Assembly: GCA_044361555.1 (NCBI GenBank)
Contig: JBIKIO010000001.1
Span: 8,393-72,392, forward strand
Length of the DNA: 64,000 bases
Origin: Opitutales bacterium
GTDB taxonomy: Bacteria; Verrucomicrobiota; Verrucomicrobiia; Opitutales; UBA953
Direction: 5' to 3'
The position numbers and the translations under genes were made by a program. Numbering within the stretch: position 1 is the stretch's first letter; each line of letters starts with the position of its first letter. The notes below the pieces were generated by a model, which was not told where the DNA came from, did no database searches, and saw nothing but the letters and a program-made list of their open reading frames with translations. Of this stretch, positions 1-64,000 are shown piece by piece.

Positions 1-3000
1 AGCCATCCCGAAGGGTTGCCCGATGAAGGCGCATGTCGGACGAACAAGTCGCCGCCAGCCGTCTTGATGGTAAGGACCCGGTCGGACGCTAGCTGATTGA
101 ATCTGATGACATCAAGCCCGACATAACTAACCACGGCCGGACCGCGATCTCGCTCGCGCAATGAGACGCGCATTTCGAAATCTCCCTCCTTATTGGATAA
201 GAATTCCGTTTTCGTGCCGGAGAGCACGCCTGCAGGACGATGGCAAGGTTCACACGTCACCAACATGCGCCTACCGGTGTCATAGGCGAGGTTTTCGGAT
301 TCTCCAAAGTCGACTAACGTGCGCAGGTCCTTGTCAGAGACGGCGAAACGAGCATCGCCCCTAGCCGAACCGTCGACCCTGCCCTGACCGCTCCCCCAAC
401 GGACGGCATCCAGGACGCTCGACGAGGCGACGAGCACGAGCCTGTCATCATTCACGAACATGAGGTTCTGCTCGTAGCCATCAAAACCGATGACGGTATC
501 CACGTAAGGCACCCCCTGTGGATCCAAGACTGATTCCATCCCCTTAAGGACGTCGAATTTTCCATCCTTCCAGACGACCTTCCAAGCTCCGCAATCCCGA
601 TTAAGGACCGGCAGGGAGTCCTCGGGCAGATTGAGCTTCGGCCTGAACACCCGTCCGTCTGCCACGTTAGTGAATGATCCAGATGTCAGATTCCTGATAC
701 CATAGGCGTCCTCCAAAGCCACGACGTCATCCGATAAGGAGACTGCCGTGAAGTCCACGGACGGATACACTCCCAGTTTCATGGGAATGCCCCCTAGGTT
801 GAAGCGGAATAGACCGGCACCTGGACGAACGAGGGAAAGACCACCCTCTACCGGATAGGCTTCCTGCTTATCCGTCACGCTTCCGTCAGAAAGCGACGAC
901 AACTGAAGCACGCGGCTCGCATCAGAGGACTGCAGGACGACCTCCTGGTGAGAACCATCAGCCCAGCGGATTCGCGAACGGTCGGCGGCCTCGATGAAAC
1001 GACCAGCCAAAAGCTCCCCAGCGGCACCGTAAAGGGAAACCCAAGCCCCCCCGCACGACTGCAAGATGAGATCGCCTCCAGCGAGGCGCACCGCAGCTAA
1101 AGGCTCACCTTGAGGCGTCGTCCATCCGTCCAACTGCTCCCACTTGTGCAGAGGAAGGAACACGCCAGGACGGACTTCTATCCGATTTTCTGGAACAAGG
1201 CTGCAACTGAACTTACCACTAACGAAATCTCCGGTGGCGGGATCTACCGGGCGCATTTCCTCCGCTAAGAAGGATGTCTGCCCTAGGAAGACATCACCCA
1301 CGAAAGAGTCCTCAGGGAGCTCATAAAGAGACAGGATGTTCGCTAAAGAGGAGTGTTCGCCCGAAGGCATCACCATGACGCCCTTAAGCGACGAGTAAGT
1401 AGAGAAGGAAAATGTCTTGGCTCTTACGCTCCTTAGGCAGATACGCGCAGGATCATCGATGTCGAAAAGCTTTCCATTCGCATAGCTGCCTATCTGGGCG
1501 AACTTCCGAGTACCGCCAGAAGTCGTCATGCCAAGCACAAGCCCTTCCGAGGCGGACCATGCCACGGAAACCTTGCCTTCCTTTATCCACCATTCCGACT
1601 TGATCACAGGGCCGACAAGACGTGTTGCCGCTGGCGCATCAAGCGTGAGTTCAGGCTTACCTGCATCCTCAGGAACCTTGAGATACAACTGGGACAGAAG
1701 AGATGACTTGCCTGCCTCGAAAAAGATGGCACCGCCGGATACCTTGGGATTCGAAAACTCCCCTAGGTGAGGAAGCCGGGCGCCCTTCTCGACGTACAGA
1801 GAGATCATCTGTTCAGGCGACGTTTTAACCTTAAGGGAATAAGCCTCGGTCTTGGAACGGACGAAGACCATCGAATTACCAAGCGCATCAGACCTGCGCA
1901 GCGTCTCAGCAGGCACGTGCCTGGGAGGTAACGTCGTCTCGTGACGTCGTGGGATCCCGCCCTCGGTGCCGACAGAATACCAAATCTGCTTGGTGCCTTC
2001 CGTCATGCGGGACTTGTAGGCGACCCGCCCGGAAGGCAAAGCCCGATAATCGTCGAACAAAGGCGAAGGCAGGTCGCAGGCTAAGGCGACAGGGTCGCTG
2101 CGGCAGGGAACCTCATCCCATCCTGATCCCGTCGAACTAGAAATCTTGCCACGTTCGAATGCCCAAGAGGCGCCCGCATCCTTGGGAATCTCACCGAATG
2201 AGCGCAAGGGCGACTCCCCCATCTTCGTGGCGGATACGGCACCGGACTTGAAACCTAGGCCATACCAGGTGGAGCCAGCCCTGACGAAGGCCTTCCCGTC
2301 GACCGAAAGAACCATGTCCGCTCGACCGGAGGTGACACCTAGTTCGACCTCCATGAGCGGACCTAAGCCGCCGGTGAGCCAATCCCTGGCGAACACTCTT
2401 CCCGTCTGGGCACTGATGCTGATCAGGAAGTGACGGCCGTCTTCTGAAAGCGTGGCGGCGGATTGATGATGGTCGGCCTCGATGCCTCCCCCGGACACGA
2501 ACGAGATAGGCTTGGCGATTCCGTCATGCCGTACCACCAAAGAACCTGATTGCCAATCAAAGGCATAGCCGCCCGACCGGATGGCCTTGATCAAGGGGTT
2601 TGCTTTGAATCCTCCATCCGGAGCCAGCTCGGCACGCAGCACCCTTCGCTCGCCTTCTGCCGGAACATGCAAGACAGCCTTCTCGGGATCTTTCGCTCGG
2701 TTGAACTGGAGCAGAAGCGAGTCGCCCGATCCGACCTTAAGGACTGGATCCGGTTCCGCATCGTCGATGATCCAACCATCCGGCGAAGCCGACAGCGGAT
2801 ATCTGGATGCCAGCATGAGCGTGAAACCATCAATAAATCGACGCGCCTTTAGGCGATCGATATCGACGGACAGCCTATCGGGAGACTCGGCGTACTGCCC
2901 TTCAGGAGGCGGGAGGGACGCGGGTATTCCGTCAGCATCAAGCAGGCGGCGCCGGCCAGCATCCTCCAAAGCCACAGACAAAACCCCGTCTCCGGAGGGC

Positions 3001-6000
3001 TTGAAATAGACGAAACGCGCGTCTTGACCCACCTTATCCAGATAAGTCCTCACTCCGGAAACAAGGTCCCTCTTCCACACGCCGCCCTGGTCGTCAATCT
3101 GCACGGCGACCGATGACCCGATAACAGCGAGATGCCTTACCAGGTCGGCTTCGGCAGGAACCTCCGCCGCCGTCCTCCTCCGCAGGAGGCGAATTCTCTG
3201 TCCTTTGAAATCCGCATAAACGTGATCTTGGAGGAAGGAAACTGATTCCTCGGGTAGAAGCTTCGTGAAATCGGGGTGAATCAAGGACATCTCCGCAACC
3301 TGCGGACAGTCCACCATGACCGGGACGACCTCTTCTGACACGCCATCAAATGCGACCTTCCTGACCATGATGACAAGCCGGCCGTTATCGATCCGCAAAG
3401 GAGTCCCGGCCGCTGGAACCTGACCCGAAGCATAACCGCTCTCATGCAGATACTCGCCCGCCACCTTGACCCATCCGCGTGGAGCCCGGTCGGGCTTCAA
3501 AGTTCGGCCAAGATAAGAATAATCATAGCCGGAAATTGCCATGGAAACTTCGCCTTCGTCTGAGATAACAATCCTCTGGATGAACGTCGCGGAATCGGTG
3601 ACGACGAAACCTTCCGGCCCTTCGTAGAAATCCAGATCGGAGCGCTTCGCCGGCAAAGGCAGGTCGAAATCATGCCGACGCCCCCTGCTCCTGACATGAA
3701 GGGTCGCCGACTTTGAGCCCGGAGAGGCAAAGAGCAAGGTGGCGTCCTGGCCTAACGAATAAGTCGACGCTTGTTCCGTGAAGACGACCATCCTCCGCGT
3801 CCATCCGTCGATCTCAGACCTGACACTCGTCGCTCCGGAACGAAGCCCCGACTTACCGGACGCATCAGACCTCACCTCGACCAAAGATCCGGAAAGTGAG
3901 ACGCCCATCGCCTGCCCTCTCTGGACAGAACCTGTCGGCAGACCGTCGGCGCCAAGGCCGACGGTATCTGCATTGCGCTCATCAACGAGATAAAGACGAC
4001 CGTCCCTTCCCTTCCGGATGGATGAAGCCGTGAAGGCGGAAGGCAGTTCAGGTTCGGACCATTCGCCTCGATCCAAGTCATAACGATACAGCTTTTCATG
4101 CTCGACATGAGCGAGGTTCCGGGCGCGCACGATGGTAGCGCCCGACGCAAGCAGCAGGTCCTTGCCGGGAGAGGTTCTTACGGAAAAATCAATGGGCACG
4201 TCAGACGACGTGGAAGCGCCTTTGATCCAAGTCCTGCCACCGGTTGCGGTAGGCTTGAAAACAGCCAGATACCCAGGCGAAACAGCCAGCTTGACGGGCC
4301 CGAGCTCCCGTAACGGCGAGGGCAAAGGCACGGTGCCCTCGCCCAGGAAATAGTGGTCATCGGCCTGGGCGGAGGCGGTGACGACGCCGCCTGAGCGCGG
4401 GAACAGCACATCAGCCTGCCCGAACTTAGTGAACTTGTCGGTGCCCAGATCTACGCTCACCAAGGAGCCATCGATATTCATCGCAAGCTTACCTTCGGCC
4501 TTGAGATGGAGGACTCCTGATATCACGCCTTTACGCGAACGCGACAACGAGGGTAGTTCGGTCTTTGAGAGGGAGATGCCACCGAGGGGACTGGCCCCCG
4601 AGACAAAACCGGCTTCAATCCATCGAAGCTGGCCCGCCATGATCACGGGTGAGATGGCGCGCTCGGAAATTACCTCCACATCGCCATGCGTCCTGGAGAC
4701 CCTGCCAAGCACGCGTCCATCCCGGATGAACGGAAGATCGCCAGGCGATTCAGTAGCATACATGAAATCGACGTCCTCACCGAAAGGACGCCCCATAGAC
4801 GTGCCATCCTCCGCCTTGATGAATCCTAGCATCGAATCGACTCCTGACGACGGGTCATAGAACGCGATGCCGGCTCCGGAAGAGCGAGAGAGCACCAGTA
4901 ATCCGGCGTCAAGGGGATGGACCCGTGCCCTCCCCCCGAGAGTCGTCCCTCCCCCGAAGACCTGCCCTTCGCTGCCATCATACGAGACAAGTTTGTTACC
5001 GCCGGCGATTTTGAAGACGGATGACGCCCCACCCGCCGGAACAAATACGGGGACGTCCAGGCCGTTGGTGATCCTGAAACTGGAATCCGGCTCCCTTGTG
5101 ACCAATGAAAACTCCAGCTTATCGGTCAGAGTATAACATCCGAGCCCACCCGCGGGAGCGACCTTACCAAGACTACCGACGGGACGGAACCAATCCGCGC
5201 TGCTCCAGGCGATACGGGTAAAGCCGGGGCGCTGATCCTGACCAGGCGCATCCGGGCGATGATGGATACCACCGTCGACCGAAAGAATGAGATGTCCCTC
5301 ATAGGAATAGGCGGCGACCACTTTCGCCTTCGAGGCAGGCGATTCGCCGCTCCTCGTATCACCGATGATCCTGGCCTGGAGCAATCCTCCGGAGGATCCC
5401 GCCATCCACATGTCACCGGAGTTTGAACTCATCACGGCCATCTCTCCGAGGGTATGAAGCCCGCTGAGACCTTTGCCCACCGGCGCGCTCGCGTCGAATA
5501 CTCCGGCCAGACGGGACTCACCCTTGATATCGGCGATCCCCACGAGACGAGAACCGACGTTGGCGATCACTCCGAACGACGGCCCGTCGATCGATACGAA
5601 CTGATCGTCTTCATCTAAAGTGAGGACCTTACCCCCGCCCATCGGCAGGAATGCGACCCCGGCCTCGCTTTCTTCGATCATGGCTACTCCGAGTCTGACA
5701 CCGTCCGGCTTCACCGGGGCGAATAACCTTCTCGTCGAGCCGTCTCCCAGGCTGAAGGTGAACAGTGCGTTGTTTTCGTTGGTGGCTACGTAGGCCTGTC
5801 CGGAGGCGGCACCGCTCGACAAGGCACCGACCTTGGCGAACTGGGCGGACTTATCTGAGCTGAGTGCGTAGAGATTATGCCGGTCATCAGCCCACCAAGC
5901 GATGCTGGAGGCGCCGGAAGCAGACCTGATTTCATCAGATAATATGCGGTAGCCTGCGAGGTCGCCAGGGACTCGCTCCATGAGCTTATCCCAAGTCCGG

Positions 6001-9000
6001 CTCATGGGGTCGTAAGACCAGAATGAATCCGAAGTCGGAAAAACGAACCCCCTGCCAGCGACCGGCACCACCGCGTCGGGACTAGGCAGGTCGCCCCTTG
6101 GGACGACCGCAGCAGGCTGCCAGAGCAAACGCTCCTGAGGGCCGGCCGAGGACGGAATGATCTGCGATATGCGGAGCACGTCTCCGTCATGCTTCTCCCC
6201 TCCGCGCTGCCGGATGACAGTACCGCCTTCGGCGACGTTGACGATGCTCGTCCACTGTCCCGGGAAGGACGACGTCCTCCAGACATCATCCTCAAGACCA
6301 CGGAAGACAAGGCTGTGAGTATCGTTGAGCGCGACGACGGAGCCGAAAGCAAGCCCGCCGTCCGGCCGATCAATCCGGGAACGTAGCAGGGAGTTGACGT
6401 AGATCCGGCCGCCGACACGTCCCGGCGCCTGCTGCACCCAGCTACTGTCCTGCCTCAGATGATTCTGCAGACGCCAGATCGAACCGAGACGAGGAGCATC
6501 TTCAGGCTGAGAATCCTCCTTGGGTTCCTGGAAATACAGCTCCGGCCCAGTAATCGTGTCGCTCAGGCCGATGGGTTTGGCGCCACCGGAAGGCATCACC
6601 GTCGAGACGGGGAGAATGGCTTTCGCAGGCGTGGATGATACGCCAAGCGAATCCAATGACATCTCGTAGACACCCAAATTTGATGACACCAGGAACTTCG
6701 ACGCATCGCCCGACTGGGAGACATCGCTGATCTTTAAACCCTTGGCTTTCGCCAAGATGTCAGAGGACATTTCTAGAGGCAGCAGCTCCCGGCCCGCGTT
6801 CACGAGACCGTGCCTGCCTTGATCATGCTTCAACCATCGGCCCGCAGAATCGAACTGATATGTAAGGCCACCTGCCTTGGAGACACCTACGACGTCCGCC
6901 AAGTTGAAATCGCTGGACAGGAAAGCGGAGGACTGCACGGGATCAGGCCACTCCGCTCGTATCGTATCGAGCGCAAGACCGACGAATTCACGGAGAGCGA
7001 TGAGGCGCACTTCGGATCTTTCCCCGTCGGCGCTGGCGAGCACTACCTGATGTGAGCCAACATGGATCGAACGAAGGCGCGAATCTGGTTTGGGTAGCTG
7101 CATCTGCCGGGCGGCAGCGGTGGCAGGATCCCGATGCGACAGCAGGTCAATCCTCCCGGCATATGGCACGATGAGATAACCCACTTCGTCCACGCAGAAG
7201 GCATGGATTTCCCCGAGATACCCCTCTTCGACGGAGGTGACTTCCAACCAAGGCATAGGAAGCTCCGCCTGCAGGGAATCCCTGGGTATGGTCCGGACGT
7301 ATATCTTACCGCCTTTCACCATCCAGAGGACGTCATTCAAGGCCGAGTCTGTCCTACGGCTGATGGCCAGAGCCTCCGCGGAGGCGAGTCCTCCGTTGTC
7401 CCTCGCGCCCGGAGGCGAACCAGCCTTGAGGACCCACTTATCATCCACTCCGAAGTGAACGGTGGAACGACTCGCATCCAGACACCAAAGGTGAGCGCCG
7501 TCATGGTAGATACTCGAAGGGGCAACTTGTGTATCCGGATCAAACGACTTGAAGGAAAAGCCACCTCCTGCACCACGGACGACTTCACTTACGACATTCT
7601 TTCCTTCCTTCTTATGAAGAATCCACGCACGACCGGCCACGCTCTTGCTTCCGCAGGCGCCGATGATCTCCGAAGGCGAATTAGCAACGGCGACCAGCAC
7701 TCTCCGCGCGGCATCATAATAAAGCAGACCACGTCTGAACACGAACAAGGCGTCCGAGCCGACGTTGATCATGGTGATGGGCGGCTCGGCGGTAAGCGCA
7801 GCATGGTCGACCGAGGACAGGCCGATGATCGGAGACCCCCTGCCCTCGCGGATGAAATCTAAACCCTTCGCACCGTATAGCCCTTCGGTGGCGGCCACGA
7901 AAGATCCGTCCGACAAAGCTACGACATCGGAGAGTTCATTGGATGAAAGCCCATCAGGCACCCCGATGCGCCGGACCGAGTAGTTCCTCACATCGATGGT
8001 CAGCAGTCCTTGCTGTGCCGTCGCTACGGCGAGCCCGGAACCATCCGAGGAAAGATCGAGGGATCTCGCGGCAGCATGGATGCGCTCGTCAGGCCCGAAT
8101 AGATCGTTGAACGGCTTCTTTAAGGAAAGCCAGAAAGGCGAACTTAGCAGCAGGAACAAGGCGGTCAGCGCGAGGACGAGCGAAGCAAAGGCGTTCGTCA
8201 CGCTGATCCTACCCACCCCAGGCTCGGCATCTTCCGAAAGAGCAACGGTCTGCAGCGACTTGAAGGCTTCCATTCCCTTGGCGAAGTTCTCCCACTGCAG
8301 CGGGGAGGCCTGCATGAGGTCAGCCCATGAGGTTTCGGGGTAATCCTTGGATTTGAATCCTGCCTGGGCCGAGGTCATCAGCAACCTCGCAACGACAGGC
8401 CCCTTCTGCGCCTCACTGAAACCACCAGATTGGAGCTGACGGCGAAAAGCCACGGTGAGGCAAAGGGCCAGTTGCATCGGACTCAGCCCGGATTTCTTCC
8501 ATTCGAGAGCGCCAGTTTTCTCTGACCCGTAGACGGAGGCGAACTCCAGCGGCAGATGCTCGGCCGCCAGCTGGGCGGTGAGCATGAAGGCGAATTGCGA
8601 CTTTCTGGATACGAAACCGGGCTTCCTGAAGCCAAGGACATGACGATCGAAGTCCGATCGCAGGTCCCGAAGTGAGATCTTTGCGTCGGGAGCATACCAA
8701 GAAACTGCGGCCTGCATCTCTTTGCCGCCGGCGGGGTCGTCCCTATGCACGACGAGCATGATGTCCTTGGCGTCGTCGAGAAGAGGCATCAGTACCTTTG
8801 CGCGTAGCGCGAGGACGGATGCCTCGGAAGCCGCCCCTCGGACACGGGACGAAAGCCGGAGGAAAGCCTTCAGGAGCACGGACCAGCGATTATAGAACTC
8901 CGCCGGCCAGCGCTCCGCGACGTCGCGTCCACCGATCTCGCTGTCCTTCGCGCCGGACATCCGCGATGCAAGGATGATACGATGCAAGGCGATCTCGTGC

Positions 9001-9692
9001 GTTAGCGCCGAGGCATAGCGCAGGAAGCCGGCTTCGGAGGGCTGAGCATCACAGTCTGCCCCGAGCCGTTCGGCGACGAATCGGAATTCGACTTCGATCG
9101 CCCGGCTACGTGTACGTCTCAAGCCGAGGATACGCTGGCATCGTTCCCTGACGGACAATATGAGCCTCGCACCGAGGACAGGCGGCGGGAGCTTGGCCCG
9201 AGCGGGGTCGACGTCCAGCATCCGCGCATAGGCGGATAAGAGATGCGTCCGGCCGGTCGGCGCGGCGGCGAGCGACCTGGCGATGGCGGTGATCACGAGG
9301 TCGGCGACGAAAGCGCGTCCGGCGAGGACCGACGCAAAGCATGCGAGCAGTGACAGGTAGGCGCGGTCATCCCGGATCGCCAGGTCACAGAAGGCCAAGA
9401 AGAAGAAGGCGAGCACGACCGCGCCCGATAAGCATATGAGATGGACCGCAGCCCAGAAAGGCGAACGAGCCCTGCTCGGATCGCACAAGAAAAGCGGGCC
9501 GACGATTGATACGACGCAGACGACGAACCAGTCATGCAGGACGATCGTCGCGAGGAATTCGCGGCACGAAGGGATGGACAAGAGCGCAAGCAGCCCGGCA
9601 AGGACCGAAAGCACGGAAAGCAGATAGATCCGAGGCATGACGATGCCCCGTCGTTTCATGAAAGCATCGAACTGGGTGAGATAATGGTTCAT
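1..9692 (-). CDS. Giant membrane-anchored protein, >3,230 aa; C-terminal end runs off the window (partial)
   Basis: Absent from the ORF track because no stop lies inside the window. A minus-strand ATG at 9692-9690 sits 2 nt after the TGA (9697-9695) of the upstream gene. Hand translation begins MNHYLTQFDAFMKRRGIVMPRIYLLSVLSVLAGLLALLSIP. I spot-checked this frame at 1-60, 2100-2160, 3480-3540, 5100-5160, 6780-6840, 8160-8220 and 8700-8760 and saw no stop. The track lists no minus ORF in this frame anywhere in 1-9692, and the other five frames are broken into pieces of <=242 aa. There are hydrophobic helices near the N-terminus (about 9400-9640) and another, AFASLVLALTALFLLLSSPFWLSL (about 8125-8195). 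After that comes a very long G/S/D/V-rich region that looks beta-rich. Confidence 0.75.
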   Translation of the reverse strand, partial: MNHYLTQFDAFMKRRGIVMPRIYLLSVLSVLAGLLALLSIPSCREFLATIVLHDWFVVCVVSIVGPLFLCDPSRARSPFWAAVHLICLSGAVVLAFFFLAFCDLAIRDDRAYLSLLACFASVLAGRAFVADLVITAIARSLAAAPTGRTHLLSAYARMLDVDPARAKLPPPVLGARLILSVRERCQRILGLRRTRSRAIEVEFRFVAERLGADCDAQPSEAGFLRYASALTHEIALHRIILASRMSGAKDSEIGGRDVAERWPAEFYNRWSVLLKAFLRLSSRVRGAASEASVLALRAKVLMPLLDDAKDIMLVVHRDDPAGGKEMQAAVSWYAPDAKISLRDLRSDFDRHVLGFRKPGFVSRKSQFAFMLTAQLAAEHLPLEFASVYGSEKTGALEWKKSGLSPMQLALCLTVAFRRQLQSGGFSEAQKGPVVARLLMTSAQAGFKSKDYPETSWADLMQASPLQWENFAKGMEAFKSLQTVALSEDAEPGVGRISVTNAFASLVLALTALFLLLSSPFWLSLKKPFNDLFGPDERIHAAARSLDLSSDGSGLAVATAQQGLLTIDVRNYSVRRIGVPDGLSSNELSDVVALSDGSFVAATEGLYGAKGLDFIREGRGSPIIGLSSVDHAALTAEPPITMINVGSDALFVFRRGLLYYDAARRVLVAVANSPSEIIGACGSKSVAGRAWILHKKEGKNVVSEVVRGAGGGFSFKSFDPDTQVAPSSIYHDGAHLWCLDASRSTVHFGVDDKWVLKAGSPPGARDNGGLASAEALAISRRTDSALNDVLWMVKGGKIYVRTIPRDSLQAELPMPWLEVTSVEEGYLGEIHAFCVDEVGYLIVPYAGRIDLLSHRDPATAAARQMQLPKPDSRLRSIHVGSHQVVLASADGERSEVRLIALREFVGLALDTIRAEWPDPVQSSAFLSSDFNLADVVGVSKAGGLTYQFDSAGRWLKHDQGRHGLVNAGRELLPLEMSSDILAKAKGLKISDVSQSGDASKFLVSSNLGVYEMSLDSLGVSSTPAKAILPVSTVMPSGGAKPIGLSDTITGPELYFQEPKEDSQPEDAPRLGSIWRLQNHLRQDSSWVQQAPGRVGGRIYVNSLLRSRIDRPDGGLAFGSVVALNDTHSLVFRGLEDDVWRTSSFPGQWTSIVNVAEGGTVIRQRGGEKHDGDVLRISQIIPSSAGPQERLLWQPAAVVPRGDLPSPDAVVPVAGRGFVFPTSDSFWSYDPMSRTWDKLMERVPGDLAGYRILSDEIRSASGASSIAWWADDRHNLYALSSDKSAQFAKVGALSSGAASGQAYVATNENNALFTFSLGDGSTRRLFAPVKPDGVRLGVAMIEESEAGVAFLPMGGGKVLTLDEDDQFVSIDGPSFGVIANVGSRLVGIADIKGESRLAGVFDASAPVGKGLSGLHTLGEMAVMSSNSGDMWMAGSSGGLLQARIIGDTRSGESPASKAKVVAAYSYEGHLILSVDGGIHHRPDAPGQDQRPGFTRIAWSSADWFRPVGSLGKVAPAGGLGCYTLTDKLEFSLVTREPDSSFRITNGLDVPVFVPAGGASSVFKIAGGNKLVSYDGSEGQVFGGGTTLGGRARVHPLDAGLLVLSRSSGAGIAFYDPSSGVDSMLGFIKAEDGTSMGRPFGEDVDFMYATESPGDLPFIRDGRVLGRVSRTHGDVEVISERAISPVIMAGQLRWIEAGFVSGASPLGGISLSKTELPSLSRSRKGVISGVLHLKAEGKLAMNIDGSLVSVDLGTDKFTKFGQADVLFPRSGGVVTASAQADDHYFLGEGTVPLPSPLRELGPVKLAVSPGYLAVFKPTATGGRTWIKGASTSSDVPIDFSVRTSPGKDLLLASGATIVRARNLAHVEHEKLYRYDLDRGEWSEPELPSAFTASSIRKGRDGRLYLVDERNADTVGLGADGLPTGSVQRGQAMGVSLSGSLVEVRSDASGKSGLRSGATSVRSEIDGWTRRMVVFTEQASTYSLGQDATLLFASPGSKSATLHVRSRGRRHDFDLPLPAKRSDLDFYEGPEGFVVTDSATFIQRIVISDEGEVSMAISGYDYSYLGRTLKPDRAPRGWVKVAGEYLHESGYASGQVPAAGTPLRIDNGRLVIMVRKVAFDGVSEEVVPVMVDCPQVAEMSLIHPDFTKLLPEESVSFLQDHVYADFKGQRIRLLRRRTAAEVPAEADLVRHLAVIGSSVAVQIDDQGGVWKRDLVSGVRTYLDKVGQDARFVYFKPSGDGVLSVALEDAGRRRLLDADGIPASLPPPEGQYAESPDRLSVDIDRLKARRFIDGFTLMLASRYPLSASPDGWIIDDAEPDPVLKVGSGDSLLLQFNRAKDPEKAVLHVPAEGERRVLRAELAPDGGFKANPLIKAIRSGGYAFDWQSGSLVVRHDGIAKPISFVSGGGIEADHHQSAATLSEDGRHFLISISAQTGRVFARDWLTGGLGPLMEVELGVTSGRADMVLSVDGKAFVRAGSTWYGLGFKSGAVSATKMGESPLRSFGEIPKDAGASWAFERGKISSSTGSGWDEVPCRSDPVALACDLPSPLFDDYRALPSGRVAYKSRMTEGTKQIWYSVGTEGGIPRRHETTLPPRHVPAETLRRSDALGNSMVFVRSKTEAYSLKVKTSPEQMISLYVEKGARLPHLGEFSNPKVSGGAIFFEAGKSSLLSQLYLKVPEDAGKPELTLDAPAATRLVGPVIKSEWWIKEGKVSVAWSASEGLVLGMTTSGGTRKFAQIGSYANGKLFDIDDPARICLRSVRAKTFSFSTYSSLKGVMVMPSGEHSSLANILSLYELPEDSFVGDVFLGQTSFLAEEMRPVDPATGDFVSGKFSCSLVPENRIEVRPGVFLPLHKWEQLDGWTTPQGEPLAAVRLAGGDLILQSCGGAWVSLYGAAGELLAGRFIEAADRSRIRWADGSHQEVVLQSSDASRVLQLSSLSDGSVTDKQEAYPVEGGLSLVRPGAGLFRFNLGGIPMKLGVYPSVDFTAVSLSDDVVALEDAYGIRNLTSGSFTNVADGRVFRPKLNLPEDSLPVLNRDCGAWKVVWKDGKFDVLKGMESVLDPQGVPYVDTVIGFDGYEQNLMFVNDDRLVLVASSSVLDAVRWGSGQGRVDGSARGDARFAVSDKDLRTLVDFGESENLAYDTGRRMLVTCEPCHRPAGVLSGTKTEFLSNKEGDFEMRVSLRERDRGPAVVSYVGLDVIRFNQLASDRVLTIKTAGGDLFVRHAPSSGNPSGW

Positions 9693-9694
9693 CT

Positions 9695-10120
9695 TCACTT
9701 CGTCCGTAAATAGGTGCCGGCCGGGCCTGCCTCCATCCGAAGCAGCACACGTCTGAGCGCGTCTCTCCGTACGGTCACCTCCCCGGCGGAGGAAAGGACG
9801 GCGGAGGCGGCTGGGGTGGAAGACAAGCGCGAGAGCATGTCACGCTGAAATCGTTCCAACTCAGCCAGCTGGACACAATGAGCCTCGAGCCTCGACACGA
9901 TCAGCTCGCAGTTCTCAGTGATCTGCTCACGGGTCGCGGTGTCGGCTTCATCAATCTGCGCGACATGGGACCACAACGTCTCCTTGTCATCGAGGAAGGC
10001 GAGCCGGAGCTCGGCAAGATGTTCAGACCTATCAGACAGCCTTGCCAGAGAGTTTTCAAGCAAGTCGACCGTATCGCGGGCCTTCTTGATGGCAGCAGCA
10101 AGACTGACCGGGAGAATCAT
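9695..10120 (-). CDS. Hypothetical helical protein, 141 aa
   Basis: ATG 10120-10118 overlaps the upstream stop (ATGA at 10117-10120). Its own TGA (9697-9695) lies 2 nt before the giant ORF start. E/L/R-rich and helical; no recognisable motif. Confidence 0.7.
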   Translation of the reverse strand: MILPVSLAAAIKKARDTVDLLENSLARLSDRSEHLAELRLAFLDDKETLWSHVAQIDEADTATREQITENCELIVSRLEAHCVQLAELERFQRDMLSRLSSTPAASAVLSSAGEVTVRRDALRRVLLRMEAGPAGTYLRTK

Positions 10121-12867
10121 AGCAGTTGCTTCAGCGAGTCGATCGCGGCGTTGATTTCATCGATCAGGGGGGATTCCATCGGGTTACGGCAGCGGAGGTA
10201 GGTGACCCTGGCCGCCGCAAGCCTGCGGGATGCTTCCGACTTGAACTGCCCCCAGGAACGAAGCTTCTCGGCCGCGATCGGATTGGCGCGCAGGAGATCT
10301 TCTCCCGCGAGAGCGTCCTCAAGCGAGTGGATTGCCCGCTCCAGGACCACCACGGCTGCCTCCGTGCCCTTGACCTTAGTCCTGAGGCCATCGATGGACT
10401 GCCCGTCGAGCAACGTATCGAGTTCGGATTCAAGCTTGGAGATTTCAGCATCTCCGTCGGTGAGAAGCCTCCTGGCTTCATTGACCTCGTCGATATCGGC
10501 CCTGATGGCCTTGGCCTCATCGAGGAGAGACCTAGCCAACTGACGGGGGTCGCCTGCTTTGATCATGTCGGCGAGCGCCTTCTCTTCCCTGGCCAAGGCG
10601 CGCGTGAGGTTATCTCGCTCCGCTTCAGCATTCCGCACGTTGACGCCTTCGGCTTTGATCGCCTCACGGCGTCGCGTGACTTCCGCGGCCTGCTCCGCGA
10701 CCAACTTCCTCTTGTCCGTTAGTCCGACGAGCGACCGCTCTAGGTTCAAAAGCTCACCCCGGACCTCCTGCTCATGGACGTCACACTGCGCATAAGCATG
10801 CTGGAGATTCAATGATTTGGTTTCCTTGGCATGCCTGAGGTCGGCAAGCGCCGCCATTTTGGCCGTCAAGGCATCGAAATACGCTACCCTTTCTGCGTCC
10901 AGGGAGATGGATTCGCCCAATCTCTCGATCTCCGCCTCCACCCGGGCGACCTCTCCTTCCAGACGTGACACGAGCTCGGCGGACTTGACGTGAGCTGCGG
11001 CGACCTCCGCCTCAGCCTGTCCGAGTTCTTGAATCCTCCTGACGAGGATGGCTTCCTGCGCCTTGACCCTGGCCAATTCGGCCTGTGCGTTGGAACTGAC
11101 GGTGCCATCAAGCATGCGGGCATAAGACTCGAAGAGCTGAATATGCTGCTGTAGTATTCTCTGCAGGCGCGACCAGTTAGCCGATTTTTCAGCTGAGCCG
11201 CGAATCGCTTCCCGGAAACCGGTTACGGTCTTTTCAAGATCATCCCTTGTCTGCTTGGCCTCGGCATGCAGAGGGGCCGCCATGTCGGTGGTTGACCTGA
11301 CCTCTTCTTCCATGGCCCGAAGGCTTTCATCGAGAGCCTTTGCGCGCTTCGAAAGTTCATCAAACATGCTCTGAGCATTCGCGTCATGAGCGGCCTTCTC
11401 CGCCTCGGCCGCCTGGGTCCAGGCTCCCTCAGCTTGGGCAGAAAAATCAAGATGCCTTTCTTTCTCATCCGCGATGAGTTCAGCCCTGACGACCGGTCCG
11501 AAGACGGCCACATGCTTGCGATACCCCTCGAATGATTTGAATTCAGGGATGATGACCGCTGAGACGCCGGAAAGCCCGTCGTCGCCCTGGGCGCAAGGAT
11601 CGACGAGAGCCCAGCCTGCCTGGTCCTGACCGGAGGCGTCGAAAAGGGCCGACTTGACGGCGCCGCCCCAACCGTCGTCATCAGGCATCTCCGGAACGAA
11701 TCGATAGCCCTGACGGACGGCCAAGCCACGACCTTCCAGTTGGGCCTCGATGATCCGGTAAGAACGTACATCGCGGAAAGATTCGAGTTCAGCGATGAAC
11801 TCAGAGCGGAAGGCGTAGATAGTGGCCCCGTAATCCGCCTCAGTCCAACGAGCGAAGGACAGGTTGCCCTGTCCTGATAACTCGGCTGCGTCCACGATCC
11901 TCGCCAAGGCTTTGAAGAAAAGCGGGGCCTTGTCGCTGATGACGTAAATCCTCCGGTCGTCCGCCAAGGCGCGGTCTTCCTTGGCCAGCCAGACCGGCAT
12001 GTCGACCGCTCCTTCGGCGAGGATGCCGGATGACGATTCTGGCAGAAGCGGCCTGTCCGGAGTATTGAGGCTGAGCTTGATGAACGAGCCGAGCCCGGAT
12101 TCGTCATCCCGGCTCCAACGGCACAGCGCCGTCTCAAGCGAACCATCATCGCCGCGGAAAGTAACCAAAGCCTTGTTCTCATCGGGATGCTCGCGGGCGA
12201 ATACCGGTACGAGGACGACGTCGTTTTCGGGCTCGAACATCCAACGGCAGGAGCTCCCCAGGTGCGTGAAGACCAGGCGGCGAGGATCATCTGACACGCG
12301 GATGACTTCGGCGCTGGGAAAGAGGGATTCAAGGGCTCCGCCTGGGAGACCCTCCTTGCCGAACTCGAGCATGACGCAGGTCATCGGACCCTTGCCGGCT
12401 GCCTCCATGGTGACGATGGCGGCGCGGGCGCCGTCGACGTGGGTGACTTCCTCCAGCAGCGACTCGAACCTACCTCTTCGGGATTCCAACATGAGGTGCC
12501 TCACCTCACCCCCTGCGCCGGGGGCCGGAGAGGCGATCCGATGAAGGGAATCACCTTCGCAGAAAGGAACATCCTCGAAGCCCAAAGGTAACGTCGACTT
12601 GGAGTCGGCTCCGAGCTCCTGAAGCAGATTGTCCCACATCGGGCCGGTCGCGTTGTCCAGACAAGCCTGGTCATTGACCACGAGGCAGTAGCCCTTGGAA
12701 TGGGGCCCACGACCACGGTGCATTTTGATTCCTCTCAGCACCCGCATGCGGTCTTCCAAGGCCAGACTGCGACCCTCGTTCCGGGCAAGCAGACGCTTGA
12801 CTAAGGCGAAGCAGGCTTTCTGCGAAAGACCAGGCCCGTTGTCCCCTTTGGAAGAAAAAGCTTTCAT
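10117..12867 (-). CDS. Uncharacterised 916-aa protein: globular N-terminal half plus long C-terminal coiled coil
   Basis: ATGA overlap with the upstream gene at 12864-12867. The N-terminal ~480 aa show no motif I recognise. The C-terminal ~430 aa are uninterrupted A/E/L/R/K-rich sequence, e.g. AEAEVAAAHVKSAELVSRLEGEVARVEAEIERLGE and RRREAIKAEGVNVRNAEAERDNLTRALAREEKALADM. Confidence 0.85.
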   Translation of the reverse strand: MKAFSSKGDNGPGLSQKACFALVKRLLARNEGRSLALEDRMRVLRGIKMHRGRGPHSKGYCLVVNDQACLDNATGPMWDNLLQELGADSKSTLPLGFEDVPFCEGDSLHRIASPAPGAGGEVRHLMLESRRGRFESLLEEVTHVDGARAAIVTMEAAGKGPMTCVMLEFGKEGLPGGALESLFPSAEVIRVSDDPRRLVFTHLGSSCRWMFEPENDVVLVPVFAREHPDENKALVTFRGDDGSLETALCRWSRDDESGLGSFIKLSLNTPDRPLLPESSSGILAEGAVDMPVWLAKEDRALADDRRIYVISDKAPLFFKALARIVDAAELSGQGNLSFARWTEADYGATIYAFRSEFIAELESFRDVRSYRIIEAQLEGRGLAVRQGYRFVPEMPDDDGWGGAVKSALFDASGQDQAGWALVDPCAQGDDGLSGVSAVIIPEFKSFEGYRKHVAVFGPVVRAELIADEKERHLDFSAQAEGAWTQAAEAEKAAHDANAQSMFDELSKRAKALDESLRAMEEEVRSTTDMAAPLHAEAKQTRDDLEKTVTGFREAIRGSAEKSANWSRLQRILQQHIQLFESYARMLDGTVSSNAQAELARVKAQEAILVRRIQELGQAEAEVAAAHVKSAELVSRLEGEVARVEAEIERLGESISLDAERVAYFDALTAKMAALADLRHAKETKSLNLQHAYAQCDVHEQEVRGELLNLERSLVGLTDKRKLVAEQAAEVTRRREAIKAEGVNVRNAEAERDNLTRALAREEKALADMIKAGDPRQLARSLLDEAKAIRADIDEVNEARRLLTDGDAEISKLESELDTLLDGQSIDGLRTKVKGTEAAVVVLERAIHSLEDALAGEDLLRANPIAAEKLRSWGQFKSEASRRLAAARVTYLRCRNPMESPLIDEINAAIDSLKQLL

Positions 12868-14354
12868 GCGGCTCCCTCCTGTCCGAACAAGGCCTTGACC
12901 ATATCGAAGCCGAGCGCCCCAGGCGCATCATGCTCGCTGACGATCGCTGACCTGACCTGATCGCTGGTGAAGCCGATGACGCGGGCGTTCAAGGTGCAGG
13001 CGCCCGGATCGGCCTGCACGTCGGCCCGGCAGACGTTCTCGCAGTCATCGGAACGCACGGGCGAGGGCTGGCCGAGACTGAGCAGCACCAGCATCGACGG
13101 CTCGGATTCCGGATGCGCGCTACCGCCTGTCTCTTTCAGACGTCGAAGCAGGACGCCCGAAAAGACCTGCGGGAAAGCCATCCAGAGGGCCTCGAAGCAG
13201 GAACGTGGGCTTCGTCTTGCCGCGGCGAGGAAATCCGGCGGCAACTTGCGCGCCATGCGGGCGGTACCGCCAAGGGAAAGGATGACCTTCACGTCGCAGT
13301 CGATAGGACTTTCTTCCATGGATTGGGCGAAATGGTGAAGGAAATAGACCATCGTCGCCCTGAAGAGATTGACCTGTGAGAACTCCCTGCCGTCGGAACC
13401 TACCGGAGGAACAGAACGCGCAAGCCGATCGTCATGCAGGGTCACCCTCACCTCCATCTTTCTGGACCTTTTGAAAGGGTCAGGCTGCGCATGGTATCTC
13501 TGGCTGATGTCGGATTCCACCACCTTGAGGGCAAACCTCAGCCTCAGCCTTTTCTTCAGCTCCTCGTCGACCCTTCCGCCTGCGTTGAGAAGCACGAGGT
13601 CGACGGGCGAGATTCGCGCCAGATTATCGGGAAGCGGACCGGGGGAACGTTCAAAGAAATCGCCCGCATCGCTGCGACGCTGCGAAGGATCCTTGTCCCC
13701 AGGACGGACGGAGACCGGAAGTTGGTTACGATCCCGATAAACCTCGAGTTCTTCGATGAGCGCGTCCAGCTGCTCATCGACGGGCGGGAGATCCTGGAAA
13801 AGAAAGATGTCGTTCATACGACTACGGAAGGAAGAGCTGAAAGGAATGACTTTCTCTCGTCCGGCATCGTCCGCCACGCATTGGTTCAGGTGATCCCAGA
13901 AAGGAGTCCAACGGGCCTTCTTGGCTGACTTGGGGGCCAGTGCTTTGAGCTCCTCGGCGACAAGCCGGTCCACCCCCGACATGACGCACTCCTCATACTG
14001 GGCTGAATTCCAATACTGATGGGCCGTGGACTTGAGATGCTGCGCGGTGGCCATGAGCAGCCCCTGGCCGTGATCAAGATCCCCGATACGTCCGGGAAGG
14101 GCGCGGCGTGCGACGGCCTCGAGCAGCTCCGTCCAACCCTCGCTTGAAGCGCGGCTCGAGTAACCGCCGGGAGTCAGCGCATTGATGGGCTTCGTCACCG
14201 CGACCAGGAGATCGAGCACCAGCAGTGGCGGCAGAAAAAGCCTCGCCGTCAGCAGCTTCTCGTAGAGCTCGGGGAAGGCGGCCACGACCACGCGAGAAGG
14301 CGCGGCCTTGCAATAGTTCCGGCCCAGGGTCTCGATGTCCCTCTGAAGGCTCAT
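12864..14354 (-). CDS. Uncharacterised 496-aa protein immediately downstream of the RavA/MoxR-like ATPase
   Basis: ATG at 14354-14352, 5 nt after the ATPase stop (14362-14360). It occupies the position a vWA partner (ViaA-like) has beside RavA/MoxR ATPases, but I see no DxSxS MIDAS motif. Confidence 0.8.
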   Translation of the reverse strand: MSLQRDIETLGRNYCKAAPSRVVVAAFPELYEKLLTARLFLPPLLVLDLLVAVTKPINALTPGGYSSRASSEGWTELLEAVARRALPGRIGDLDHGQGLLMATAQHLKSTAHQYWNSAQYEECVMSGVDRLVAEELKALAPKSAKKARWTPFWDHLNQCVADDAGREKVIPFSSSFRSRMNDIFLFQDLPPVDEQLDALIEELEVYRDRNQLPVSVRPGDKDPSQRRSDAGDFFERSPGPLPDNLARISPVDLVLLNAGGRVDEELKKRLRLRFALKVVESDISQRYHAQPDPFKRSRKMEVRVTLHDDRLARSVPPVGSDGREFSQVNLFRATMVYFLHHFAQSMEESPIDCDVKVILSLGGTARMARKLPPDFLAAARRSPRSCFEALWMAFPQVFSGVLLRRLKETGGSAHPESEPSMLVLLSLGQPSPVRSDDCENVCRADVQADPGACTLNARVIGFTSDQVRSAIVSEHDAPGALGFDMVKALFGQEGAA

Positions 14355-14359
14355 TCCGT

Positions 14360-15433
14360 TCAGTTGGCCAGGAAAGCCGAAACCTTTTCAGAAAGACCAC
14401 GTCGGCCCTGCCCCGAGCGAGCCACATGCCTGAAGACGAGGAGGTGTCCATCCGCACGCTTCGTATTGGAGGCGGCTTCATAAGGCTGCGTCGGATCCAT
14501 GCCGCGCACGAAATCGAGCGCGGCGGCGAAGAACCACAGCTGGGCCAGGGATCGGTCGGATAGCCGGGCGATGGCACGGCAGTCGTGGTACATGCCGATG
14601 AACTCACTCCATCGTTTGTCAGCGGCCTTGCCCGATGCGTCCCTGAGCATGGCATGAAGGATGGTGCGCCCGCAACGGAAGTGATTCGTCGTGATGACCG
14701 GCGAGGCCGTCTTGACCTTGCCCCGCCCCCACGTGCTCAGCAGTCGTTGACGGTCGCCGCTTACGGCTTTGTCGAGCAAAGGGAGTTCGAACTTTTCGGG
14801 ATTCGGTCTGTCCAGCAAAGGATCCACCCAGCACCGCACCGGGAAGCGGTCGAAGAAGGCCTGCATCTCCTCCTTGTCGGGCGGGTTGTTGGCGGCGCCG
14901 ACGACCGAGAGCAAAGGTACCGGCTTCAGACCCTCGCCGCTGTCATACCTCTTCTCGTTGATGATCGTGAGGAGCGTGTTCAGGATATGGCTTCCGCCAC
15001 GGAAGACCTCATCCAAGAAAGCCACCTCGGCGACGGGCATTTTGCCCTGGGTCACGCGACGCATCTTTCCTTCGACGAGACCGCCCAGGTCCATCGAACC
15101 AAAAAGCTCCTCAGGCATGGTATGGTTACTGATCAGGTAATCGAAGAACTTATCTCCACTGACCCCGGAGGCCTGCGCGACCGAACGGACGAGCAAGCTC
15201 TTCGCCGTACCGGGAGGCCCCATCAGGAGCACTGAAGTGCCCGAGAGAAGTCCAGCGGCGACGACGTCAATCTCCTCATCCCTTGAGACAAGCGTCCCCT
15301 TGACCGCCTTGGTCATGGACGAGATTTCGGACATCACCTTTGGCTTATGAGCCATCAGTTCGGGAGTTCGGGCTGGATCAGCCAGCAAAGCGGCCATCAT
15401 CGCCTCGAATTGATCGGGGGGTAAATCGAACAT
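14360..15433 (-). CDS. MoxR/RavA-class AAA+ ATPase
   Basis: Walker A VLLMGPPGTAKSLLVRS. Walker B and following helix VAFLDEVFRGGSHILNTLLTIINEKRY. Also VVGAANNPP and FFDRFPVRCWVD. The motif order closely follows what I recall of E. coli RavA (LLGPPGIAKS ... [23 protein letters not shown]). The track start 15472 is a TTG overlapping the upstream gene. The first ATG is 15433 (MFDLPPDQFEAMMAA). Confidence 0.9.
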   Translation of the reverse strand: MFDLPPDQFEAMMAALLADPARTPELMAHKPKVMSEISSMTKAVKGTLVSRDEEIDVVAAGLLSGTSVLLMGPPGTAKSLLVRSVAQASGVSGDKFFDYLISNHTMPEELFGSMDLGGLVEGKMRRVTQGKMPVAEVAFLDEVFRGGSHILNTLLTIINEKRYDSGEGLKPVPLLSVVGAANNPPDKEEMQAFFDRFPVRCWVDPLLDRPNPEKFELPLLDKAVSGDRQRLLSTWGRGKVKTASPVITTNHFRCGRTILHAMLRDASGKAADKRWSEFIGMYHDCRAIARLSDRSLAQLWFFAAALDFVRGMDPTQPYEAASNTKRADGHLLVFRHVARSGQGRRGLSEKVSAFLAN

Positions 15434-15464
15434 ACTGACAGTGTTATAGATAACCCTCAGGTGG

Positions 15465-16460
15465 CTATGCAATGGTGCGATTCAGGGTCGATTCCACCCA
15501 TCCGGCCTGTTCGTGAGCACAACCCGCCACGAGAGAGGAAAAATCCGCCAAAAACGCTTCTTTACGTTTGGGCTGAAGGTTTCGCCAGCCCACCCTCAAC
15601 CAGGTCGAGGCCAAGGCGCAGATCGCCAAAGGTACCCCGCCGGCTCCTTGAGCCGGAAGGCGGGCCTGACCTCCCGGAAGATAAGCCGAGATCAGAGGCG
15701 GCCACTCATCTGCCTTGTCCTTGCCGCCCGGTGAATTCCTGACGGCGGCCTGGAGCAGGCCATGGAAGGATTCGCATGAAAGCAAGTCCCTGCGCGTCCC
15801 CACGGAAGTCAGCGGCAACGATTTCGGGAGATTGCCCGACCTGAGGCCGGACAGCGCTTCGCTGAGCTCAACCAGTTCCGACTCAACATCTGTCAGCGCG
15901 ATTTTCTTTTGTTGGGCGAAAAGCGTCAGGTGACTCTTGGCAAAGGGTACGAGGCTCAGCAGCAAGGCGTCCGACAGAGTAGCGGCGGAAGCATGCTCAG
16001 CGACGACGAAGAGCACCGTGGGTGCGTCGAAGAGCGCATCCACGCTTCCGAGCGACGGACCACCCTTGCGGGAATGCTGCAGCGAAGCCTTGTAGAAGAG
16101 ATCGAGCCCAAGAGGGGTGACGTCGGGAAAATCGTTGGCACGACGAGGCATCCCGATGGAGACACCCAGACCGGAAGCGCCATCGATGACGCGGGAAGCA
16201 CGCAAAGAGGCGACCGATAAGAGGTCCGGCTTCAGGTAAAAACTGCTGGCCAGCCAATGGTTCGCGTCAGGTTGCCCTTTCTGGGTCGCCGTCTGCGAGC
16301 CATGGTCGATGCGGGCCAACGCCGCGATGACCGAACGGGGCAAAGCGTCATCGCTCTCTTCCCGGAAGGCGGCCACGATGGCATCCGTGATCACGGAGTG
16401 CTGAGCCAGCAGTTTACGCGACTTCAGCACGCGCTCCTCGATCGGACCGACGCGGCTCAT
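15465..16460 (-). CDS. Hypothetical protein, 331 aa
   Basis: An internal ATG at 16460-16458 forms an ATGA overlap with the stop of the upstream vWA gene (16459-16457). The longer track ORF (to 16637) would overlap that gene by 180 nt. No motif recognised. Confidence 0.7.
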   Translation of the reverse strand: MSRVGPIEERVLKSRKLLAQHSVITDAIVAAFREESDDALPRSVIAALARIDHGSQTATQKGQPDANHWLASSFYLKPDLLSVASLRASRVIDGASGLGVSIGMPRRANDFPDVTPLGLDLFYKASLQHSRKGGPSLGSVDALFDAPTVLFVVAEHASAATLSDALLLSLVPFAKSHLTLFAQQKKIALTDVESELVELSEALSGLRSGNLPKSLPLTSVGTRRDLLSCESFHGLLQAAVRNSPGGKDKADEWPPLISAYLPGGQARLPAQGAGGVPLAICALASTWLRVGWRNLQPKRKEAFLADFSSLVAGCAHEQAGWVESTLNRTIA

Positions 16461-17494
16461 CCCCTTCTCACGCGAAGCGATGTGGCGCCCGCACCTTTGC
16501 CCACGGCGAATTCGACCTCGCACTTGGGACATGCATGAATGAAGCCTTCCGGACCTTGCCTCACGCCTCCGGCGCAGGCGATCGTACCGCACTCGGGACC
16601 ACAGATGACATACTTGTCCACTCCGCAATAGGGACAAGCAGGGGGCGAAGAAACGATGGAGATATCGATGGCCTCGCCGACCCCGGCATCCTGGTCGGGC
16701 TCGATGTCGTCCGGCGAAAGGGCGTGGGAGCGATGAGCCTTGAAGGTCTCCTCCGACTCATCCCACTTGAAGTGCATGATGAAAGGGCGGCGCTTGGCTC
16801 CGCAGACGGCACGGAGATAGAAATCAGCGACGGCGCTGTCATCCGGAAGGTGCTTCGCATCGACCATGGTGACGCCGACCGGAAGACTTTCGAGCATGGC
16901 CCGCCCTCCCCTGTCATCCTGCGATCGGCTGGCCTCGGTGAGCGTCTCGCTCATCCAGAAGAAGAGACGATCAAGCACGCCCGCTTCCATCGACTCGGCC
17001 TTGAGCAGGATGTCTGATATCTTCGATAGCGAACGCAGGTCGGCGTCCTCGCCGCAGCCGACGACGTAGAAGTTGGCGACCAAGTCGCCGATGGTGTCCT
17101 TGTAGACCTTAAGCGACTTCTCGAAATCGTCCGTCGGTTTGCCGTCCGCAAGCAGGATGACGATCGGGCGCCAGTCTCCTCGCTGGACCCGGTCTCGACG
17201 GGACACCTCGTCCCGGATGCGAGCGGCAAGCAATTCCAGGGCCGCCCCCAAGGCGGTGCCGTTGCCAAGCCGCACTGAGGGCATCACCGCGTCGGGCAGT
17301 GCCGTCAGGGGCAGCAGCACCTTGGCGCGGCTGGAGAATCCGATGATCGAGATATGGACGGTCTCAAGCGCCTGAGGATTGACGCTGAGCCTGGAAAGGA
17401 TGCTCCCGATGCCACGCCGGGCGGCGGCCAGACCCTCTCCCACCATCGACTCGGAACAGTCGAGCAGGATGTAGACCGGGAGACGTCGGAGCAT
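16457..17494 (-). CDS. TerY-type vWA protein with C-terminal TerY-C-like zinc ribbon
   Basis: N-terminus MLRRLPVYILLDCSESMVGEGL (DxSxS MIDAS), then GNGTALG and ILLADGKPTDD. C-terminal Cys cluster: SPPACPYCGVDKYVICGPECGTIACAGG...HACPKCEVEF. Confidence 0.9.
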   Translation of the reverse strand: MLRRLPVYILLDCSESMVGEGLAAARRGIGSILSRLSVNPQALETVHISIIGFSSRAKVLLPLTALPDAVMPSVRLGNGTALGAALELLAARIRDEVSRRDRVQRGDWRPIVILLADGKPTDDFEKSLKVYKDTIGDLVANFYVVGCGEDADLRSLSKISDILLKAESMEAGVLDRLFFWMSETLTEASRSQDDRGGRAMLESLPVGVTMVDAKHLPDDSAVADFYLRAVCGAKRRPFIMHFKWDESEETFKAHRSHALSPDDIEPDQDAGVGEAIDISIVSSPPACPYCGVDKYVICGPECGTIACAGGVRQGPEGFIHACPKCEVEFAVGKGAGATSLRVRRG

Positions 17495-17499
17495 GTCAA

Positions 17500-19008
17500 T
17501 CAGGGAATGCGGATCAGGAGAATCCGACCGTCGGTATTCAACTGCAGCTGCATGTTGTTCACCACTTCCACTTTCTCCCCCAAGGGGATGGGCTTCTTGG
17601 CGCCGCGCTCGATCATCGTGTCGAAACCGATGTTCTCGAAAGCCCAGCCGGTCTGGGTGCGGATGAAACGGCCCTTGATGGGGCGACCGGCCGCGCTCAC
17701 GGACATGTTCTCGAAACCGATCTTACTCTCATGCCAGTTTCCAAGGACACGATCATGGACGACCGTAATGCTGGCGCCATCAGGCTCATACTTGCGAGCC
17801 TCTCCGGTACCTACGGGAGAATAGAAGGTACCCTGCGGATAGGAGTAGGAAGTAGTCCCGCAGAACGGGCACTGGTACTTTCCGAAATACGCGAAGGTCT
17901 TCTGCTGGCACTGCTTGTTGTTGCATGGCACCACCATCGCGAGCGTCTGTTCGATGCCCCGGATCCAATCCGTCGCCGATGGACGCTTGTTCGGATCATG
18001 CAGACCTTCGACAAATGCCCGGAGGAAGAGTTTAGCGAGAGGTTCACCACAGGCCGACATCGGTATCTTGTCGGTATCGCAATAGGGCAGGTAGTCGGCG
18101 TTGTCCTGGCTCTTCGCGTTGATGCGATTACGAGTATCCGTGGGATGTTCGACGAACAAGGCATCCGCGCCCATGAGCCTGACCTCATCGTTGCCTGCAT
18201 CCCCAGGATTCAAGGTTCCGGCGAGACGGCCGCGCAAAGGATGCCGATAGAGCAGGTATTGATAGATGAGCACCGCCAAGGCGTGAAGGTCGGTCTTCTG
18301 GCTCGGCTGCTCGCGTCCAGGACTCCCCAGCGGGATGTGCTGGGTCCGGTAGACCTCCGGCGCGATGAAGTCCGGCGTACCTACGACTTCGGGCGGGAAC
18401 ATCCCGACGACGACAAGCATGTCACAATCAATGACGCAGGCGGTTCCACCGACAGGATCAATGAGGACGTTGTTGTAAGATAAGTCCGAGTGAGCCACGC
18501 CCGCCTGATGCATCTTTGAGACCGCACGACACATCTCAAGGCAACAACGAAGATGATTCTCCCAGGTGCCAAGCTCATCGGGGTGCAAGAACTTACGGCG
18601 CAACTTCGAGGAGGCGAACCAGCGGCCTTTCTTCTCCTTGCCCTTGAGTTTCGGGCCGCCTGGCTTCGTGCCTACGCTGAAAAAATAATCCTTCTGATAA
18701 AGCGGTAGGATCACGAACTGCGTATCGTTACCCAGGCGCGGATGCCGTGCATCACCGGTCGTGAAGGGCAATCCCAGCACGCTGCCATAATAGTCCTCGT
18801 TGCCTCGAAGGATGGAGTCACGGTATACGCCGGTGATCTTCTTGAGTCGCAAGAGGTCGCGGGGCTTGAGCGGCGCCTTGAAAAAAGCGGCTACGTTTGC
18901 CTTGTCGTCACAGAACCAGACGTCCTTCATTCGTCCCGACTTCTCTTCAAGGTCGGTATTGATGGTATACTGGCGGCCATCGGCCGCCCTCAAGGTCATC
19001 TTAGGCAT
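17500..19008 (-). CDS. Ser/Thr protein kinase (TerY-P triad type) with zinc ribbon and C-terminal beta-rich domain
   Basis: Catalytic loop VAHSDLSYNNVLID, DFG-equivalent VIDCDMLVV, GTPDFIAPEV. After the kinase domain: CNNKQCQQKTFAYFGKYQCPFCG. ATG at 19008, 2 nt after the PP2C stop (TGACCATG). Confidence 0.9.
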   Translation of the reverse strand: MPKMTLRAADGRQYTINTDLEEKSGRMKDVWFCDDKANVAAFFKAPLKPRDLLRLKKITGVYRDSILRGNEDYYGSVLGLPFTTGDARHPRLGNDTQFVILPLYQKDYFFSVGTKPGGPKLKGKEKKGRWFASSKLRRKFLHPDELGTWENHLRCCLEMCRAVSKMHQAGVAHSDLSYNNVLIDPVGGTACVIDCDMLVVVGMFPPEVVGTPDFIAPEVYRTQHIPLGSPGREQPSQKTDLHALAVLIYQYLLYRHPLRGRLAGTLNPGDAGNDEVRLMGADALFVEHPTDTRNRINAKSQDNADYLPYCDTDKIPMSACGEPLAKLFLRAFVEGLHDPNKRPSATDWIRGIEQTLAMVVPCNNKQCQQKTFAYFGKYQCPFCGTTSYSYPQGTFYSPVGTGEARKYEPDGASITVVHDRVLGNWHESKIGFENMSVSAAGRPIKGRFIRTQTGWAFENIGFDTMIERGAKKPIPLGEKVEVVNNMQLQLNTDGRILLIRIP

Positions 19009-19010
19009 GG

Positions 19011-21209
19011 TCAGCTGAGTTTATGGAAAAGCACTGCGATGGTCCGGTCGTCGTGATGACCCTTCTGATAGGAATCTAGCCAGGCGCAAAGGCCGCCCCG
19101 CTCCTTGAAGGTCTCTACGCGCTCGGTATCATTCTCCGTGAAAGGCTCGCGCTCGACGATGGGTTTTAGTTCTTCAGCAAGAAGATCCCAGATTGCGGGT
19201 TTATCGTCCTCTCCGTGCGGGATCAGCGGGTCGCTGACTCCGTCGCTCATGAGCAACAAAGCGTAGTTCTCGGGAAGCTTCGTATGGACTAGCCTCTTTT
19301 CCGCGTCATTGGCTCCTTTATTAAGGATAAATAGCGTCTGTCCTGCGGATTGGCCGTGATCAGGAACGCACTTAAGTCCTGAGGCGCCTCCGGCGAGACC
19401 AAGTCCGATGGCGCCGTCTCCGGCGGAGTAAGTCAGCAAGACGTCCCCCTCAGGCGTCGGAAGAACCAACGCAGCCAGGAAGGTGGCGTACATCTCCTTG
19501 GCTAGGAAGTCGGGGCGTCGTTCCTTGATGCATTCCGACTCGAACTCGATCTGGGCACTGATGGTCTGCACCAGGGCGGCGAAACCATCTAAGGCCGCCT
19601 GACTTCGCCCCTTCAGGCATTCAGGATTAGCCAGCAGGTCCTCTCCCAGCTTGACGAGAGATCTGACTCCGAAGGAAGCGACGATGCGTGAACCTCGACG
19701 AGAAAGAGGCGCTGATCCTGCGCCGTCGGAGACGATGATCGCGACCGCCTTGCCTTCATGGAAAAAGCGGGCATCGGCATGATCTTCACGGAAACTTCCG
19801 CCCTTCACATGGCTGCGCCCCCTGATTGAAGCGTACGCTAGGTCGAACCCGGCGGACTTCTGCCGACGAGAGACACGGTGGGGCTTGGAAAAAAGATCGT
19901 CCGGTTTTGCGACCTCATAGGAATTAGAAGATGAGCGCACCGCTTCGGCCATCTTCGCTAGACTGGGAACCTCGTCGTCGGAAACAACGGCATCCTTGTC
20001 GGAGTCGGCTTCCTCGATCTGCTTCCAGAGTTGCTCGGCGTCCATATTGCAGGTAAGCAGCAGATCGATTTCATGCGTGAGGCTTTCGCAGCCCCGGCAG
20101 GCGAATATGACGCGTATCTTATTATCATTGCCTACGGTCGGAAGCCCTTTGATGCGCTGCGTCTCGAAGTCAGCCTCCAGGGAGCCCAGACCTTTGGCGT
20201 CTTTCCAGATGAGCCACTGAGCATCAAAAGATAGGATTGATTTAAGGTCATAATCAACCTCCTGCCCCTGCTTGGCATTCTCAAGACGAACGGGTGTAGG
20301 CATCTTGGACTTCCACTCGAAGAACTTTTCGGCGACGGTCGGGAATTCTGCCTGCAAGGTGACCTCCAAGGTCTCAGCCTTGATTTCATCGCGCAGTTCA
20401 GGGTCAGCCGTGATCGCCGGATCCGAAACCTCCAGGACAAACTTGACCTTCCGGTCCTTGAAGAAGGCGTAGGCGTCATTGAGTACCATGACCATCCCCT
20501 CGCGATCCCAGGCCAGATAGGAGCGAAGGGACCCCTCGCGCATCGTCACCTTGAGCGGGGTGGATTTGAATTTTTCCGAAAAATCGAGGGTACCGCCGCC
20601 GATGCTGAGGACGTAGGCAGCCGGAATAGCATTCCTGAACGCAGTGAACCTGACCTTGAATTCCTTTCGGGATTCTTCGACTCGGTCTCGGCGATCCTGC
20701 TCCTGCTTCTTGCGCTCTGCTTCGGCCTTTTTCTTCGTCTGTTCAGGAGTCTCGACACCGACCGCAGGAGCAGCAGGCGCGGACTCGGCGCTTCCGGACT
20801 TCTCCGGGGCGGCGACAGCCCCTTGACCACCCGCCTGGACCGCACATCCGGAATCAGGCACCTTATCAGAGCGTGTGCTTTTCATCATGAAATATAAAAA
20901 AGCCGCCGAGGCGGCGCAAGTGAACGAAGCCCAAAGCATACACACCGTTAACAAAACCCAATCCAAGCACAACTTAAGGAAAGGAACCAATAACCCGCTA
21001 CCGTCAGCGACGAGATCCTTCCCAGAAGGTAATGTTGCAGACTGATGCTCCAAGTAGCTCCAACGGTAGACACCATATGCCGCCACGAACGGCAAGCCCA
21101 ACACGATTATCCACCCCATCACTGAGGCGGCAACATGGAGTATGTAGCCTAACTTGAGCAGATCGGACAAGCCCCATCGATGCTCCTTACCGCCGATTGG
21201 CTCAGCCAT
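19011..21209 (-). CDS. Membrane-anchored PP2C-family protein phosphatase, 732 aa
   Basis: N-terminal hydrophobic helices (ILHVAASVMGWIIVLGLPFVAAYGVY; WVLLTVCMLWASFTCAASAAFLYFMM). A charged linker. C-terminal PP2C_2-like motifs SIRGRSHVKGGSFREDH, AIIVSDGAGSAPLSRRGSRI, LLLMSDGVSD. The ATG at 21209 directly abuts the upstream TAA (TAAATG). Confidence 0.9.
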   Translation of the reverse strand: MAEPIGGKEHRWGLSDLLKLGYILHVAASVMGWIIVLGLPFVAAYGVYRWSYLEHQSATLPSGKDLVADGSGLLVPFLKLCLDWVLLTVCMLWASFTCAASAAFLYFMMKSTRSDKVPDSGCAVQAGGQGAVAAPEKSGSAESAPAAPAVGVETPEQTKKKAEAERKKQEQDRRDRVEESRKEFKVRFTAFRNAIPAAYVLSIGGGTLDFSEKFKSTPLKVTMREGSLRSYLAWDREGMVMVLNDAYAFFKDRKVKFVLEVSDPAITADPELRDEIKAETLEVTLQAEFPTVAEKFFEWKSKMPTPVRLENAKQGQEVDYDLKSILSFDAQWLIWKDAKGLGSLEADFETQRIKGLPTVGNDNKIRVIFACRGCESLTHEIDLLLTCNMDAEQLWKQIEEADSDKDAVVSDDEVPSLAKMAEAVRSSSNSYEVAKPDDLFSKPHRVSRRQKSAGFDLAYASIRGRSHVKGGSFREDHADARFFHEGKAVAIIVSDGAGSAPLSRRGSRIVASFGVRSLVKLGEDLLANPECLKGRSQAALDGFAALVQTISAQIEFESECIKERRPDFLAKEMYATFLAALVLPTPEGDVLLTYSAGDGAIGLGLAGGASGLKCVPDHGQSAGQTLFILNKGANDAEKRLVHTKLPENYALLLMSDGVSDPLIPHGEDDKPAIWDLLAEELKPIVEREPFTENDTERVETFKERGGLCAWLDSYQKGHHDDRTIAVLFHKLS

Positions 21210-21938
21210 TTAGGTAAGCTGAGGAGGGGGCGGAGGCAGCGGAGGGTTTCCGGCGGAGGTCGGTCCAGGCGAAGGGGCACCAGGCGGCGGCGGCGGCGCG
21301 CCACCGGCCATATCATCCGGATTGGCACTCCCGGATACGGCCGCGATCGAGGCGGAGACCCACTTGAAGAAGGCCTGCATTTTCATCGGGTCAGCCGTGC
21401 TGACATGGACCAGATTGGTCACCGATTCGTCGGGGTATCCAGCGGGCGCATCGGAAGCATCAAGGAAACGGACTAGGTTGGATTCGTCGGCGCCATTGAC
21501 GGCGCACGCGACACGCACGCCCCAGCGGAGCTTCTTGAATTCACGGATACCGGCATCAAAGTCATCGGTCGGAACGCCGTCAGTCAGGAAGAACACCATC
21601 GGGCGCCAATCACCGGCGGTACTTCCGGTCTTGGGCACGAGGTCGGCCTTGCGGGTGCGCACGAGCAGCTCTAGCGCCTCCCCCATGGCCGTCGAACCGG
21701 CGGCATCCAGGACGGCAGGCACGTTGAAACTTTCCAAGGAAGTGAGCGGAACCTCGACCTTGGCGGAAGCGCCAAAAGAGATGAGGCAAAGGTGTGCCGT
21801 TTCGAGGGCCTGAGGGTCGGCGCGTAGGCCGTCGATGATGCTGCTCAGCTGGGTACGGACCTGGTTAATCGGATCACCGCTCATCGAACCAGAGGTATCG
21901 ACGAGGAAGTAGATAGGGAGACGGCGGGCGGAGCTCAT
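21210..21938 (-). CDS. TerY-type vWA protein with polyproline C-terminal tail
   Basis: MSSARRLPIYFLVDTSGSMSGDPI (MIDAS), AGSTAMG, FFLTDGVPTDD. The tail is GGAPPPPPGAPSPGPTSAGNPPLPPPPPQLT. Confidence 0.9.
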   Translation of the reverse strand: MSSARRLPIYFLVDTSGSMSGDPINQVRTQLSSIIDGLRADPQALETAHLCLISFGASAKVEVPLTSLESFNVPAVLDAAGSTAMGEALELLVRTRKADLVPKTGSTAGDWRPMVFFLTDGVPTDDFDAGIREFKKLRWGVRVACAVNGADESNLVRFLDASDAPAGYPDESVTNLVHVSTADPMKMQAFFKWVSASIAAVSGSANPDDMAGGAPPPPPGAPSPGPTSAGNPPLPPPPPQLT

Positions 21939-22024
21939 GGGGGTGTGCCTTTGGGATACCCCCTCCCCTCCCCCCCGTCAAGCGTCTGGATTTCTTGTGT
22001 TCTTATACGAACTTTATCGCAAAA

Positions 22025-22690
22025 CTATGCGCTATCGTCTGGCCGCAGGCCAGCCCGCGCGGAGGGGGCCGTCGGACCGAGCCCGCCCGGCAAGGAGGCA
22101 GAATTCCCCCCGGAGTCTTCATTCCCGAGAATCAGACTCAGCATGAGGCAGAACCTGGTGACCGCACCGGCTCCGGCATCCTGACCGAAAAGAGACAGAT
22201 GGGAAGACCTGCACTGCCGTTCGCCGACAAATCTCTCCAGTTGGCCTTCATCCGCACCGGACAAACCCCAAGCGACGCGCGCAGACCAGGACGCGGCGTC
22301 CACGCGACCGATGGCGGCATCGAAATCATCCGTAGCGACACCGTCCGAGACGAGGAGCGCCACGGGAGCAAGGCGACATAGGGAAGGCATCTCAGAAGGC
22401 CTGCTCCGCACTTCAAGCATGAGGTCGATCGCCGCCCCCGTCGCCGTCGAACCAGCAGTCTCAAGGTCCGCCGGGAACTCAATGTCATCGAGAGAGACGG
22501 GCGGAGCCAGAAGCCGCGCCTCGCCGCTGAAACCGACCAAGCAGACGTCCACCCTTCCGTGGATCAGGTCGTTCTTCGACATGGCATCCTTAAGCAGGCG
22601 GAGGTTTCCGAGCAAAGAAGTCATGGGCTCTCCCGCCATCGAGCCAGAAGTGTCGATGAGGATGAAAACTGTCAGTCGGCCCAGGGCCAT
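22025..22690 (-). CDS. Small vWA (TerY-like) protein, 221 aa
   Basis: An internal ATG at 22690-22688 lies 2 nt after the upstream stop (TGACCATGG). It gives MALGRLTVFILIDTSGSMAGEPM, then AGSTATG and LLVSDGVATDD. The longer track ORF (to 22828) would overlap the upstream gene. Confidence 0.85.
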   Translation of the reverse strand: MALGRLTVFILIDTSGSMAGEPMTSLLGNLRLLKDAMSKNDLIHGRVDVCLVGFSGEARLLAPPVSLDDIEFPADLETAGSTATGAAIDLMLEVRSRPSEMPSLCRLAPVALLVSDGVATDDFDAAIGRVDAASWSARVAWGLSGADEGQLERFVGERQCRSSHLSLFGQDAGAGAVTRFCLMLSLILGNEDSGGNSASLPGGLGPTAPSARAGLRPDDSA

Positions 22691-22692
22691 GG

Positions 22693-23232
22693 TCAGATCA
22701 GGCCAAGCCAATTCTCGACGTCCTGAGGAGTCACGCTGAAGACGTCTCCGGCCGGCCTGCGCCCACCCTTCGGCCAGTTCTCGAAATAGGCCAGCGACTC
22801 CCTGCATGAGGCATCCGCGCCGAGGCATATCCTGAGCGCCTTGGAAACCTGAGCGAAGGACCCGGCGACCTCGACGACGTCGTCGACGAAATGACCGTCA
22901 GAAAGCAGCACGATGAGGTCGGATTCCGTATCGCCGTTCTGCGCGATATCTTCCTCAAGAAGGCGCGTGGCCGCACCAAGGGAGGCTCCGCCGAAGGCCG
23001 CCAGCTCGTAGGCGTTCGGGAAGACCAAACTATCTATGTCCAGGTCCTTCGCCAGCCATTCAGCCGAAGTATCGAAGGCAACCAAACTAACCAGCACGTT
23101 TCCGTAAAGATGGCGGTTCGCCCTGAGGGTCGACAGGAGGCTCCACTCAACGAAAGCGCCTGCCTGTCCGGCTGGCGCGCCCGCCATGGAGGACGACCGG
23201 TCCAATAAGAGGGTGATTTTGCGTAGGCTCAT
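22693..23232 (-). CDS. Small vWA-like protein, 179 aa
   Basis: MSLRKITLLLDRSSSMAGAP (DxSxS), then LIVLLSDGHFVDD. ATGA overlap with the upstream gene at 23229-23232. Confidence 0.8.
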   Translation of the reverse strand: MSLRKITLLLDRSSSMAGAPAGQAGAFVEWSLLSTLRANRHLYGNVLVSLVAFDTSAEWLAKDLDIDSLVFPNAYELAAFGGASLGAATRLLEEDIAQNGDTESDLIVLLSDGHFVDDVVEVAGSFAQVSKALRICLGADASCRESLAYFENWPKGGRRPAGDVFSVTPQDVENWLGLI

Positions 23233-24746
23233 GGGCGCGGCGTCGTCAGGTATCCCGCGAGGATACGCACCTCGATGACCACCGTACCCAAGGTAAGCTT
23301 ATTGCCGTTCTTCAGGACATGGATGGTCTTAGACATGTGATTCGTGAGCACGGCCTTGCCGTCCTTGAGCTGGAAACTCGCGATCTCAGCGGGATACCCG
23401 CTCTTGATCGGCAAACGGACGGTAGCATCGCGAGAAGTCCCGATCATCACGAGACGGGACCCAAGGTTGACCGTCGTGGTCTCGTTTTTCGCCCAGTGTA
23501 CCACGAGGTAAGCCTCCCGGGCCACGGCTTCGGCGATTGTTACGGCCAGGGCGATGAACAAGCCCAGGAACGCGGCCCCCATCAGCCGCGAAGCCATGTC
23601 AGCGCCCGACATCGACACGAGCAGGAATCCTCCTACCGCGACTAAACCTCCCAAGGCGCCAAAGATCACGGACCTGATGACGTTCAGGTTCGGCATCGCC
23701 AGCGTGATCGTCAGACCTAGCCCGGCGCCCACGAAAGTCCAAGAGGCGATTCGCGGGAGTTCGCCGTAATCCTTCACCTCACCCAAGGCATAGGTATAGA
23801 GCGCCTGAGCGATGACACCGGCGGCGAAACCGAGCCCAAGGCTGATGGCCATCGTTCTCAGGACGGGCAAAGGCCGGAGTGAGCCACCTAGCAGAACTTG
23901 CTGGAAAGTCTCCACCGCCACGGCGATGCCGAAACAGACCAGGCCGACCCAAAGACCCGCCTGCAACGCGTCCGGCCAGAAATTCTTACGGACCAGGGCG
24001 ACATCGATCTTGGCCCCCGGCACTCCGGTACCTCTCAACACGGAACTGTCCGCCACGGCGACGGCCACCTCCTTGAAGAGATTAGCCAACCCTTCGGACT
24101 GTCGGCCATAGCGGTCCATGGTGAAGGCTTTCCCAGGAGCGGCGGACGAGAGAAAGGCGTAATCATCGGTCAGCGAAGCCAGCGTGACCACGTCAACCTC
24201 GTCGACCTTCGCGGCCTTCAGCTTGGCGACGACATCGTCGGTGGAGAAGATCTCATCATCAGGGATGTCGGTCGTCTCATCGGTGATCAGGATGACCACC
24301 TTACGGGCGTCACGATTGAAGGGCACCCCCGCCGCCACGGCCAGACCGGACAGCGAGCTATCTCCAGAAAAAGCCCTCCCACCTTTGACGAACAAAGGCT
24401 TCATCGCCTCGACGACCTTTCTGACATCAGAGGTCAGAGGATGCGTCACACGTGCGTCGCTGTCGAAAGTCACCAATCCGAAACGACCCTTGATCTTGCG
24501 CGCCTCGAGCTGACCGAGGAACTCGGTCAGACTGTTACGCACCCCTTCGAGCTCTCCCGACATGCTGCCGGAGATATCCAGGACGAAGACGAGGTCCACC
24601 GGCCGCTGATCCTCCGCGACGAGGATGGTCTCGGCACGCTTCTCCCCCACCCACCTCTCGGCGAACAAGGCAAGAAGGAGGCCGCCAAGGAGACCAGCTA
24701 CGCCGAGGACCAGCCATTTGGGAGAGCGCGCGAGCAGAGAACGCAT
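23229..24746 (-). CDS. Signal-anchor + vWA + polytopic TM core + C-terminal FHA-like domain (paralog 1)
   Basis: N-terminal helix WLVLGVAGLLGGLLLALF. vWA motifs VDLVFVLDISGSMSGE and VILITDETTD. Multiple hydrophobic helices follow. C-terminus: YLVVHWAKNETTTVNLGSRLVMIGTSRDATVRLPIKSGYPAEIASFQLKDGKAVLTNHMSKTIHVLKNGNKLTLGTVVIEVRI. Confidence 0.9.
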   Translation of the reverse strand: MRSLLARSPKWLVLGVAGLLGGLLLALFAERWVGEKRAETILVAEDQRPVDLVFVLDISGSMSGELEGVRNSLTEFLGQLEARKIKGRFGLVTFDSDARVTHPLTSDVRKVVEAMKPLFVKGGRAFSGDSSLSGLAVAAGVPFNRDARKVVILITDETTDIPDDEIFSTDDVVAKLKAAKVDEVDVVTLASLTDDYAFLSSAAPGKAFTMDRYGRQSEGLANLFKEVAVAVADSSVLRGTGVPGAKIDVALVRKNFWPDALQAGLWVGLVCFGIAVAVETFQQVLLGGSLRPLPVLRTMAISLGLGFAAGVIAQALYTYALGEVKDYGELPRIASWTFVGAGLGLTITLAMPNLNVIRSVIFGALGGLVAVGGFLLVSMSGADMASRLMGAAFLGLFIALAVTIAEAVAREAYLVVHWAKNETTTVNLGSRLVMIGTSRDATVRLPIKSGYPAEIASFQLKDGKAVLTNHMSKTIHVLKNGNKLTLGTVVIEVRILAGYLTTPRP

Positions 24747-24760
24747 GGTGGCGAAGGGAA

Positions 24761-26266
24761 TCAGTGGATGATCCGGACCTCGATGACGACCGTGCCGAGC
24801 GTCAGCTTGTTGCCGTCCTTAAGGACGTGGGTCGTGTGGGACATGTGGTTGATCAAAGTCGGCTTACCGCCCACGACCTTGAAGGTGGCGACGGCCCCGG
24901 GATAGCCGGTCTTGGGCGAGATCCGGACGGTCGACTCGACGCTGGTGCCGACGAGGACCGGCGCGCCGCCGATATTGACGGTGGATTTCTCGTTCTTCGC
25001 CCAATGCACGATAAGGTAGGCCTCCCGGGCGATCACCTCAGCCATCGCCACCGCGATGCCGACCGAGAAACCGATCAGCAAGGCGCCGACGACCCGGCCG
25101 CCGAAGTCGGAAAAGCGCATCCCACCGACGATGAGCATGAACGCCACGCAGCCGACGAAACCGCCGGCGGAAGCGCAGAGCAGCGCGTTCAGTTTCGAGA
25201 TATTGGGGATCACGAAGGTCATCGCGAAGCCGAGCCCGGCGCCGACCACGACCCATGAGATGATCTTACCCAAGGCATCGGGCGTGCCTAAGGCATCAAG
25301 GCCGAAGAACAAGGTCTGCCCAAGGACGCCGGAGGCGGCGCCGATCAGGGTCCCGAGCAGCATCGACTTGAGCAGACCGGGCACACGCAACGAACCCGTC
25401 AGCATGTACTTCTGACCAGCGACCAAGGAAAGTCCGACGCCGATCGAAACCATCGAAAGCCAGAGACCCACGGACATGACACCCTTGAGATAAGAGGTGA
25501 AGGAGTGGTCCTTCTGAGCATCCTCCGCGACGCTGCCCAACATGGAGGGGCTGACCACTTCCCGTGCGACCCCCTCGAAGATACGCGCAAGGCTGCTTTC
25601 GGTCCGCCCGGAGGCATCCAGGACGAAACGCTTCCCGGGGACCTGCTCCTTGAGGAAATCGAAGGTGTCGATGATCCCTGAAGAAGCGACGACATGGACG
25701 GATTCGATGCCGCCAGCGCGAAGTTCCGAGGCCAGGCCTGAAGCCGAAACAATCTGCCCATCCGGTTCGTGCCAGGTTTCATCGGTGATGAGGACGACGA
25801 CCCGGCGCGAAGCGGGGTCAAAAGCGAGACCGGCGGCGACCTTCAATCCGTCCAACGAACTCTCCCCGCTATTGTCGCCACCGCCCGAAGCCCGGAGCCT
25901 TGTCATGCCAGAAGAGAACACCATCGGATCCGATGTGAAAACTTGGATCACTTCAGTCCCCTGGTCATAGGTGAGATCACGGAAAGTCACCAAGGCGAAG
26001 CGCATCGGCACGCCGGAGGCCTTCGACTGTCGGGTGAATTCGACGATGCTCGACCTGACGCCGTTGATCTCCTTCTGCATGCTGCCGCTGACATCCAGCA
26101 CGAACACGAGATCCACCGGCGATTTATTGGGCTGAGCGGCGGCCACCGGCACAGATTCGGTCAAAGCTGCGGCCGGTTCGCCGAGCAGCGAAAATAAGAG
26201 CCCTCCCGTCATGCCGACGACGCCGAAGACCAGCCACTTGGGCGCACGATTGAGGAAGGAACGCAT
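24761..26266 (-). CDS. Signal-anchor + vWA + polytopic TM core + C-terminal FHA-like domain (paralog 2)
   Basis: Same architecture as 23229-24746. vWA motifs VDLVFVLDVSGSMQKE and VVLITDETWHE. C-terminus: YLIVHWAKNEKSTVNIGGAPVLVGTSVESTVRISPKTGYPGAVATFKVVGGKPTLINHMSHTTHVLKDGNKLTLGTVVIEVRI. Confidence 0.9.
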   Translation of the reverse strand: MRSFLNRAPKWLVFGVVGMTGGLLFSLLGEPAAALTESVPVAAAQPNKSPVDLVFVLDVSGSMQKEINGVRSSIVEFTRQSKASGVPMRFALVTFRDLTYDQGTEVIQVFTSDPMVFSSGMTRLRASGGGDNSGESSLDGLKVAAGLAFDPASRRVVVLITDETWHEPDGQIVSASGLASELRAGGIESVHVVASSGIIDTFDFLKEQVPGKRFVLDASGRTESSLARIFEGVAREVVSPSMLGSVAEDAQKDHSFTSYLKGVMSVGLWLSMVSIGVGLSLVAGQKYMLTGSLRVPGLLKSMLLGTLIGAASGVLGQTLFFGLDALGTPDALGKIISWVVVGAGLGFAMTFVIPNISKLNALLCASAGGFVGCVAFMLIVGGMRFSDFGGRVVGALLIGFSVGIAVAMAEVIAREAYLIVHWAKNEKSTVNIGGAPVLVGTSVESTVRISPKTGYPGAVATFKVVGGKPTLINHMSHTTHVLKDGNKLTLGTVVIEVRIIH

Positions 26267-26271
26267 AGTTT

Positions 26272-27198
26272 TCAGGAGAAGAGATGGATTTCGATCACCA
26301 CGCTGCCCAAGGTCAGTTTGTTGCCGTTGCGAAGGGCATGCGTCGAGCGAGACATATGGTTCACCATCGTGGCCTGGCCTCCCTGCAGGCTGAAGGTCGC
26401 CACGATCGGAGGATAACCAGCCGAAGAAGCCATGCGGATGGTCGATTCGCGCGAACTTCCGACGGTGACCGGCTTTTCGCCCAAGTTGACTCGGGTGAAC
26501 TCACCCGGGCCCCAGACGACGCGAAGGTAACCCTCCTTGGCCGTGGCCTCCGCCACCGCGACGGACAGGCCGATGAAAAGCCCTATGATACCAGTCCCCA
26601 CGAGACGGGCGCCCACATCCGCGAGACCTTCGCCACTGGCTGAACTGCTAGAATCCATGACTGCACGTATGACCGTGTTGACAAAGATAAAGCCAACGCC
26701 GCCGGCCACACCGCCAGCAAAACCAAAAAGAGCTGACCTCGTGCTTTTGAGATTCGGCACTACGAAGGACAACGTTAGGCCAAGCCCGCCACCGGCGAGA
26801 CCCCACGCAATCGCCCTAAGTGTTTCAACGAAAAACACTCCGGAAAGAGGCCCGATGGCGACCTGAAAAAGGCACTCAGCCAGAGCTCCGGAAAGAAAGC
26901 CCAGGAACACGCCTACAGCCAGAGGACGAAGCAGGTCGGCGAAGAAATTTTCTGAATCGGAACCAAGAAGAACGCGCTGGCAACTAAAGATCAAAAAAGC
27001 CACTCCGACAGACGGACAGCAGAACCAAACACCCGTATGAAACATCCGCACAAGCAAAGGGATGTTCCTGCGAGTGTCATCCGCTGCGGCAATAATGAGG
27101 TTAATCAGTTCATAGGCCGCATTGAATAAGCCCGCCCCCAGTAATCCTGCCAAGGCGAAGACCAACCATTTCGGATATGCGGAGAGCAGTTTGCGCAT
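26272..27198 (-). CDS. Polytopic TM core + C-terminal FHA-like domain, no ectodomain (paralog 3)
   Basis: 308 aa. Hydrophobic helices run through the first ~220 aa. C-terminus: YLRVVWGPGEFTRVNLGEKPVTVGSSRESTIRMASSAGYPPIVATFSLQGGQATMVNHMSRSTHALRNGNKLTLGSVVIEIHL. Confidence 0.85.
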   Translation of the reverse strand: MRKLLSAYPKWLVFALAGLLGAGLFNAAYELINLIIAAADDTRRNIPLLVRMFHTGVWFCCPSVGVAFLIFSCQRVLLGSDSENFFADLLRPLAVGVFLGFLSGALAECLFQVAIGPLSGVFFVETLRAIAWGLAGGGLGLTLSFVVPNLKSTRSALFGFAGGVAGGVGFIFVNTVIRAVMDSSSSASGEGLADVGARLVGTGIIGLFIGLSVAVAEATAKEGYLRVVWGPGEFTRVNLGEKPVTVGSSRESTIRMASSAGYPPIVATFSLQGGQATMVNHMSRSTHALRNGNKLTLGSVVIEIHLFS

Positions 27199-27205
27199 GG
27201 GTGTA

Positions 27206-28639
27206 TCAGGAGAAGAGCTTCACCTCGATGGTGACGGTTCCGAGCGGCAGCTTGTTGCCGTCCCGCAGCGGGTGCGTCGCACCGGTCATGTTATGGTACA
27301 TGGTCGCCTTACCGTCCCGCATGGTGAAGGTCGCGATCGTGGCGGGGAAGCCACTGGACTTGGGAATCCGGACCGTGGATTCAGAACCGGTACCGACGAT
27401 GACCGGGGTCGCGCCGAGATTGACGGTGGTGAACTCGCCAGGCCCCCAGATCACGCGGAGATACCCTTCCCGGGCCAGCGCCTCGACGACGGCGACGGAG
27501 AGCCCGACGGCGCCTCCGAGCACCAGACAGGCGATCAGTCGACCAAAGGTCAGCGAACCGACCAGTAGGAAGGACAGCACCAATCCAGCGAGAACGCCGC
27601 CGGCAAGTCCGCCCAAGATGGCCTTCACGCGATCAAGATTCGGGATGATCAATGAAAATGCGAAACCCAGCATCCCCCCGACGACGACCCAAGCGACGAC
27701 TTTGAGCATCTTATCCGCCAAGGCTCCGTTGCCACTCGAGAAGGCGGACAGCATGCCCTGCCCCACCAATCCGGCGAAGATGCCGGCGCACAAGCTCAGG
27801 AGCAGTACCTTTCCAAACTGTGCAGGAATCCAAGAATCTGCCCCTAGCATCCTGCGCTGGGCGACGGAAATCGCGAATGAGGTTCCTAGTGCAAGACATC
27901 CTAAGGTCAGGCCGACGGATGCCACGCCAAGCAGGAAGGCGGAAATGCTCGTCTTTCGGACGACCCCGGAGGCTCGCTGGTACTCGAATTCGCAGACGAC
28001 GACGCCGCTGGTCGTGCTGGATGACACGTTCGAGACCGTGGCTGACCTCCTGATGACCTGATCCCCGATCAGCACATCAAGCTTGAAGGGAATGTCGCGC
28101 AAGTTTGAGCGACGGGTGAATAGCTGCACCTTGAACAAATACTTGCCTTCAGGAGCCTGACCTGTGGGCCAGAAGATGTGCTCGACCGGATCGAGCCGCA
28201 GGGTCGCTCCGGCGTTCTGATCTACGTCGAGCTCGCCATGAGTCGGCGAGCGGCGTCGGCCGAAATAAATTTGAGCCCCTGTGGGGTCGATACAATGGAG
28301 GTCCAAGTCATCCAAGGTCTCCCAGCTCAAGGCCGTCCGGATATCCCCTGACATACTGGCGCCGGCCGCCGCCAACCTGCTTTGGACGGCGGAGTCGAAC
28401 AACAGCGAGGGCGACGAAGAGACCTCGGCATCATTCCGCCGATAGACGCCCGGCGAGACCTCCTCCACCAATGGGCCGGAGGCGGAGCTTGCAACCGACT
28501 TTGCGGCAAAAAACTCTCCGGCACCCCAGCCTAGCAAGGCGCCGGCCGAACCGAGCAGGAAGAACAGCAGAGGCTTGGGGAGTGAAAGCAGTCTCACGCC
28601 GCCAGAGATAATGGGACCACCTGAGGTGGCAAGCCACAA
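27206..28639 (-). CDS. Signal-anchor + DUF2135/YfaP-like beta domain (tentative) + polytopic TM core + C-terminal FHA-like domain (paralog 4)
   Basis: The start is uncertain: TTG at 28639 or GTG at 28597, with no ATG before the first TM helix. N-terminal module: LSWETLDDLDLHCIDPTGAQIYFGRRRSPTHGELDVDQNAGATLRLDPVEHIFWPTGQAPEGKYLFKVQLF. C-terminus: YLRVIWGPGEFTTVNLGATPVIVGTGSESTVRIPKSSGFPATIATFTMRDGKATMYHNMTGATHPLRDGNKLPLGTVTIEVKL. Confidence 0.85.
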   Translation of the reverse strand: MWLATSGGPIISGGVRLLSLPKPLLFFLLGSAGALLGWGAGEFFAAKSVASSASGPLVEEVSPGVYRRNDAEVSSSPSLLFDSAVQSRLAAAGASMSGDIRTALSWETLDDLDLHCIDPTGAQIYFGRRRSPTHGELDVDQNAGATLRLDPVEHIFWPTGQAPEGKYLFKVQLFTRRSNLRDIPFKLDVLIGDQVIRRSATVSNVSSSTTSGVVVCEFEYQRASGVVRKTSISAFLLGVASVGLTLGCLALGTSFAISVAQRRMLGADSWIPAQFGKVLLLSLCAGIFAGLVGQGMLSAFSSGNGALADKMLKVVAWVVVGGMLGFAFSLIIPNLDRVKAILGGLAGGVLAGLVLSFLLVGSLTFGRLIACLVLGGAVGLSVAVVEALAREGYLRVIWGPGEFTTVNLGATPVIVGTGSESTVRIPKSSGFPATIATFTMRDGKATMYHNMTGATHPLRDGNKLPLGTVTIEVKLFS

Positions 28640-28672
28640 GCAGGGATAGAAGAGGTGAACTAGAAACCTTCT

Positions 28673-29551
28673 TCAGACCGAAGAACCAAGCCAGGAAAGT
28701 AACCGTTCATGCTCCTCCATGTGCCGGCGACAATCGGCCATACGTTCACTCCGCCGCTCTCCCGCCGGATCATCCCGCAGCGCGATCAGCCTCTGCCGAA
28801 AGAAAGCATGCATGCGGCGGAGATGCGCGACTTTGGACGGTCCTTGTTCGAGGAAATCGACCTCAAGCTTGCGCTCGAGCAGCGAACGCTCGTGCTCGTC
28901 TGTCGACGAGGTGTCGTGAAGACCGAAGATTTCGGCGACCGCGAGGCGGTCGGCCAACGCGACGATGGCATCATGCACGGGAGAACCAGCCCGGGAGGCG
29001 GCGAAGGCTTGTCCGCAGAAATGGACGAGGTCGGCCATCTCGGCGTAATTCGCTTGGGATGCGAACTGACCAAGGACTCCGTCATAGGCCGCGTCGTCCT
29101 CAGGAATCAGGCGCAAGGCCTCACCCAAGGATTGCTCGGAATCGACTCCGCAGACGGCGCTGACGGCAAGCCAGCGCGCCTCGTACCATTCACGGAAAAG
29201 ACCCAGCGGGAAACCGGTGGGATTTCCGGAAGCGATGCGGCCTACGATCCGGGCGCACAACCCAAGCCGGACCACATAGCCACGAAGCGCGATCTCGTCG
29301 CACGAGGCCATATCTGGTGCTTCCTTGAGCTTCGGCGGACGAGGCGCACCCGGCCGGAAAGAAGGTGACACCATGGCGACGGGGTCGGCGGAGGTAACGG
29401 ACGCGGTGGGCGCGGCGGCCGAGGGTACGAAACCTAGGGCCTGCCAAGCCTTCGCCAAAAGCGGAGACCATAACTTCGCGGTTAAATAGAGTCCGGCGAT
29501 GATCAGGACATAGATCAGCACGAATACCTGGACTGCCTCGGAGACGTTCAT
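28673..29551 (-). CDS. Hypothetical membrane-anchored helical protein, 292 aa
   Basis: ATG at 29551. N-terminal helix VQVFVLIYVLIIAGLYLTAKLW, a short Pro-rich linker, then a helical region with no recognised motif. Confidence 0.7.
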   Translation of the reverse strand: MNVSEAVQVFVLIYVLIIAGLYLTAKLWSPLLAKAWQALGFVPSAAAPTASVTSADPVAMVSPSFRPGAPRPPKLKEAPDMASCDEIALRGYVVRLGLCARIVGRIASGNPTGFPLGLFREWYEARWLAVSAVCGVDSEQSLGEALRLIPEDDAAYDGVLGQFASQANYAEMADLVHFCGQAFAASRAGSPVHDAIVALADRLAVAEIFGLHDTSSTDEHERSLLERKLEVDFLEQGPSKVAHLRRMHAFFRQRLIALRDDPAGERRSERMADCRRHMEEHERLLSWLGSSV

Positions 29552-29626
29552 CTGTAACTTTTTAATCCAAAGAAGATGAAGGCACCCGACAAGCGGACTT
29601 TATCTCAAATCTTACGAAAACCCTAA

Positions 29627-30607
29627 TCACTTTGAGTATGGCAACTGGCCAGCCTTCATGAGGTCATTTGACGCCCTGATGGCAAAATCATCGAAGCGCT
29701 CAGGTATCTTGTGGAAATTCAGGGAGCCGTAATGGAGCGTGTAGTCGTAATCATTCGTTGTCACCCATGCTCTCTTCTGGATGCCGCCACCAGACAACGA
29801 CACGTATTGCATCACCGTCAAACTAAGCTGCCCTGAAATTTGGTCTGTGTCCTTGGGGTCGGCGCATTTCAGCGAAGCAATCAGGATGGTACCGGCGAAT
29901 TCGCTGGTATCCGATTCAGTGATTACCTGAAATCCGTTCCTGCGAAGAACAGATTCCACCCTGGCACGGACGGTATCCACGCTTACCGCATCTTCGGCCA
30001 CTAGGGACCTAACTACCACCCTTACTTTCTTATCGAAGACAGGGATCATGGACGTCGCAGCCCAGCCGACTTCACGCTTGTTGGCATCATCCCTAGCTCG
30101 GGCAAAATCAATAGCCTCAATCTGAGCTGGACTTAGCATTGCAGGCACCTCCACCCTCTTCTCTAAGGTCCTTACCACCTCCACGGGTTTCTCGACGATA
30201 CGGTCCACCGGCCGGTCTACCATCACGACATTCGGGAAAAGATAGGTGATCAGCAGTCCGATGATCGCTCCCAGGGTGACGCCTCCGGCGATCCAGCCCC
30301 AGCCGGCGACGCTCGAGGAAGAGGCCGGCGACGAGGACGGCTGCGGCACAGGAGGCTGCGCACGACGACGAGCGGAGGCCAAGGGAACAGGCATGGCGGC
30401 GACGGGCGGGAAGGCTTTCGCCGCGGCGACCTCGCCTCTCAGCTGAGTCAGCGGAGCCCAGCCGGACATCCCTTGCGTCCAGCAGAGATCCGTCCAGAGG
30501 AACTCACCGGAGTCCAGCAGCTCGACGATGCGGTCGATATCGAACTCGCCCATGACATGTCCGTTACGCGAGACGCGATATACGATGCTTCGATCGGGAG
30601 GGTTCAT
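29627..30607 (-). CDS. GYF_2 (DUF4339) domain - Pro-rich linker - TM - C-terminal alpha/beta domain protein
   Basis: SIVYRVSRNGHVMGEFDIDRIVELLDSGEFLWTDLCWTQGMSGWAPLTQL fits the GYF_2 pattern. Then AFPPVAAMPVPLASARRRAQPPVPQP and the TM helix WGWIAGGVTLGAIIGLLITYLF. Paralog of 30631-31596. Confidence 0.85.
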   Translation of the reverse strand: MNPPDRSIVYRVSRNGHVMGEFDIDRIVELLDSGEFLWTDLCWTQGMSGWAPLTQLRGEVAAAKAFPPVAAMPVPLASARRRAQPPVPQPSSSPASSSSVAGWGWIAGGVTLGAIIGLLITYLFPNVVMVDRPVDRIVEKPVEVVRTLEKRVEVPAMLSPAQIEAIDFARARDDANKREVGWAATSMIPVFDKKVRVVVRSLVAEDAVSVDTVRARVESVLRRNGFQVITESDTSEFAGTILIASLKCADPKDTDQISGQLSLTVMQYVSLSGGGIQKRAWVTTNDYDYTLHYGSLNFHKIPERFDDFAIRASNDLMKAGQLPYSK

Positions 30608-30630
30608 GAAGTTGAAAGTAAGTGAGTCGG

Positions 30631-31596
30631 TCAGCGGGGCTGAGAAGATCGCTGCAACGCGGTCGAGACTTCGGCGGATAGCTCATCGGTGAGCAATGGA
30701 AGCAGCGATAGCGTGTCAGCGTTGTATCCCGTGAAATACTTGGAACGTCGCCACACCGGATAGTCCCCTCTTCGCCAGGTCCTGTCCTTGCCGGCATGGA
30801 TATTCTGGCTGAGGGTCATGCCAATGTGACCTGAAATGTCGTCCTGCGGCCCGAAAAGCTGGATTTCCAAGACCAGACTGGTCTCGCTGTCTTCGCCAGA
30901 CGCGGCGACCCGGAACCCCTTGGAAACGAGAAGTTGCTCCACCCTAGCCCTGACCTTCTCTTCCGGGACCCCGCCGTTCGCGACGCTCCCCGTCACCTTG
31001 ACGGCGATCCGGATCACTGAACCCGCGAAATGGGGGAAAATCATATCCTCGTCACTACGCGCCATGCGTGCGGCCTCGACGGCGGCACCGAGGCCGAGGC
31101 GACGGATATCATCCGCCGTGATGGCTGAACCTGCCGAAGTCGCGACCACCCTTTCGTAGGGGACATCGACGACCCGATTGACGATGACGGTTTTCTCCCG
31201 AGGGAACATGACGGTCCAGAGGTAACCGCTGACAAGTCCGATGATCACCGGAAGAATAAGTGCGGTCAAACCAGCCGATGGCGCGGACTGCGATTGGCTT
31301 CGTCCAGCCGTCTTGGTCGCCTGACGTTTACGCGGCGGAGGGGTCTTGATCTTGGGTCTTGGGGCGACCGGCTGCGGAGGATGTGCCTTCGAAGGCGGGA
31401 AAGCTCTGGCGGCTTCGACCTCCTTCTTAAGGGAAGCCAAGACATCCCAATCGGCCATCCCGTCGGTGTAGTACAGATCCGCCTCCGAGAACTCACCGCA
31501 AGCCAGCAGCTCGGCGATGCGATCGATCTCGAAATCGCCCATGACATGGCCGTTACATGATATGCTGTAACTTATGTTGCGGTCAGGAGGTTTCAT
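30631..31596 (-). CDS. GYF_2 domain - Pro-rich linker - TM - C-terminal domain protein; first gene of the minus-strand array
   Basis: The track start 31617 is a TTG. The ATG at 31596 gives MKPPDRNISYSISCNGHVMGDFEIDRIAELLACGEFSEADLYYTDGMADWDVLASL, which parallels the paralog's start MNPPDRSIVY. Then AFPPSKAHPPQPVAPRPKIKTPPPRKRQ and a TM helix. Confidence 0.85.
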   Translation of the reverse strand: MKPPDRNISYSISCNGHVMGDFEIDRIAELLACGEFSEADLYYTDGMADWDVLASLKKEVEAARAFPPSKAHPPQPVAPRPKIKTPPPRKRQATKTAGRSQSQSAPSAGLTALILPVIIGLVSGYLWTVMFPREKTVIVNRVVDVPYERVVATSAGSAITADDIRRLGLGAAVEAARMARSDEDMIFPHFAGSVIRIAVKVTGSVANGGVPEEKVRARVEQLLVSKGFRVAASGEDSETSLVLEIQLFGPQDDISGHIGMTLSQNIHAGKDRTWRRGDYPVWRRSKYFTGYNADTLSLLPLLTDELSAEVSTALQRSSQPR

Positions 31597-31707
31597 GCTC
31601 GGAGGACAGGCATCCAATCAAAGAAGTCCTTGCCCCTTGTCGAGAACAGCCACCCGGGCGGTCTCTTTTAGATTGCCTGTAAGCGAAGGAAGAAGGCATC
31701 TTCGGGC
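31597..31707. promoter_or_regulatory. Divergent intergenic region; probable promoter region for the minus-strand array and the plus-strand GYF gene
   Basis: This is the 111-nt gap between divergently oriented starts (31596 minus, 31708 plus). No convincing -35/-10 boxes were identified by eye. Confidence 0.3.
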
Positions 31708-32616
31708 ATGACCCTGCCCGTCGCAGAACCAAGATACGATGTGGCCCGAAAAGGGACGGCGCTTGGCTCCTTTAGGCTCCTTGAAATCGCCACCGAAATC
31801 GACTCAGGCAATCTACGCTGGACCGATGATTGCTGGACCGAAGGGATGGAATCCTGGGCCAAGCTAGGCGACATCAGGGACCTGCTCGAATCTATCGGCA
31901 CGTCCGGAAAGCCGGCGACCGGCATGAGCCGCCTTCCGCTTTACGTCGGTATCGCTGTCCTGAGCCTTTTTCTGGTCGGCGCCTCGGCCTATCTTCTGAT
32001 GTCCGCTGATTCGACGGAAGTAACTGCGGACACTCCCGCTGCTCCCTTAGCGAGCGCTACGTCGCCGGCGCGCGTCGCCCTGGACAAACCACTGCAAAGG
32101 AGCCTGAGCGAAGCTCAGGACAAGATCTCGATGCTAGTCTCGGCCTCCTTCCAGACGAACAAGAGCGTGACCGGGACGGCGACCTTCACCCACCGCTACT
32201 ACAAGGAAATCGGCAATCGCATCCCGCTCCGGGTCGACATCGACGCCGATGGCCGGTGTCACCTTCTGACCTTCTATCAGGGAAGGAACTGGATCTTCCA
32301 CCGACAGCTTCGGTTCGTCATCGGCCAGCAGACCCTGGAGACAGGCGTCATCGAACCCCACCTGCGCAGCCGTTCAATCGGAGAAGATAACACGGTCAGC
32401 GAATCATGCCGCTTCGTGGGCCCTGCTGACGCCAAGTTGGTCGGACGCCTTGCGGCCGCCGCCGACTCACCGATCGCCTTCCAAATGGTCGGCCTCAAGC
32501 CGCTCGAAGTACCTCTTTCCTACGAGACGAAAGTCGCGATCAGGGAGTCGCATGAACTCGCCGAGCTCCTGGCGCAACGCCGCAAACTCCTCGCCGACCT
32601 CGGAATCAGACCCTGA
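31708..32616 (+). CDS. GYF_2 domain - TM - C-terminal domain protein
   Basis: YDVARKGTALGSFRLLEIATEIDSGNLRWTDDCWTEGMESWAKLGDI. TM helix LPLYVGIAVLSLFLVGASAYLLM. GGAAGAAGG lies about 12 nt upstream of the ATG. Confidence 0.85.
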   Translation: MTLPVAEPRYDVARKGTALGSFRLLEIATEIDSGNLRWTDDCWTEGMESWAKLGDIRDLLESIGTSGKPATGMSRLPLYVGIAVLSLFLVGASAYLLMSADSTEVTADTPAAPLASATSPARVALDKPLQRSLSEAQDKISMLVSASFQTNKSVTGTATFTHRYYKEIGNRIPLRVDIDADGRCHLLTFYQGRNWIFHRQLRFVIGQQTLETGVIEPHLRSRSIGEDNTVSESCRFVGPADAKLVGRLAAAADSPIAFQMVGLKPLEVPLSYETKVAIRESHELAELLAQRRKLLADLGIRP

Positions 32617-32619
32617 AGC

Positions 32620-34347
32620 TCAGGGACGGCGTCCGCACTGGAGAGGAAATTCGCCGAACCGGGCCGAACCGGCGGATAAAAACATCAAGACGGGCGGTGA
32701 ACTCAGATCGTTCAGCTTGAAGCAGAGCGTGTAAGGAGCGACTTCGCGGCGTGACGTCTCATCGGTGAATGTGACGATACCCGATACGGAATAAAAACGG
32801 GTGATGCCGTCGTCCCAGCACTTACGCACCACGGACACGTCCTCTTCGGCTATTTCAATGACGCGCAATTTCTGCATCAGCAAGGTTCGGCTACGGTTGA
32901 AGACCTCAGGCTTGGAGAGAGGCCTCTCCTGGCTTGTCGCCGTATCGAAGGGTTTGGCGGAAGCCGGCGCCGCGCCGAGCGACCGCAGGGTGCGATACAA
33001 GGAGAGGTCGGCCAGCTGACGGAACATCATCGGCGGAATATTGCCTGTCTGGAAATGATCGAAAAGGACCTCAGGCGCGCCTTCCCAATCCGCGGCGATC
33101 TCGGTCTCGGCGAACATCCGGAGCCTTCTTCCGGCGTAGGGCTCCGTGGCGCCGGCACGAGCCGCCACCGCATAATAAGCCCAGGCCGTGGCCGGCGAAG
33201 CCGGATAGACCCTGCCGGCGTCGAAATGCATGCCCAACAGCAACAAGGCGTCGGCGTCTCGTTTGCCGGCGGCGATCTCGAAGAGCCGGAGGGCCTCTTC
33301 TTTGTCCGGCTTAGAGAAGCCAAAGCCGAAATAATAGGCGACAGCTCTCGCATAAGCCGCCCGGGCGTCGAGCACGGTATCGGCAGCGAGGGGGGCCTTG
33401 GCAGGGAAAGCGATCCGCACCGTATCAGGCATCAGGACTTTCTCGGCTAGCGCCTTGTCCCGGAGACCCTTGGCAATCAATGGCGCCAGAGCTCCGGCTT
33501 CGAGGACGTGCAGATGGCGGATCAGACCCGCCTCAGGTAAGGACGCTTCATTGGCCTCGTCCTTTAAACTGACGAAATCAGCCCCCGCTACTTGCACCGC
33601 TTCAGGCAATGCGAGGGCACGCAGGGCGAGGCCGAAAGCGCGATCATGAAATGAATTGGCGTCATCCAGATAAAGCTGCGCCAGCGGGGCCAGCGCGGCC
33701 TTCTCGCCTTGTATCGCGGCTTTGGTGAACCACTGCCGGGCACTTTCAAGGTTCTTAGGTACGTGTTTCCCGTCCATATAACCTGCTCCCACCTCCAATT
33801 GAGCGGCCGAGCTGCCATCGCCTGCGTCTCGAAGCCTGCCACGGAAAGCCATCACCCTGGGCGAATCCCACTTCTGAGGAAGCTCGCCGCTGTACACCAC
33901 CCGACGGCTCAAAGTCTCCGAGTATGTCGGGCGACCATTGCAGGCCTTGCACACCCAGTGCACTTGGTATCCGAGATTCGCCCCCTCGCGCCCCTCGAAA
34001 CGGACGCCACTTCCGACCCCGGAGCAGGTGGAGCACTTGCGCGTGACCACGAAGGTGACGGTGGGATTCTGCTTCGCTATGTAGTGGATCAGGGCGATCC
34101 GCGTGGCGTCGTTGTAAGGAAGGCGCTTGCCGGTGGACACGACGATTTCACCGTCTGCGGTATACTCAAGACCCTCGGCGAGCTGATTGAAAACCGCAGA
34201 GTACTCCCCCGCGGTTGCCGTCTTCAGATCAAGATCCTCCGCCTCCAAGGAGCACACCCTCGCCGACAAAAGCAAGAAGCCGGCAAGGAGGATGGAGTAT
34301 GCCCGGGAAAGAGCGCCTCGGCTTGGGGCATATCTGTGCTCGTGCAT
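32620..34347 (-). CDS. Secreted Sel1-repeat protein with CxxC zinc-knuckle module
   Basis: Signal-peptide-like N-terminus SILLAGFLLLSARVCSLEA. CSTCSGVGSG...WVCKACNGRP. Sel1-type repeat GKHVPKNLESARQWFTKAAIQGEKAALAPLAQLYLDD. Convergent with 31708-32616, with 3 nt between the stops. Confidence 0.85.
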   Translation of the reverse strand: MHEHRYAPSRGALSRAYSILLAGFLLLSARVCSLEAEDLDLKTATAGEYSAVFNQLAEGLEYTADGEIVVSTGKRLPYNDATRIALIHYIAKQNPTVTFVVTRKCSTCSGVGSGVRFEGREGANLGYQVHWVCKACNGRPTYSETLSRRVVYSGELPQKWDSPRVMAFRGRLRDAGDGSSAAQLEVGAGYMDGKHVPKNLESARQWFTKAAIQGEKAALAPLAQLYLDDANSFHDRAFGLALRALALPEAVQVAGADFVSLKDEANEASLPEAGLIRHLHVLEAGALAPLIAKGLRDKALAEKVLMPDTVRIAFPAKAPLAADTVLDARAAYARAVAYYFGFGFSKPDKEEALRLFEIAAGKRDADALLLLGMHFDAGRVYPASPATAWAYYAVAARAGATEPYAGRRLRMFAETEIAADWEGAPEVLFDHFQTGNIPPMMFRQLADLSLYRTLRSLGAAPASAKPFDTATSQERPLSKPEVFNRSRTLLMQKLRVIEIAEEDVSVVRKCWDDGITRFYSVSGIVTFTDETSRREVAPYTLCFKLNDLSSPPVLMFLSAGSARFGEFPLQCGRRP

Positions 34348-34431
34348 CTTCGCAGACTAAGATCGCCGGACGTCCCGCCACAAGCAACTAAACGGGGTTT
34401 GAGTTTCTTGATTAATATCATAGCAAATGGC

Positions 34432-35178
34432 ATGGACGACAAGATTCACGTGAGCCGCAACCGGGATTCCTTGGGAGTCTTCACCGAGGAGCAGTTGAAG
34501 ATGGCGCTCGGCAGGGGCAGCGTCTACGCCGGCGATTTTTGCTGGAAGGCGGGCATGAAGGAGTGGGTCACGATCAGCCAGGCCTACCCTCACCTCATTC
34601 CCGCGACCCCTTCGGCCCATCAATCCCACCCTCCCTTCCCCTCCGCCAGGACATCGCCGCAGCCGCCCGTCCACAACAGCCTGCCTCCGGCGCCCCTTTC
34701 GCCTACAGGCTCCTTGCAAAGCACGGTCGGACTGCCGACCGGGGGCGATCGGTTCTGCGCCTACCTGCTGGACAGCCTCTTCATGATGCTTCTCTGCTGC
34801 CTCTTCATGGTGCCGGCCGTCGTCTTCCTCGCGGTCATCTCCGAAGCCGGCAGCATGCGCTCGAGCGTCATGCGGTCCTACGTCCAACTGCTGACCTATG
34901 GATGCGGCTTCTTCGGCCCCTTGCTCTATTACGGAATCATGGGCAACACCTCGCAGAACGCCACCTGGGGTCAGCGCATCATGGGATTCAAGATGGTGGA
35001 CGCACGCACGGGAGCGGCTCCGGATAGTGGACTGGTCTGGAAGTGGGCCCTCTACCGCGGCCTCATCACCTCCTGCTGCGGATGCATCGGACTGCTCTTC
35101 TTCATACCGATCCTGAACGATGCCCGGAAACAATCCGCCTTCGACAGCTGGGCGGACATCCTGATGGTCAAACGATAA
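34432..35178 (+). CDS. GYF_2 - Pro-rich linker - RDD-family membrane domain protein
   Basis: The true start is taken as ATG 34432 (MDDKIHVSRNRDSLGVFTEEQLKMALGRGSVYAGDFCWKAGMKEWVTISQAYP). RDD-like GDRFCAYLLDSLFMMLL and GQRIMGFKMVD. The upstream 241 codons of track ORF 33709-35178 are antisense to the Sel1 gene. Confidence 0.85.
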   Translation: MDDKIHVSRNRDSLGVFTEEQLKMALGRGSVYAGDFCWKAGMKEWVTISQAYPHLIPATPSAHQSHPPFPSARTSPQPPVHNSLPPAPLSPTGSLQSTVGLPTGGDRFCAYLLDSLFMMLLCCLFMVPAVVFLAVISEAGSMRSSVMRSYVQLLTYGCGFFGPLLYYGIMGNTSQNATWGQRIMGFKMVDARTGAAPDSGLVWKWALYRGLITSCCGCIGLLFFIPILNDARKQSAFDSWADILMVKR

Positions 35179-35197
35179 GCCCGCGGCCGCCGCCCGA

Positions 35198-36094
35198 TCA
35201 AGGCGTCAGCGGGACGACATTAGGCCTGAAGAAAGGCCCCAACACCCATCGGATGAGATACCAGGCGGCGATAGGGACGAGGCTAAGCGAGAACCCGGCC
35301 ACCAAGGACATGTTGAGCAACCCCGCGGGCTGCACCCATCGGGGCAAGTCGAGGATAAGGTCAGCGTAGGCCGCGTGCTGGACGGACAGCCATTGGAGCG
35401 AGAGCAAGTAGGCGAAGCTGAAGGAAGCGACGACGCATGCCGGAGCCCAAAGGCATGCACGGTAGATCCTGTCGCGCAGCCTGACGCTTGTTGGAAATAC
35501 CAGCCAGGCGGCGATGAGCGGTAAGGTCAGGATCGCCCACGTCGCTCGGAAAAAACCGGTCAGCTCATGCCAGCTCGAGGGCGCGAAGTCTTCCGGCATG
35601 AGCGTCGGCTTGGCACTCGGAGGAGAGGCCGTGCGCCCATTATACTGCCATTCGACCGGAAGACCGGAGACGCTGACCATCTCATTCGAGTTCCAGGTCT
35701 GGATCAGTGTTTCGGCGTCTAATTTTCCCGGACCGTAGACTACCTTGGGGTCTTTGGGGGCGAACCGAGTCAGCACGGCCTCAAGCGAGGCCTTTTCATA
35801 AGAGTAGTTGTTGTAAGAACTGACCCGGTACGCGCTGGGCATCCCCACTAAGGCGTATTCTTTCCTTAGGAATGGCCTGTCTTCGTGCAGATTCCAGCAC
35901 ACCACCCCGGCCGCGACGAGGGATCCGATGAAAGCCAGCCGGAGGCATGCCTCGAAAGACTTGTTCAGAAACGCGAACATCCCGGCGCTGAACAGGGCAC
36001 TGAACAGGCGACCGATGGACCGGAACACCCAGCCGATACCACGGAAGAAAAAGAGGGTGAGGCGGACGAGGGGCACGCGGGACAATTGCTCCAA
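35198..36094 (-). CDS. Polytopic membrane protein, unknown function
   Basis: Several hydrophobic helices (LAFIGSLVAAGVVCW; ILTLPLIAAWLVF; WAPACVVASFSFAYLLSL; LLNMSLVAGFSLSLVPIAAWYLI). The start is uncertain: TTG at 36094, TTG at 36085 or GTG at 36076. Confidence 0.65.
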   Translation of the reverse strand: MEQLSRVPLVRLTLFFFRGIGWVFRSIGRLFSALFSAGMFAFLNKSFEACLRLAFIGSLVAAGVVCWNLHEDRPFLRKEYALVGMPSAYRVSSYNNYSYEKASLEAVLTRFAPKDPKVVYGPGKLDAETLIQTWNSNEMVSVSGLPVEWQYNGRTASPPSAKPTLMPEDFAPSSWHELTGFFRATWAILTLPLIAAWLVFPTSVRLRDRIYRACLWAPACVVASFSFAYLLSLQWLSVQHAAYADLILDLPRWVQPAGLLNMSLVAGFSLSLVPIAAWYLIRWVLGPFFRPNVVPLTP

Positions 36095-36183
36095 GGCCCA
36101 AACACTGTAAAGAATTAAGAAAACGGCCGGCCACGCGGACGGCTTATCATTGACCCGATCGCCTCCTCGGAGGAAAATTCAAC

Positions 36184-36843
36184 ATGAATTATCATGTCAG
36201 TCAAAGGGGCGTTAATATAGGTAAATATAGCGAGACGGACATTCTCAACAACCTATCCATCGGTACCTTCACTTACGCTGATCATTACTGGGCCGTAGGT
36301 ATGCCCGGGTGGATGCCGCTCTCACAGTTCAGGCCTGACTCCGCCGCCGGCGCAACCCGCCGACCGTCGTCTCAACAACCCGCTGCGCAGCCCGCCACGC
36401 ATGCGACCGGCGGCCGCCCATCGCATGCCACCGGCCACGCGCATGCCCCGTCCATAGCGACACCATCCTCGAACGCGCAGGTATTTGGTCTGCTGGGCGG
36501 CGGGCTTATGGCGCTGGGTGTATTCGGTCCGGCGGCCGAAATGGGCAAGTTGGAATTCTCCATCATTGCCAATGGAAACACCAAAGGAGTCATCCTGCTC
36601 GCGCTCGGGTGCGTCGGTGCCCTGCTTGCCATGGTTCGCCTGCACGTCTTCACGTGGATACCTGCGGTCGTCATCGCACTGGTCCTAGGGGACATGTGCC
36701 TCAAGCTTGTCGATGCGCCTTCCGCCACGCTGTTCGGCACCACGATCCGCCTCACGCCGGGATGGGGGCTCATAGTCATGCTCGCCGGCAACGCCTTATT
36801 GTTTTGCGCGGCATGGGTGGGGTCGAATGAAAAGAAACCCTGA
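36184..36843 (+). CDS. GYF_2 - Pro/Ala-rich linker - multi-TM protein
   Basis: MNYHVSQRGVNIGKYSETDILNNLSIGTFTYADHYWAVGMPGWMPLSQF. GGAGGA lies about 10 nt upstream of the ATG. The C-terminal half is hydrophobic helices. Confidence 0.85.
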   Translation: MNYHVSQRGVNIGKYSETDILNNLSIGTFTYADHYWAVGMPGWMPLSQFRPDSAAGATRRPSSQQPAAQPATHATGGRPSHATGHAHAPSIATPSSNAQVFGLLGGGLMALGVFGPAAEMGKLEFSIIANGNTKGVILLALGCVGALLAMVRLHVFTWIPAVVIALVLGDMCLKLVDAPSATLFGTTIRLTPGWGLIVMLAGNALLFCAAWVGSNEKKP

Positions 36844-36870
36844 CCGTCATTACATATACCAGTATCAGTC

Positions 36871-37644
36871 ATGAACCGAATCCGCCTTCCGCTCTTTGCT
36901 TCCTTCCTTTTCCTGGTCGGGTGCGTATCACCCTGGGAGAAGTTCTACTCCGGCGTCGAGACGCCTGCGGACTATGCCTACGGAGGCTCGACCCTCTGTC
37001 GTCGCGTGGATAACCCAGAGGAAGTAAAAGCATACCTGCGGGAAGGCTATCTGGTCTTCGGCGAATCCAGCTTCAACGCCGGCGGAGGCGTCTCCCTGGA
37101 CAACCTTCAGACCCAAGGGGAAAAGGTCGGGGCAGATATCGTGCTCTTCTGGGCCGGCAACGCCCAGACCAGCCAGAGCGCCATGGTGATCCCGCAGTTC
37201 AATCCTGGGACGCAGCAGACCACCTACGTCAACGGCTACGGCAGCGGCGGCTCGTTTTCGGGCACTGCCACGACCTATACCCCAGGAACCTACAGCACCC
37301 AGGTCGTACCGGTCACCGTCACCCGGATGGACTATTCGGCGATCTTCCTGCGCAGACGCATCACCAAGCCCGCCCTCGGCGTCAGTGTCCGCGAGATGAC
37401 GGCAACGGAAGCGTCGGCCCTCGGCACCAACTCGGCGGTGGCCATCGAACTCGTGATCCGGAACACGCCGGCATTCGAAGCCGACGTCATGGAGGGAGAC
37501 TTCCTGCTGGAGATCGACGGAACCAAAGTCCCCGACGTCCGCTCGTTTCTGGAGATCATCGCATCGAAACGCGGCCAGACCATCCGCGCGCTCATCTCGC
37601 ACCGAGGGACACGCCTTTACAAGATGATCAGGACCAATCCCTGA
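36871..37644 (+). CDS. Lipoprotein with C-terminal PDZ-like domain
   Basis: Lipobox-like LFASFLFLVGC. C-terminal LGVSVREMTATEASALGTNSAVAIELVIRNTPAFEADVMEGDFLLEIDGTKVPDVRSFLEII resembles a PDZ domain. Confidence 0.8.
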   Translation: MNRIRLPLFASFLFLVGCVSPWEKFYSGVETPADYAYGGSTLCRRVDNPEEVKAYLREGYLVFGESSFNAGGGVSLDNLQTQGEKVGADIVLFWAGNAQTSQSAMVIPQFNPGTQQTTYVNGYGSGGSFSGTATTYTPGTYSTQVVPVTVTRMDYSAIFLRRRITKPALGVSVREMTATEASALGTNSAVAIELVIRNTPAFEADVMEGDFLLEIDGTKVPDVRSFLEIIASKRGQTIRALISHRGTRLYKMIRTNP

Positions 37645-37650
37645 GCACGC

Positions 37651-38157
37651 TCAAGGACGGCTGAGAAGGTTCTGTCCGGTCGGCGAATTGGCCGGCACCA
37701 GACGGTCGCTCTTGCAGGCGCGGCAGACCTGACCGCGGGTCGTGAGACGCCAGATCGAATAGATGAGGCCGGGCACGCACATGAACAGCCAGAGGACGAC
37801 TTCGATCAGGAAGCTGCCCTTGGTATGGCTCTCGGTGCCCGTGCTGCCGCACTGAGCGCAGACCATCATATCCGCTGGATAGGTTCGGACCGGACGGTTG
37901 ACCGGCGGAGGGAGGGCCGAGCCGGCCGTCGGCGGCGGCGGAGCCACCTGGTTCCGCACGGCGGCTTTCGGCACATGCCGCATCCACTCTTCATGGGCGC
38001 TCACCCGGGCCCACGCCGCCATCCCCGCCGTCCAATAGTAGTCGGTCGGCAGGACCTGCCCCGTCGCCACCTTCGCGATCATCTCATTGCTGTCAAAGGT
38101 GCCGATGACCTGGCCGTTGCGAGATACCTGATACCTGCCCGGAGTAGTCATGGCCAT
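37651..38157 (-). CDS. GYF_2 - Pro-rich linker - zinc-ribbon-flanked TM protein
   Basis: RYQVSRNGQVIGTFDSNEMIAKVATGQVLPTDYYWTAGMAAWARVS. VAPPPPTAGSALPPPVNRP. CAQCGS...FLIEVVLWLFMCVPGLIYSIW...CRACKS. Confidence 0.85.
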   Translation of the reverse strand: MAMTTPGRYQVSRNGQVIGTFDSNEMIAKVATGQVLPTDYYWTAGMAAWARVSAHEEWMRHVPKAAVRNQVAPPPPTAGSALPPPVNRPVRTYPADMMVCAQCGSTGTESHTKGSFLIEVVLWLFMCVPGLIYSIWRLTTRGQVCRACKSDRLVPANSPTGQNLLSRP

Positions 38158-38277
38158 GGCGCTTTAATCTATGATTACATTGGGATATCAATATAAATAA
38201 CCCCATGGCAGCCGCTGGTCGAGGGTTGGCATGCAATTTACATTGATGGTGTCTGACGCTTACGCAGGCTCATCGAG

Positions 38278-39033
38278 ATGTCCGTCCTCTCCGTGTTCGA
38301 TGGCCCGGTTGTCTGGCTCCTGTTATGCTTCATCTGCCCGGCTGTGACGGTCTTGCTCATCCTCAAAAGCATACGAAAAGCTCCCCCGCAAAGCCCCGCC
38401 CTCCAGATGACCAACCCCCAGTCCGCTCAAGGTGGCACGATCGCCGACCATCAGGTTTCACGCAATGGTTCGATGCTCGCCACTCACAGCGAGGCCGACC
38501 TCCGCCGGCTGCTCGCATCGGGTCAATATCACCCCACGGATTTCTATTGGAAGCCTGGCATGGCCGCCTGGGCTCCGCTTTCATCGCTACCCGCTCCAGC
38601 GCCCGGAACAGCCGCCACCCCTTCAGCGAGCCAGCCCGGCCAACGGCTCGCCATCAGAGGCACCGTGATCAGCTTCAATATCCAGAGCGGTACAGGCCTG
38701 ATCAGCGGCTTGAACGGCATGCGCTACAACTTCGTCACTGCCAACTGGGGCTCGCCGACCGTGCCGCCCTCCACCGGACTGCAGGTGGAGTTCGAGGTCA
38801 ACGGCTCCCACGCCGAACATATCTTCCCGGCGAACGGACACTCCGGTGGCACGAGCTCGAGCGAATTCTACCGCAGTAGCGACAACGTCTTGGTCTCAGG
38901 AGTCTGCGCCGGCCTAGCTCATAAGTGGAATGCCGACCCCGTGCTCATCCGCATCGCCATGCTCTTCATCCCGCTCGGCTGGATCTTCTACCTCATCGGG
39001 AGCATGAGCTGGTCGGCCCGCCCGACGCGCTGA
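38278..39033 (+). CDS. TM - GYF_2 - cold-shock/OB-like - PspC-domain protein
   Basis: HQVSRNGSMLATHSEADLRRLLASGQYHPTDFYWKPGMAAWAPLSSL. GTVISFNIQSGTGLISGLNGMRYNFVTANW...LQVEFEVNGSHAEHIF is CSD-like. FYRSSDNVLVSGVCAGLAHKWNADPVLIRIAMLF matches the PspC signature. Confidence 0.85.
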   Translation: MSVLSVFDGPVVWLLLCFICPAVTVLLILKSIRKAPPQSPALQMTNPQSAQGGTIADHQVSRNGSMLATHSEADLRRLLASGQYHPTDFYWKPGMAAWAPLSSLPAPAPGTAATPSASQPGQRLAIRGTVISFNIQSGTGLISGLNGMRYNFVTANWGSPTVPPSTGLQVEFEVNGSHAEHIFPANGHSGGTSSSEFYRSSDNVLVSGVCAGLAHKWNADPVLIRIAMLFIPLGWIFYLIGSMSWSARPTR

Positions 39034-39064
39034 ACCTCGGAGCAGGCTAAAGAGACGGTAAACC

Positions 39065-39889
39065 ATGTTCGACCCGCTCATTGAAAGAGACCTAGCCGTC
39101 AGGCTAGGGGAAGAAGCCGTCGCCATCTCTCAGAATGGCGGCTACGCTGGCCCGTCTGGCCAGGTCGACATCTCCCTGCAGCTGGCGGAGTCTTTAAGGC
39201 TGACACGATACTACGGACCAGACCACGAGCATGCGCAAGCAAAGCCCGGGACTTTCCCTACTCGCTTCGAGGTCACCAATGAAACGACCCTCTCAGCCCA
39301 TCGTCGCCATCAGACCAAAGGCCATGTCGCGGTCTCCCTGAATTTCGCCTCGGCCACCCATCCCGGCGGCGGCTTCCTGCGCGGCGCACGGGCGCAAGAG
39401 GAGTATCTCTGCCGTTCCAGCGGCCTGTATCTGGCGATCAAGGACTGCCCGATGTACGCTTACCATCGGGCCCAAGGTGAGCATCTTTACACCGATGCCA
39501 TGATTTACTCGCCGGACGTTCCAGTCTTCCGTGACGATGAGCACGCGCTGCTGCCCTCCCCCTTCCAAGCTTCTTTCATCACCTCCGCCGCCCCTTTGGC
39601 CAGGCTGTTACGCGATGAAGACTTCGAACACCTGAATGAGGTGCTTTATGTCAGAATCATCAAGATTCTTTCGGTGGCTCAGCTCCATGGGCACGACTCT
39701 TTGGTCCTCGGAGCATGGGGATGCGGGGCCTTCGGAAATGACGGCCATCAGGTCGCCGGCCTCTTTCACCGGGCACTGAGCGCAGACTTCGCCGGCGCGT
39801 TCAAGGAGGTCACCTTCGCGATCGTGGACACGACGACCGAACGGCGCTTCATCGGGCCGTTCGCCAAGCGCTTTTCACCGGGCCCCTGA
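39065..39889 (+). CDS. TIGR02452 / microbial PARG-like macro-domain protein
   Basis: LNFASATHPGGGFLRGARAQEEYLCRSSGLY and LVLGAWGCGAFGND match the signature I recall for the DUF2263 / microbial-type PARG family. Confidence 0.8.
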   Translation: MFDPLIERDLAVRLGEEAVAISQNGGYAGPSGQVDISLQLAESLRLTRYYGPDHEHAQAKPGTFPTRFEVTNETTLSAHRRHQTKGHVAVSLNFASATHPGGGFLRGARAQEEYLCRSSGLYLAIKDCPMYAYHRAQGEHLYTDAMIYSPDVPVFRDDEHALLPSPFQASFITSAAPLARLLRDEDFEHLNEVLYVRIIKILSVAQLHGHDSLVLGAWGCGAFGNDGHQVAGLFHRALSADFAGAFKEVTFAIVDTTTERRFIGPFAKRFSPGP

Positions 39890-40945
39890 CGCGTCCCCGT
39901 CGCCAGCGGCCCGAGGGTTCGGGCCGAATTTGTTCGCCCCTTCTTGTCCCGGTGCGAAGAGAAGCCAGAGATTCAAGAAAGGCACCAGAACGAACCACCC
40001 GGAGAGACCGACATCATGGGCACGCTTGATCAGGCCGATCAGGAAAATCCAGAAGCCGATCGTAAGCAGGCCAAAAGCAAGGCCAGTGGATAGAATGCTG
40101 ATGAAAGCGGCGATCGCCATCAGTACGAAATTGAGAACGTAGTAGCCGAAGAGACCCCTCCTCGTAAGCCGACCATCCGTACTGAGATTTCCAAGATCAA
40201 CGGTGAATAAATTACCGGGCTTAAGCTCAGTAATCTGCGGTCGTGAAACATCCCCGCGTTCCGTCGCAGAAGGGGTATCATCGGCCACACTCCTTGCATT
40301 TTGGTTAACTTGGGAATCAAAGACCACAGGGGGCGGCGGTAAAGGATAAGCAGGCGCCGGAGCAGCACGCCAATCATTCGGCTGCGTAATCGCCTTATAA
40401 AGCACCTCTGCCCATGCGCGACCCGAGCCCCAATCAGGCCCAGGCTCGACGACGCCATCGGCAACGTCGATCAAATCGAATCCGCCGTCCGTCAGTCTGG
40501 CGCGAGATAGCGGCGAGACGGCGGCGCCGACAAAAGCCAGCCTGTAGCCGCATCTGCATCCATTGATGACCTCAAGACCCACGCTTAGATCGCCCTGCGG
40601 ATTAGCGCCCAAAAAAAGCACCAGTATCGGACGCCAATCACCTTTGGTGGTCGCGGTGGTCTTTCGTAGGTTAGCATTAACATCGGACTCGAAAAGAGAA
40701 AGGCCCCCTCTAAGGTCAGGAGCACCTGCCGCCACCTCAGCGGCGCCGACATTACCGATGGCCTCGATTTCAGTCAGCGGAACGGTCTGTTTCGCACTTC
40801 CAGCCAAGGAAATGAAGCTGAGCCATACTGTTTCCAATGCATAAGGATCAGACCTCAGCCCCTCGACCAAAGCCGGAAACCCTCGATGCGCATCCGCCGA
40901 GCCGTCGTGCAGGACATAGACAGGAAGCCGGCGCGATGAGTACAT
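39875..40945 (-). CDS. TerY-like vWA with degenerate MIDAS fused to a C-terminal DUF805 membrane domain
   Basis: The ATG at 40945 gives MYSSRRLPVYVLHDGSADAH. Compare MSSARRLPIYFLVDTSGSM at 21938: here DxSxS is replaced by HDGSADA. C-terminal GRLTRRGLFGYYVLNFVLMAIAAF...IKRAHDVGLSGWFVLVPFLNLWLLFAPG fits DUF805. The track start 40981 is a TTG. The 3' end overlaps 39065-39889 by 15 nt (convergent). Confidence 0.8.
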   Translation of the reverse strand: MYSSRRLPVYVLHDGSADAHRGFPALVEGLRSDPYALETVWLSFISLAGSAKQTVPLTEIEAIGNVGAAEVAAGAPDLRGGLSLFESDVNANLRKTTATTKGDWRPILVLFLGANPQGDLSVGLEVINGCRCGYRLAFVGAAVSPLSRARLTDGGFDLIDVADGVVEPGPDWGSGRAWAEVLYKAITQPNDWRAAPAPAYPLPPPPVVFDSQVNQNARSVADDTPSATERGDVSRPQITELKPGNLFTVDLGNLSTDGRLTRRGLFGYYVLNFVLMAIAAFISILSTGLAFGLLTIGFWIFLIGLIKRAHDVGLSGWFVLVPFLNLWLLFAPGQEGANKFGPNPRAAGDGDASGAR

Positions 40946-41185
40946 TATGTACAATAGCATACTCCTAGACTTACATGCCAACCTTAATCCCTCGTGGCAG
41001 CCTTACATCCGGCGTCCTATTGTCGCCCTTCGTTCGCAGGACCATCCAGCCCCTCCGTGGCCGCAGCTCATTCAGTCCTCAACAATCCGCGGGCTCCAGA
41101 GCCAGTCAGTGTTAGCCATCCATCAGTCCATCGGACCTTTCGTCTGAAGGCCTAGCCCACGTGTCAACTTGCCCACGTGCCCACT

Positions 41186-41218
41186 GCGCGAAATCAGCTT
41201 CGCTTGATGATTTCGCGC
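41186..41218. repeat. Perfect 11-bp inverted repeat spanning the SNF2 stop codon
   Basis: GCGCGAAATCA (41186-41196) and TGATTTCGCGC (41208-41218) are separated by 11 nt. The SNF2 stop (41196-41194) lies in one arm. No U-tract follows on the minus strand. Confidence 0.5.
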
Positions 41219-43362
41219 AACTCCGCCATCACCGCGCTCCCCGGATCGATGGCCATCCCGCTGGCATCCTTGACGGAACTCTGGTGCGCGTAGTCGGCGA
41301 AGATCTGCGACTTCTCAGCGACGAGCTTAACTAGCATTTCGTCGACGGTTCCTTTGGCGATGAGACGATGGGCGTTCACTTTGCGGGTCTGACCCATGCG
41401 CCGCACGCGGGCGATGGCCTGACGTTCGGTGGAAGGCTTGAACTGAGGCTCCATCAGGATGACGACCTGGGCGCATTGCAGGTTGATGCCGACTCCGCCG
41501 GCTTCGATCTGGAGTGCAAGGACGCCAAAACCTTCCAGCGTCCCGAAGCGATCAATAACGAGTTGCCGTTCCTCGGAGCTCACCCCGCCATGAATTTGCG
41601 CACAACCACCCACCATCGTACTCACGTCGTCGAGCACCTGCCGGAAATACGAGAACACCGCGACCTTACGTCCATCCTCCTGATATAACTCAAGCAGCTC
41701 CCTGAGCCGGTCGAACTTGGCCGACTGCAAGCCGCCCGCCCCGATGGTCGCAGCGAGCCGCTTATGCATGAGATTGTCCGCGCTGGCCCGGTAAGCTTCG
41801 ACATCCGCCGGCTCCAACGGGACGATCTCGTCGGTCTCGGTGATATCCGGCAGTTCGGTCAGGACGTCCGCCTGCGTGCGACGCAGGTAGACCGGCGCCA
41901 GTTTGGTCCGCACCTCAACCGGCGCAGGCCGCACTTGCTTGAGGAGCGTCGAGACTTCCGCGCCGAGTTCAGGCTGGACGGACGTGACGAGAGTCTGGAG
42001 CTCGCTGAGTCGGTTCTCCAGCGCGGTGCCGGACATGAATGCGACATGCTTGGCCAGGCTGGTCAGGCGCATGACGGCCTGAGTGCGTTGCGCCTGCTTG
42101 TTCTTGACCGAATGAGCCTCGTCGACCGCGAGCAGATCGACCTCGGTGATGCCGTCGACCAACCGGCTGAGGGTGGTATAGGTCGTGATCGCCACCCCGC
42201 CCTCCCGCCGCCACTGGTCCAGCTCGTCATCACGGTCGGAACCGTGGACGACGATGGCGCTGAGCTTCGTATGCTTCTTCACTTCGCGCTCCCAGTTGAT
42301 GAGCACGCTGTTCGGCGCGACCACGAAGAAATGCTTCTTCCCTTGGGCCGCGAGATGACACATCGCCGCCAGCACCTGCATGGTCTTACCCAAGCCCATG
42401 TCGTCGCCGAGCAGGACACGTTTCTGGCAGATGATGTATTGCGTCCCGAACTGCTGATAACGGCGCAAGGTGGCCGTGAGCAGGCGAAGGTCGACCTGGG
42501 TGGCCTCGACCGCGTCGGCGATCTCGGCCGGCAAGCCACCCCGCAGGTCCGGTCCGGCCAAAGCCCCCCTGGCGACCACGCGAGCAGGCAGGATACTCTC
42601 CAGCAACGCGATGAAACTGGCGGAGTTATCGCCATAGCGCCGCCACACCGCCTCTGGCGCGAACCCTAGGCGCTGGGCATAGTCAGCCAGACCACGGGCT
42701 TCCTCGGCCACCCAGCGTAGTTCCGCGGCCAGATTGCCATCCCGTCGGGCCAGCTCCTGATGGGCGTCGACAGAGAAGAGATGATCTCGGACCTTGGTCT
42801 GCGCCCGAAAGACACGCAGACGTTCGACGGCATCATCGAAACGGATCTGGGCCTCCCGAGGACGTGTCCCCAGGTCACGGACCAAGGTCTCATACTTCAC
42901 CAAGGCCACCAGCAAGCGGGTATCCGCCGGACGACGATGATCCGGATCAGGAAGCAGACGCACTCGTGCCCGGGCCGATTCCTCGAAAGTCCGGTAAGCC
43001 TGCATAGTGGCCGCGGCCGTCACCTCGCCGATGCCGCGATAACGTTGCACAGACAGCTCGGTCTGACCGGCCAACTGAGCTACCTTCCGGAAACCGGCCG
43101 ACTGCAAAGCTCCGACCGGTGCGCCGAAATCCTTAAGCTCGTCGATGTCCGTCGCCTTCATCTCGGCCAGGGCAGCTTCCGCCACGATAGCCTCCGCCGC
43201 CGCGATGACCTCCGCCTGGGCCGCCGGCAGCACCTGCTCGATCCGACGCAGTTCCCCGTAAGCCTTCAGCCTCTCCGCCTGAGCACGCCCCTGCCCCGCC
43301 CGGACCTTCATGGCCAAGCCTACCCCCGCCAGATAATCTGCAATGCCTTTGAACACTGCCAC
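41194..43362 (-). CDS. SNF2-family helicase/ATPase
   Basis: Motif I LLGDDMGLGKTMQVLA. Motif II LLAVDEAHSVKN. FMSGTALENRLSEL. Motifs V-VI LMEPQFKPSTERQAIARVRRMGQTRKVNAHRLI. The start is GTG at 43362 or ATG at 43311. Confidence 0.9.
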   Translation of the reverse strand: MAVFKGIADYLAGVGLAMKVRAGQGRAQAERLKAYGELRRIEQVLPAAQAEVIAAAEAIVAEAALAEMKATDIDELKDFGAPVGALQSAGFRKVAQLAGQTELSVQRYRGIGEVTAAATMQAYRTFEESARARVRLLPDPDHRRPADTRLLVALVKYETLVRDLGTRPREAQIRFDDAVERLRVFRAQTKVRDHLFSVDAHQELARRDGNLAAELRWVAEEARGLADYAQRLGFAPEAVWRRYGDNSASFIALLESILPARVVARGALAGPDLRGGLPAEIADAVEATQVDLRLLTATLRRYQQFGTQYIICQKRVLLGDDMGLGKTMQVLAAMCHLAAQGKKHFFVVAPNSVLINWEREVKKHTKLSAIVVHGSDRDDELDQWRREGGVAITTYTTLSRLVDGITEVDLLAVDEAHSVKNKQAQRTQAVMRLTSLAKHVAFMSGTALENRLSELQTLVTSVQPELGAEVSTLLKQVRPAPVEVRTKLAPVYLRRTQADVLTELPDITETDEIVPLEPADVEAYRASADNLMHKRLAATIGAGGLQSAKFDRLRELLELYQEDGRKVAVFSYFRQVLDDVSTMVGGCAQIHGGVSSEERQLVIDRFGTLEGFGVLALQIEAGGVGINLQCAQVVILMEPQFKPSTERQAIARVRRMGQTRKVNAHRLIAKGTVDEMLVKLVAEKSQIFADYAHQSSVKDASGMAIDPGSAVMAELREIIKRS

Positions 43363-43440
43363 CTACTCTGCCCACCCGCCAGCCTCCCGCCAGCGCTAAC
43401 CTTAAAGGTAGGGATGCGATGAAATCGCATCCGTTGTCTC

Positions 43441-43473
43441 TAGGTAGGGATGACCGGCCCGGTCATCCTTAGG
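43441..43473. repeat. REP-like palindrome GGTAGGGATGACCGG-C-CCGGTCATCC, overlapping the stop of the phosphoesterase gene
   Basis: Arms GGATGACCGG (43448-43457) and CCGGTCATCC (43459-43468). The same element recurs at 62437-62457 and, with one mismatch, at 63426-63446. Confidence 0.7.
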
Positions 43474-44197
43474 CGCCCAGATCCCTCAGCAACTTCGTCT
43501 CCACGACCGGATCATGCCGGAGATGCTTGATGGTCCGGATGACTTCTTGGACATCGTAGTCGGTCCTCCGCAAAGTCACCTCGCGCGCTGACTGATCATA
43601 GGTAGCCCAGGAGGCCCGTTTGTCGTCCCCGCGAGGCAGACCCACGCTACCGACGTTGATGACCGTCTTGCGGCCCGCCTCGGGGCGATAGACCCCTGAC
43701 TTAGGACATGGTACGGGGTCTTCACTTCCCTCCGTCCAGATTTCCGGAACATGGGTATGTCCGACGAAGCATAGCGGAGCCTTCTGAGCGGCGAAGTGAG
43801 CCTTCAGCGCCCGAGGAGTCAGCAGGTAGTCGAAGACCGCATCGGGATTCAGGGAAGCATGAGCCAGCTCGATACCCTCAAACTGTCCGGTTGGGCGCCA
43901 CTTTGCGATCAGCTCGCGGTCCGCATGGTTCATTTTCTTACGGGTCCATTCGATCGCACCCCTGGCCGCATCATTGAACCATTGCTCGCCCAAGGCACCG
44001 ATCACGCCCGCTTCGTGATTCCCCTGCAGGCAGACCTCGGCCTTGGCGATCATCCGTAGGCAGTCATTCGGAAACGGCCCGTAGCCGATCACATCGCCCA
44101 GCACCAGCATCCGCTTCACGCCCAACGTCTCCATCTCCGCGAACACCGCCTCCAGCGCTGGACGGTTACCGTGGATGTCGGAAAGAATGGCGAACAC
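43469..44197 (-). CDS. Calcineurin-like metallophosphoesterase (YfcE/MPP type)
   Basis: FAILSDIHGN, LVLGDVIGYGP, LQGNHE, FVGHTHVP. GTG start at 44197. Confidence 0.85.
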   Translation of the reverse strand: MFAILSDIHGNRPALEAVFAEMETLGVKRMLVLGDVIGYGPFPNDCLRMIAKAEVCLQGNHEAGVIGALGEQWFNDAARGAIEWTRKKMNHADRELIAKWRPTGQFEGIELAHASLNPDAVFDYLLTPRALKAHFAAQKAPLCFVGHTHVPEIWTEGSEDPVPCPKSGVYRPEAGRKTVINVGSVGLPRGDDKRASWATYDQSAREVTLRRTDYDVQEVIRTIKHLRHDPVVETKLLRDLGA

Positions 44198-44277
44198 GGC
44201 GTGCAGGATGCATCCCTCCCGTGAGGCGACTCAATCTTAATTGGCTCAGCCAAGTTTGTAATTTTATTGTAAAAACA

Positions 44278-44889
44278 ATGAAGACCTTTGACGGATGGCC
44301 GACGATGGCCGAGCGTCGGCGAATGAGTTCGGACAATAACAACTGCGGCTGCATCATCATCCTGGCCGTCATCATCGGCGTCGGTAGCATCATCAGCAGC
44401 TGCAACGATAAGCATTCCTCGGCGCCCAAGGTCAGCCAACCCTCGACCGGCTATGTCGAGCCTGCTCCGAGCAGACAAGCCACCTCAAGGCCTACCGTAC
44501 CGACCGTGGCCGAACCATTCGGCCAGCTGCAGAGCGGCGGAGTCGTCGGGGCCAGCGCGGCCTTGAAAATGACCAACAACATGAGCAAGCCGGCTTACGT
44601 CAAAGTCTACGATTCGAACCGTAACCTCAGGGCGACCATCTACCTCCGGGCTAGCGAAAGCTACGAACTTGGGGTGCATCCGGACAGCTACCTGATCAAG
44701 TATGTCACCGGCCCGAGCTCCGAATGGAGAGGTACGACCCACTACTTCGGCTCCAGCTCGACCTTTCATGCGGACAAGGAAGCCACCTACATCGGTACGA
44801 ACCAGAGGCTGAGCGTCACGTTTTTCACCAGGGTGACCCGAGGTGGCTACAGCGGCAGCACCACTAAGATCGACGAGGAAGATTTCTAA
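44278..44889 (+). CDS. Hypothetical membrane-anchored or lipoprotein
   Basis: ATG at 44278 (the track start 44221 is a GTG). Hydrophobic segment CGCIIILAVIIGVGSIISSC ending in Cys, then a Ser/Thr/Pro linker and a beta-looking domain. The start is uncertain because there are two further in-frame ATGs. Confidence 0.55.
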   Translation: MKTFDGWPTMAERRRMSSDNNNCGCIIILAVIIGVGSIISSCNDKHSSAPKVSQPSTGYVEPAPSRQATSRPTVPTVAEPFGQLQSGGVVGASAALKMTNNMSKPAYVKVYDSNRNLRATIYLRASESYELGVHPDSYLIKYVTGPSSEWRGTTHYFGSSSTFHADKEATYIGTNQRLSVTFFTRVTRGGYSGSTTKIDEEDF

Positions 44890-44906
44890 AAAAACAGGGG
44901 TACTTT

Positions 44907-46310
44907 TCAGACGCCCTTAGAAGGATATTCATCCAACCAAGAATTGCCGCCGGCTTCGTCCGCGAAGACGCCTTCCAGCTGGGCCTCGAAGGCCGCATCC
45001 AGGATACGTTTGAAATCCTTACCAGGCTTCAAACCGCGGGCGACCAAGTGTCGGCCCTGCAGGATCGGCTTCGGCACGCCCTTATCCAGGTTCATGCCCT
45101 GCGCCTTGGCCAGCAGCCAGACGCCATGCTCGGTGGTGTCGCCGACGACCAGCGGCGGGCGGCCCTGACGGTCGGCTAGGTCTACGCGCAGCAGGCGATC
45201 GATACGCCCTACCCTCAGGGCCAGACGACGGACGGCATTGTCGCCCGACTGGGCGCGGAACAGCGCCGACGGCTTATCGTGATTGGCGACGTGCGGGACG
45301 ATCTCCTCGATCAGAGCCTGCTCGCGGGTCAGGCGACCCAGGAACTGACGGGCGATCGGGACGCCGGCCTCCTCGTGACCCAGCGCCCGCCAACGGCCTT
45401 CGGACATGACCGTGGTGACAGCCTTCCCCATGTCATGGCACAGGACGGCCAAGCCGACGACCAGGTCTTCGCGCGGATCGCCGATGTGCTTCTTCGCGAA
45501 AGCGTCGAGGCAATGCAGGGTGTGCGTCCAGACGCAGCCTTCCGGATGCCAGATCGGGTCCTGCGGGACGTCGACGATGGCGGCCAGTTCCGGGAAGTAC
45601 TGCAGCCAGCCGCATTCCCGCAGGAAGTTCAGTCCCAGCGACGGCTTACGGCCCTTCAGGATCAGCTTCGTCCATTCCTCGTACAGGCGCTCGGCCGGCA
45701 GGTCCTTCGGATGCAACGTCGCGCAAAGGGCGACCGTCTCCGGGGCAACCGTGAACTCGAAACGGGCGGCGAACTGCATGGCGCGCAGGACACGCAGCGG
45801 ATCTTCGGCGAACTTTTCGGAGACATGGCGGATCACGCCGGCCTGCAAGTCGCGCTCGCCGTGGTAGAAATCCAGCAGCTCGCCGTTCTCATCATTCCAA
45901 CCGATGGCGTTGATCGTGAAGTCACGTCGCTCCGCGGCTTCCTTCGGGGTCAGCGTTGAATCGACGAAGACCTCGAAATCGCGATGCCCTGCCCCGATGC
46001 GATTCTCGCGACGCGGGACCGAAACATCGACCGGCAGATCTTTCAGCTTGATGACGCCGAAGGCGGCGCCGACCGAGATGATCTCGAATCGTACGGACAG
46101 CGCCGTCTGGATCTGGGCCACGCTCAGGCCGAAGACCTCGATATCGAAATCCTTGGAGCCGATGCCCAGGAGCGCGTCACGGACGCAGCCGCCCATGAAG
46201 AACGGACGGCCGCCGGCGGCACGCAGGAGCGCCAGGACCTCATTGACCGGAGACAGTTCGCCCTCGAACTTCAGCAGTCCGGGACGGAATTGAGAGGTGT
46301 GGGCGTTCAT
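44907..46310 (-). CDS. cca: CCA-adding tRNA nucleotidyltransferase with HD domain
   Basis: FFMGGCVRDALLGIGSKDFDIEV (nucleotidyltransferase head), RRDFTINAI, HD motif LAVLCHDMGK. Confidence 0.85.
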   Translation of the reverse strand: MNAHTSQFRPGLLKFEGELSPVNEVLALLRAAGGRPFFMGGCVRDALLGIGSKDFDIEVFGLSVAQIQTALSVRFEIISVGAAFGVIKLKDLPVDVSVPRRENRIGAGHRDFEVFVDSTLTPKEAAERRDFTINAIGWNDENGELLDFYHGERDLQAGVIRHVSEKFAEDPLRVLRAMQFAARFEFTVAPETVALCATLHPKDLPAERLYEEWTKLILKGRKPSLGLNFLRECGWLQYFPELAAIVDVPQDPIWHPEGCVWTHTLHCLDAFAKKHIGDPREDLVVGLAVLCHDMGKAVTTVMSEGRWRALGHEEAGVPIARQFLGRLTREQALIEEIVPHVANHDKPSALFRAQSGDNAVRRLALRVGRIDRLLRVDLADRQGRPPLVVGDTTEHGVWLLAKAQGMNLDKGVPKPILQGRHLVARGLKPGKDFKRILDAAFEAQLEGVFADEAGGNSWLDEYPSKGV

Positions 46311-46479
46311 GGGATTTTGCCGTTAATCGGCCTTAATGGGTCATTTTCAGATAGAAACGCCGACGAGACCCCGATGTCAACATAATGTTAACACTTGTAA
46401 GTATCTATTTAACAGCGCTCTTCTTTTTAAGCCGCCCAACCCCTTGCTCCTGGGTCACCCAATACCCATACCTACGGAA

Positions 46480-48369
46480 ATGTCCGCTCCCGCTCTGTCC
46501 AAATCCCTCTTCAAGCTGGGGCTGACGTGTCCGATCAAGCTGAAGTACGCGCTGGCTCAGCCCGCGTTGCCGCGCCAGGCGGACGGGAACGATTATATGC
46601 AGCAGCTAGCGCGGGGCGGCTACATGTTCGAAAAGCTGGTGAAGGTCTATCACCCCGGAGAAGACATGTTCGTCGCGAAGGAGAGCCATACCGAGGCCTC
46701 CGCGAGGACGCTAGCCAAGATCAAGGCTGGCGATTGCACCCTGCACGAGGCGACCTTCGCGGTCGGCAGCCTGATGGCGCGTTGCGACATGGTCCGCGTG
46801 ACGGGCGGCACCCTCGACCTGATCGAGATCAAGTCTGCCTCCGTCGACGCAGAATCCAAGTTACAGGCCGACCCGAAGGAACTCCTGAAGAAGAGCTGGG
46901 AGCCTTACGTCGTCGACTTGGCCTACCAGGTGCACGTCGCCCGACAGGCCCTGCAGGCCGCCGGCATCAACAAGACCATCCGGGCCTGGTTCTATCTTCC
47001 CAACAAACTGGGAGTCGCCTCCCCGGAGGAGGTCCGCGGGCTCTTTACCCTCACCGAGAATGGCCCAGGAGGACGCCCGACGGTCGAGTACAAGGGCAAG
47101 GCCCGTCCAGGCGACGAAACGTCCCTGATCGCCATCCTGGAGGCCACGGAAGCCGTCTCCCAGGCCTACCCCGGCGAGGAATCCATCGCCGAGGCGACCG
47201 AGCGCATGACGGGGTATGTCGCCAGCGGCCACTGGCCGAATCCGGAGATCGGCATGAAGTGCAAGGCCTGCGAGTTCAACGTCCCGGGGCAGACTTCGGG
47301 CTACGACCTCTGCTGGGGCACCCAAGCCCGCGCCGAACACCACCTCTTCACGCTATGGCATCTGGGCAGCATGGAATACCGCCAGCCGGGAACCGTCCGT
47401 CGCATCGTCGAACTGACCGCGCCGCGGGCACCGCGCATCACTGACCTACAGGACGAGGACGTCGCCGGCGATGGCGAACTCCAGCGTGGCTGGAAACGTC
47501 AGATCATGGCCGTACGCACCGGACGTCCGTTCATCTCACCCGAAATCGTGCGGGATGCGGCGACCCTCCTGCGCTGCAAGCCGGAGAATTATCCGTTGTT
47601 CTTCCTGGATTACGAAGGCACGCGCTGCGCCCTGCCCTCTGCGCAGGGAAGTCGTCCATATGGGCAGGTCGCCTTCCAGTGGAGCTGCCACGTCATCGAT
47701 AACCCCGGCGCTTCGCCTCGGCATGTCGAATGGCTCGATACCGAGAACGACAACCCCAACCTAGGCTTCCTCGAATCCCTGCGCAAGCTGCTCGGCGAGC
47801 AAGGTACCATCTACCATTGGGCCGAGTACGAAGTCGTCGTCACCCAAGAACTCGCGAATGAGCTCCGCGGCGACGAATCCAAGGCCGACCTCGTCTCATG
47901 GGCGGATCGTAATTGGGGTACGAACGCCAAAGCCAAGAAGCTCGCCGTCAAGAGCGAGCGTTGCCTCGACCTGCTCGAGATCTCACGCGGGCATTTCTAC
48001 GACCAGGACATGAAGGGGAGCCATTCGATCAAGAAAGTCCTCCCCGTCGTCTGGAAGAACCCGGCTATCCAAAAACTCTTCCCAAAGTACGCCGTCGACC
48101 AGCACGGCCAGCCCGTGAAGAGCCCTTACGATGCCCTCCCCGCCCTCACCTTACAGGATCCTGCCCTCGGCAGCCTCGATCTCTCCCAGCTCGACGACCT
48201 CGACGTCGTCAAGAACGGGCCAGGCGCCATGCGGGCCTACGAGCACATCCGCTATGGCCTCGCCGCCGGCGACCAAGCTGCCCGCAAGTCCATGCGCCGC
48301 CAACTCATGCGCTATTGCGAACTGGATACCGCGGCCATGGTGATGGTGTGGAAGTATTGGTTAGGCTGA
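46480..48369 (+). CDS. DUF2779-like protein (Cas4/PD-(D/E)xK-type nuclease-like N-terminus with Cys cluster)
   Basis: The ATG at 46480 gives MSAPALSKSLFKLGLTCPIKLKY, which resembles the N-terminal signature I recall for DUF2779. Cys cluster KCKACEFNVPGQTSGYDLCWG. The family assignment is from memory only. Confidence 0.7.
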   Translation: MSAPALSKSLFKLGLTCPIKLKYALAQPALPRQADGNDYMQQLARGGYMFEKLVKVYHPGEDMFVAKESHTEASARTLAKIKAGDCTLHEATFAVGSLMARCDMVRVTGGTLDLIEIKSASVDAESKLQADPKELLKKSWEPYVVDLAYQVHVARQALQAAGINKTIRAWFYLPNKLGVASPEEVRGLFTLTENGPGGRPTVEYKGKARPGDETSLIAILEATEAVSQAYPGEESIAEATERMTGYVASGHWPNPEIGMKCKACEFNVPGQTSGYDLCWGTQARAEHHLFTLWHLGSMEYRQPGTVRRIVELTAPRAPRITDLQDEDVAGDGELQRGWKRQIMAVRTGRPFISPEIVRDAATLLRCKPENYPLFFLDYEGTRCALPSAQGSRPYGQVAFQWSCHVIDNPGASPRHVEWLDTENDNPNLGFLESLRKLLGEQGTIYHWAEYEVVVTQELANELRGDESKADLVSWADRNWGTNAKAKKLAVKSERCLDLLEISRGHFYDQDMKGSHSIKKVLPVVWKNPAIQKLFPKYAVDQHGQPVKSPYDALPALTLQDPALGSLDLSQLDDLDVVKNGPGAMRAYEHIRYGLAAGDQAARKSMRRQLMRYCELDTAAMVMVWKYWLG

Positions 48370-48626
48370 CTTGACGTCTCCGGACTTGACGACCGCCACG
48401 CGGACGCGGGCACCTCCACGGCCGGACCGGACCATAAGGCCAAGCATGGTGCTTAGCCCCCGTGATCGCTCGAAGCTGCGGGTTTGCTTCGCCTGTCCCG
48501 CCGCCGGCTGGCCTGACGGACGTCGCCACGGAGGGGGCACCCCCTGCCTATCCTTAAATAATACAAATAAAACGAAAGTTGGCTTGAATCCTTCATTCCC
48601 CCGAACTGGGATATCGCACCCCCAAG

Positions 48627-49391
48627 ATGAGGAACTATCTGATTATCGTCGCATTGCTGGTCGTCGCTGCGCTCGCCTTCCTGGCCGGCCTGAAATACGC
48701 CGCAGCCGACGGCCAAGGCGGCGAAGTCAGATCGATGGCCCTCATGTTCGTCGCGCTGGGAGGCTGCCTGCTCGGCTACCTTAAGTACGCGGAGATCGAA
48801 GACCAGAACACCGAGCTCATCAAGGCCGGAGGAAACCGTTCGTCCCCATTGCTCCTCACCGAAATCGGCGCGGTCAAAGATGAGCTGCTACGTCTCGGCA
48901 ACCGGGCCTCGGAACCCGCCGCAGACGCGGCGACGCCGCCTGCGTCTGGTGATTTCAACGGCGCCATCGCGGCCTTGGCCAAAGACCTCGGCCTCCGGGA
49001 GAAGGAAACCCAGCGCCTGCACGAGGTTCTCATCCGTCGCGATCATCGCAACGTATTGGCAAGGCTCGCGACCATACGTGAGACCGCCGAGTTCACCCGC
49101 AAGATCAACGCCGCCGGGAAGATCGCCGACAAGGAGGCCCTCAGCCAGGTGATCATGGAGATCGAAGCCGCCCTCGACGACCTCGGGCTCGAGATCATGC
49201 ACGTCTCCGCGGGTACGCGCATCGCCGACCTGCCCAACGGCAGCTTCTCGATCCTCAGCGCCACGCAGGCGGAAGCCGGCGAACAACCGGGCACCGTCAA
49301 AGAGGCGGTCACCGAAGCGGTCTTCGTGCGTGATGCGGATGGCAAGCAAGTCTTCATCGCGCCCGCCAAGCTCAGGGCTTACAAACTCTGA
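48627..49391 (+). CDS. Two-TM-anchored GrpE-like protein (copy 1)
   Basis: N-terminal helices LIIVALLVVAALAFLAGL and MALMFVALGGCLLGYL. A helical stalk. C-terminus ALDDLGLEIMHVSAGTRIADLPNGSFSILSATQAEAGEQPGTVKEAVTEAVFVRDADGKQVFIAPAKLRAYKL resembles the GrpE C-terminal dimerisation/beta domain. Confidence 0.7.
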   Translation: MRNYLIIVALLVVAALAFLAGLKYAAADGQGGEVRSMALMFVALGGCLLGYLKYAEIEDQNTELIKAGGNRSSPLLLTEIGAVKDELLRLGNRASEPAADAATPPASGDFNGAIAALAKDLGLREKETQRLHEVLIRRDHRNVLARLATIRETAEFTRKINAAGKIADKEALSQVIMEIEAALDDLGLEIMHVSAGTRIADLPNGSFSILSATQAEAGEQPGTVKEAVTEAVFVRDADGKQVFIAPAKLRAYKL

Positions 49392-49393
49392 AA

Positions 49394-50077
49394 ATGACCC
49401 GCTGGCTTGCCTCCCTCCTCTTCGGTGCGATCGGCCTGGGCTTGTCAGGCCTGCTCGGTTCCGAACTCGGCCTAAGCTCCGGAATCTGGATCTCCCTGGG
49501 ACTCGTGCTCTGGTGGGCCGCCGGACTATTCTTCAACGACACGAATCAGTTCGCCGAAGATGTCAGCGAGCCGGCGACCATCTCCCCGCGACAGGCTGAC
49601 CCCCGCCCTGCGGACCCGACGGTGCCGGACGACCAGTCGCTGCAAGCCGCCGTCATCGAACTGACCAAGCAGCTGCGCGGCAAGGAGGCCCTGATCGACA
49701 ACCTGCAGGTCAAACTCACCGAACGAGAGTTCCGCCGTAGCCTTTCCCGCCTCGCCAGCGTCAACGAGACCCTGTCCTTCACGCTCAAGCTCCTCCAAGA
49801 CGGCAACCTCACCCATGCGGCCGCCGTCGAACAGCTCCGCCAGGAAATCGAGTCCGCCGTTGGCGACCTCGGACTGGAGCATCACTCGATCCAGGTCGGC
49901 GCCGCCGTCTCCACGCTTCCGGCCGGCTCCTTCGTGATCCTCCGCTCCGAGACCGCGCCGACGCCGGAACTCGCCGGCACCGTCAAGGAAGTCGTCAATT
50001 CAGGCCTGTACGCCAAGGACGAAGCCGGCCGACCCCATTTCATCTCACCCTCCAAAATCAACGTCTACAAACTCTGA
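49394..50077 (+). CDS. Two-TM-anchored GrpE-like protein (copy 2)
   Basis: Paralog of 48627-49391. AVGDLGLEHHSIQVGAAVSTLPAGSFVILRSETAPTPELAGTVKEVVNSGLYAKDEAGRPHFISPSKINVYKL. The start lies 2 nt after the upstream stop. Confidence 0.7.
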   Translation: MTRWLASLLFGAIGLGLSGLLGSELGLSSGIWISLGLVLWWAAGLFFNDTNQFAEDVSEPATISPRQADPRPADPTVPDDQSLQAAVIELTKQLRGKEALIDNLQVKLTEREFRRSLSRLASVNETLSFTLKLLQDGNLTHAAAVEQLRQEIESAVGDLGLEHHSIQVGAAVSTLPAGSFVILRSETAPTPELAGTVKEVVNSGLYAKDEAGRPHFISPSKINVYKL

Positions 50078-50079
50078 CC

Positions 50080-51618
50080 ATGGCTAACATCATCGGCATC
50101 GACCTCGGCACCTCGACCACCCTGCTCGCCCACCTGAGCAATTCCGGCGAGGCCATCATCTACAAGAACAAGGACAACGAACTCCTCACCCATTCGGCCG
50201 TCTGGTTCGAAGGCGAACGCTCCGTCATCGTCGGGACCGAAGCCAAGAAGATGTTCGGCGTCGCCAAGGCAGACGAGATCTTCATCGAATTCAAGCGGGA
50301 CATGGGCGACGCCACCGTGGTCCATAAGATCCACGGCAAGGATTGGCATCCGCGCGATTTCAGCGCGCTCGTCCTCCGTCAGATCCGGGAGCATTTCGAA
50401 GCCAACAACGGTCCGGTCGATGCCGTGATCATCACGATCCCCGCCAACTTCTCCGACGAAGCCCGCGTCAACACGATCAACGCCGCCAAGGAAGCCGGCT
50501 TCAACCTAGGCAACGACGCGCTGGTCAACGAACCCACCGCGGCGGCGATCTACTACGCCAGCACCTCCCCCTCGAAACTCAAAGGCAAATACCTGATCTA
50601 CGATTTCGGCGGGGGCACGTTCGACGCCACCATCCTCGACGTCGATGGCGATGACATCAAGGTGCTCACCAGCATGGGCGTCCAGCGCCTCGGCGGCAAG
50701 GATCTCGATGAGAAGCTCATCGGGCTCATCGGCCAGAAATACACGAAGCTCATCGGTGGCGAATTCAAGGGCAAGGAGACGATGAGCGAGATCCAGCTCA
50801 CGCGCTGGGAGGTGGAGCAGGCCAAGCTGACCCTCTCCTCCCGCGAACGCGTGTCGGTCGCCATGAAGACGCAGGACCGCGGTATCGTCCGGGCCGAGAT
50901 CACGCGTAACGAATTCAACGAAGCCATCTCCACGCTGATCACCCAGGCCGAGCTGGCCGTCGACACGGCGCTCGACAACGCCAAGCTTGAGGCCAAGGAC
51001 CTGGCCGGCGTCTTCCTCGCCGGGGGCTCCACCCTCGTCCCCGCCGTCGCTCAAAGCGTGGAACGGCACCTGGGCATCAAACCCATCAGCCGCGACCCCG
51101 TCGGTTCCGTCGCGCTCGGCGCCTGCATGTACGCCGCGATCCGCAACAAAGCCAAACTCTCCGGAGCCCAGACGGTCGCCGTCGGCGCCAAGAAGGTGCA
51201 GGACGTCACCCCGCACTTCTTCGGCACGACCTACCGCGACCGGGCCTCCGGCAAGCTCATGGTCGACACTATCATCGCCAAGGACCGCCCGCTGCCGTGC
51301 ACCGAAAGCAAGAGCTTCTCCCGCGGCGTGAACCAAGGCGACAGCATCAAGATCCAGATCACCCAGTCTGGAAGCGAACAGAGCGACCCGGATTTCGTGG
51401 ACATCATCTGGACCGACCACCTCAAGGAGCTCCCCATCGTGACCGATGATACCGAGATCAAAGTCAGCTACACCTATGACACGAACGGCATCATGCAGTG
51501 CACGATCCTCGACATCCTTTCCGGGAAATCACTCAGCGTGACCCTAGATAAGAAAGCCTCGACCAGCGCCAAGAAGCCGGCTGGCGGCGTCAACATCAAG
51601 GATTACACCCTCGAGTAA
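50080..51618 (+). CDS. Non-canonical short Hsp70 (512 aa, no helical lid)
   Basis: IIGIDLGTSTT, ALVNEPTAAAIYYA, YLIYDFGGGTFDATIL, VFLAGGSTLVPAV. The protein ends shortly after a beta-rich substrate-binding-like region. Canonical DnaK is about 640 aa. The start context is TGACCATGG. Confidence 0.92.
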   Translation: MANIIGIDLGTSTTLLAHLSNSGEAIIYKNKDNELLTHSAVWFEGERSVIVGTEAKKMFGVAKADEIFIEFKRDMGDATVVHKIHGKDWHPRDFSALVLRQIREHFEANNGPVDAVIITIPANFSDEARVNTINAAKEAGFNLGNDALVNEPTAAAIYYASTSPSKLKGKYLIYDFGGGTFDATILDVDGDDIKVLTSMGVQRLGGKDLDEKLIGLIGQKYTKLIGGEFKGKETMSEIQLTRWEVEQAKLTLSSRERVSVAMKTQDRGIVRAEITRNEFNEAISTLITQAELAVDTALDNAKLEAKDLAGVFLAGGSTLVPAVAQSVERHLGIKPISRDPVGSVALGACMYAAIRNKAKLSGAQTVAVGAKKVQDVTPHFFGTTYRDRASGKLMVDTIIAKDRPLPCTESKSFSRGVNQGDSIKIQITQSGSEQSDPDFVDIIWTDHLKELPIVTDDTEIKVSYTYDTNGIMQCTILDILSGKSLSVTLDKKASTSAKKPAGGVNIKDYTLE

Positions 51619-51624
51619 GCCGCC

Positions 51625-52839
51625 ATGGAATTCGTCTGCGGCTTCTTCATCCTCATGGGCATCATCGGAGCAATCAAAGGCCTGTTCGCGGGCGACAGCT
51701 CCTCCGCCAGTTCCTCCGCCTCTACCCCCTCCTCCGGCGGCGGCTACGGCGGCGGACGAAGCGGGTCGAACATGGGTCGGTTCGAGATCCGGGCGGCACA
51801 GGTCATGCGAGGCACCAAGAAGGACCTGCGGGCGATCGCCATCGAAGGGCGGGGGCTGCTTCCGGTCAGCCGGAGGATGGAGATCCAGTTCGTGACCTGG
51901 GCGGAGGACATCACCGACGACTCCTCCGGCGAGCCGATCTTCTGCAGTCTTTCCAATTTTCAGCATCACGAACACCCGACCTATCAGAACGTCCAGGACG
52001 CCGGCGACCTTGCGCCGAACCAAGGCTTCACCGATTGGGTCGAACTCGGCGTGGCGCCCCTCGACGCGCTCACCTTCCCCCGGAGCGGCGCACGCAACAT
52101 CCGCTTCTACTGCTACATGGCCGAGAAGACTTCGCCCAGCCTGCGCAAGAGCCTGCTCGGAGACAGCTGCAACCTACGGCTGACCGTCGATGAGACCGGC
52201 TACAAGGAATGGAAGGAAAAGCGCGTGGAAGCCCTCACCCTCTCCCTCCGGCTGGGTATCGCCATGGCGCACGCCGACGGCGAATTCGCCCGCAGCGAAG
52301 CCGCCGCCATCAAGCACTGGCTCAAAGAACGCGTCGAGCTGCTGGATGACGCGGAGCAGGCCTCCGCCAAGGCCAAGCTCAACGCCGCGATGGCGGCCGC
52401 CGTGGCGGAAGCCGGCGCCCGCACCCTCAACGTGTCCTCCGCCACGGCCACCCTCCGCGCGTCCCCGGTCCGTAACGCGCCTTATGACGCCTTGGAGCTC
52501 TGCACCATCATCATGGCCGCCGACGGGGTCATCGACCCCGCGGAGATGCGCCTGCTGCGCGAGATTGGCGATAAGATGGGCATCCCGGCGCAACAGATCC
52601 AAGGTCTGACCGACAAGCACACGCCCGAGGCCACCACCGCGGGCGATGACGGCGAGCTGAGCGACGAGCTGCTCGTCGGGCTCGACCCGAAACTGCCTCC
52701 CGCCGAAGCCAAGCGTAAGCTGCGCGAGATCTTCGCCCGCTACAATAGCATGCTGACGACCGAGCGCGACGCCTTCAAGCGCCAGCGCTACCAGGACTGC
52801 ATCGACGCGGTCGCCCGCCTCCGCAAGAAATATGGATGA
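51625..52839 (+). CDS. TM-anchored TerB-domain protein with J-like C-terminal tail lacking HPD (DjlA-like layout)
   Basis: N-terminal helix FVCGFFILMGIIGAIKGLF. TerB-type pairs LGIAMAHADGEFARSEAAAIKHWL and IIMAADGVIDPAEMRLLREIGDKMGI. Tail LVGLDPKLPPAEAKRKLREIFARYNSMLTTERDAFKRQRYQDCIDAVARLRKKYG. Confidence 0.85.
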   Translation: MEFVCGFFILMGIIGAIKGLFAGDSSSASSSASTPSSGGGYGGGRSGSNMGRFEIRAAQVMRGTKKDLRAIAIEGRGLLPVSRRMEIQFVTWAEDITDDSSGEPIFCSLSNFQHHEHPTYQNVQDAGDLAPNQGFTDWVELGVAPLDALTFPRSGARNIRFYCYMAEKTSPSLRKSLLGDSCNLRLTVDETGYKEWKEKRVEALTLSLRLGIAMAHADGEFARSEAAAIKHWLKERVELLDDAEQASAKAKLNAAMAAAVAEAGARTLNVSSATATLRASPVRNAPYDALELCTIIMAADGVIDPAEMRLLREIGDKMGIPAQQIQGLTDKHTPEATTAGDDGELSDELLVGLDPKLPPAEAKRKLREIFARYNSMLTTERDAFKRQRYQDCIDAVARLRKKYG

Positions 52840-53971
52840 CGCTGCCGCCATGGTGAAGCTCTGCCGCGAGCGCCTCACCCCTTGCCTGTTCCGCCTCCCG
52901 TCGACCAGCCTGAGCAAGGAACTCTCCGTCACGGCGACGCCGCGGGACGGCTCCTACTCCTCGCACATGCTGCGGGTGACCGCGGAACTCACCCCCACGA
53001 TGGAGGATGCGGTGCAGCTCGCCTGCCATAACCTCGGTTTCCCCCGGGAGATCCTGGACGTCTACGTGCGACCGAAGAACGAGAACAACGCCTTCAGCAG
53101 CCTGGACGGCGGCCGGGCCAAGCTCATCTTCAATTCCTATCTCGTCGAGATCTCGGACCGTGACGAGCTCGCCTACGTCGTCGGCCATGAACTCGGCCAT
53201 TACCTCTTCCCGGAGGCCAACGTCCGGCAGCTGACCCCCAACCTGGAAGGCTGCATGATCTCGCGTTACAGCGAGTTCACGATGGACCGTATCGGCCTGA
53301 TCGCCTGCCGTAGCGTCGACAAGATGGTCTCGGCCGAGCTCAAAAGCCTGAGCGGACTTTCCAGCAAGCACCTGCGCATGGACGCCACCGCCATCATCGC
53401 GCAGTGGCGGGAAGCCTCCAAGGCGGCCGATACCACCTCGATATGGCTCCGCTCGACCCACCCGCCCACGGGCATGCGCGCCAAGGCGCTCATTCAGTTC
53501 TACGGGTCGGACGCCTACCGCGCCGCCATCGGCCAGTCCGGCGGCGAACCCATCGACCAGGTCAACGCCTCGCTGGGGACCGAACTTGACCGCCTCCTCG
53601 ACAATCACGCCCATCAGCTGATCGCCGAAAAACTGAACAAGCTGAGCGGCTGGCTTTGCGCCTTTGTCGCCTCCCGCGGCATCAAGCTGCGCCTGTCGAA
53701 CCTTCGCCATGGCCTCTGCTCGGCCCCCGACGAGATCATCAAGCGCTGCCTGAGCATCGTCATCGAGGAGACCCCTGAGCCCGAGCGCGAGAAAGTCAGC
53801 AACGAAAAACTGCTGCTCGCCCTGCAGGAAGCCTGCGAACTGGCCCCGGGACATACCCGAGTCTACCTGCAGTCGGTGGCGGCCACGAGTGATGAGATCA
53901 AGCCGCTGCTGCAGCAACTTGACGGACTGAGCCGGCAGCAAGGCATCATGATCGTCCCCCCGGCCGCCTGA
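52832..53971 (+). CDS. Soluble M48-like zinc metalloprotease
   Basis: HExxH in YVVGHELGHYLF, and the downstream M48-type WLRSTHPPTGMRAKAL. No TM helix is evident. Alternative start at ATG 52850 (context GCCGCCATGG). The ATG at 52832 overlaps the upstream stop by 8 nt. Confidence 0.8.
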   Translation: MDDAAAMVKLCRERLTPCLFRLPSTSLSKELSVTATPRDGSYSSHMLRVTAELTPTMEDAVQLACHNLGFPREILDVYVRPKNENNAFSSLDGGRAKLIFNSYLVEISDRDELAYVVGHELGHYLFPEANVRQLTPNLEGCMISRYSEFTMDRIGLIACRSVDKMVSAELKSLSGLSSKHLRMDATAIIAQWREASKAADTTSIWLRSTHPPTGMRAKALIQFYGSDAYRAAIGQSGGEPIDQVNASLGTELDRLLDNHAHQLIAEKLNKLSGWLCAFVASRGIKLRLSNLRHGLCSAPDEIIKRCLSIVIEETPEPEREKVSNEKLLLALQEACELAPGHTRVYLQSVAATSDEIKPLLQQLDGLSRQQGIMIVPPAA

Positions 53972-53984
53972 GGCTCCGGACTTT

Positions 53985-55316
53985 TCAGAGATAGCGCTGC
54001 CTCAGCTTGGCGATGGCTTCGAGCTGGCGCGTGATCATGGCTCGGTCAGCGGCATCCTTCGGGTGGCGGGAATTCCACTTCATGAACTGATCCAGCAGAT
54101 GGCGGCGGATGCGGCGGGTATCCCAGCCGAGGTCCAAGCCCACGAGCTCCGCGTATTCCTGGTCACGCCCCGCTCCCTCCCCTTCGTTCGCCGCATCGAT
54201 ATGACGATGCAGTTCCTCCAGTCCGAGGCTCAGCTCACGACACAGGCCCTTGAGTTCGGCCATGACCTCGGCGGAAACGGCGCAATCGACCCTGCCGACC
54301 TCGACGCAAAGAGCCAGCGCCTCCTGCGGCATGCCGGCGACTTCATAGGCCAGGAGTTCGCGACAGACCACCCCGAGGTCGGACCTCGCCCCCCTGGCCA
54401 TAGTCGCCGCCGCTTCCAGCGAGGCCTGGGTCTGCGCGACCAATCGGGCGTCTTCGCCTTTCAACTGATCAAGGTGCCGGCGCATCCATGCCTGGGCGGC
54501 GGGCCCTGCCTGCAGCGGTTCACGTCGCACGCGCGCCGCGAACGCATAGCCCAGGCATACGACCAACCCCGCCGCGTTCTGACGGGCGTAACGTTGCTCG
54601 ACGTAACCCTTGCGGACAAGCGTGACCTCGAACTGGGTCGTCGCCGCCGCCAGCATACCTGCGCGCAGGCGCTCATCGATGACGGTAAGCCCCGCCAAGG
54701 CGGCAGGGACTGCCACGCAACTGAGTCTTAGCGTGCGCTGCCCGGATTTCGGAGCCCGGATATTAGCGAAAGGGATGATGCCGACCGAAGTCCAGCCGGA
54801 GTCAGGCCGGCCCGGCGACGACACCTTGCCGAGAGTGCTCCGGACGACGAACTGGCCAGTCTGGTCATCCTGATACCTCTCCATCGTGGCATAGACCGGC
54901 TGGGATGATCCGTCGCTCACGTCCTCCATCGTCACGACCAGGTCGACGATCGTCTCTCCCATCACCTCGATGCCGCCGCTCACGTCGATCCGGAAACCCG
55001 GCTGCTCCTCCCCGGTCTTCTTATCGCGCAATTGGCAGGCTTCGGCCTGCAGGCGGAAGGGCTTGCTCGAGATTGGCGCGAAGCGGACTCCGGGGAAAGC
55101 TTCGCGAAAAACCTGCTCGGCGCTCTTCGCCGAAGGGGGCTTTGCCTGGGAAGCGGACGAGGGTGGCGGACGATGGTTGGTCCGAGGAGGCGGCGGGGGC
55201 GGCGTATCCTTTCGCGGCGGTGGCGCCGCTTCCGCCTTATCCTTACGCCACAGGTACAGATAGACGCCACCTCCGGCGAGGACCATGGCGGCGGCGATGT
55301 AGACGTAGGCGTTCAT
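53985..55316 (-). CDS. TM-anchored, Pro-rich paralog of 51625-52839 with J-like tail carrying HPKD
   Basis: N-terminal helix YVYIAAAMVLAGGGVYLYLW, then EAAPPPRKDTPPPPPPRTNHRPPPSS. The middle domain aligns by eye with 51625-52839 (VTMEDVSDGSSQPVY vs VTWAEDITDDSSGEPIF; PKSGQRTLRL vs PRSGARNIRF). Tail YAELVGLDLGWDTRRIRRHLLDQFMKWNSRHPKDAADRAMITRQLEAIAKLRQRYL. Confidence 0.8.
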   Translation of the reverse strand: MNAYVYIAAAMVLAGGGVYLYLWRKDKAEAAPPPRKDTPPPPPPRTNHRPPPSSASQAKPPSAKSAEQVFREAFPGVRFAPISSKPFRLQAEACQLRDKKTGEEQPGFRIDVSGGIEVMGETIVDLVVTMEDVSDGSSQPVYATMERYQDDQTGQFVVRSTLGKVSSPGRPDSGWTSVGIIPFANIRAPKSGQRTLRLSCVAVPAALAGLTVIDERLRAGMLAAATTQFEVTLVRKGYVEQRYARQNAAGLVVCLGYAFAARVRREPLQAGPAAQAWMRRHLDQLKGEDARLVAQTQASLEAAATMARGARSDLGVVCRELLAYEVAGMPQEALALCVEVGRVDCAVSAEVMAELKGLCRELSLGLEELHRHIDAANEGEGAGRDQEYAELVGLDLGWDTRRIRRHLLDQFMKWNSRHPKDAADRAMITRQLEAIAKLRQRYL

Positions 55317-55381
55317 GCCGGGACGAAAGGCAGATGATGCTCCCTCAGGCCCACCCTACTGCCAATCTCATAAACTGGCGG

Positions 55382-55900
55382 CTATCCCTCCACCTGCCAC
55401 GCGGCCAGATCGGCGAACAAGACGGCGTGACGCGGATCGGCACAGGCCGGCTTGAACCATCGTTGCCGCGGAGCCGACGGCGACAGGTCGTCATACCAGG
55501 CGACGACCGCGGGCATCAAGGGGTGCGGCGCCCGCCAGAGCTCGATGCCCTTGTGGCCCTGGGTGACTTCGGCCCACGTCGCGAAAGCCTGCGTCTCTTC
55601 CCTGAGAAAATCCAGCAACAGACCGGACAGGTCATCCGGGCCGCCGAAACCGACGTCGTAATCGTAGAGGTAGGCGCCGGCGAGCTGCTTGGCGAAGGCG
55701 GCGACATCCGTGTTCTCCCGGCGAAAACCGGCCCGGAAAGAGTACCGGTCAGGCAAGGTGGCCAGCATCGTCTCACGGACGATTGCGAAGTAAGTCCAGG
55801 CCATCATGACGCGGAATTGGGCTTCTTGGTCGCCCCGTTGCATCGCCGCCGTGATGCGCCGGCGCGTCGAGAACTCTAGGTAAGCGGGATTGGGAGCCAT
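55382..55900 (-). CDS. Hypothetical protein, 172 aa
   Basis: An internal ATG at 55900 lies 2 nt after the stop of the small upstream ORF (TGACCATGG). The track ORF extends to 55972 with an alternative start. No motif recognised. Confidence 0.6.
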   Translation of the reverse strand: MAPNPAYLEFSTRRRITAAMQRGDQEAQFRVMMAWTYFAIVRETMLATLPDRYSFRAGFRRENTDVAAFAKQLAGAYLYDYDVGFGGPDDLSGLLLDFLREETQAFATWAEVTQGHKGIELWRAPHPLMPAVVAWYDDLSPSAPRQRWFKPACADPRHAVLFADLAAWQVEG

Positions 55901-55902
55901 GG

Positions 55903-56082
55903 TCAGAACAGCGCCTTGCAGCCCTTGATGACGAGGCCGAGGACGAACAGCACTCCCACGCCGACCAGGCATCCGCCGAGATAGTTACCCCAGCCGCCCG
56001 CCCGTTCCGCCTTGGCGTTGATCACGAAAAGGACGAAAGCGCCAGTCAACAGCATGCAGATCAATTGACCGGGGTCTTTCAT
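55903..56082 (-). CDS. Small two-TM membrane protein, 59 aa (below the ORF-track cutoff)
   Basis: Hand translation: MKDPGQLICMLLTGAFVLFVINAKAERAGGWGNYLGGCLVGVGVLFVLGLVIKGCKALF*. ATG at 56082-56080, TGA at 55905-55903, coupled to the next gene by TGACCATGG. Confidence 0.5.
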   Translation of the reverse strand: MKDPGQLICMLLTGAFVLFVINAKAERAGGWGNYLGGCLVGVGVLFVLGLVIKGCKALF

Positions 56083-56224
56083 GAATGAGGTGATAAGCGC
56101 GGCCGCGCGGGGGTCAACCTCGCCCGAACAGGCCGATGATTTTCACGAATTCTTTACAAAGGAAAGTAGTATACATTTGCGGCCGACCCGGACTTGCGAA
56201 GAATCCGCGACCTCCCCCACCCTG
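56083..56224. promoter_or_regulatory. Divergent intergenic region between the small-TM operon (minus) and Hsp70 module 2 (plus)
   Basis: A 142-nt gap containing a locally AT-rich stretch (gattttcacgaattctttacaaaggaaagtagtatacatttgc). No confident -35/-10 assignment. Confidence 0.3.
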
Positions 56225-56623
56225 ATGCGAGACTATAACGAATACTACGTCTTCCTGAACGCCACCCCCCAGAGCAGCCAGGCCGACATCGACCGGGCGT
56301 ACCAATCGGTGATCGGCGAAGCCCGGCGCCAAGGAGGGTTCATGCTGGACATCGTGGAAGAAGGCTACCGCTGCCTCTCGGATCCGACCACCCGCGCCCA
56401 ATATCATGCCGGCACCTACCGTCATGATATTCGCGTGAGCATGCTGCGCGAATCTCATGACCGCGAAGGCCGCACCGCCCAGTTCGACGCGTTTCCACGG
56501 CTCAAGAAGATCCAGTTCTACCAGTATATCTTCGACTCTGACGAAGTGAACGTGACCTTCGAGATGCTACCCAACGGGAAGTTCCGCAATACGAAGACCG
56601 GCGAGATCGTCGACCAACTCTGA
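56225..56623 (+). CDS. J-like domain protein lacking the HPD motif, 132 aa
   Basis: The ATG at 56225 gives MRDYNEYYVFLNATPQSSQADIDRAYQSVIGEARRQGGFMLDIVEEGYRCLSDPTTRAQYH. This follows the J-domain helix I-III pattern (YY.lLgv....s..eI..AY......HPD.....f..i.eAY.vLsD...R..Yd), with EARRQGG where HPD is expected. Confidence 0.6.
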   Translation: MRDYNEYYVFLNATPQSSQADIDRAYQSVIGEARRQGGFMLDIVEEGYRCLSDPTTRAQYHAGTYRHDIRVSMLRESHDREGRTAQFDAFPRLKKIQFYQYIFDSDEVNVTFEMLPNGKFRNTKTGEIVDQL

Positions 56624-56628
56624 CCGCC

Positions 56629-57087
56629 ATGGGTCTTTTCGACGCACTCTTCGGGCCTTCGGTCAAGGAACGGATGCTGCCCTATTTCCAAGGGCGTGGA
56701 AAACCGATGCATGAGCGGATCAGCCGCTGCGTCCGGGAGCTCTACCCCACCCTGGAGCTGAGTGACATCACTCCTTTCCATGAGGCCGGGAGCGAGCTGA
56801 CCGCTTCGGCCGACGGCTCGAACGAAGCACAGGCGATCTTCTCGGCCTGCGCCGCCCGGGCCGGCATGAAGGTCATCGCCATGACCATGCAGAAGGGCGC
56901 CGACCCTGACTGGCGCGTGATCATCAACAGCGAAAGCGTGGGTGTCTCCGCTCGGCCGTCCGATCTCCTGCAATTCGGCAAATACCGTAACGTCCGCACG
57001 CGCGTCCAGATCTGGATGTGCCTCCATGACGATGACACCCCGATGATGGACATTGTCACCGGCCCGGATTGGGAGAGACTTACCTGA
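56629..57087 (+). CDS. Hypothetical protein, 152 aa
   Basis: ATG in the context ACCGCCATGG, 5 nt after the upstream stop. Ordinary protein-like composition. No motif recognised. Confidence 0.6.
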   Translation: MGLFDALFGPSVKERMLPYFQGRGKPMHERISRCVRELYPTLELSDITPFHEAGSELTASADGSNEAQAIFSACAARAGMKVIAMTMQKGADPDWRVIINSESVGVSARPSDLLQFGKYRNVRTRVQIWMCLHDDDTPMMDIVTGPDWERLT

Positions 57088-57091
57088 CTCC

Positions 57092-57715
57092 ATGCGCGAC
57101 CCTGACTTCAATTACACCAAAGCCACGCTGAGCGAGCTCCAGACCCAGGCGGCCAAGCATGACGCCTATGCGATGAATGCGCTCGCCTGGCGTCTCGCGC
57201 ATGGCGAAGGCGTCGCCGTGGATGGCGCCGAATCCCGCCGGTGGTACGCCCGCTCGGCCGCCCTCGGCAACGCCGAGGGGCTTTACAACCTCGGGGTCTG
57301 CCATGTGAACGGCGACTTAGGAAAGATCGACCCTGTCGAAGCCTGTCGGCTTTGGCGATTGGCCGCGGCCAAGAACCACTACGCCGCGCTCGGTAATCTT
57401 GGGATTTCTTATTACTACGGGAACGGCGTACCCCAGGACTACGTGCAAGCCCGCGAATGGTTCCTCCGTTCGGCCAACACCGACGAACCTCGCGCCATGG
57501 GCATGATGGGGCAATTCTACCATCTCGCACGGGGCGTCCCCGAGGATAAGATCGAGGCGTTGGCGTGGTATCTTCTCGCCGCCGAAAAATCTGACGAGAC
57601 GGCCGTTCCGAGGACGAACCTCCTGAGGGAACTCACCGCGGCGCAGCAAGCCTCCGCCCGGACCCGCGCCGAAGTCCTGCGCCAGTCGATCAAGCATACG
57701 CCCTACCTCGACTGA
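57092..57715 (+). CDS. Sel1-repeat protein
   Basis: ATG at 57092, 4 nt after the upstream stop. Repeats such as AMNALAWRLAHGEGVAVDGAESRRWYARSAALGNAEGLYNLGVCHVNG. Confidence 0.85.
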   Translation: MRDPDFNYTKATLSELQTQAAKHDAYAMNALAWRLAHGEGVAVDGAESRRWYARSAALGNAEGLYNLGVCHVNGDLGKIDPVEACRLWRLAAAKNHYAALGNLGISYYYGNGVPQDYVQAREWFLRSANTDEPRAMGMMGQFYHLARGVPEDKIEALAWYLLAAEKSDETAVPRTNLLRELTAAQQASARTRAEVLRQSIKHTPYLD

Positions 57716-57723
57716 GCCTTCCC

Positions 57724-58416
57724 ATGGATTACTACTCCAAGATGGATGACAGCGCCGTCGAGGCCAAGGCCGCGGCCGGCGACCCTGTCGCCCAGACTCG
57801 GCTCGGCGTCCTCCATGCACGCGGCCAAGGCCGTCCGAAGGATTTCGCGCAGGCCCTCCATTGCTGGCAACTGGCGGCCGCCCAGGGGCACGCCGACGCG
57901 ATGTGCAATCTCGGCAACCTCTATGACCTGACCGACGATCACCCCCGTGATGACGTCGAAGCCGCCCGCTGGTATCGGGAGGCGGCCGAGCGCGGACATC
58001 TTAAGGCCCAGTTCAACCTAGGAATAAAATATTCCCACGGACAGGGGCTGGTTCGGGACATGGCCCAGGCCGCCCGCTGGTTCCGCGCCGCGGCGGACCA
58101 AGGCGACTCCATGGCGCAGTTCAACTTCGCGCTGCAATGCGTGCATGGGGAGGGCGTGCCGAAAGACGCCGGCCTCGCCGCCCGCTACCTCAAACTGGGC
58201 GCGGACCAAGGCGACGTCCAATGTCTGAACAGCTTGGCGATCCTCCATGCCACCGGCGACGGCGTCCCGCATGATCTCGTGCGGGCCTATGCGCTCTGGA
58301 CGGTCGCCATCCGCAACGGCGGCACCCAGTCGGAAGGCAACCTCCGCCACCTCACCACCACCATGACCCCGCGCCAGATCGAATTGGGCGAACAAGCCGC
58401 CGCGCAGATCCGCTGA
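57724..58416 (+). CDS. Sel1-repeat protein
   Basis: Repeats: AQTRLGVLHARGQGRPKDFAQALHCWQLAAAQGHADAMCNLGNLY; AARWYREAAERGHLKAQFNLGIKYSHGQG; and further units. Confidence 0.9.
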   Translation: MDYYSKMDDSAVEAKAAAGDPVAQTRLGVLHARGQGRPKDFAQALHCWQLAAAQGHADAMCNLGNLYDLTDDHPRDDVEAARWYREAAERGHLKAQFNLGIKYSHGQGLVRDMAQAARWFRAAADQGDSMAQFNFALQCVHGEGVPKDAGLAARYLKLGADQGDVQCLNSLAILHATGDGVPHDLVRAYALWTVAIRNGGTQSEGNLRHLTTTMTPRQIELGEQAAAQIR

Positions 58417-58420
58417 TCCT

Positions 58421-59002
58421 ATGACGCACCCGCTCATCGATCTCTTCGCTATGCCGACGCTTCCCATGGCGTTCTCGAGCGTGATCCGTAACCTCCCCGT
58501 CCCCTTCACCCGCAAACTCACCAAGCGACCCAAGAACGGCTGCCTGCTCGCCAACGATGAGTTCTACGTCGTATTCGAAACCTACCCGCTGGCCGTCAAG
58601 CAGATGACCCAGATGATCGGCGAGCAGCAGATCGACCCGATCCCCGTCGAGTACCTTTACGCCGCGTCCGTCTTCTATCGTAAATCGCGTAATCCGCACG
58701 GCCCTTCCTCCCGCCCGATCTACGTCTTCTGCCTAGAATACACCGAGTTCACCTGCGATATGAGATCCCGCGGACTCTGGGATACGCTGACCGGCAAGCC
58801 CAAGCATCCCGCCGAAGTCTTCTCCGCCGTCTTCTTCGCCGACGGGCGCACCAACCATGGCAAAGTGCCGAACGACTTCACGGATGCCTCGGCGCGCGAA
58901 TACCTCATGCTCGGCGTATGTGAGCGGCTAGGCCTGACGCGCGGCGACTTCCGGGAGATCGGCCCGCTGTCGCTCGGAGCCGACTGCCCCGAAGTCGCGT
59001 AA
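58421..59002 (+). CDS. Hypothetical protein; paralog of the C-terminal domain of 61278-62105
   Basis: Shared blocks, first from this gene then from 61278-62105: DEFYVVFE vs DDFYVIVE; SVFYRKSRNPHGPSSRPIYVFCLEYT vs SCFYRESRSPHPRARRHPIAIFTLEHS; GLWDTLTG vs GFFDRLLG. Confidence 0.7.
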   Translation: MTHPLIDLFAMPTLPMAFSSVIRNLPVPFTRKLTKRPKNGCLLANDEFYVVFETYPLAVKQMTQMIGEQQIDPIPVEYLYAASVFYRKSRNPHGPSSRPIYVFCLEYTEFTCDMRSRGLWDTLTGKPKHPAEVFSAVFFADGRTNHGKVPNDFTDASAREYLMLGVCERLGLTRGDFREIGPLSLGADCPEVA

Positions 59003-59012
59003 GACTCCGGAT

Positions 59013-60491
59013 ATGGCGAACGAGATCAATAAGCCGATTGGCACCCCGGTCCTGATCGGGATCGGGCTCGGTGTCCACGAAACCACCGTCGCCAGGCTCA
59101 ATGAAGCGGGTAAGCCTGAGCTTGTCCGGAATATCGACGGCGAAGAATCTACGCCCTCCGTCGTCCTGATCGACGATGGCGGCGCAGTTACGGTCGGTCG
59201 CGAAGCCAGTAAGTTCATCGGAACAGGCATGCCAGGGGTCTTCGCTGAATTCACGCGCGACCTGGGCAACCCCTCGGCCTGCGGCGGACTTAACCGCACG
59301 CCCACGCCGATGGCCCTGACCACACTACTCCTCCGGCAGGTCGTCCAAGGAGTCACGGAATCGTTCGGCCGGTTGACCGCGGTCACGATCGCCATACCCG
59401 CAGATGCGACTAGCCACTTCAGGGTAGCCGTGCATGCGGCCGCCCGTGAGGCGGGCCTTCCCGATGTCAAGTTGACCGACGAAACTACGGCCGCCGCGCT
59501 ACAACTGACTTCGCAGGAAGAGCTCCGCGGCAAATACCTCTGGTATCGAATGGCGAAAAGTACCTTCGACGCAGCCATCTTCGAGTCCACCGCCCGTACG
59601 GTCAGCATTCTGGCCAACTTCAGAATCCAACGGCTGGGTTCGAAAGATTTCGATCAAAAACTCCTGAACCTTATCCATCAGAAATACCTGCGGATGACGG
59701 GCGACACGAAAAGCGCCCAAGACTTTCAGGTAGATTGCAGCCTCACCCGGCTGGATCTCGAGAGCGCACGGGAAACCTTGAGCACAAGGTCGAGGACAGC
59801 CTTGCGGCTCGTCTCTGGAGACCATGGCCCGTTGAAGATCGAGCTCACCCAAGAGGACTTCGGCTCCGCTGTCCGCCCTCTTCTGGAACAAGCTGCGCTG
59901 GCTGTCGACATGGCACTGGATCAGGCCAATCTCAGACCTCAGGAGCTCACCGGCGTCTTCTATACCAGCGACGACGACCTCGGGCACGTCATCCAAACGC
60001 ACCTGGCCAGTCATACTGGTCAGCGCGCTCGTCCGACCGCGCCTCAGGTCGTCGCGCTTGGCGCCGCCTTAGTCTCGGCGAAAAAGGCGAATCCAGAAGA
60101 TCTTAACGCCCTGCAATCAATAAGCGCACAGTACCTGAAAATTACGGATATAGCGCCGCACTACCTAGGACTTATCGATCGTGATTGGCTGACAGGAACC
60201 TTACAGAACCGGATCATCATCAGGAAAGGCGAACCCATCCCTTGCGCCCGCCGCTTCGAGGTCCAAGCCGACGGCACCGGCTTCTTTCCAGCGATCGGAC
60301 TGACCCAATCCGGCTCCGAACAGACCGACCCCGATTTCGTCGCTATCATCGGGAATATTTCGTCCTCCCAGTTTCGGCCACATGCCAAAATCCTGCTCAC
60401 GATCGGCTACGACGTTAACGGCGTAGCCTATGCCAAACGGGAAAACATCGATGAGGGCGGCCACCAGGAAATCCGCGTCGGGCCAGGGTAG
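59013..60491 (+). CDS. Hsp70-fold paralog with eroded nucleotide-binding motifs (probable pseudo-ATPase)
   Basis: Collinear with 50080-51618, but the motifs differ, first from this gene then from 50080-51618: VLIGIGLGVHETT vs IIGIDLGTSTT; LTDETTAAALQL vs VNEPTAAAIYY; YLWYRMAKSTFDAAIF vs YLIYDFGGGTFDATIL; VFYTSDDDLGHVI vs VFLAGGSTLVPAV. The shared C-terminal block (I/L)TQSGSEQ(S/T)DPDFV confirms paralogy. Confidence 0.85.
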   Translation: MANEINKPIGTPVLIGIGLGVHETTVARLNEAGKPELVRNIDGEESTPSVVLIDDGGAVTVGREASKFIGTGMPGVFAEFTRDLGNPSACGGLNRTPTPMALTTLLLRQVVQGVTESFGRLTAVTIAIPADATSHFRVAVHAAAREAGLPDVKLTDETTAAALQLTSQEELRGKYLWYRMAKSTFDAAIFESTARTVSILANFRIQRLGSKDFDQKLLNLIHQKYLRMTGDTKSAQDFQVDCSLTRLDLESARETLSTRSRTALRLVSGDHGPLKIELTQEDFGSAVRPLLEQAALAVDMALDQANLRPQELTGVFYTSDDDLGHVIQTHLASHTGQRARPTAPQVVALGAALVSAKKANPEDLNALQSISAQYLKITDIAPHYLGLIDRDWLTGTLQNRIIIRKGEPIPCARRFEVQADGTGFFPAIGLTQSGSEQTDPDFVAIIGNISSSQFRPHAKILLTIGYDVNGVAYAKRENIDEGGHQEIRVGPG

Positions 60492-60648
60492 GCCCCTGAA
60501 AATCCTCCGCCACTCAGGTTCGCCCGCGGAGAAGCCGGCCGAGCCCGTTGAAATTGTAAAATAAGTTTAAAACATCGGATTAGCGCCACGGATAAAGAGT
60601 GGATGATCGACACTCCGGACGGGCCACTTAGCGTCTGCCCCCTTCCTC

Positions 60649-61170
60649 ATGGCATTGCGCATCAGCACAGTCATCAGCGTCGTCAGCTGGTTGTTCGAAA
60701 CGTGCAAGGAATTGTCAACGCCGCCGCCCCATCGCGCAGTCGCCTCCCCTACCCCGGTCTGGGACGAGGTCGAAATGCAGTCCAGTGGGCTGATCATCCG
60801 ACAGTGGCATGCGCAGGCCTTCGCCGCTCATCACTCCAAGCGCGGCCTGAGCGCAGCGCTCCGGAAAGAACTACGGCGACAAGCCGACCACCTGTCGAAG
60901 ACGCCATACGAGGACCGAGACACCGTCATGCGCTTGAGGCGACATCTTGACGCTGCGCTGAAGGTGTCGGCTGACGATGAAGCCACGATCAAGGCGGCCT
61001 TCCTGCACGTCTACCAATTCTTGCCTCATCTGAACAAAGAGTGGCTCCAGGATATCATCGACGACTGCCAGGTCTTGGCGCGCGTCCACCCCCCGACGAG
61101 GGCGTGCCACGCGCTGGTACGGCAGATGGCCAAGCACCTCGGCGTGAAGGTCCGCCGACTGCGCCGCTGA
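60649..61170 (+). CDS. Hypothetical helical protein (start uncertain: 60649 or 60775)
   Basis: Only ORF evidence and plausible composition. Competes with short antisense ORFs. No motif recognised. Confidence 0.4.
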   Translation: MALRISTVISVVSWLFETCKELSTPPPHRAVASPTPVWDEVEMQSSGLIIRQWHAQAFAAHHSKRGLSAALRKELRRQADHLSKTPYEDRDTVMRLRRHLDAALKVSADDEATIKAAFLHVYQFLPHLNKEWLQDIIDDCQVLARVHPPTRACHALVRQMAKHLGVKVRRLRR

Positions 61171-61277
61171 CAACTTTCAGCCATGCGTCTTGCACCCCTG
61201 ATCGAATTGCACGCCGAGTGGCACGATGGAGGGCAATTCGCCTAGGGCTAATTCACGCGACTCCCTGTCACAATCCT

Positions 61278-62105
61278 ATGCCCAACAAGCCAAAGCACTC
61301 ATCGTCCACCCGCCGGAAGCCCGCCGGAAGCAAAAGCCCGGGCAAGCATGACCTGACCAAGCCCCGCCAAGCCGGGAAGGCGCGAAGCGCGGGGTCTAAA
61401 TTCAGCCACCGTCCCTATAAGCCCCGGAAACCCACGCCCAAGAAGCCCCGCTCCGCGGAGGCGATCTTGCAGGAGGCACGTGCCACCCGGAAAGCCCTGA
61501 TCCGTAAGGCCAGCCGGCGCCCGAGCATTAAGGCCGTCTCCCGGCCTTCGCCGACCAGCGCCGCCCACCCCAAGAGTTCCGCTAGCCGGGTCTTCCCGCC
61601 GCTCTTGGAGGCCATCGGCAACCCTCCGGTCATCGCCAGCGGTCATGGGCAATACGACGCACGACCCGAGGTATGGGCCGCCGACGATTTCTACGTCATC
61701 GTCGAAGCCGAGCCGGCATGCGTCGGGGCCTTCGCCCGGGAGCTGATCGGTTTCCGCTACGTCATGTCGGCGAGCTGCTTCTACCGTGAAAGCCGCAGCC
61801 CGCACCCCCGGGCGCGCCGTCATCCGATCGCTATCTTCACCCTCGAACACTCGAAAGCGCTTCCCCATTCGGACCCAGGCTTCTTCGATCGCCTGTTGGG
61901 AGAGGAAGCCAAGCCGCTCAGCATGGTCGTCGGCGGGTTCGTCGCGGACGCTCGCCTCAGATTCGATAGCGTCAGTTACGACGAGGACTTCCCGCGCGGT
62001 AGACAGCGTCTGCTTGCCATGGCCCGAGAGCATGTCGGCATCAGACCCCATTTCGATTTCTACGGCTATCTCACCCAGGGAGAGATCCTCCCGGCCATGA
62101 GGTAA
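61278..62105 (+). CDS. Hypothetical protein: basic K/R/P-rich N-terminal region + domain paralogous to 58421-59002
   Basis: The ATG at 61278 gives MPNKPKHSSSTRRKPAGSKSPGKHDLTKPRQAGKARSAG.... The C-terminal domain shares the blocks listed under 58421-59002. The track ORF start 61041 overlaps the previous ORF. Confidence 0.65.
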   Translation: MPNKPKHSSSTRRKPAGSKSPGKHDLTKPRQAGKARSAGSKFSHRPYKPRKPTPKKPRSAEAILQEARATRKALIRKASRRPSIKAVSRPSPTSAAHPKSSASRVFPPLLEAIGNPPVIASGHGQYDARPEVWAADDFYVIVEAEPACVGAFARELIGFRYVMSASCFYRESRSPHPRARRHPIAIFTLEHSKALPHSDPGFFDRLLGEEAKPLSMVVGGFVADARLRFDSVSYDEDFPRGRQRLLAMAREHVGIRPHFDFYGYLTQGEILPAMR

Positions 62106-62296
62106 GCAGGCCAAGCCGAGTTGATCCGGTGATCGGTTGGCAAAAGAGACAAAGATGCCGTGCAAAGGTGCAAATCGGCTTAGGTCTGTGCAAAAGTGCA
62201 AAGGTGAGATGACCACGCCTCGGGTGGCAGGTGGCGAGCGTCCGTGTATCTAGGTAGGGGCAGCACCGCGTGCTGCCCTAGCTACCCCTCTGCATG

Positions 62297-62545
62297 CCCA
62301 ACCGCTAACCGCTATAACCTCGCGGCTCCACCGCGCTGGGTAGGGTCGGGACCGCGTCACGACATAGTTGTCTCTCTGTGTTCCCAACCGCCAACCGCTT
62401 ACCGCTAACCGCTCGCGGCATAGCCGCGGTTGGTAGGGATGACCGGCCCGGTCATCCTTGGTCGCGACACCGTCGCGCCCCTACCCAATGACCTAGGGGC
62501 TTTTCTGGCTTGAGGGTAGTCTGGCAAGAGACACATTAGATTATG
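62297..62545. repeat. Structured direct repeat, copy A (about 245 bp), 3' of a DUF3800 gene
   Basis: Aligns by eye with 63291-63535 over almost its whole length, with a few substitutions and one short indel. It contains AACCGCY heptamer runs, the hairpin CGCGGC-ATA-GCCGCG (62414-62428), the palindrome GGATGACCGG-C-CCGGTCATCC (62437-62457) and flanking GGTAGGG ... CCCTACC. Confidence 0.85.
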
Positions 62546-62617
62546 CAATGGGGTCTGGCATGAAAGGTAGCCTCACCATGGGCGGCTTTCCGCAAGGATA
62601 GTCCAGACCTCGCCCCT

Positions 62618-63187
62618 TTACCTGCACCACCAAAGATTCGCTTCTAGGTGGTGCAGGCCTTTGGGGACATTACGCCAGCCCTCACGCCATGCGTAGGCGT
62701 GGAAGCCGACAAGCATGTCAGCCATCTGTAACTGCGGACAGGCGTGGGACCGTTCCATGCGGACCTCCCTGGCACCTAAAGCGGCTCTTATCTCCGATGA
62801 GCGAAGGCGGTCCCGCTCGCCGTCGATGACGATCCTGACAGCCGGCTTATGAAAGCCGAAGGCATCGTAACAATGAAGCATCACCGCCACCTCGGGGCGA
62901 TACCCAGATGGCAATGGACCACGTTGCTTATCCCAGATCGCCACGCGGTGCGCGACAAGTAACCGCGCCATAGCTGTCAGGTAAGCCATTCTCACATCGG
63001 ATGGCATCTTCGACCACTTGAACTCGCCTGACCATCTGAGCCCGACGCGGGTCTTTTCCTGAGCCTCGGCAAGCCGAGCCGCGGTTTCTCCGTCAGCACA
63101 GTGCAGCATAGCTATGGCGAAGTAAGACGACGAACCTGATTTGGTCGACAGCCCCGGATCGCCGCTTTCGTCACAAAAAATCAACAT
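62618..63187 (-). CDS. DUF3800-family protein, 189 aa
   Basis: The ATG at 63187 gives MLIFCDESGDPGLSTKSGSSSYFAIAML (DUF3800-type start) and a later LQMADMLVG. The track start 63295 is a TTG inside the repeat. Confidence 0.7.
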   Translation of the reverse strand: MLIFCDESGDPGLSTKSGSSSYFAIAMLHCADGETAARLAEAQEKTRVGLRWSGEFKWSKMPSDVRMAYLTAMARLLVAHRVAIWDKQRGPLPSGYRPEVAVMLHCYDAFGFHKPAVRIVIDGERDRLRSSEIRAALGAREVRMERSHACPQLQMADMLVGFHAYAWREGWRNVPKGLHHLEANLWWCR

Positions 63188-63290
63188 ACACCATTGCCTT
63201 GATTGGAATCGGTTTCGGCAACCCGACCTCATTGGTGACTTAACTTCAGATGCAGCTGAGCGGTTAAACTGCCTATAGCCAAATCCCTCC

Positions 63291-63535
63291 CCCAACCGCT
63301 AACCGCCAACCGCTTCCACCTAACCTGGGTAGGGTCGGGACCGCGTCACGACATAGCTGCCTCTCTGTGCTCCCAACCGCCAACCGCTTACCGCCAACCG
63401 CTCGCGGCATAGCCGCGGTAGGTAGGGATGACCGGCTCGGTCATCCTCGGGCGCGCGGGCCGCACGCCCCTACCCTACGACATAGGGGTTTTTCCGGCTT
63501 GAGGGTAAATGGACATCAGACACTCTTTAGTTATC
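63291..63535. repeat. Structured direct repeat, copy B, 3' of the second DUF3800 gene
   Basis: See copy A. The offset between copies is 994 bp. Confidence 0.85.
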
Positions 63536-63614
63536 GGTCGAGAGGCCGATGAGAAAGGTCCCTCCTCGGTGACAAGAGCTCTCGGGAGCTCTTCCGTCAG
63601 GATAGCCGAGGAGG

Positions 63615-64000
63615 TCAACCTTCACCAATCACCGCGAGGTGGACGATGGGATTACCCAACGCTTCCATCGGCCTGATGTCTTGGCTCACGATCTGACGCC
63701 AGACCGCCCAAGTACAGTAATCTGCGATCTGCAGTTCGAGACTCGAAGCAGACGAGTGGAAGTGAACCGAACGATGTCCGGCGCCCTGACGGACGGCCTT
63801 CATGATGGCCTTACGAGAACGCTGCAAAGGCACGCGATCGGCGTAGACGGGACAATCGCCTGAGGCAGGCTGAGACAACGACAAGACCAACTTGAAGAGG
63901 TCGACGTAAACTTGAGATAAATCCTCAGGCGGCTTCGTGCAGGTCGACTTATCCAGGACGATGGCGAAGACTTGGGAGCCGGCACCCGTTGCCGCCAAAC
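63615..64000 (-). CDS. DUF3800-family protein, N-terminus beyond the window (partial)
   Basis: The C-terminal part has LQIADYCTWAVWR, which parallels LQMADMLVGFHAYAWR in the neighbouring gene. The track start at 63998 is a TTG, and the frame is open to the window edge. Confidence 0.55.
   Translation of the reverse strand, partial: LAATGAGSQVFAIVLDKSTCTKPPEDLSQVYVDLFKLVLSLSQPASGDCPVYADRVPLQRSRKAIMKAVRQGAGHRSVHFHSSASSLELQIADYCTWAVWRQIVSQDIRPMEALGNPIVHLAVIGEG

Follow-up and report, generated by a model that had tools for sequence, protein, structure and literature searches.

The 19 genes described here, from a freshwater Verrucomicrobiota bacterium, may form a two-module, membrane-anchored system for sensing and response through Ser/Thr phosphorylation, a diderm variant of the MoxR-vWA-linked pathways, and we offer this as a tentative reading of the array.

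Layout, conservation and variants of the array

ORF listing and translation of the window (the whole 64-kb stretch of DNA analysed) gave 19 consecutive ORFs on the minus strand, running from 31617/31596 to position 1 (Table 1), as the original prediction had stated, and every junction motif that it quoted lies at its coordinates: ATGA overlaps at 10117-10120, 12864-12867, 16457-16460 (joining g7 and g6) and 23229-23232, TAAATG at 21207-21212, and TGAnnATG at 9690-9697, 19006-19013 and 22688-22695. The other intergenic gaps measure 5-33 nt (5 nt from g8 to g7), with the exception of two of 86 nt (21939-22024) and 75 nt (29552-29626). Across the array the plus strand holds no long competing ORF with family support, scans with consensus motifs turned up promoter-like and terminator-like sites about as often as expected by chance, with none in the 86-nt and 75-nt gaps, and an Rfam search gave no match; the gene layout is compatible with a single transcript. 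The g11 start implied earlier, 22690, holds and yields 221 aa, whilst that of g5 is ambiguous (15433, 15397 or a TTG at 15472) and TTG is a possible start of g16 and g19. The leftmost ORF, g1, is open at the window edge with 3,230 aa inside; on other contigs encoding an identical 496-aa protein (g4) the gene call gives a full length of 3,289 aa, in agreement with the predicted >3,230 aa, so that the array would reach ~180 nt (~59 codons) past position 1. A KD hydrophobicity scan for TM helices identified nine of the 19 products as membrane proteins.

Table 1. Coordinates of the array features within the window.
Feature	Position	Strand	Description	Basis or context
g1	1..9692 in window	-	Giant membrane protein	Translation, TM scan
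g2	9695..10120	-	Soluble protein, 141 aa	Lineage-specific
g3	10117..12867	-	916-aa protein	Globular N-terminal half; coiled-coil-like C-terminal half ~450-916
g4	12864..14354	-	Orphan, 496 aa	Directly after MoxR gene
g5	14360..15433	-	bpMoxR-type AAA+ ATPase	PF20030, 4e-50, 170 bits
g6	15465..16460	-	Orphan, 331 aa	Between vWA-TerY_C gene and MoxR gene
g7	16457..17494	-	vWA (MIDAS DCSES), Cys-rich TerY_C-like C-terminus	VWA 1.6e-14
g8	17500..19008	-	Ser/Thr kinase, TerY-P type	Pkinase 8e-10
g9	19011..21209	-	Membrane-anchored PP2C phosphatase	2 N-terminal TMs; PP2C_2 at 463-665
g10	21210..21938	-	TerY-like vWA (MIDAS DTSGS)	VWA 2.2e-13
g11	22025..22690	-	vWA (DTSGS)	VWA 1.5e-6
g12	22693..23232	-	Short divergent vWA (DRSSS)	VWA_2 E 0.014; VWA_CoxE E 0.01
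g13	23229..24746	-	TM1, vWA, 5 TMs, predicted C-terminal FHA-fold domain	VWA 1.5e-14; TM scan; paralogue alignment
g14	24761..26266	-	g13 paralogue, 43% identity, same architecture	Pfam VWA, paralogue alignment
g15	26272..27198	-	Minimal 6TM + predicted FHA-fold protein, 308 aa	AF2, Foldseek
g16	27206..28639	-	TM1, ~180-aa loop domain (no known family), 5 TMs, predicted FHA-fold domain	Paralogue alignment, TM scan
g17	28673..29551	-	292 aa, N-terminal TM, no known domain	Pfam search, TM scan
g18	29627..30607	-	N-terminal GYF_2, P-rich linker, one TM, C-terminal ~190-aa domain	GYF_2 1.5e-8, 34.7 bits
g19	30631..31596	-	g18 paralogue, 37% identity	First array gene in window
Intergenic	31597..31707	.	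Divergent region, presumed promoter region	Upstream of g19

The original prediction had proposed a check of synteny in other genomes, and the gene order and flanks (Sel1 and a divergent GYF gene) are kept in relatives with saturated 4-fold synonymous sites. Amino acid identity to an orthologous locus is 96% for g10, the most constrained array gene, 86% for g7, 84% for g8 and 78% for g5, and purifying selection on these four genes is strong; g1 stands at 48%, g6 at 39% (against its orthologue in GCA_024638885.1) and the flanking genes at 46-53%. The fastest-evolving gene is g2, with a counterpart of equal size and position in relatives and similarity undetectable at 58%-level divergence. The locus occupies a stable chromosomal position and not a variable island, its flanks being conserved over deep divergence, which is atypical of defence systems. 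The divergent intergenic region is common to g19 and a plus-strand GYF_2 gene (31708-32616), and no consensus promoter stood out when it was scanned. Many relatives carry a 1,131-1,156-aa MBL/beta-CASP gene upstream of the GYF genes and beside the divergent GYF_2 gene; it does not occur in this window.

A compact orthologous locus (L053, L052, L013) comprises GYF, g17, g16, g15, vWA, PP2C and kinase genes, with no g7-to-giant genes after the kinase. Since the kinase half thus occurs here by itself, lacking everything from MoxR to the giant gene, the array consists of two coupled modules, A (g19-g8: GYF, g17, 6TM-FHA proteins, vWAs, PP2C and kinase) and B (g7-g1: vWA-TerY_C, g6, bpMoxR, g4, g3, g2 and the giant protein), and the presence of A without B means that the coupling may be loose. 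To call the array one single assembly, as originally proposed, therefore claims too much. Module B is known only in this lineage and, wherever found, is joined head-to-tail to module A; homologue searches found no stand-alone copy and placed the g4 and g1 families in this arrangement only. None of 64 canonical TerY-P loci carries the extra genes of this array or MoxR. On cyanobacterial plasmids, tandem full-length homologues of g13/g14 are followed by genes for a vWA, an FHA protein, a PP2C and an STK; these arrays adjoin Tn7-like genes, and the annotation shows no MoxR up to 9 kb away.

Components of the two modules

Sequence comparison indicates that g7, g8, g9 and g10 are genuine relatives of canonical TerY-P genes, in keeping with the TerY-P kinase, PP2C and vWA predicted earlier: canonical TerY-P kinases match g8 at E ~1e-96 to 1e-122, and the ~355-aa vWA-TerY_C genes of canonical loci match g7 at 1e-36 to 1e-43. 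In g8 the motifs HSDLSYNN, DCD and APE precede a Zn-ribbon-like CxxC and a C-terminal domain rich in beta structure, g9 has the motifs DGAG, SDG and DDRT and a middle region without a known domain, and the poly-proline tail of g10 is kept in relatives. PADLOC matches of g8 were confined to generic defence-kinase models (mad6, PD-T4-6, MkoA and PglW), and at a limit of E 0.01 no PADLOC family was found for g7, g9 or g10. All six proteins predicted to be vWAs bear a MIDAS; g7, g10, g11, g13 and g14 pass the Pfam VWA thresholds, and g12, weak at E 0.01, has DRSSS, aligns with the other array vWAs and has an orthologue in a relative with a weak precomputed VWA_2 match. The g11 gene is limited to the closest relatives (in L047-L051; not in L007, L012 or L044-46).

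The polytopic proteins g13-g16 had been described as FHA-like and as part of a phosphothreonine switch, and of these two claims the first was upheld. The AF2 model of g15 (pLDDT 80) shows six long helices, with residues 222-307 folded as a beta-sandwich, and its top Foldseek matches are all FHA domains (probability 1.0, target-normalised TM-score 0.6-0.73), with YscD, a T3SS ring protein whose FHA fold is without pThr residues, among the matches; modelling thus predicts that the C-termini of all four proteins adopt a true FHA fold. In the alignment these domains lack the GR, SxxH and NG phosphothreonine-binding residues, so that neither a classical pThr switch through them nor phospho-dependent docking on g13-g16 is indicated. 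The TM helices contain conserved G-rich motifs. No model in Pfam, NCBIfam or PADLOC matched g15, PADLOC likewise gave no family for g13, g14 or g16, and the 6TM-FHA module, a large family with 1,628 representatives, has no model in Pfam or NCBIfam. Elsewhere the module is fused to vWA (28/125 family members), kinase, GYF, FHA and TIR, the TIR occurring in one member and a canonical extra FHA domain in another fusion. Two independent fusions tie it to its array neighbours: in P0070 the genes after a GYF_2::6TM-FHA fusion encode vWA, PP2C and the beginning of a kinase, and in P0101 a TerY-P-type kinase::6TM-FHA fusion lies beside PP2C. In one subfamily the conserved gene stands alone, without switch genes in its vicinity. 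At the upstream end of module A, g17 is kept in all array variants, the compact one included, and the predicted GYF proteins were recovered as g18, which also has a weak GltJ-like GYF match, and its paralogue g19, with TM helices at 102-131 and 104-132 respectively.

In module B, the PF20030 match and P-loop identify g5 as a bpMoxR; its Walker A, GPPGTAKS (72-79), conforms to GxxxTAKS, the bpMoxR hallmark (PMC7159879), and its Walker B is LDE (140-142). The RavA identity given to it originally was rejected, the score reaching 136 bits where the cutoff is 681, with an alignment confined to the AAA+ core. By its sequence g7 is a TerY_C-type vWA, a TerY-P component moved beside MoxR: CxxC pairs are present in its C-terminus, and its TerY_C score is 23.9 bits, under the GA of 28.4. 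It is missing exactly in the compact variant without MoxR, and is likely the cognate vWA of g5. There was no family or PDB match for g6. The g4 protein opens with a helical N-domain and ends in an alpha/beta part, with homologues in 15 clusters, every one at least 55% identical; its AF2 model is poor (pLDDT 52), a Foldseek search with that model found nothing, and a vWA was not detectable by hhalign against the local vWA alignment (probability 1.4%). The coiled coil predicted for g3 agrees with the composition of its C-terminal half (residues 481-916: 60% AELKRQ, 5% P/G), and its family matches are weak and of coiled-coil type (SMC, LmuB, JetC, ATG16); g2 has no family match above threshold. 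The giant g1 begins with 4-5 TM helices and an R/K-rich helical region (~140-495), followed by a TM at ~496-524 and then by ~2,700 aa rich in G/S/D/V and free of repeats. It matched nothing in Pfam, NCBIfam, PADLOC or PDB, profile searches gave no beta-propeller, Ig or TPR signal, segment-wise hhalign found no internal repeats, and its orthologues form 16 clusters only, at 44-78% identity.

Related systems and alternative explanations

Kaur et al. 2020 (PMC7159879) predicted MoxR-vWA conflict systems, from which the bpMoxR family was defined, and the logic of these systems is matched by this array. The closest characterised analogue is the experimentally studied actinobacterial Esr pathway (PMC13622651, 2026 preprint), ordered from a surface sensor through MoxR/vWA to STK and phosphatase and then an FHA protein; the array shares the logic of surface or membrane sensor, MoxR + vWA, Ser/Thr kinase + PP2C and FHA-type output. 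In Esr, MoxR, vWA and kinase are conserved and the large envelope protein is divergent (PMC13622651), the same pattern as conserved g5, g7 and g8 and divergent g1. FHA domains modulate the kinase/phosphatase balance in the D. radiodurans vWA-STPK-FHA-PP2C operon. In the literature searched, no description of the exact 19-gene array was found; the original view that this is not a described system thus stands for the array itself, but not for its logic.

It is unlikely, in our estimation, that two independent systems merely adjoin, an extended TerY-P switch (g19-g8) and a bpMoxR-vWA chaperone (g7-g1) maturing or assembling the giant envelope protein, co-transcribed for economy with no exchange of signals. 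The compact locus, the cyanobacterial analogues and the 64 canonical loci, all lacking a recorded MoxR, fit such an arrangement, as does the role of MoxR-vWA pairs as generic assembly chaperones (PMC7159879); however, the invariable head-to-tail junction with its 5-nt gap and ATGA overlap, the lack of any stand-alone module B, the relocated TerY-P part g7 and the Esr precedent, which couples exactly these component classes, argue against it. We also doubt a reading of the array as a lineage-specific machine of the cell envelope or of cell biology, serving for instance adhesion to surfaces, motility or the architecture of the envelope, with no role in conflict, in which MoxR-vWA would assemble structural giant and coiled-coil proteins under kinase/phosphatase regulation. 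Vertical inheritance at a fixed locus, very strongly constrained core genes, the number of membrane proteins, the coiled-coil g3, the GltJ-like match of g18 and the YscD precedent for pThr-less FHA folds favour a machine of this kind, but nothing matched known motility, secretion or adhesin families, the nearest systems (TerY-P, bpMoxR systems and Esr) are all tied to conflict or stress sensing, and the 6TM-FHA family includes TIR and canonical FHA fusions.

Abortive infection directed against phage is a decidedly improbable reading. In it the TerY-P switch would detect infection and open the 6TM proteins, rich in glycine zippers, which as effectors would permeabilise the membrane, with the MoxR module as an accessory. 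TerY-P-like modules are stand-alone antiphage systems according to Gao et al. 2020, as cited in PMC11090510, and the conflict-system origin of bpMoxR, the TIR-bearing member, the G-rich TM motifs, the fast evolution of g2, g6 and g1 and the plasmid-borne, Tn7-adjacent cyanobacterial analogues point the same way. Against this stand the PADLOC results for g7-g10 and g13-g16, the conserved chromosomal flanks, the extreme purifying selection on g10, g7 and g8, and the stand-alone 6TM-FHA subfamily; moreover, four paralogues with differing ectodomains resemble receptors or scaffolds more than toxins.

A proposed sensing and response pathway

In the sensing and response system that we favour, the AAA+ ATPase g5 and its MIDAS-vWA partner in module B would act as a chaperone pair that sets or reads the state of a complex around polytopic g1, whose large non-helical region would lie on the periplasmic or surface side as a predicted sensor. 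The kinase g8 and membrane-tethered PP2C g9 would turn this signal into a phosphorylation state, with g10-g12 as the cytosolic vWAs of module A. The 6TM proteins g13-g16 could form a hetero-oligomeric membrane platform, with vWA or other ectodomains in loop 1 and cytoplasmic FHA-fold domains, docking kinase, phosphatase and vWAs and likely serving as receiver or output, and proline-rich tails, the one on g10 for example, may be bound and brought in by the GYF domains. We infer the topology, phosphorylation partners and signal direction, together with the trigger, which may be stress on the envelope or an attack on it by a phage, an epibiont or a predator. Counting against sensing are the missing pThr residues, the separable modules, the stable locus, the failure of g4 to register as a vWA, the lack of a recognisable effector or transcription-factor output in the window, the sparse PADLOC matches, and a g1 whose sensor role, fold and topology are predicted with no propeller, Ig or TPR signal or repeats. 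By analogy, the array nevertheless resembles the MoxR-vWA-kinase "threat-sensing" pathways recently shown to work in Actinobacteria, of which it would be a new version in a Gram-negative bacterium.

Layout and products of the nineteen genes

ORF listing and translation of the window gave 19 consecutive minus-strand ORFs running from 31617/31596 down to position 1, here numbered from g19 (first transcribed) to g1. All of the junction motifs quoted in the original prediction (four ATGA overlaps, one TAAATG and three TGAnnATG) were recovered at the coordinates given there, the remaining intergenic gaps were of 5-33 nt with two exceptions of 86 nt and 75 nt, and ORFs and junctions together confirm the 19-gene co-oriented array. 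Scans for consensus promoters and terminators stayed at chance level, with nothing in either of the two larger gaps, and an Rfam scan gave no match; read from the gene arrangement, the layout is operon-like. The g1 ORF is truncated by the window edge and reaches 3,289 aa on other contigs encoding an identical g4. Gene identities were assigned using Pfam, NCBIfam and PADLOC searches together with the positions of diagnostic motifs, and are listed in the table with their conservation in GCA_024638885.1.

Array and flanking features of the window, with amino acid identity to the relative GCA_024638885.1
Feature	Position (strand)	Product	Identity (%)
g19	(-)	GYF_2, P-rich linker, one TM, ~190-aa C-terminal domain	
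g18	(-)	as g19	51
75-nt gap	29552-29626		
g17	(-)	N-terminal TM; no known domain	55
g16	(-)	paralogue of g15, g14, g13: TM1, five more TMs, conserved ~90-aa C-terminal domain	70
g15	(-)	as g16	67
g14	(-)	as g16	
g13	(-)	as g16	76
g12	(-)	small soluble vWA; DRSSS	66
g11	(-)	small soluble vWA; DTSGS	
86-nt gap	21939-22024		
g10	21210-21938 (-)	small soluble stand-alone vWA, 242 aa; DTSGS	96
g9	(-)	PP2C, two N-terminal TMs; PP2C_2 78 bits	58
g8	(-)	Hanks kinase; Pkinase 39 bits; HSDLSYNN, DCD, APE, CPFC; beta-rich tail	84
g7	(-)	vWA with Cys-rich TerY_C-like end	86
g6	(-)	orphan	39
g5	(-)	AAA+ ATPase, 345-357 aa	78
g4	(-)	orphan	59
g3	(-)	globular N-terminal half, coiled-coil-like C-terminal half	51
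g2	(-)	orphan	not detectable
g1	(-)	4-5 N-terminal TMs, basic helical region, TM at ~496-524	48
Flanking genes			46-53
Right flank	31708-32616 (+)	GYF_2 membrane protein	
Right flank	37651-38157 (-)	GYF_2 membrane protein	
Right flank	38278-39033 (+)	GYF_2 membrane protein	
Right flank	39065-39889	microbial-type PARG	
Right flank	41194-43362	SNF2 helicase	
Right flank	within 39065-48369	DUF805 membrane protein, calcineurin-like phosphoesterase, poly(A)-polymerase/CCA-type nucleotidyltransferase, DUF2779	
Right flank	48627-53971 (+)	two unknown ORFs, 512-aa HSP70/MreB-like ATPase, TerB-domain protein, M48 peptidase	

The ATPase g5 had been called RavA/MoxR, and the RavA reading fails on the NCBIfam model: NF010054 scored 136.6 bits vs a cutoff of 681 and aligned over model positions 1-185 only, i.e. 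the AAA+ core, the RavA equivalog being an AAA+ plus LARA-domain protein of about 498 aa. PF20030 matched g5 at 170 bits (GA 27) and its P-loop, GPPGTAKS at 72-79, is of the GxxxTAKS type; g5 is, by these sequence features, a bpMoxR and not RavA. The vWA protein g7 scored 23.9 bits for TerY_C, under the GA of 28.4, with CPYC and CPKC motifs present, and its matches to the 350-aa vWA-TerY_C genes of canonical TerY-P loci range from 1e-36 to 1e-43. In g10, a small vWA protein (VWA 51 bits), there is an intact MIDAS motif, DTSGS at 14-18, and a C-terminal poly-proline tail (PPPPPGAPSPGP...PPLPPPPP) that is kept in relatives. A beta-propeller would not fit into any of the six vWA proteins, and Pfam gave no signal of one in them. 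The two GYF_2 proteins g18 and g19 are paralogues with 37% identity, and the four paralogues g13-g16 differ in the segment between TM1 and TM2, which is a MIDAS-vWA in g13 and g14, an unknown domain in g16 and absent from g15.

The orphan g4 was considered as a divergent vWA/VMAP-like MoxR partner and rejected: its AF2 model had a pLDDT of 52, Foldseek gave nothing below E 0.4, and hhalign against a local vWA alignment returned a probability of 1.4%. The N-terminus of the giant protein g1 consists of several TM helices rather than a signal peptide, and beyond the TM at ~496-524 lie ~2,700 G/S/D/V-rich, non-repetitive residues, a divergent and non-helical stretch. No match of g1 to the PDB was found by sequence or with a 12-sequence profile, and segment-wise hhalign detected no internal repeats. 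A tandem beta-propeller in g1 is not supported; its only hints are one Kelch_1 match in Pfam at E 0.1 and aromatic-x-aromatic-D...W motifs, which numbered 3 vs 0.23 expected. Elsewhere, PDB sequence searches with g3, g6, g16 and g8 returned only generic coiled-coil and kinase matches, and there were no Ig, WD40 or transglutaminase Pfam matches among the 19 products.

Right of the array lie three further GYF_2 membrane proteins, among them a Pmp3 fusion and a fusion with PspC, making five GYF_2 genes in 10 kb when g18 and g19 are counted; relatives, too, have the divergent copy (31708) next to their arrays. The TerB-type Ter-family domain lies 17 kb from the TerY-P-type genes. In one relative (L123) a 723-aa SNF2 helicase, like that of the window in size and Pfam domains, is encoded a short way downstream of the giant gene, with one small ORF in between, and the flank has thus been rearranged.

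An FHA fold in g13-g16 and a wider 6TM-FHA family

Neither sequence method recovered the predicted FHA-like character of g13-g16: Pfam FHA (PF00498) had no match at E 0.01 or better, and a PDB search with a profile of the four C-terminal domains gave chance matches only, with no FHA chain. In the AF2 model of g15, built using 25 homologues (mean pLDDT 80), six long helices are followed by a beta-sandwich (residues 222-307), and Foldseek against the PDB returned almost exclusively FHA domains (FhaA/Rv0020c, GarA/OdhI, Ki67, Rad53, YscD/PscD) at probability 1.0 with target-normalised TM-scores of 0.6-0.73 over ~95 residues. With the FHA fold defined as an 11-stranded beta-sandwich, the claim holds at the level of the fold on the AF2 model and Foldseek, where sequence methods failed. 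It does not extend to the canonical phosphothreonine-contacting GR/SxxH/NG residues, which are absent in g13-g16 (GS/GT, YP..IA and HMS..TH at these positions) nor does the wider family conserve them. Among the Foldseek matches, the degenerate fold of g13-g16 resembles the T3SS YscD-type FHA folds. We take the domain for a putative docking module, for which these residues give no indication of phospho-dependence.

An exhaustive profile search with the 6TM-FHA module recovered 1,628 representatives (50% clustering) at E<=1e-3, 463 of them at <=1e-30; the module is covered by none of the Pfam, NCBIfam and PADLOC models. JGI names members 'Ca-activated chloride channel family protein', a name apparently inherited from vWA-bearing paralogues. 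Fusion to vWA was found in 28/125 members, with up to three copies, and an extra canonical FHA domain follows the module in two (P0141, 1.7e-20, and P0138). One member (P0101) carries at its N-terminus a TerY-P-type kinase 35% identical to g8, with a PP2C gene adjoining, another (P0070) is a GYF_2 fusion with a vWA, a PP2C and the beginning of a kinase gene after it, and one is fused to a TIR domain. These fusions independently link the module with the domains that surround it in the window.

The linkage to TerY-P is not universal, since a scan over genome contigs using a narrow 6TM-FHA subfamily gave 24 loci that, except for L037, hold stand-alone genes without a nearby switch. The subfamily is of Verrucomicrobiota with two Mycobacterium members. 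P0141, too, has housekeeping genes around it. The mycobacterial proteins, from Mycobacterium sp. BK086 (L032) and Mycolicibacterium vinylchloridicum (L033), are 51-52% identical to the stand-alone subfamily, an unexpected phyletic jump, and have Hanks-type kinase genes 6-8 kb away. At six loci (L015, L016, L021, L024, L027 and L029), MAG contigs with Verrucomicrobiota-type 6TM-FHA genes bear titles that name Klebsiella, Akkermansia muciniphila or Proteobacteria; these look unreliable because the sequences are 69-73% identical to those of contigs titled Verrucomicrobia, Limisphaerales or Pedosphaera.

In cyanobacteria, plasmids of Tolypothrix PCC 7712 (NZ_CP063787.1, 45419-63787) and Trichormus variabilis ATCC 29413 (plasmid B, NC_007411.1, 1-14974) encode two tandem full-length g13/g14 homologues (E 1e-41 to 2e-62). 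Co-oriented genes for a vWA protein, a canonical FHA protein, a PP2C and a Ser/Thr kinase come after them. The TM region of these homologues seems duplicated (~9-10 TMs), an ARC6/PARC6-family protein, a serine hydrolase and more vWAs are likewise encoded in the arrays, and that of Tolypothrix adjoins Tn7-like TnsA/ATP-binding genes.

A composite array and its conservation

A metagenome scan seeded with g10 returned 80 loci, 64 of which are canonical TerY-P loci with g10 identities of 42-47% and 2-3 vWAs each, many of them from gut metagenomes. Their vWA-TerY_C (~355 aa), PP2C (~520 aa) and kinase (~500 aa) genes are unaccompanied within 10 kb by any 6TM-FHA, GYF, MoxR, g4, g3 or giant homologue, and the kinases match g8 at E ~1e-96 to 1e-122. 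The other 16, from close relatives, retain the array in somewhat varying form, g11 being confined to the nearest of them. Within the array's flanks, a compact variant (seen in L053 and L052, and in L013) carries, in this order, a beta-CASP gene, g17, g16, g15, g10, PP2C and kinase; two GYF-like genes come after the kinase, and no g7, g6, MoxR, g4, g3, g2 or giant gene follows it. By its gene content, the array is composite. Module A (GYF, g17, 6TM-FHA, vWAs, PP2C, kinase) is by its sequence relationships a putative elaborated TerY-P switch, and module B (g7, g6, bpMoxR, g4, g3, g2, g1) is known only from this lineage and, where found, always lies head-to-tail with module A. The vWA g7, with its TerY_C-like end, travels with MoxR, as would be expected if each MoxR has one vWA partner, the usual arrangement.

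In several relatives a gene for a 1,131-1,156-aa MBL/beta-CASP protein lies upstream of the GYF genes on the same strand (L012 2147-5575 and L053 3129-6569; also in L013, L040, L044 and L045), with an S1-like C-terminal stretch. It was considered as a candidate effector; tblastn found no trace of it in the window, so it is not an obligatory part of the array.

Homologues of the array genes proved to be syntenic in other genomes, as the original prediction required, with array order and flanks kept in relatives. GCA_024638885.1 preserves the order from GYF to giant gene minus g11 and one of g13/g14, and its upstream flank is the same (a Sel1 protein and the divergent GYF_2 gene), which makes this an orthologous chromosomal locus. 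The 4-fold degenerate sites are saturated in every gene of this comparison (26-50% identity), so the very high protein identities reflect purifying selection and recent horizontal transfer is ruled out as the source of the 96% identity of g10. The near-invariance of g10 across saturated synonymous divergence marks it as a probable interaction hub for which structural study would be worthwhile. The orphan genes g4 and g1 are lineage-restricted on homologue counts: the 15 clusters of g4 homologues are all at least 55% identical, a 97% identical one being labelled as from a Verrucomicrobiota MAG, and the 16 of g1 are at 44-78%.

Known systems, proposed mechanism and alternatives

The closest experimentally studied analogue of the array, in component classes only, is Esr, the actinomycete epibiont sensing and response pathway (Wang et al., bioRxiv Sept 2026; PMC13622651). 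There the FHA protein EsrG becomes phosphorylated on threonine, which drives defence against Saccharibacteria, and its authors report that Esr hardly occurs outside Actinomycetes. Both place MoxR, vWA, Ser/Thr kinase and phosphatase genes (here g5, g7, g8 and g9) in one cluster with FHA-type and large divergent envelope proteins, and both show a conserved MoxR, vWA and kinase vs a divergent large protein. The parts themselves differ: EsrA is Sec-secreted with Ig repeats and a WD40 propeller, whereas g1 is polytopic with no detectable Ig or propeller; the array has no EsrD transglutaminase; EsrG is a soluble pseudophosphatase-IDR-FHA protein with a canonical FHA and phosphorylated in the IDR, whereas the FHA fold of the array is degenerate and ends 6TM proteins; and the kinase and PP2C of the array are of TerY-P type, with extra GYF, TM, coiled-coil and orphan proteins, in a diderm Verrucomicrobiota host.

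The TerY-P triad (Anantharaman, Iyer & Aravind 2012) and the defence variant of Gao et al. 2020 are summarised in PMC11090510. The genes g10, g9 and g8 (with its Zn-ribbon-like motif) stand in canonical order, g7 resembles the vWA-TerY_C type, and all four are homologous to the 64 canonical multi-vWA loci; their assignment to the TerY-P kind is supported by domain content and this homology. Unlike the compact triad, that of the array is embedded in 19 genes, with the TerY_C-like vWA after the kinase and next to MoxR and with a membrane-anchored PP2C. In the PADLOC search, g7, g9 and g10 had no family match at E<=0.01, and the matches of g8 were limited to generic kinase models.

With the beta-propeller MoxR-vWA systems of Kaur et al. 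2020, as described in section 22 (PMC7159879), the array shares PF20030, the GxxxTAKS P-loop, Verrucomicrobia among the phyla, a candidate (g1) for the variable membrane-spanning third component, extra alpha-helical or alpha+beta orphan genes and the lack of a conventional effector. The defining fusion of vWA to a ~4-blade beta-propeller was not found in the array, and where their third component has a variable N-terminus, TM, TPR and beta-propeller, g1 has TMs but no detectable TPR or propeller. No kinase/PP2C/FHA linkage is described for this subsystem in that part of the text (PMC7159879). The cyanobacterial arrays are alike in their tandem g13/g14 homologues followed by vWA, FHA protein, PP2C and Ser/Thr kinase, but are plasmid-borne, have a canonical stand-alone FHA and a kinase and PP2C not detectably of g8/g9 type, and have no MoxR, giant or GYF gene annotated within 9 kb. 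The T6SS PpkA/PppA/Fha1 pathway likewise combines a Hanks kinase, PP2C, FHA fold and vWA ectodomain at the inner membrane, and the cytoplasmic FHA fold of the T3SS ring protein YscD is among the Foldseek matches; in the array, however, it is FHA-fold membrane proteins that carry the vWA and not the kinase, pThr-binding residues are absent, and no T6SS or T3SS genes are present. In a D. radiodurans vWA-STPK-FHA-PP2C operon, FHA domains tune the balance of kinase and phosphatase. The claim that this is not a described system thus stands for the exact array, which was not in the literature searched, and not for its logic, which by analogy is MoxR-vWA coupled to Ser/Thr phospho-signalling and so of a known kind.

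The original observation was confirmed and its interpretation is partly supported, the idea of one single assembly being too strong. We tentatively suggest, by analogy with these systems and at somewhat short of even odds, a two-module, membrane-anchored sensing and response system of kinase-phosphatase and bpMoxR-vWA. On the sensor side, the pair of bpMoxR and g7 would work on a complex of the giant g1 with g2-g4 and g6, whilst the TerY-P kinase and the membrane-tethered PP2C would set the phosphorylation state. The four 6TM-FHA proteins, g17 and the GYF/TM proteins may form the membrane platform on which the switch docks and which receives or emits the signal; the loop-1 vWAs of g13 and g14 are predicted to be periplasmic, and the poly-proline tail of g10 is a possible ligand of the GYF domains.

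That modules A and B are two independent systems that merely neighbour each other is improbable in our view; in its favour, the switch genes do occur without module B in the compact variant and canonical loci, and against it, module B has its constant head-to-tail placement with module A. Abortive infection, in which the 6TM proteins would act as pores, could draw on the TIR fusion of one family member, and we consider it unlikely, since a core under such extreme constraint at a fixed place in the chromosome speaks against a typical mobile defence island. A non-conflict envelope machine, which the nine membrane proteins of the array would favour, is given little credence too, as the relatives of every recognisable part point to conflict or stress sensing. 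The two-module sensing system can be extended to a trans-envelope threat sensor of diderms not described before, in which the 3,289-aa protein would be read by bpMoxR-vWA and the TerY-P kinase/phosphatase, with the 6TM-FHA proteins as widespread phosphorylation-controlled membrane transducers or channels; this bolder form is doubtful, and if true the 6TM-FHA proteins (~1,600 clusters) would be a new class, fused to vWA, kinase, GYF, FHA and TIR.

A role in conflict sensing was predicted in 2020 for MoxR-vWA systems with linked Ser/Thr kinases (PMC7159879), and the epibiont sensing of Esr was shown only in 2026 and in Actinobacteria; the array suggests that the same logic may operate in a Gram-negative phylum using different parts. 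The array further brings to light a large family of 6TM plus degenerate-FHA proteins that lacks annotation and shows recurrent fusion to, or linkage with, vWA, kinase, PP2C and GYF. The host is known from metagenomes only, and as tandem homologues are carried on plasmids of culturable cyanobacteria the role of the 6TM-FHA proteins is testable genetically there.

What the first reader, a model, noticed from the sequence alone, without database searches (positions are those of the whole stretch)
23229..28639. Four tandem paralogs sharing a polytopic TM core and a non-canonical FHA-like C-terminal domain, with swapped ectodomains
Genes 23229-24746, 24761-26266, 26272-27198 and 27206-28639 share a multi-helix membrane core, with blocks such as I(A/I)SW..VGAGLG(L/F)..(T/S)...PN(L/I). 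They also share an ~85-aa C-terminal domain:
- It starts with YL.V.W...E.T.VN(L/I)G..PV.VG(T/S)(S/G).(E/D)(S/A)T(V/I)R.
- It ends with L(K/R)(N/D)GNKL(T/P)LG(T/S)V.IE(V/I).

The overall pattern matches the FHA fold (f.iGR....d..l....vSr.HA.i...... L.dGd.i.iG...l.f). However, the hallmark Gly-Arg is G(T/S)(S/G), and the Ser-x-x-His is replaced by P..IA. The N-terminal modules differ: vWA, vWA, nothing, and a DUF2135-like beta domain. With a kinase and a PP2C in the same operon, these look like sensor or scaffold subunits whose cytoplasmic domain is either a divergent phospho-reader or a phospho-independent FHA-like module.
Basis: partly seen in the sequence, partly recalled or inferred. Interest (0 to 1): 0.75.

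Follow-up and report, generated by a model that had tools for sequence, protein, structure and literature searches.

The report
Membrane proteins with degenerate FHA tails
Four neighbouring genes encode six-helix membrane proteins that carry interchangeable outward-facing modules and an inward-facing FHA-fold domain lacking the usual phosphothreonine-binding residues; in this lineage they always sit next to a TerY-P kinase/phosphatase module, a kind shown elsewhere to defend against phages.

Summary
The four minus-strand genes are clear paralogues. Their C-terminal domains are 49-64% identical (E 1e-32 to 1e-42) and their membrane cores 26-35% identical.

The C-terminal ~85 residues have an FHA fold:
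- The AlphaFold model has pLDDT 95.
- All 50 best Foldseek PDB matches are FHA domains (TM 0.65-0.81).
- hhalign against canonical FHA domains gives 94% probability.
- Distant relatives carry a Pfam-recognised FHA at the same position after the same core.

Only the Gly of the phosphothreonine-binding signature remains. Arg is replaced by Ser/Thr/Gly, Ser by Pro, His by Val/Ile, and the Asn-bearing hairpin is deleted.

The full-length model shows six helices. The variable modules (two vWA, one DLDLH beta-domain, none) are inserted between TM1 and TM2. They are therefore on the opposite side of the membrane from the FHA-like domain.

The genes belong to an uncatalogued family (1,638 clusters; no Pfam or NCBIfam model). 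In this subfamily the genes are always followed by extra vWA genes and a TerY-P triad (15 of 15 loci long enough to show it).

The most likely role is the membrane receptor or scaffold arm of a TerY-P phospho-signalling system. That role is inferred, not shown.

The parts
23229..24746 (-). Paralogue 1 (505 aa): TM1, vWA insert, TM2-6, FHA-like C-terminal domain
   Evidence: ORF and translation; alignment A1; six hydrophobic segments; 93% identical orthologue in L001
24135..24596 (-). vWA domain of paralogue 1 (residues 51-204), DxSxS metal-site motif intact, inserted between TM1 and TM2
   Evidence: Pfam PF00092 E 1.5e-14; sequence LDISGSM...ITDET read directly
23232..23528 (-). FHA-like C-terminal domain of paralogue 1 (residues 407-505)
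   Evidence: Coordinates; homologous to the modelled domain of paralogue 3 (49% identity, E 1e-34)
24761..26266 (-). Paralogue 2 (501 aa): TM1, vWA insert, TM2-6, FHA-like C-terminal domain
   Evidence: 92% identical orthologue in L001
25691..26113 (-). vWA domain of paralogue 2 (residues 52-192)
   Evidence: Pfam VWA_4 E 1.1e-12, VWA E 1.1e-7
24764..25036 (-). FHA-like C-terminal domain of paralogue 2 (residues 411-501)
26272..27198 (-). Paralogue 3 (308 aa): the minimal form, six helices plus the FHA-like domain and no insert
   Evidence: full-length AlphaFold2 model with pLDDT 91.4, helices 10-39, 48-78, 82-114, 121-146, 152-181, 187-220 and a beta-domain at 223-306; 40 orthologues
26275..26547 (-). 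FHA-like C-terminal domain of paralogue 3 (residues 218-308), the part modelled on its own
   Evidence: AlphaFold2 pLDDT 95, pTM 0.85; Foldseek top 50 all FHA domains; PDB profile hits; hhalign 94.3%
27206..28639 (-). Paralogue 4 (477 aa, TTG start): TM1, DLDLH beta-domain insert, TM2-6, FHA-like C-terminal domain
   Evidence: 91% identical orthologue over residues 1-477 in L001
27965..28519 (-). Insert of paralogue 4 (residues 41-225) holding the 'DLDLHC...ELDVDQN...PVEHIFWP..APEGKY' beta-domain
   Evidence: The same domain occurs in about 20 family representatives. DUF2135 hits are sub-threshold only (E 0.01-0.13) and paralogue 4 itself has none
27209..27481 (-). FHA-like C-terminal domain of paralogue 4 (residues 387-477)
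22693..23232 (-). Small soluble vWA-like protein (179 aa, LLLDRSSSM) immediately downstream of paralogue 1
   Evidence: Sequence; matched by a local vWA profile and conserved in L001, L002 and many metagenome loci
22025..22828 (-). Soluble vWA protein. The real start is probably Met47, near 22690, which removes the 136-nt overlap
   Evidence: Pfam VWA E 1.5e-6; the L001 counterpart is 213 aa; overlap shown
21210..21938 (-). Soluble TerY-like vWA protein (242 aa) with a proline-rich tail
   Evidence: Pfam VWA E 2.2e-13; tail sequence
19011..21209 (-). PP2C phosphatase (732 aa) with N-terminal hydrophobic helices
   Evidence: Pfam PP2C_2 E 8.4e-22, residues 463-665; sequence
17500..19008 (-). 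[quoted passage not shown]
   Evidence: Pfam Pkinase 39 bits against a cut-off of 31.7; HSDLSYNN, APE and CxxxxC...CxxC read directly
16457..17494 (-). vWA plus TerY-C protein (345 aa), the third member of the TerY-P triad
   Evidence: Pfam VWA E 1.6e-14; TerY_C E 4.6e-5 (23.9 bits, below the 28.4 cut-off)
28673..29551 (-). Conserved 292-aa protein of unknown family, immediately upstream of paralogue 4
   Evidence: No Pfam, NCBIfam or PADLOC hit; 80% identical orthologue at the same position in L001
29627..31617 (-). Two GYF_2-TM proteins (326 and 328 aa) at the head of the gene array
   Evidence: Pfam GYF_2 E 1.5e-8 for the 326-aa protein only. The 328-aa protein has no Pfam hit and is called GYF-like from its similarity to the other. 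Both are syntenic in L001 and L002
10117..16637 (-). Downstream continuation of the array: 390-aa unknown, bpMoxR AAA+ ATPase (14360-15472), 496-aa unknown and a 916-aa protein that looks like a coiled coil by eye
   Evidence: Pfam PF20030 bpMoxR E 4.2e-50; gaps of -8 to +5 bp; bpMoxR and the start of the 496-aa gene are conserved in L002

Best explanation
The four genes encode paralogous inner-membrane proteins built on one plan. A signal-anchor helix (TM1) has a cytoplasmic N-terminus. A slot between TM1 and TM2 takes interchangeable periplasmic modules: a vWA domain with an intact metal site in two paralogues, a DLDLH beta-domain in one, and nothing in one. A glycine-rich five-helix bundle follows (TM2-6, with conserved W..G..LG, PNL and GG..GG..F motifs). 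The protein ends in a cytoplasmic, shortened FHA-fold domain that descends from a canonical FHA but has lost the phosphothreonine-binding residues.

The four proteins most likely work together as the membrane receptor or scaffold arm of an enlarged TerY-P module (vWA/TerY-C, zinc-ribbon Ser/Thr kinase, membrane-anchored PP2C, plus three further soluble vWA proteins). In this model the periplasmic modules bind a ligand or an envelope component. The near-identical FHA-like tails then dock one common cytoplasmic partner of the kinase/phosphatase module without needing phosphothreonine. This follows the precedent of the FHA-like domains of type III secretion proteins YscD, PscD and MxiG, which are known as phospho-independent (my own knowledge).

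Shown here: paralogy, FHA fold, loss of signature residues, six helices, domain order and gene linkage. Inferred: sides of the membrane, hetero-oligomer formation, the docking partner, the direction of signalling and a role in defence.
For: FHA fold and descent:
- AlphaFold2 gives pLDDT 95.
- The top 50 Foldseek PDB hits are all FHA domains, TM 0.65-0.81.
- A profile of the domain alone hits GarA, OdhI and FhaA.
- hhalign gives 94.3%, E 1e-7, against canonical FHA domains that do not follow a TM core.
- P0045-P0048 carry Pfam FHA directly after the same core.

Loss of signature residues:
- The Arg position is S118/G50/T14/A5 and never R among the 195 best family sequences.
- Ser is replaced by Pro and His by Val/Ile.
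- There is a ~10-residue deletion at the 'GSxNGT' hairpin.

Topology:
- The model has six long helices.
- Paralogues 1 and 2 have six hydrophobic segments and a +3 N-terminus.
- In relatives GYF_2, Pkinase, TIR_2 and canonical FHA domains lie before TM1, while vWA and DLDLH domains lie after it.

Linkage:
- The gene array is tightly packed.
- There is full synteny in L001 and L002.
- All 15 loci of this subfamily that reach far enough carry vWA-PP2C-kinase downstream, with 2-4 paralogues.
- Independent links occur in distant members. A TIR-bearing member sits in a TerY_C/Pkinase/PP2C_2 operon. A TerY-P-type kinase is fused directly to the module and preceded by PP2C_2. A canonical-FHA member sits next to a zinc-ribbon kinase. 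A distant soil member sits next to a kinase (L060).

Common partner: the four C-terminal domains form one tight subfamily. The four cores are as distant from each other as from unrelated family members.
Against: - No binding partner, phosphorylation or topology has been measured. Sidedness rests on charge bias and domain order.
- A large branch of the family has no kinase, PP2C or vWA gene within 10 kb. These are ~290-300-aa single-copy genes in Limisphaerales, Pedosphaera and others, and about 40 such loci were seen. The family's core activity therefore does not require TerY-P.
- The loops that correspond to the FHA peptide-binding face are themselves strongly conserved (G-[ST]-[SG]-x-[ED]-[SA]-T, G-[YF]-P, NHM[ST]). 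Some ligand is probably still bound there, and a phosphorylated one is not excluded.
- The 15 linked loci are relatives from one lineage (52-94% identity). They count as one evolutionary observation.
- No PADLOC family model matched the vWA or PP2C proteins, and the kinase matched only generic kinase models. The TerY_C hit is below Pfam's cut-off.
Confidence: 0.5

Rival explanations
1. The C-terminal domain is still a phospho-reader. It binds a phosphorylated Ser/Thr site made by the operon's kinase through a rebuilt pocket, for example the subfamily-invariant Arg of 'T(V/I)R', the His residues of 'NHMS..TH', and a Ser/Thr retained at the position of the FHA beta6-beta7 loop.
For: - The loops equivalent to the FHA binding face are the most conserved parts of the domain across the four paralogues.
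- A Ser/Thr is kept in 131 of 195 family sequences at the column that hhalign aligns to the 'S' of 'S.NG'.
- Kinase and PP2C genes are strictly linked in this subfamily.
- Ancestral-type relatives have a canonical FHA next to a kinase.
Against: - The Arg and Ser positions are replaced in every one of the 195 top family sequences. From my own knowledge of FHA domains, these two residues contact the phosphate directly.
- The His is replaced as well, and the Asn-bearing hairpin is deleted.
- The candidate substitute Arg and His residues are confined to the window's subfamily and are not family-wide.
Confidence: 0.15
2. The six-helix glycine-rich core is the effector. On a signal from the kinase/phosphatase module the paralogues oligomerise into a pore or channel that collapses membrane potential (abortive infection). 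The FHA-like domain is the regulatory handle and the periplasmic modules are accessories.
For: - TerY-P-like triads work as stand-alone anti-phage systems (Gao et al. 2020, as cited in PMC11090510).
- One family member carries an N-terminal TIR domain inside a TerY_C/kinase/PP2C operon.
- The helices are rich in small residues with invariant Gly, PNL and GG..GG..F motifs.
- A bpMoxR ATPase follows in the array. Its Pfam family is defined by MoxR-vWA-beta-propeller ternary systems, which are described as conflict systems in PMC7159879.
Against: - The core has no convincing structural match to any known channel or pore. The best non-FHA hits have probability <=0.41 and rmsd above 12 Å.
- About 40 single-copy relatives sit in a conserved neighbourhood that looks like housekeeping (Rieske protein, 93-aa protein, family gene, 372-aa protein) with no defence genes seen.
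- Four divergent cores with different ectodomains look more like receptors than a single pore.
Confidence: 0.2
3. The proteins are structural envelope components, such as an assembly platform or anchor. The FHA-like domain would play the phospho-independent scaffold role I recall for YscD/PrgH in type III secretion (and for EssC/EccC in type VII, which no tool here touched). The linkage to TerY-P would be secondary regulation.
For: - Foldseek also matches the T3SS cytoplasmic domains (4d9v, 4a0e, 6uid, 4a4y, 4g2s).
- Some relatives give weak Yop-YscD_cpl hits on this very domain (P0163 E 0.0014).
- A large branch of the family is single-copy and free of kinase genes.
- The GYF_2-TM proteins and a probable coiled-coil protein in the array suggest a large assembly.
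Against: - No secretion-system ATPase, secretin or ring-building protein is in the array.
- The architecture differs from the single-pass YscD/PrgH plan as I recall it. Here a six-helix core comes before the FHA-like domain.
- The number of paralogues varies from 2 to 4 between close relatives, which is unusual for a fixed structural machine.
Confidence: 0.1

Closest known systems
Canonical bacterial FHA domains (GarA/OdhI, FhaA Rv0020c, DgcB; Pfam PF00498)
   Same: They share the beta-sandwich fold (TM 0.73-0.78). There is detectable profile similarity over the whole domain. The Gly of 'GR' and the 'L..G..i.iG' C-terminal hairpin are retained. There is genomic linkage to a Ser/Thr kinase and PP2C.
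   Different: There is no Pfam hit even at E<=1. Arg, Ser and His of the pThr site are replaced, and the 'GSxNGT' hairpin is deleted. This leaves 8-9 strands, fewer than the ~11 I recall for canonical FHA. The domain is fused to the C-terminus of a six-helix membrane core.
FHA-like cytoplasmic domains of T3SS inner-ring proteins (YscD, PscD, MxiG, PrgH; Pfam PF16697)
   Same: This is an FHA fold at the cytoplasmic face of the inner membrane. From my own knowledge, these T3SS domains lack the phosphothreonine residues and act as protein-docking modules. They are structural matches here (4d9v, 4a0e, 6uid, 4a4y), and relatives give weak PF16697 hits.
   Different: From my own knowledge, those proteins are N-terminal FHA, one TM helix and periplasmic ring-building domains, and they belong to a secretion machine. 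Here the order is reversed (six helices, then FHA-like) and no secretion genes are present.
TerY-P triad (TerY-like vWA, PP2C, Ser/Thr kinase with zinc ribbon or OB fold)
   Same: The array contains all three components in adjacent genes, and the kinase carries a zinc ribbon. This matches the description in PMC11090510. The triad was proposed to be a phosphorylation-dependent switch, and versions with an OB-fold kinase act as anti-phage systems.
   Different: In what I could read, the triad is described as three cytoplasmic proteins. Here it is preceded by 2-4 membrane proteins with FHA-like tails, three extra vWA genes and GYF_2-TM proteins. The PP2C has N-terminal membrane helices. The original 2012 description (Anantharaman et al.) could not be read, so prior mention of such membrane partners cannot be excluded.
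Deinococcus radiodurans DRA0331-DRA0334 operon (vWA, STPK, FHA protein, PP2C)
   Same: It has the same four domain types in one operon. Biochemistry shows that the FHA protein and the phosphatase tune kinase phosphorylation antagonistically (bioRxiv 10.64898/2026.01.23.701218).
   Different: [quoted passage not shown] Here the FHA-like domain is degenerate and sits on polytopic membrane proteins that also carry the vWA.
Type VI secretion threonine-phosphorylation pathway (PpkA, PppA, Fha1) of Pseudomonas aeruginosa
   Same: From my own knowledge, it uses the same parts list: a periplasmic vWA domain, a membrane span, a Ser/Thr kinase, a PP2C phosphatase and an FHA protein. Together they couple an envelope signal to assembly of a cytoplasmic complex.
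   Different: There the vWA is on the kinase and the FHA protein is soluble and phospho-dependent. Here vWA and FHA-like domain are on the same membrane protein, and the kinase has no hydrophobic segment in its sequence, so it is probably soluble. This comparison is recalled, not tested here.

Membership tests
FHA domain (fold level) | Beta-sandwich fold superposable on solved FHA domains | tested here: met
   AlphaFold2 pLDDT 95. Foldseek top 50 PDB hits are all FHA domains, probability 1.00, TM 0.65-0.81. The full-length model gives the same result.
FHA domain (Pfam PF00498 sequence family) | Match to the Pfam FHA model above its gathering score | tested here: not met
   None of the four paralogues gives an FHA hit at E<=1. 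Remote homology is supported by hhalign (94.3%) and by PDB profile hits (E 0.008-0.06).
FHA domain (functional signature) | Gly-Arg in the beta3-beta4 loop | tested here: not met
   Gly is kept in 194 of 195 sequences. The Arg position is S/G/T/A and never R. In the window it reads GTS, GTS, GSS, GTG.
FHA domain (functional signature) | Ser-x-x-His in the beta4-beta5 loop | tested here: not met
   The aligned residues are P-x-x-(I/V), followed by the conserved Ala.
FHA domain (functional signature) | Asn-Gly of the beta6-beta7 loop | tested here: not met
   Both profile alignments show a ~10-residue deletion that spans 'GSxNGTxvN'. A Ser/Thr may be retained at the preceding position.
FHA domain (functional signature) | Binds phosphothreonine peptides | not testable with these tools
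   This needs binding assays.
TerY-P triad | TerY-like vWA protein with a TerY-C metal-binding domain | tested here: inconclusive
   vWA E 1.6e-14. TerY_C E 4.6e-5 but 23.9 bits, below the 28.4 cut-off. Cys-rich C-terminus seen directly.
TerY-P triad | PP2C phosphatase in an adjacent gene | tested here: met
   PP2C_2 E 8.4e-22, 78 bits against a cut-off of 24.
TerY-P triad | Ser/Thr kinase fused to a C-terminal zinc ribbon (or OB fold) | tested here: met
   Pkinase 39 bits against a cut-off of 31.7. 'CNNKQC...CPFC' follows the kinase domain. The definition is taken from PMC11090510.
TerY-P triad | Confers phage resistance | not testable with these tools
   No PADLOC family model matched the vWA or PP2C proteins. 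The kinase gave only generic kinase hits.
vWA domain | Pfam match and DxSxS metal-site motif | tested here: met
   Paralogues 1 and 2: PF00092/PF25106, E 1e-14 and 1e-12. 'DISGSM' and 'DVSGSM' read directly.
DUF2135 (Pfam PF09906) | Match to the model above its gathering score (22 bits) | tested here: not met
   Paralogue 4 gives no hit at E<=1. Five of eleven homologous ectodomains give 12.8-16.3 bits (E 0.01-0.13), always to model positions 1-32. This is a resemblance, not membership.
T3SS YscD/EscD cytoplasmic domain (PF16697) | N-terminal FHA-like domain, single TM helix, periplasmic ring-building domains, secretion-system context | tested here: not met
   The fold matches. The architecture is six helices followed by the FHA-like domain, and no secretion genes are nearby.
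MoxR-vWA-beta-propeller ternary system | bpMoxR ATPase plus a vWA/beta-propeller component plus a third variable component | tested here: inconclusive
   bpMoxR E 4.2e-50 at 14360-15472. The adjacent 390-, 496- and 916-aa proteins have no Pfam hits, so the other two components were not identified.

The most novel reading that the evidence does not exclude
The six-helix/FHA family is the so far unrecognised membrane arm of TerY-P-type kinase/phosphatase systems. In this reading a modular periplasmic slot (vWA, DLDLH domain and others) senses phage attack or envelope damage. The signal crosses a new six-helix fold and is handed to the kinase/PP2C switch through an FHA domain re-tooled for phosphate-independent docking. 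Alternatively the same core acts as the membrane-disrupting effector. Either way this would give TerY-P defence systems an input or an output, which none of the texts I could read assigns to them.
Probability: 0.25. Interest if true: 0.75.

Novelty: new variant of a known kind. Interest (0 to 1): 0.55.

Why it matters
TerY-P triads are widespread, and some versions protect against phages. In the texts I could read they are described only as a hypothesised signalling switch, with no sensed signal or controlled output named. A strictly linked set of membrane proteins with outward-facing ligand-binding domains and an inward-facing adaptor domain gives a concrete, testable candidate for the input or output.

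The family is also large and unnamed. It has 1,638 clusters at 50% identity and no Pfam or NCBIfam model. Public records call its members 'Ca-activated chloride channel family protein', 'YegL' or 'hypothetical'.

The family contains both canonical and degenerate FHA versions on the same scaffold. It is therefore a natural series for studying how an FHA domain loses phosphothreonine dependence.

Tried and rejected
1. Direct sequence searches with the C-terminal domain gave nothing useful. Pfam at E<=1 gave no hit, and single-sequence PDB phmmer gave only chance ankyrin hits. A family profile and a structure model were needed.
2. PADLOC gave no system-level hit.
3. NCBIfam has no model for the core or the C-terminal domain.
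4. Foldseek with the full-length model found no credible match for the six-helix core. V-ATPase c-subunit, GPCR and flippase hits had probability <=0.41 and rmsd above 12 Å.
5. I tested whether the kinase's beta-rich C-terminal part is also FHA-like, which would have suggested FHA-FHA pairing. hhalign gave probability below 1% against both canonical FHA and the family domain, so the idea was rejected.
6. I tested whether the extra C-terminal domain of about 18-20 relatives ('GL.NLS..W...G....I.PG.S.RL..GT.I.FG') matches the kinase tail or FHA. It did not match the kinase tail. It gave only a partial 65% hit to the family domain and 3% to canonical FHA. This remains unresolved.
7. P0179 looked like a counter-example, with vWA apparently before TM1. 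It is an N-terminally truncated record that starts inside the vWA domain.
8. The original TerY-P paper (PMID 23044854, PMC4104200) is not held.
It was rerun with A2.
10. Kinases 6-7 kb away on the opposite strand in three Mycobacterium loci are not counted as linkage. They could be coincidental.

Full report
THE OBSERVATION

The four open reading frames exist as described on the minus strand: 23229-24746 (505 aa), 24761-26266 (501 aa), 26272-27198 (308 aa) and 27206-28639 (477 aa, TTG start). A four-way alignment shows three shared parts: a conserved N-terminal helix, a multi-helix core and a ~90-residue C-terminal domain. It has 57 invariant columns.

Pairwise BLASTP of the separate parts gives the following:
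- C-terminal domain: 49-64% identity, E 1e-32 to 1e-42.
- Core: 26-35% identity, E 1e-8 to 1e-23.

So the paralogy is not in doubt.

Pfam finds vWA domains in paralogues 1 and 2 and nothing in paralogues 3 and 4. It finds no FHA in any of them, even at E<=1.

WHAT THE C-TERMINAL DOMAIN IS

Four independent lines say it is an FHA fold that descends from a canonical FHA domain.

(i) Relatives. A profile of core plus C-terminal domain retrieved orthologues. It also retrieved distant relatives (P0045-P0048) in which the same core, with its PNL and GG..GG..F motifs, is followed directly by a domain that Pfam recognises as FHA and Yop-YscD_cpl.

(ii) PDB sequence profile. A 71-sequence profile of the C-terminal domain alone, searched against PDB sequences, gave FHA domains as its ten best hits (GarA, OdhI, FhaA/Rv0020c). 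E-values were 0.008-0.065, over 59-79 of the 88 profile positions.

(iii) hhalign. The same profile aligned with four canonical FHA domains that do not follow a TM core gives 94.3% probability, E 1e-7.

(iv) Structure. An AlphaFold2 model of residues 218-308 of paralogue 3 is confident (pLDDT 95, pTM 0.85) and all-beta. Its 50 best Foldseek matches in the PDB are all FHA domains. All have probability 1.00 and TM-scores of 0.65-0.81. They include GarA, OdhI, FhaA, CT664, DgcB, MDC1, Ki67, Rad53 and the type III secretion protein 4d9v.

HOW IT DEPARTS FROM CANONICAL FHA

Both profile alignments put the family's nearly invariant Gly on the Gly of the FHA 'Gly-Arg'. The next residue is Ser, Gly, Thr or Ala. 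It is never Arg in the 195 best-scoring family sequences.

The 'Ser-Arg-x-His-Ala' stretch aligns with 'Pro-(Pro/Ala)-x-(Val/Ile)-Ala'. About ten residues spanning the 'Gly-Ser-x-Asn-Gly-Thr' hairpin are missing. The model has eight or nine strands. From my own knowledge a canonical FHA has about eleven.

Of the residues that textbook FHA domains use to hold phosphothreonine (Arg, Ser, His, Asn; my own knowledge), only the structural Gly survives. A Ser/Thr at the start of the deleted loop may also survive.

The loops on that face are nevertheless strongly conserved among the four paralogues (G-[ST]-[SG]-x-[ED]-[SA]-T-[VI]-R, G-[YF]-P, NHM[ST]). Something is probably bound there. A canonical phosphothreonine is unlikely, but only a binding assay can decide.

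THE MEMBRANE PART AND THE SIDES OF THE MEMBRANE

A full-length AlphaFold2 model of paralogue 3 (pLDDT 91.4, pTM 0.84) has six long helices followed by the beta-domain: 10-39, 48-78, 82-114, 121-146, 152-181 and 187-220. Hydropathy gives six segments in paralogues 1 and 2. The N-terminal ten residues carry three positive and no negative charges.

With an even number of helices, the N-terminus and the FHA-like domain are on the same side. The TM1-TM2 loop is on the other side. That loop is where paralogues 1 and 2 carry vWA and paralogue 4 carries its beta-domain. The variable modules are therefore inserts, not N-terminal domains.

Domain order across the family gives an internal check:
- Domains that work in the cytoplasm are always found before TM1: GYF_2 in P0041, a protein kinase in P0081, TIR in P0099, and canonical FHA in P0143 and P0147.
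- vWA (40 of 97 extended representatives) and the DLDLH domain (about 20 representatives) lie after TM1.
- The one apparent exception, P0179, is a truncated record.

This supports cytoplasmic termini and periplasmic inserts. It remains an inference.

The six-helix core itself has no credible match in the PDB.

THE INSERT OF PARALOGUE 4

Its 'DLDLHC...ELDVDQN...PVEHIFWP..APEGKY' domain recurs in many family members. In one of them it is split by a nested vWA (P0092). Pfam's DUF2135 model gives only sub-threshold hits to some of these (E 0.01-0.13). It gives none to paralogue 4 itself. 'DUF2135-like' is therefore a resemblance, not a membership.

THE FAMILY

An exhaustive profile search of 1.84 billion cluster representatives found 1,638 with E<=0.001 and 456 with E<=1e-30. 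Neither Pfam nor NCBIfam has a model for the core or for the degenerate C-terminal domain. Public records name these proteins 'Ca-activated chloride channel family protein', 'uncharacterized protein YegL' or 'hypothetical protein'.

Genome hits lie mostly in Verrucomicrobiota (Coraliomargarita, Limisphaerales, Pedosphaera). There are also hits in Planctomycetaceae and Mycobacterium. The window is probably a freshwater verrucomicrobial genome.

GENOMIC CONTEXT

The four genes sit in a tightly packed minus-strand array from about 31617 down to 10117, with gaps of -8 to +86 bp once over-long ORF calls are discounted. In order of transcription the array holds:
- Two GYF_2-type TM proteins. Pfam recognises the GYF_2 domain in one of them only.
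- A 292-aa protein of unknown family.
- Paralogues 4, 3, 2 and 1.
- Three soluble vWA proteins.
- A PP2C with N-terminal membrane helices.
- A Ser/Thr kinase with a zinc ribbon.
- A vWA/TerY-C protein.
- A 390-aa protein of unknown family.
- A bpMoxR AAA+ ATPase.
- Two further proteins of unknown family.

The vWA/TerY-C, PP2C and zinc-ribbon kinase genes match the published description of the TerY-P triad. That description proposes a phosphorylation-dependent switch, and versions with an OB-fold kinase act as anti-phage systems (PMC11090510).

The whole arrangement is syntenic in two genome assemblies (L001, L002). Among 51 further metagenome loci plus these two, every locus of this subfamily that extends far enough downstream carries the vWA-PP2C-kinase genes (15 of 15). 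The number of membrane paralogues varies:
- Two in L054.
- Three in L002 and L053.
- Four in most loci.

These loci are relatives from one lineage (52-94% identity), so this counts as one lineage-level observation.

Independent support comes from distant members (~27-32% identity):
- A TIR-bearing member lies in a TerY_C / kinase / 207-aa / PP2C_2 operon.
- In P0081 a kinase of the window's type ('AHSDLS..NVLIDP') is fused directly to the six-helix/FHA-like module and preceded by PP2C_2.
- A canonical-FHA member sits next to a zinc-ribbon kinase.
- Another distant member sits next to a kinase (L060).

Against a universal link, about 40 single-copy members of ~290-300 aa have no kinase, PP2C or vWA gene within 10 kb. 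These are mostly from Limisphaerales and Pedosphaera. They occupy a conserved neighbourhood of Rieske protein, a 93-aa protein, the family gene and a 372-aa protein.

AN UNEXPECTED ASYMMETRY

By C-terminal domain, the four paralogues and their orthologues are each other's nearest neighbours. By core, they are as far from one another as from unrelated family members.

The simplest reading is that all four tails must fit one common partner, while the cores and ectodomains are free to diverge. Old concerted evolution of the tails is an alternative.

MECHANISM

The best-supported model is this. The four proteins are the membrane receptor or scaffold arm of an enlarged TerY-P module. The periplasmic vWA and DLDLH modules bind a ligand or envelope component. 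The cytoplasmic FHA-like tails dock a shared partner of the kinase/phosphatase machinery without phosphothreonine. This follows the precedent of the FHA-like domains of YscD, PscD and MxiG. Their fold match was found here. Their phospho-independence is from my own knowledge.

Shown: fold, residue loss, helix count, domain order and gene linkage. Inferred: sidedness, hetero-oligomer formation, the partner, the direction of signal flow and any role in defence.

The rivals are:
- A rebuilt phospho-reader.
- A pore-forming effector. The TIR fusion and the conflict-system neighbours make this worth testing, but no channel-like fold match exists.
- A structural scaffold unrelated to signalling.

COMPARISON WITH WHAT IS KNOWN

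- The domain is FHA at the fold level. It fails every residue-level criterion of the functional FHA signature except the Gly, and it fails the Pfam threshold.
- It resembles the type III secretion FHA-like domains in fold. From my own knowledge those are also phospho-independent and at the membrane, but their architecture differs.
- The vWA/kinase/FHA/PP2C parts list is the same as in the experimentally studied Deinococcus DRA0331-0334 operon.
- From memory, the same parts list occurs in the PpkA/PppA/Fha1 pathway of type VI secretion. There the parts are distributed differently among polypeptides.
- I could not read the original 2012 TerY-P paper. I therefore cannot exclude that membrane partners of this kind were noted there.

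VERDICT

The finding is a new variant of known kinds: a degenerate FHA, on a new six-helix scaffold, in an uncatalogued but large family, attached to a known kinase/phosphatase triad. It is moderately interesting (0.55). The interest would rise if the proteins prove to be the sensor or effector of TerY-P defence systems.

Noticed in passing
window 10117-16637 (minus strand): The array continues downstream of the TerY-C gene with a 390-aa unknown, a bpMoxR AAA+ ATPase (14360-15472, PF20030 E 4e-50), a 496-aa unknown and a 916-aa protein that looks like a long coiled coil by eye. Gaps are -8 to +5 bp. bpMoxR and the next gene are conserved in L002. A MoxR-vWA-type conflict module may be fused to the TerY-P array, but its vWA/beta-propeller component was not identified.
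   Followed up: partly
window 21210-21938 (minus) and 29627-30607, 30631-31617 (minus), 31708-32616 (plus): The 242-aa soluble vWA protein ends in a proline-rich tail (GGAPPPPPGAPSPGP...PPLPPPPPQLT). Three nearby genes encode GYF_2-type proteins with one TM helix (Pfam recognises GYF_2 in two of them). GYF domains bind proline-rich peptides (my own knowledge), so these may recruit that vWA protein. A distant family member (P0041) has GYF_2 fused directly to the six-helix/FHA-like module.
   Followed up: partly
window 19011-21209 (minus): The PP2C protein is 732 aa. It has hydrophobic helices at residues ~22-110 and a ~350-residue region without any Pfam match before the catalytic domain (463-665). 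The phosphatase is probably membrane-anchored next to the four paralogues.
   Followed up: no
window 17500-19008 (minus): The kinase has an unusual catalytic loop (HSDLSYNN instead of HRDLKxxN) and DCD where DFG is expected. APE is kept. A zinc ribbon (CNNKQC...CPFC) and a ~110-residue beta-rich tail follow. Pfam matches only positions 103-200 of the kinase model. Catalytic competence is uncertain.
   Followed up: partly
window 22025-22828 / 22693-23232 and 15465-16637 / 16457-17494: Two apparent gene overlaps of 136 and 181 nt come from over-long ORF calls. For the 267-aa vWA gene, starting at Met47 (about 22690) abuts the upstream stop codon and roughly matches the 213-aa orthologue in L001.
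   Followed up: partly
family members P0110, P0112, P0136, P0142, P0144, P0150, P0152, P0153, P0159-P0161, P0172, P0182, P0183, P0188, P0192, P0195 and others: About 18-20 representatives carry a second ~110-residue C-terminal domain with the motif 'GL.NLS...W.A.L..G....I.PG.S.RL..GT.I.FG...GEI'. hhalign gives only a partial 65% match to the family's FHA-like domain and 3% to canonical FHA.
   Followed up: partly
P0092 (935 aa): The DLDLH beta-domain is split into two pieces (residues 59-137 and 572-611) by a nested vWA domain (138-303) and further sequence. This is a domain-within-domain insertion in the periplasmic slot.
   Followed up: no
L006-L025, L028, L059-L084: A large branch of ~290-300-aa single-copy family members sits in a conserved neighbourhood: a Rieske protein, a 93-aa protein, the family gene, a 372-aa protein with a weak DUF3298 hit, and a ~1,100-aa protein. 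These members have 'IGGG.DH' in place of 'VG(S/T)S' and are mostly from Limisphaerales and Pedosphaera. No kinase gene is nearby. This suggests a housekeeping role for that branch.
   Followed up: partly
L003-L005 (Mycobacterium spp.): Family members of ~360-375 aa occur in environmental mycobacteria. Zinc-ribbon kinases with a C-terminal TM helix lie 6-7 kb away on the other strand, and L004 also has a vWA gene about 1 kb away. Linkage is not established.
   Followed up: no
window 32620-36094 and 41194-43362 (minus): The flanking genes are a Sel1-repeat protein (32620-34347), a multi-TM 298-aa protein (35198-36094) and an SNF2-family helicase (41194-43362). The Sel1 and 298-aa genes are syntenic in L001. 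The 258-aa ORF at 34357-35133 has a low-complexity, charge-rich translation and may not be a real gene, although tblastn finds 76% identity in L001.
   Followed up: no
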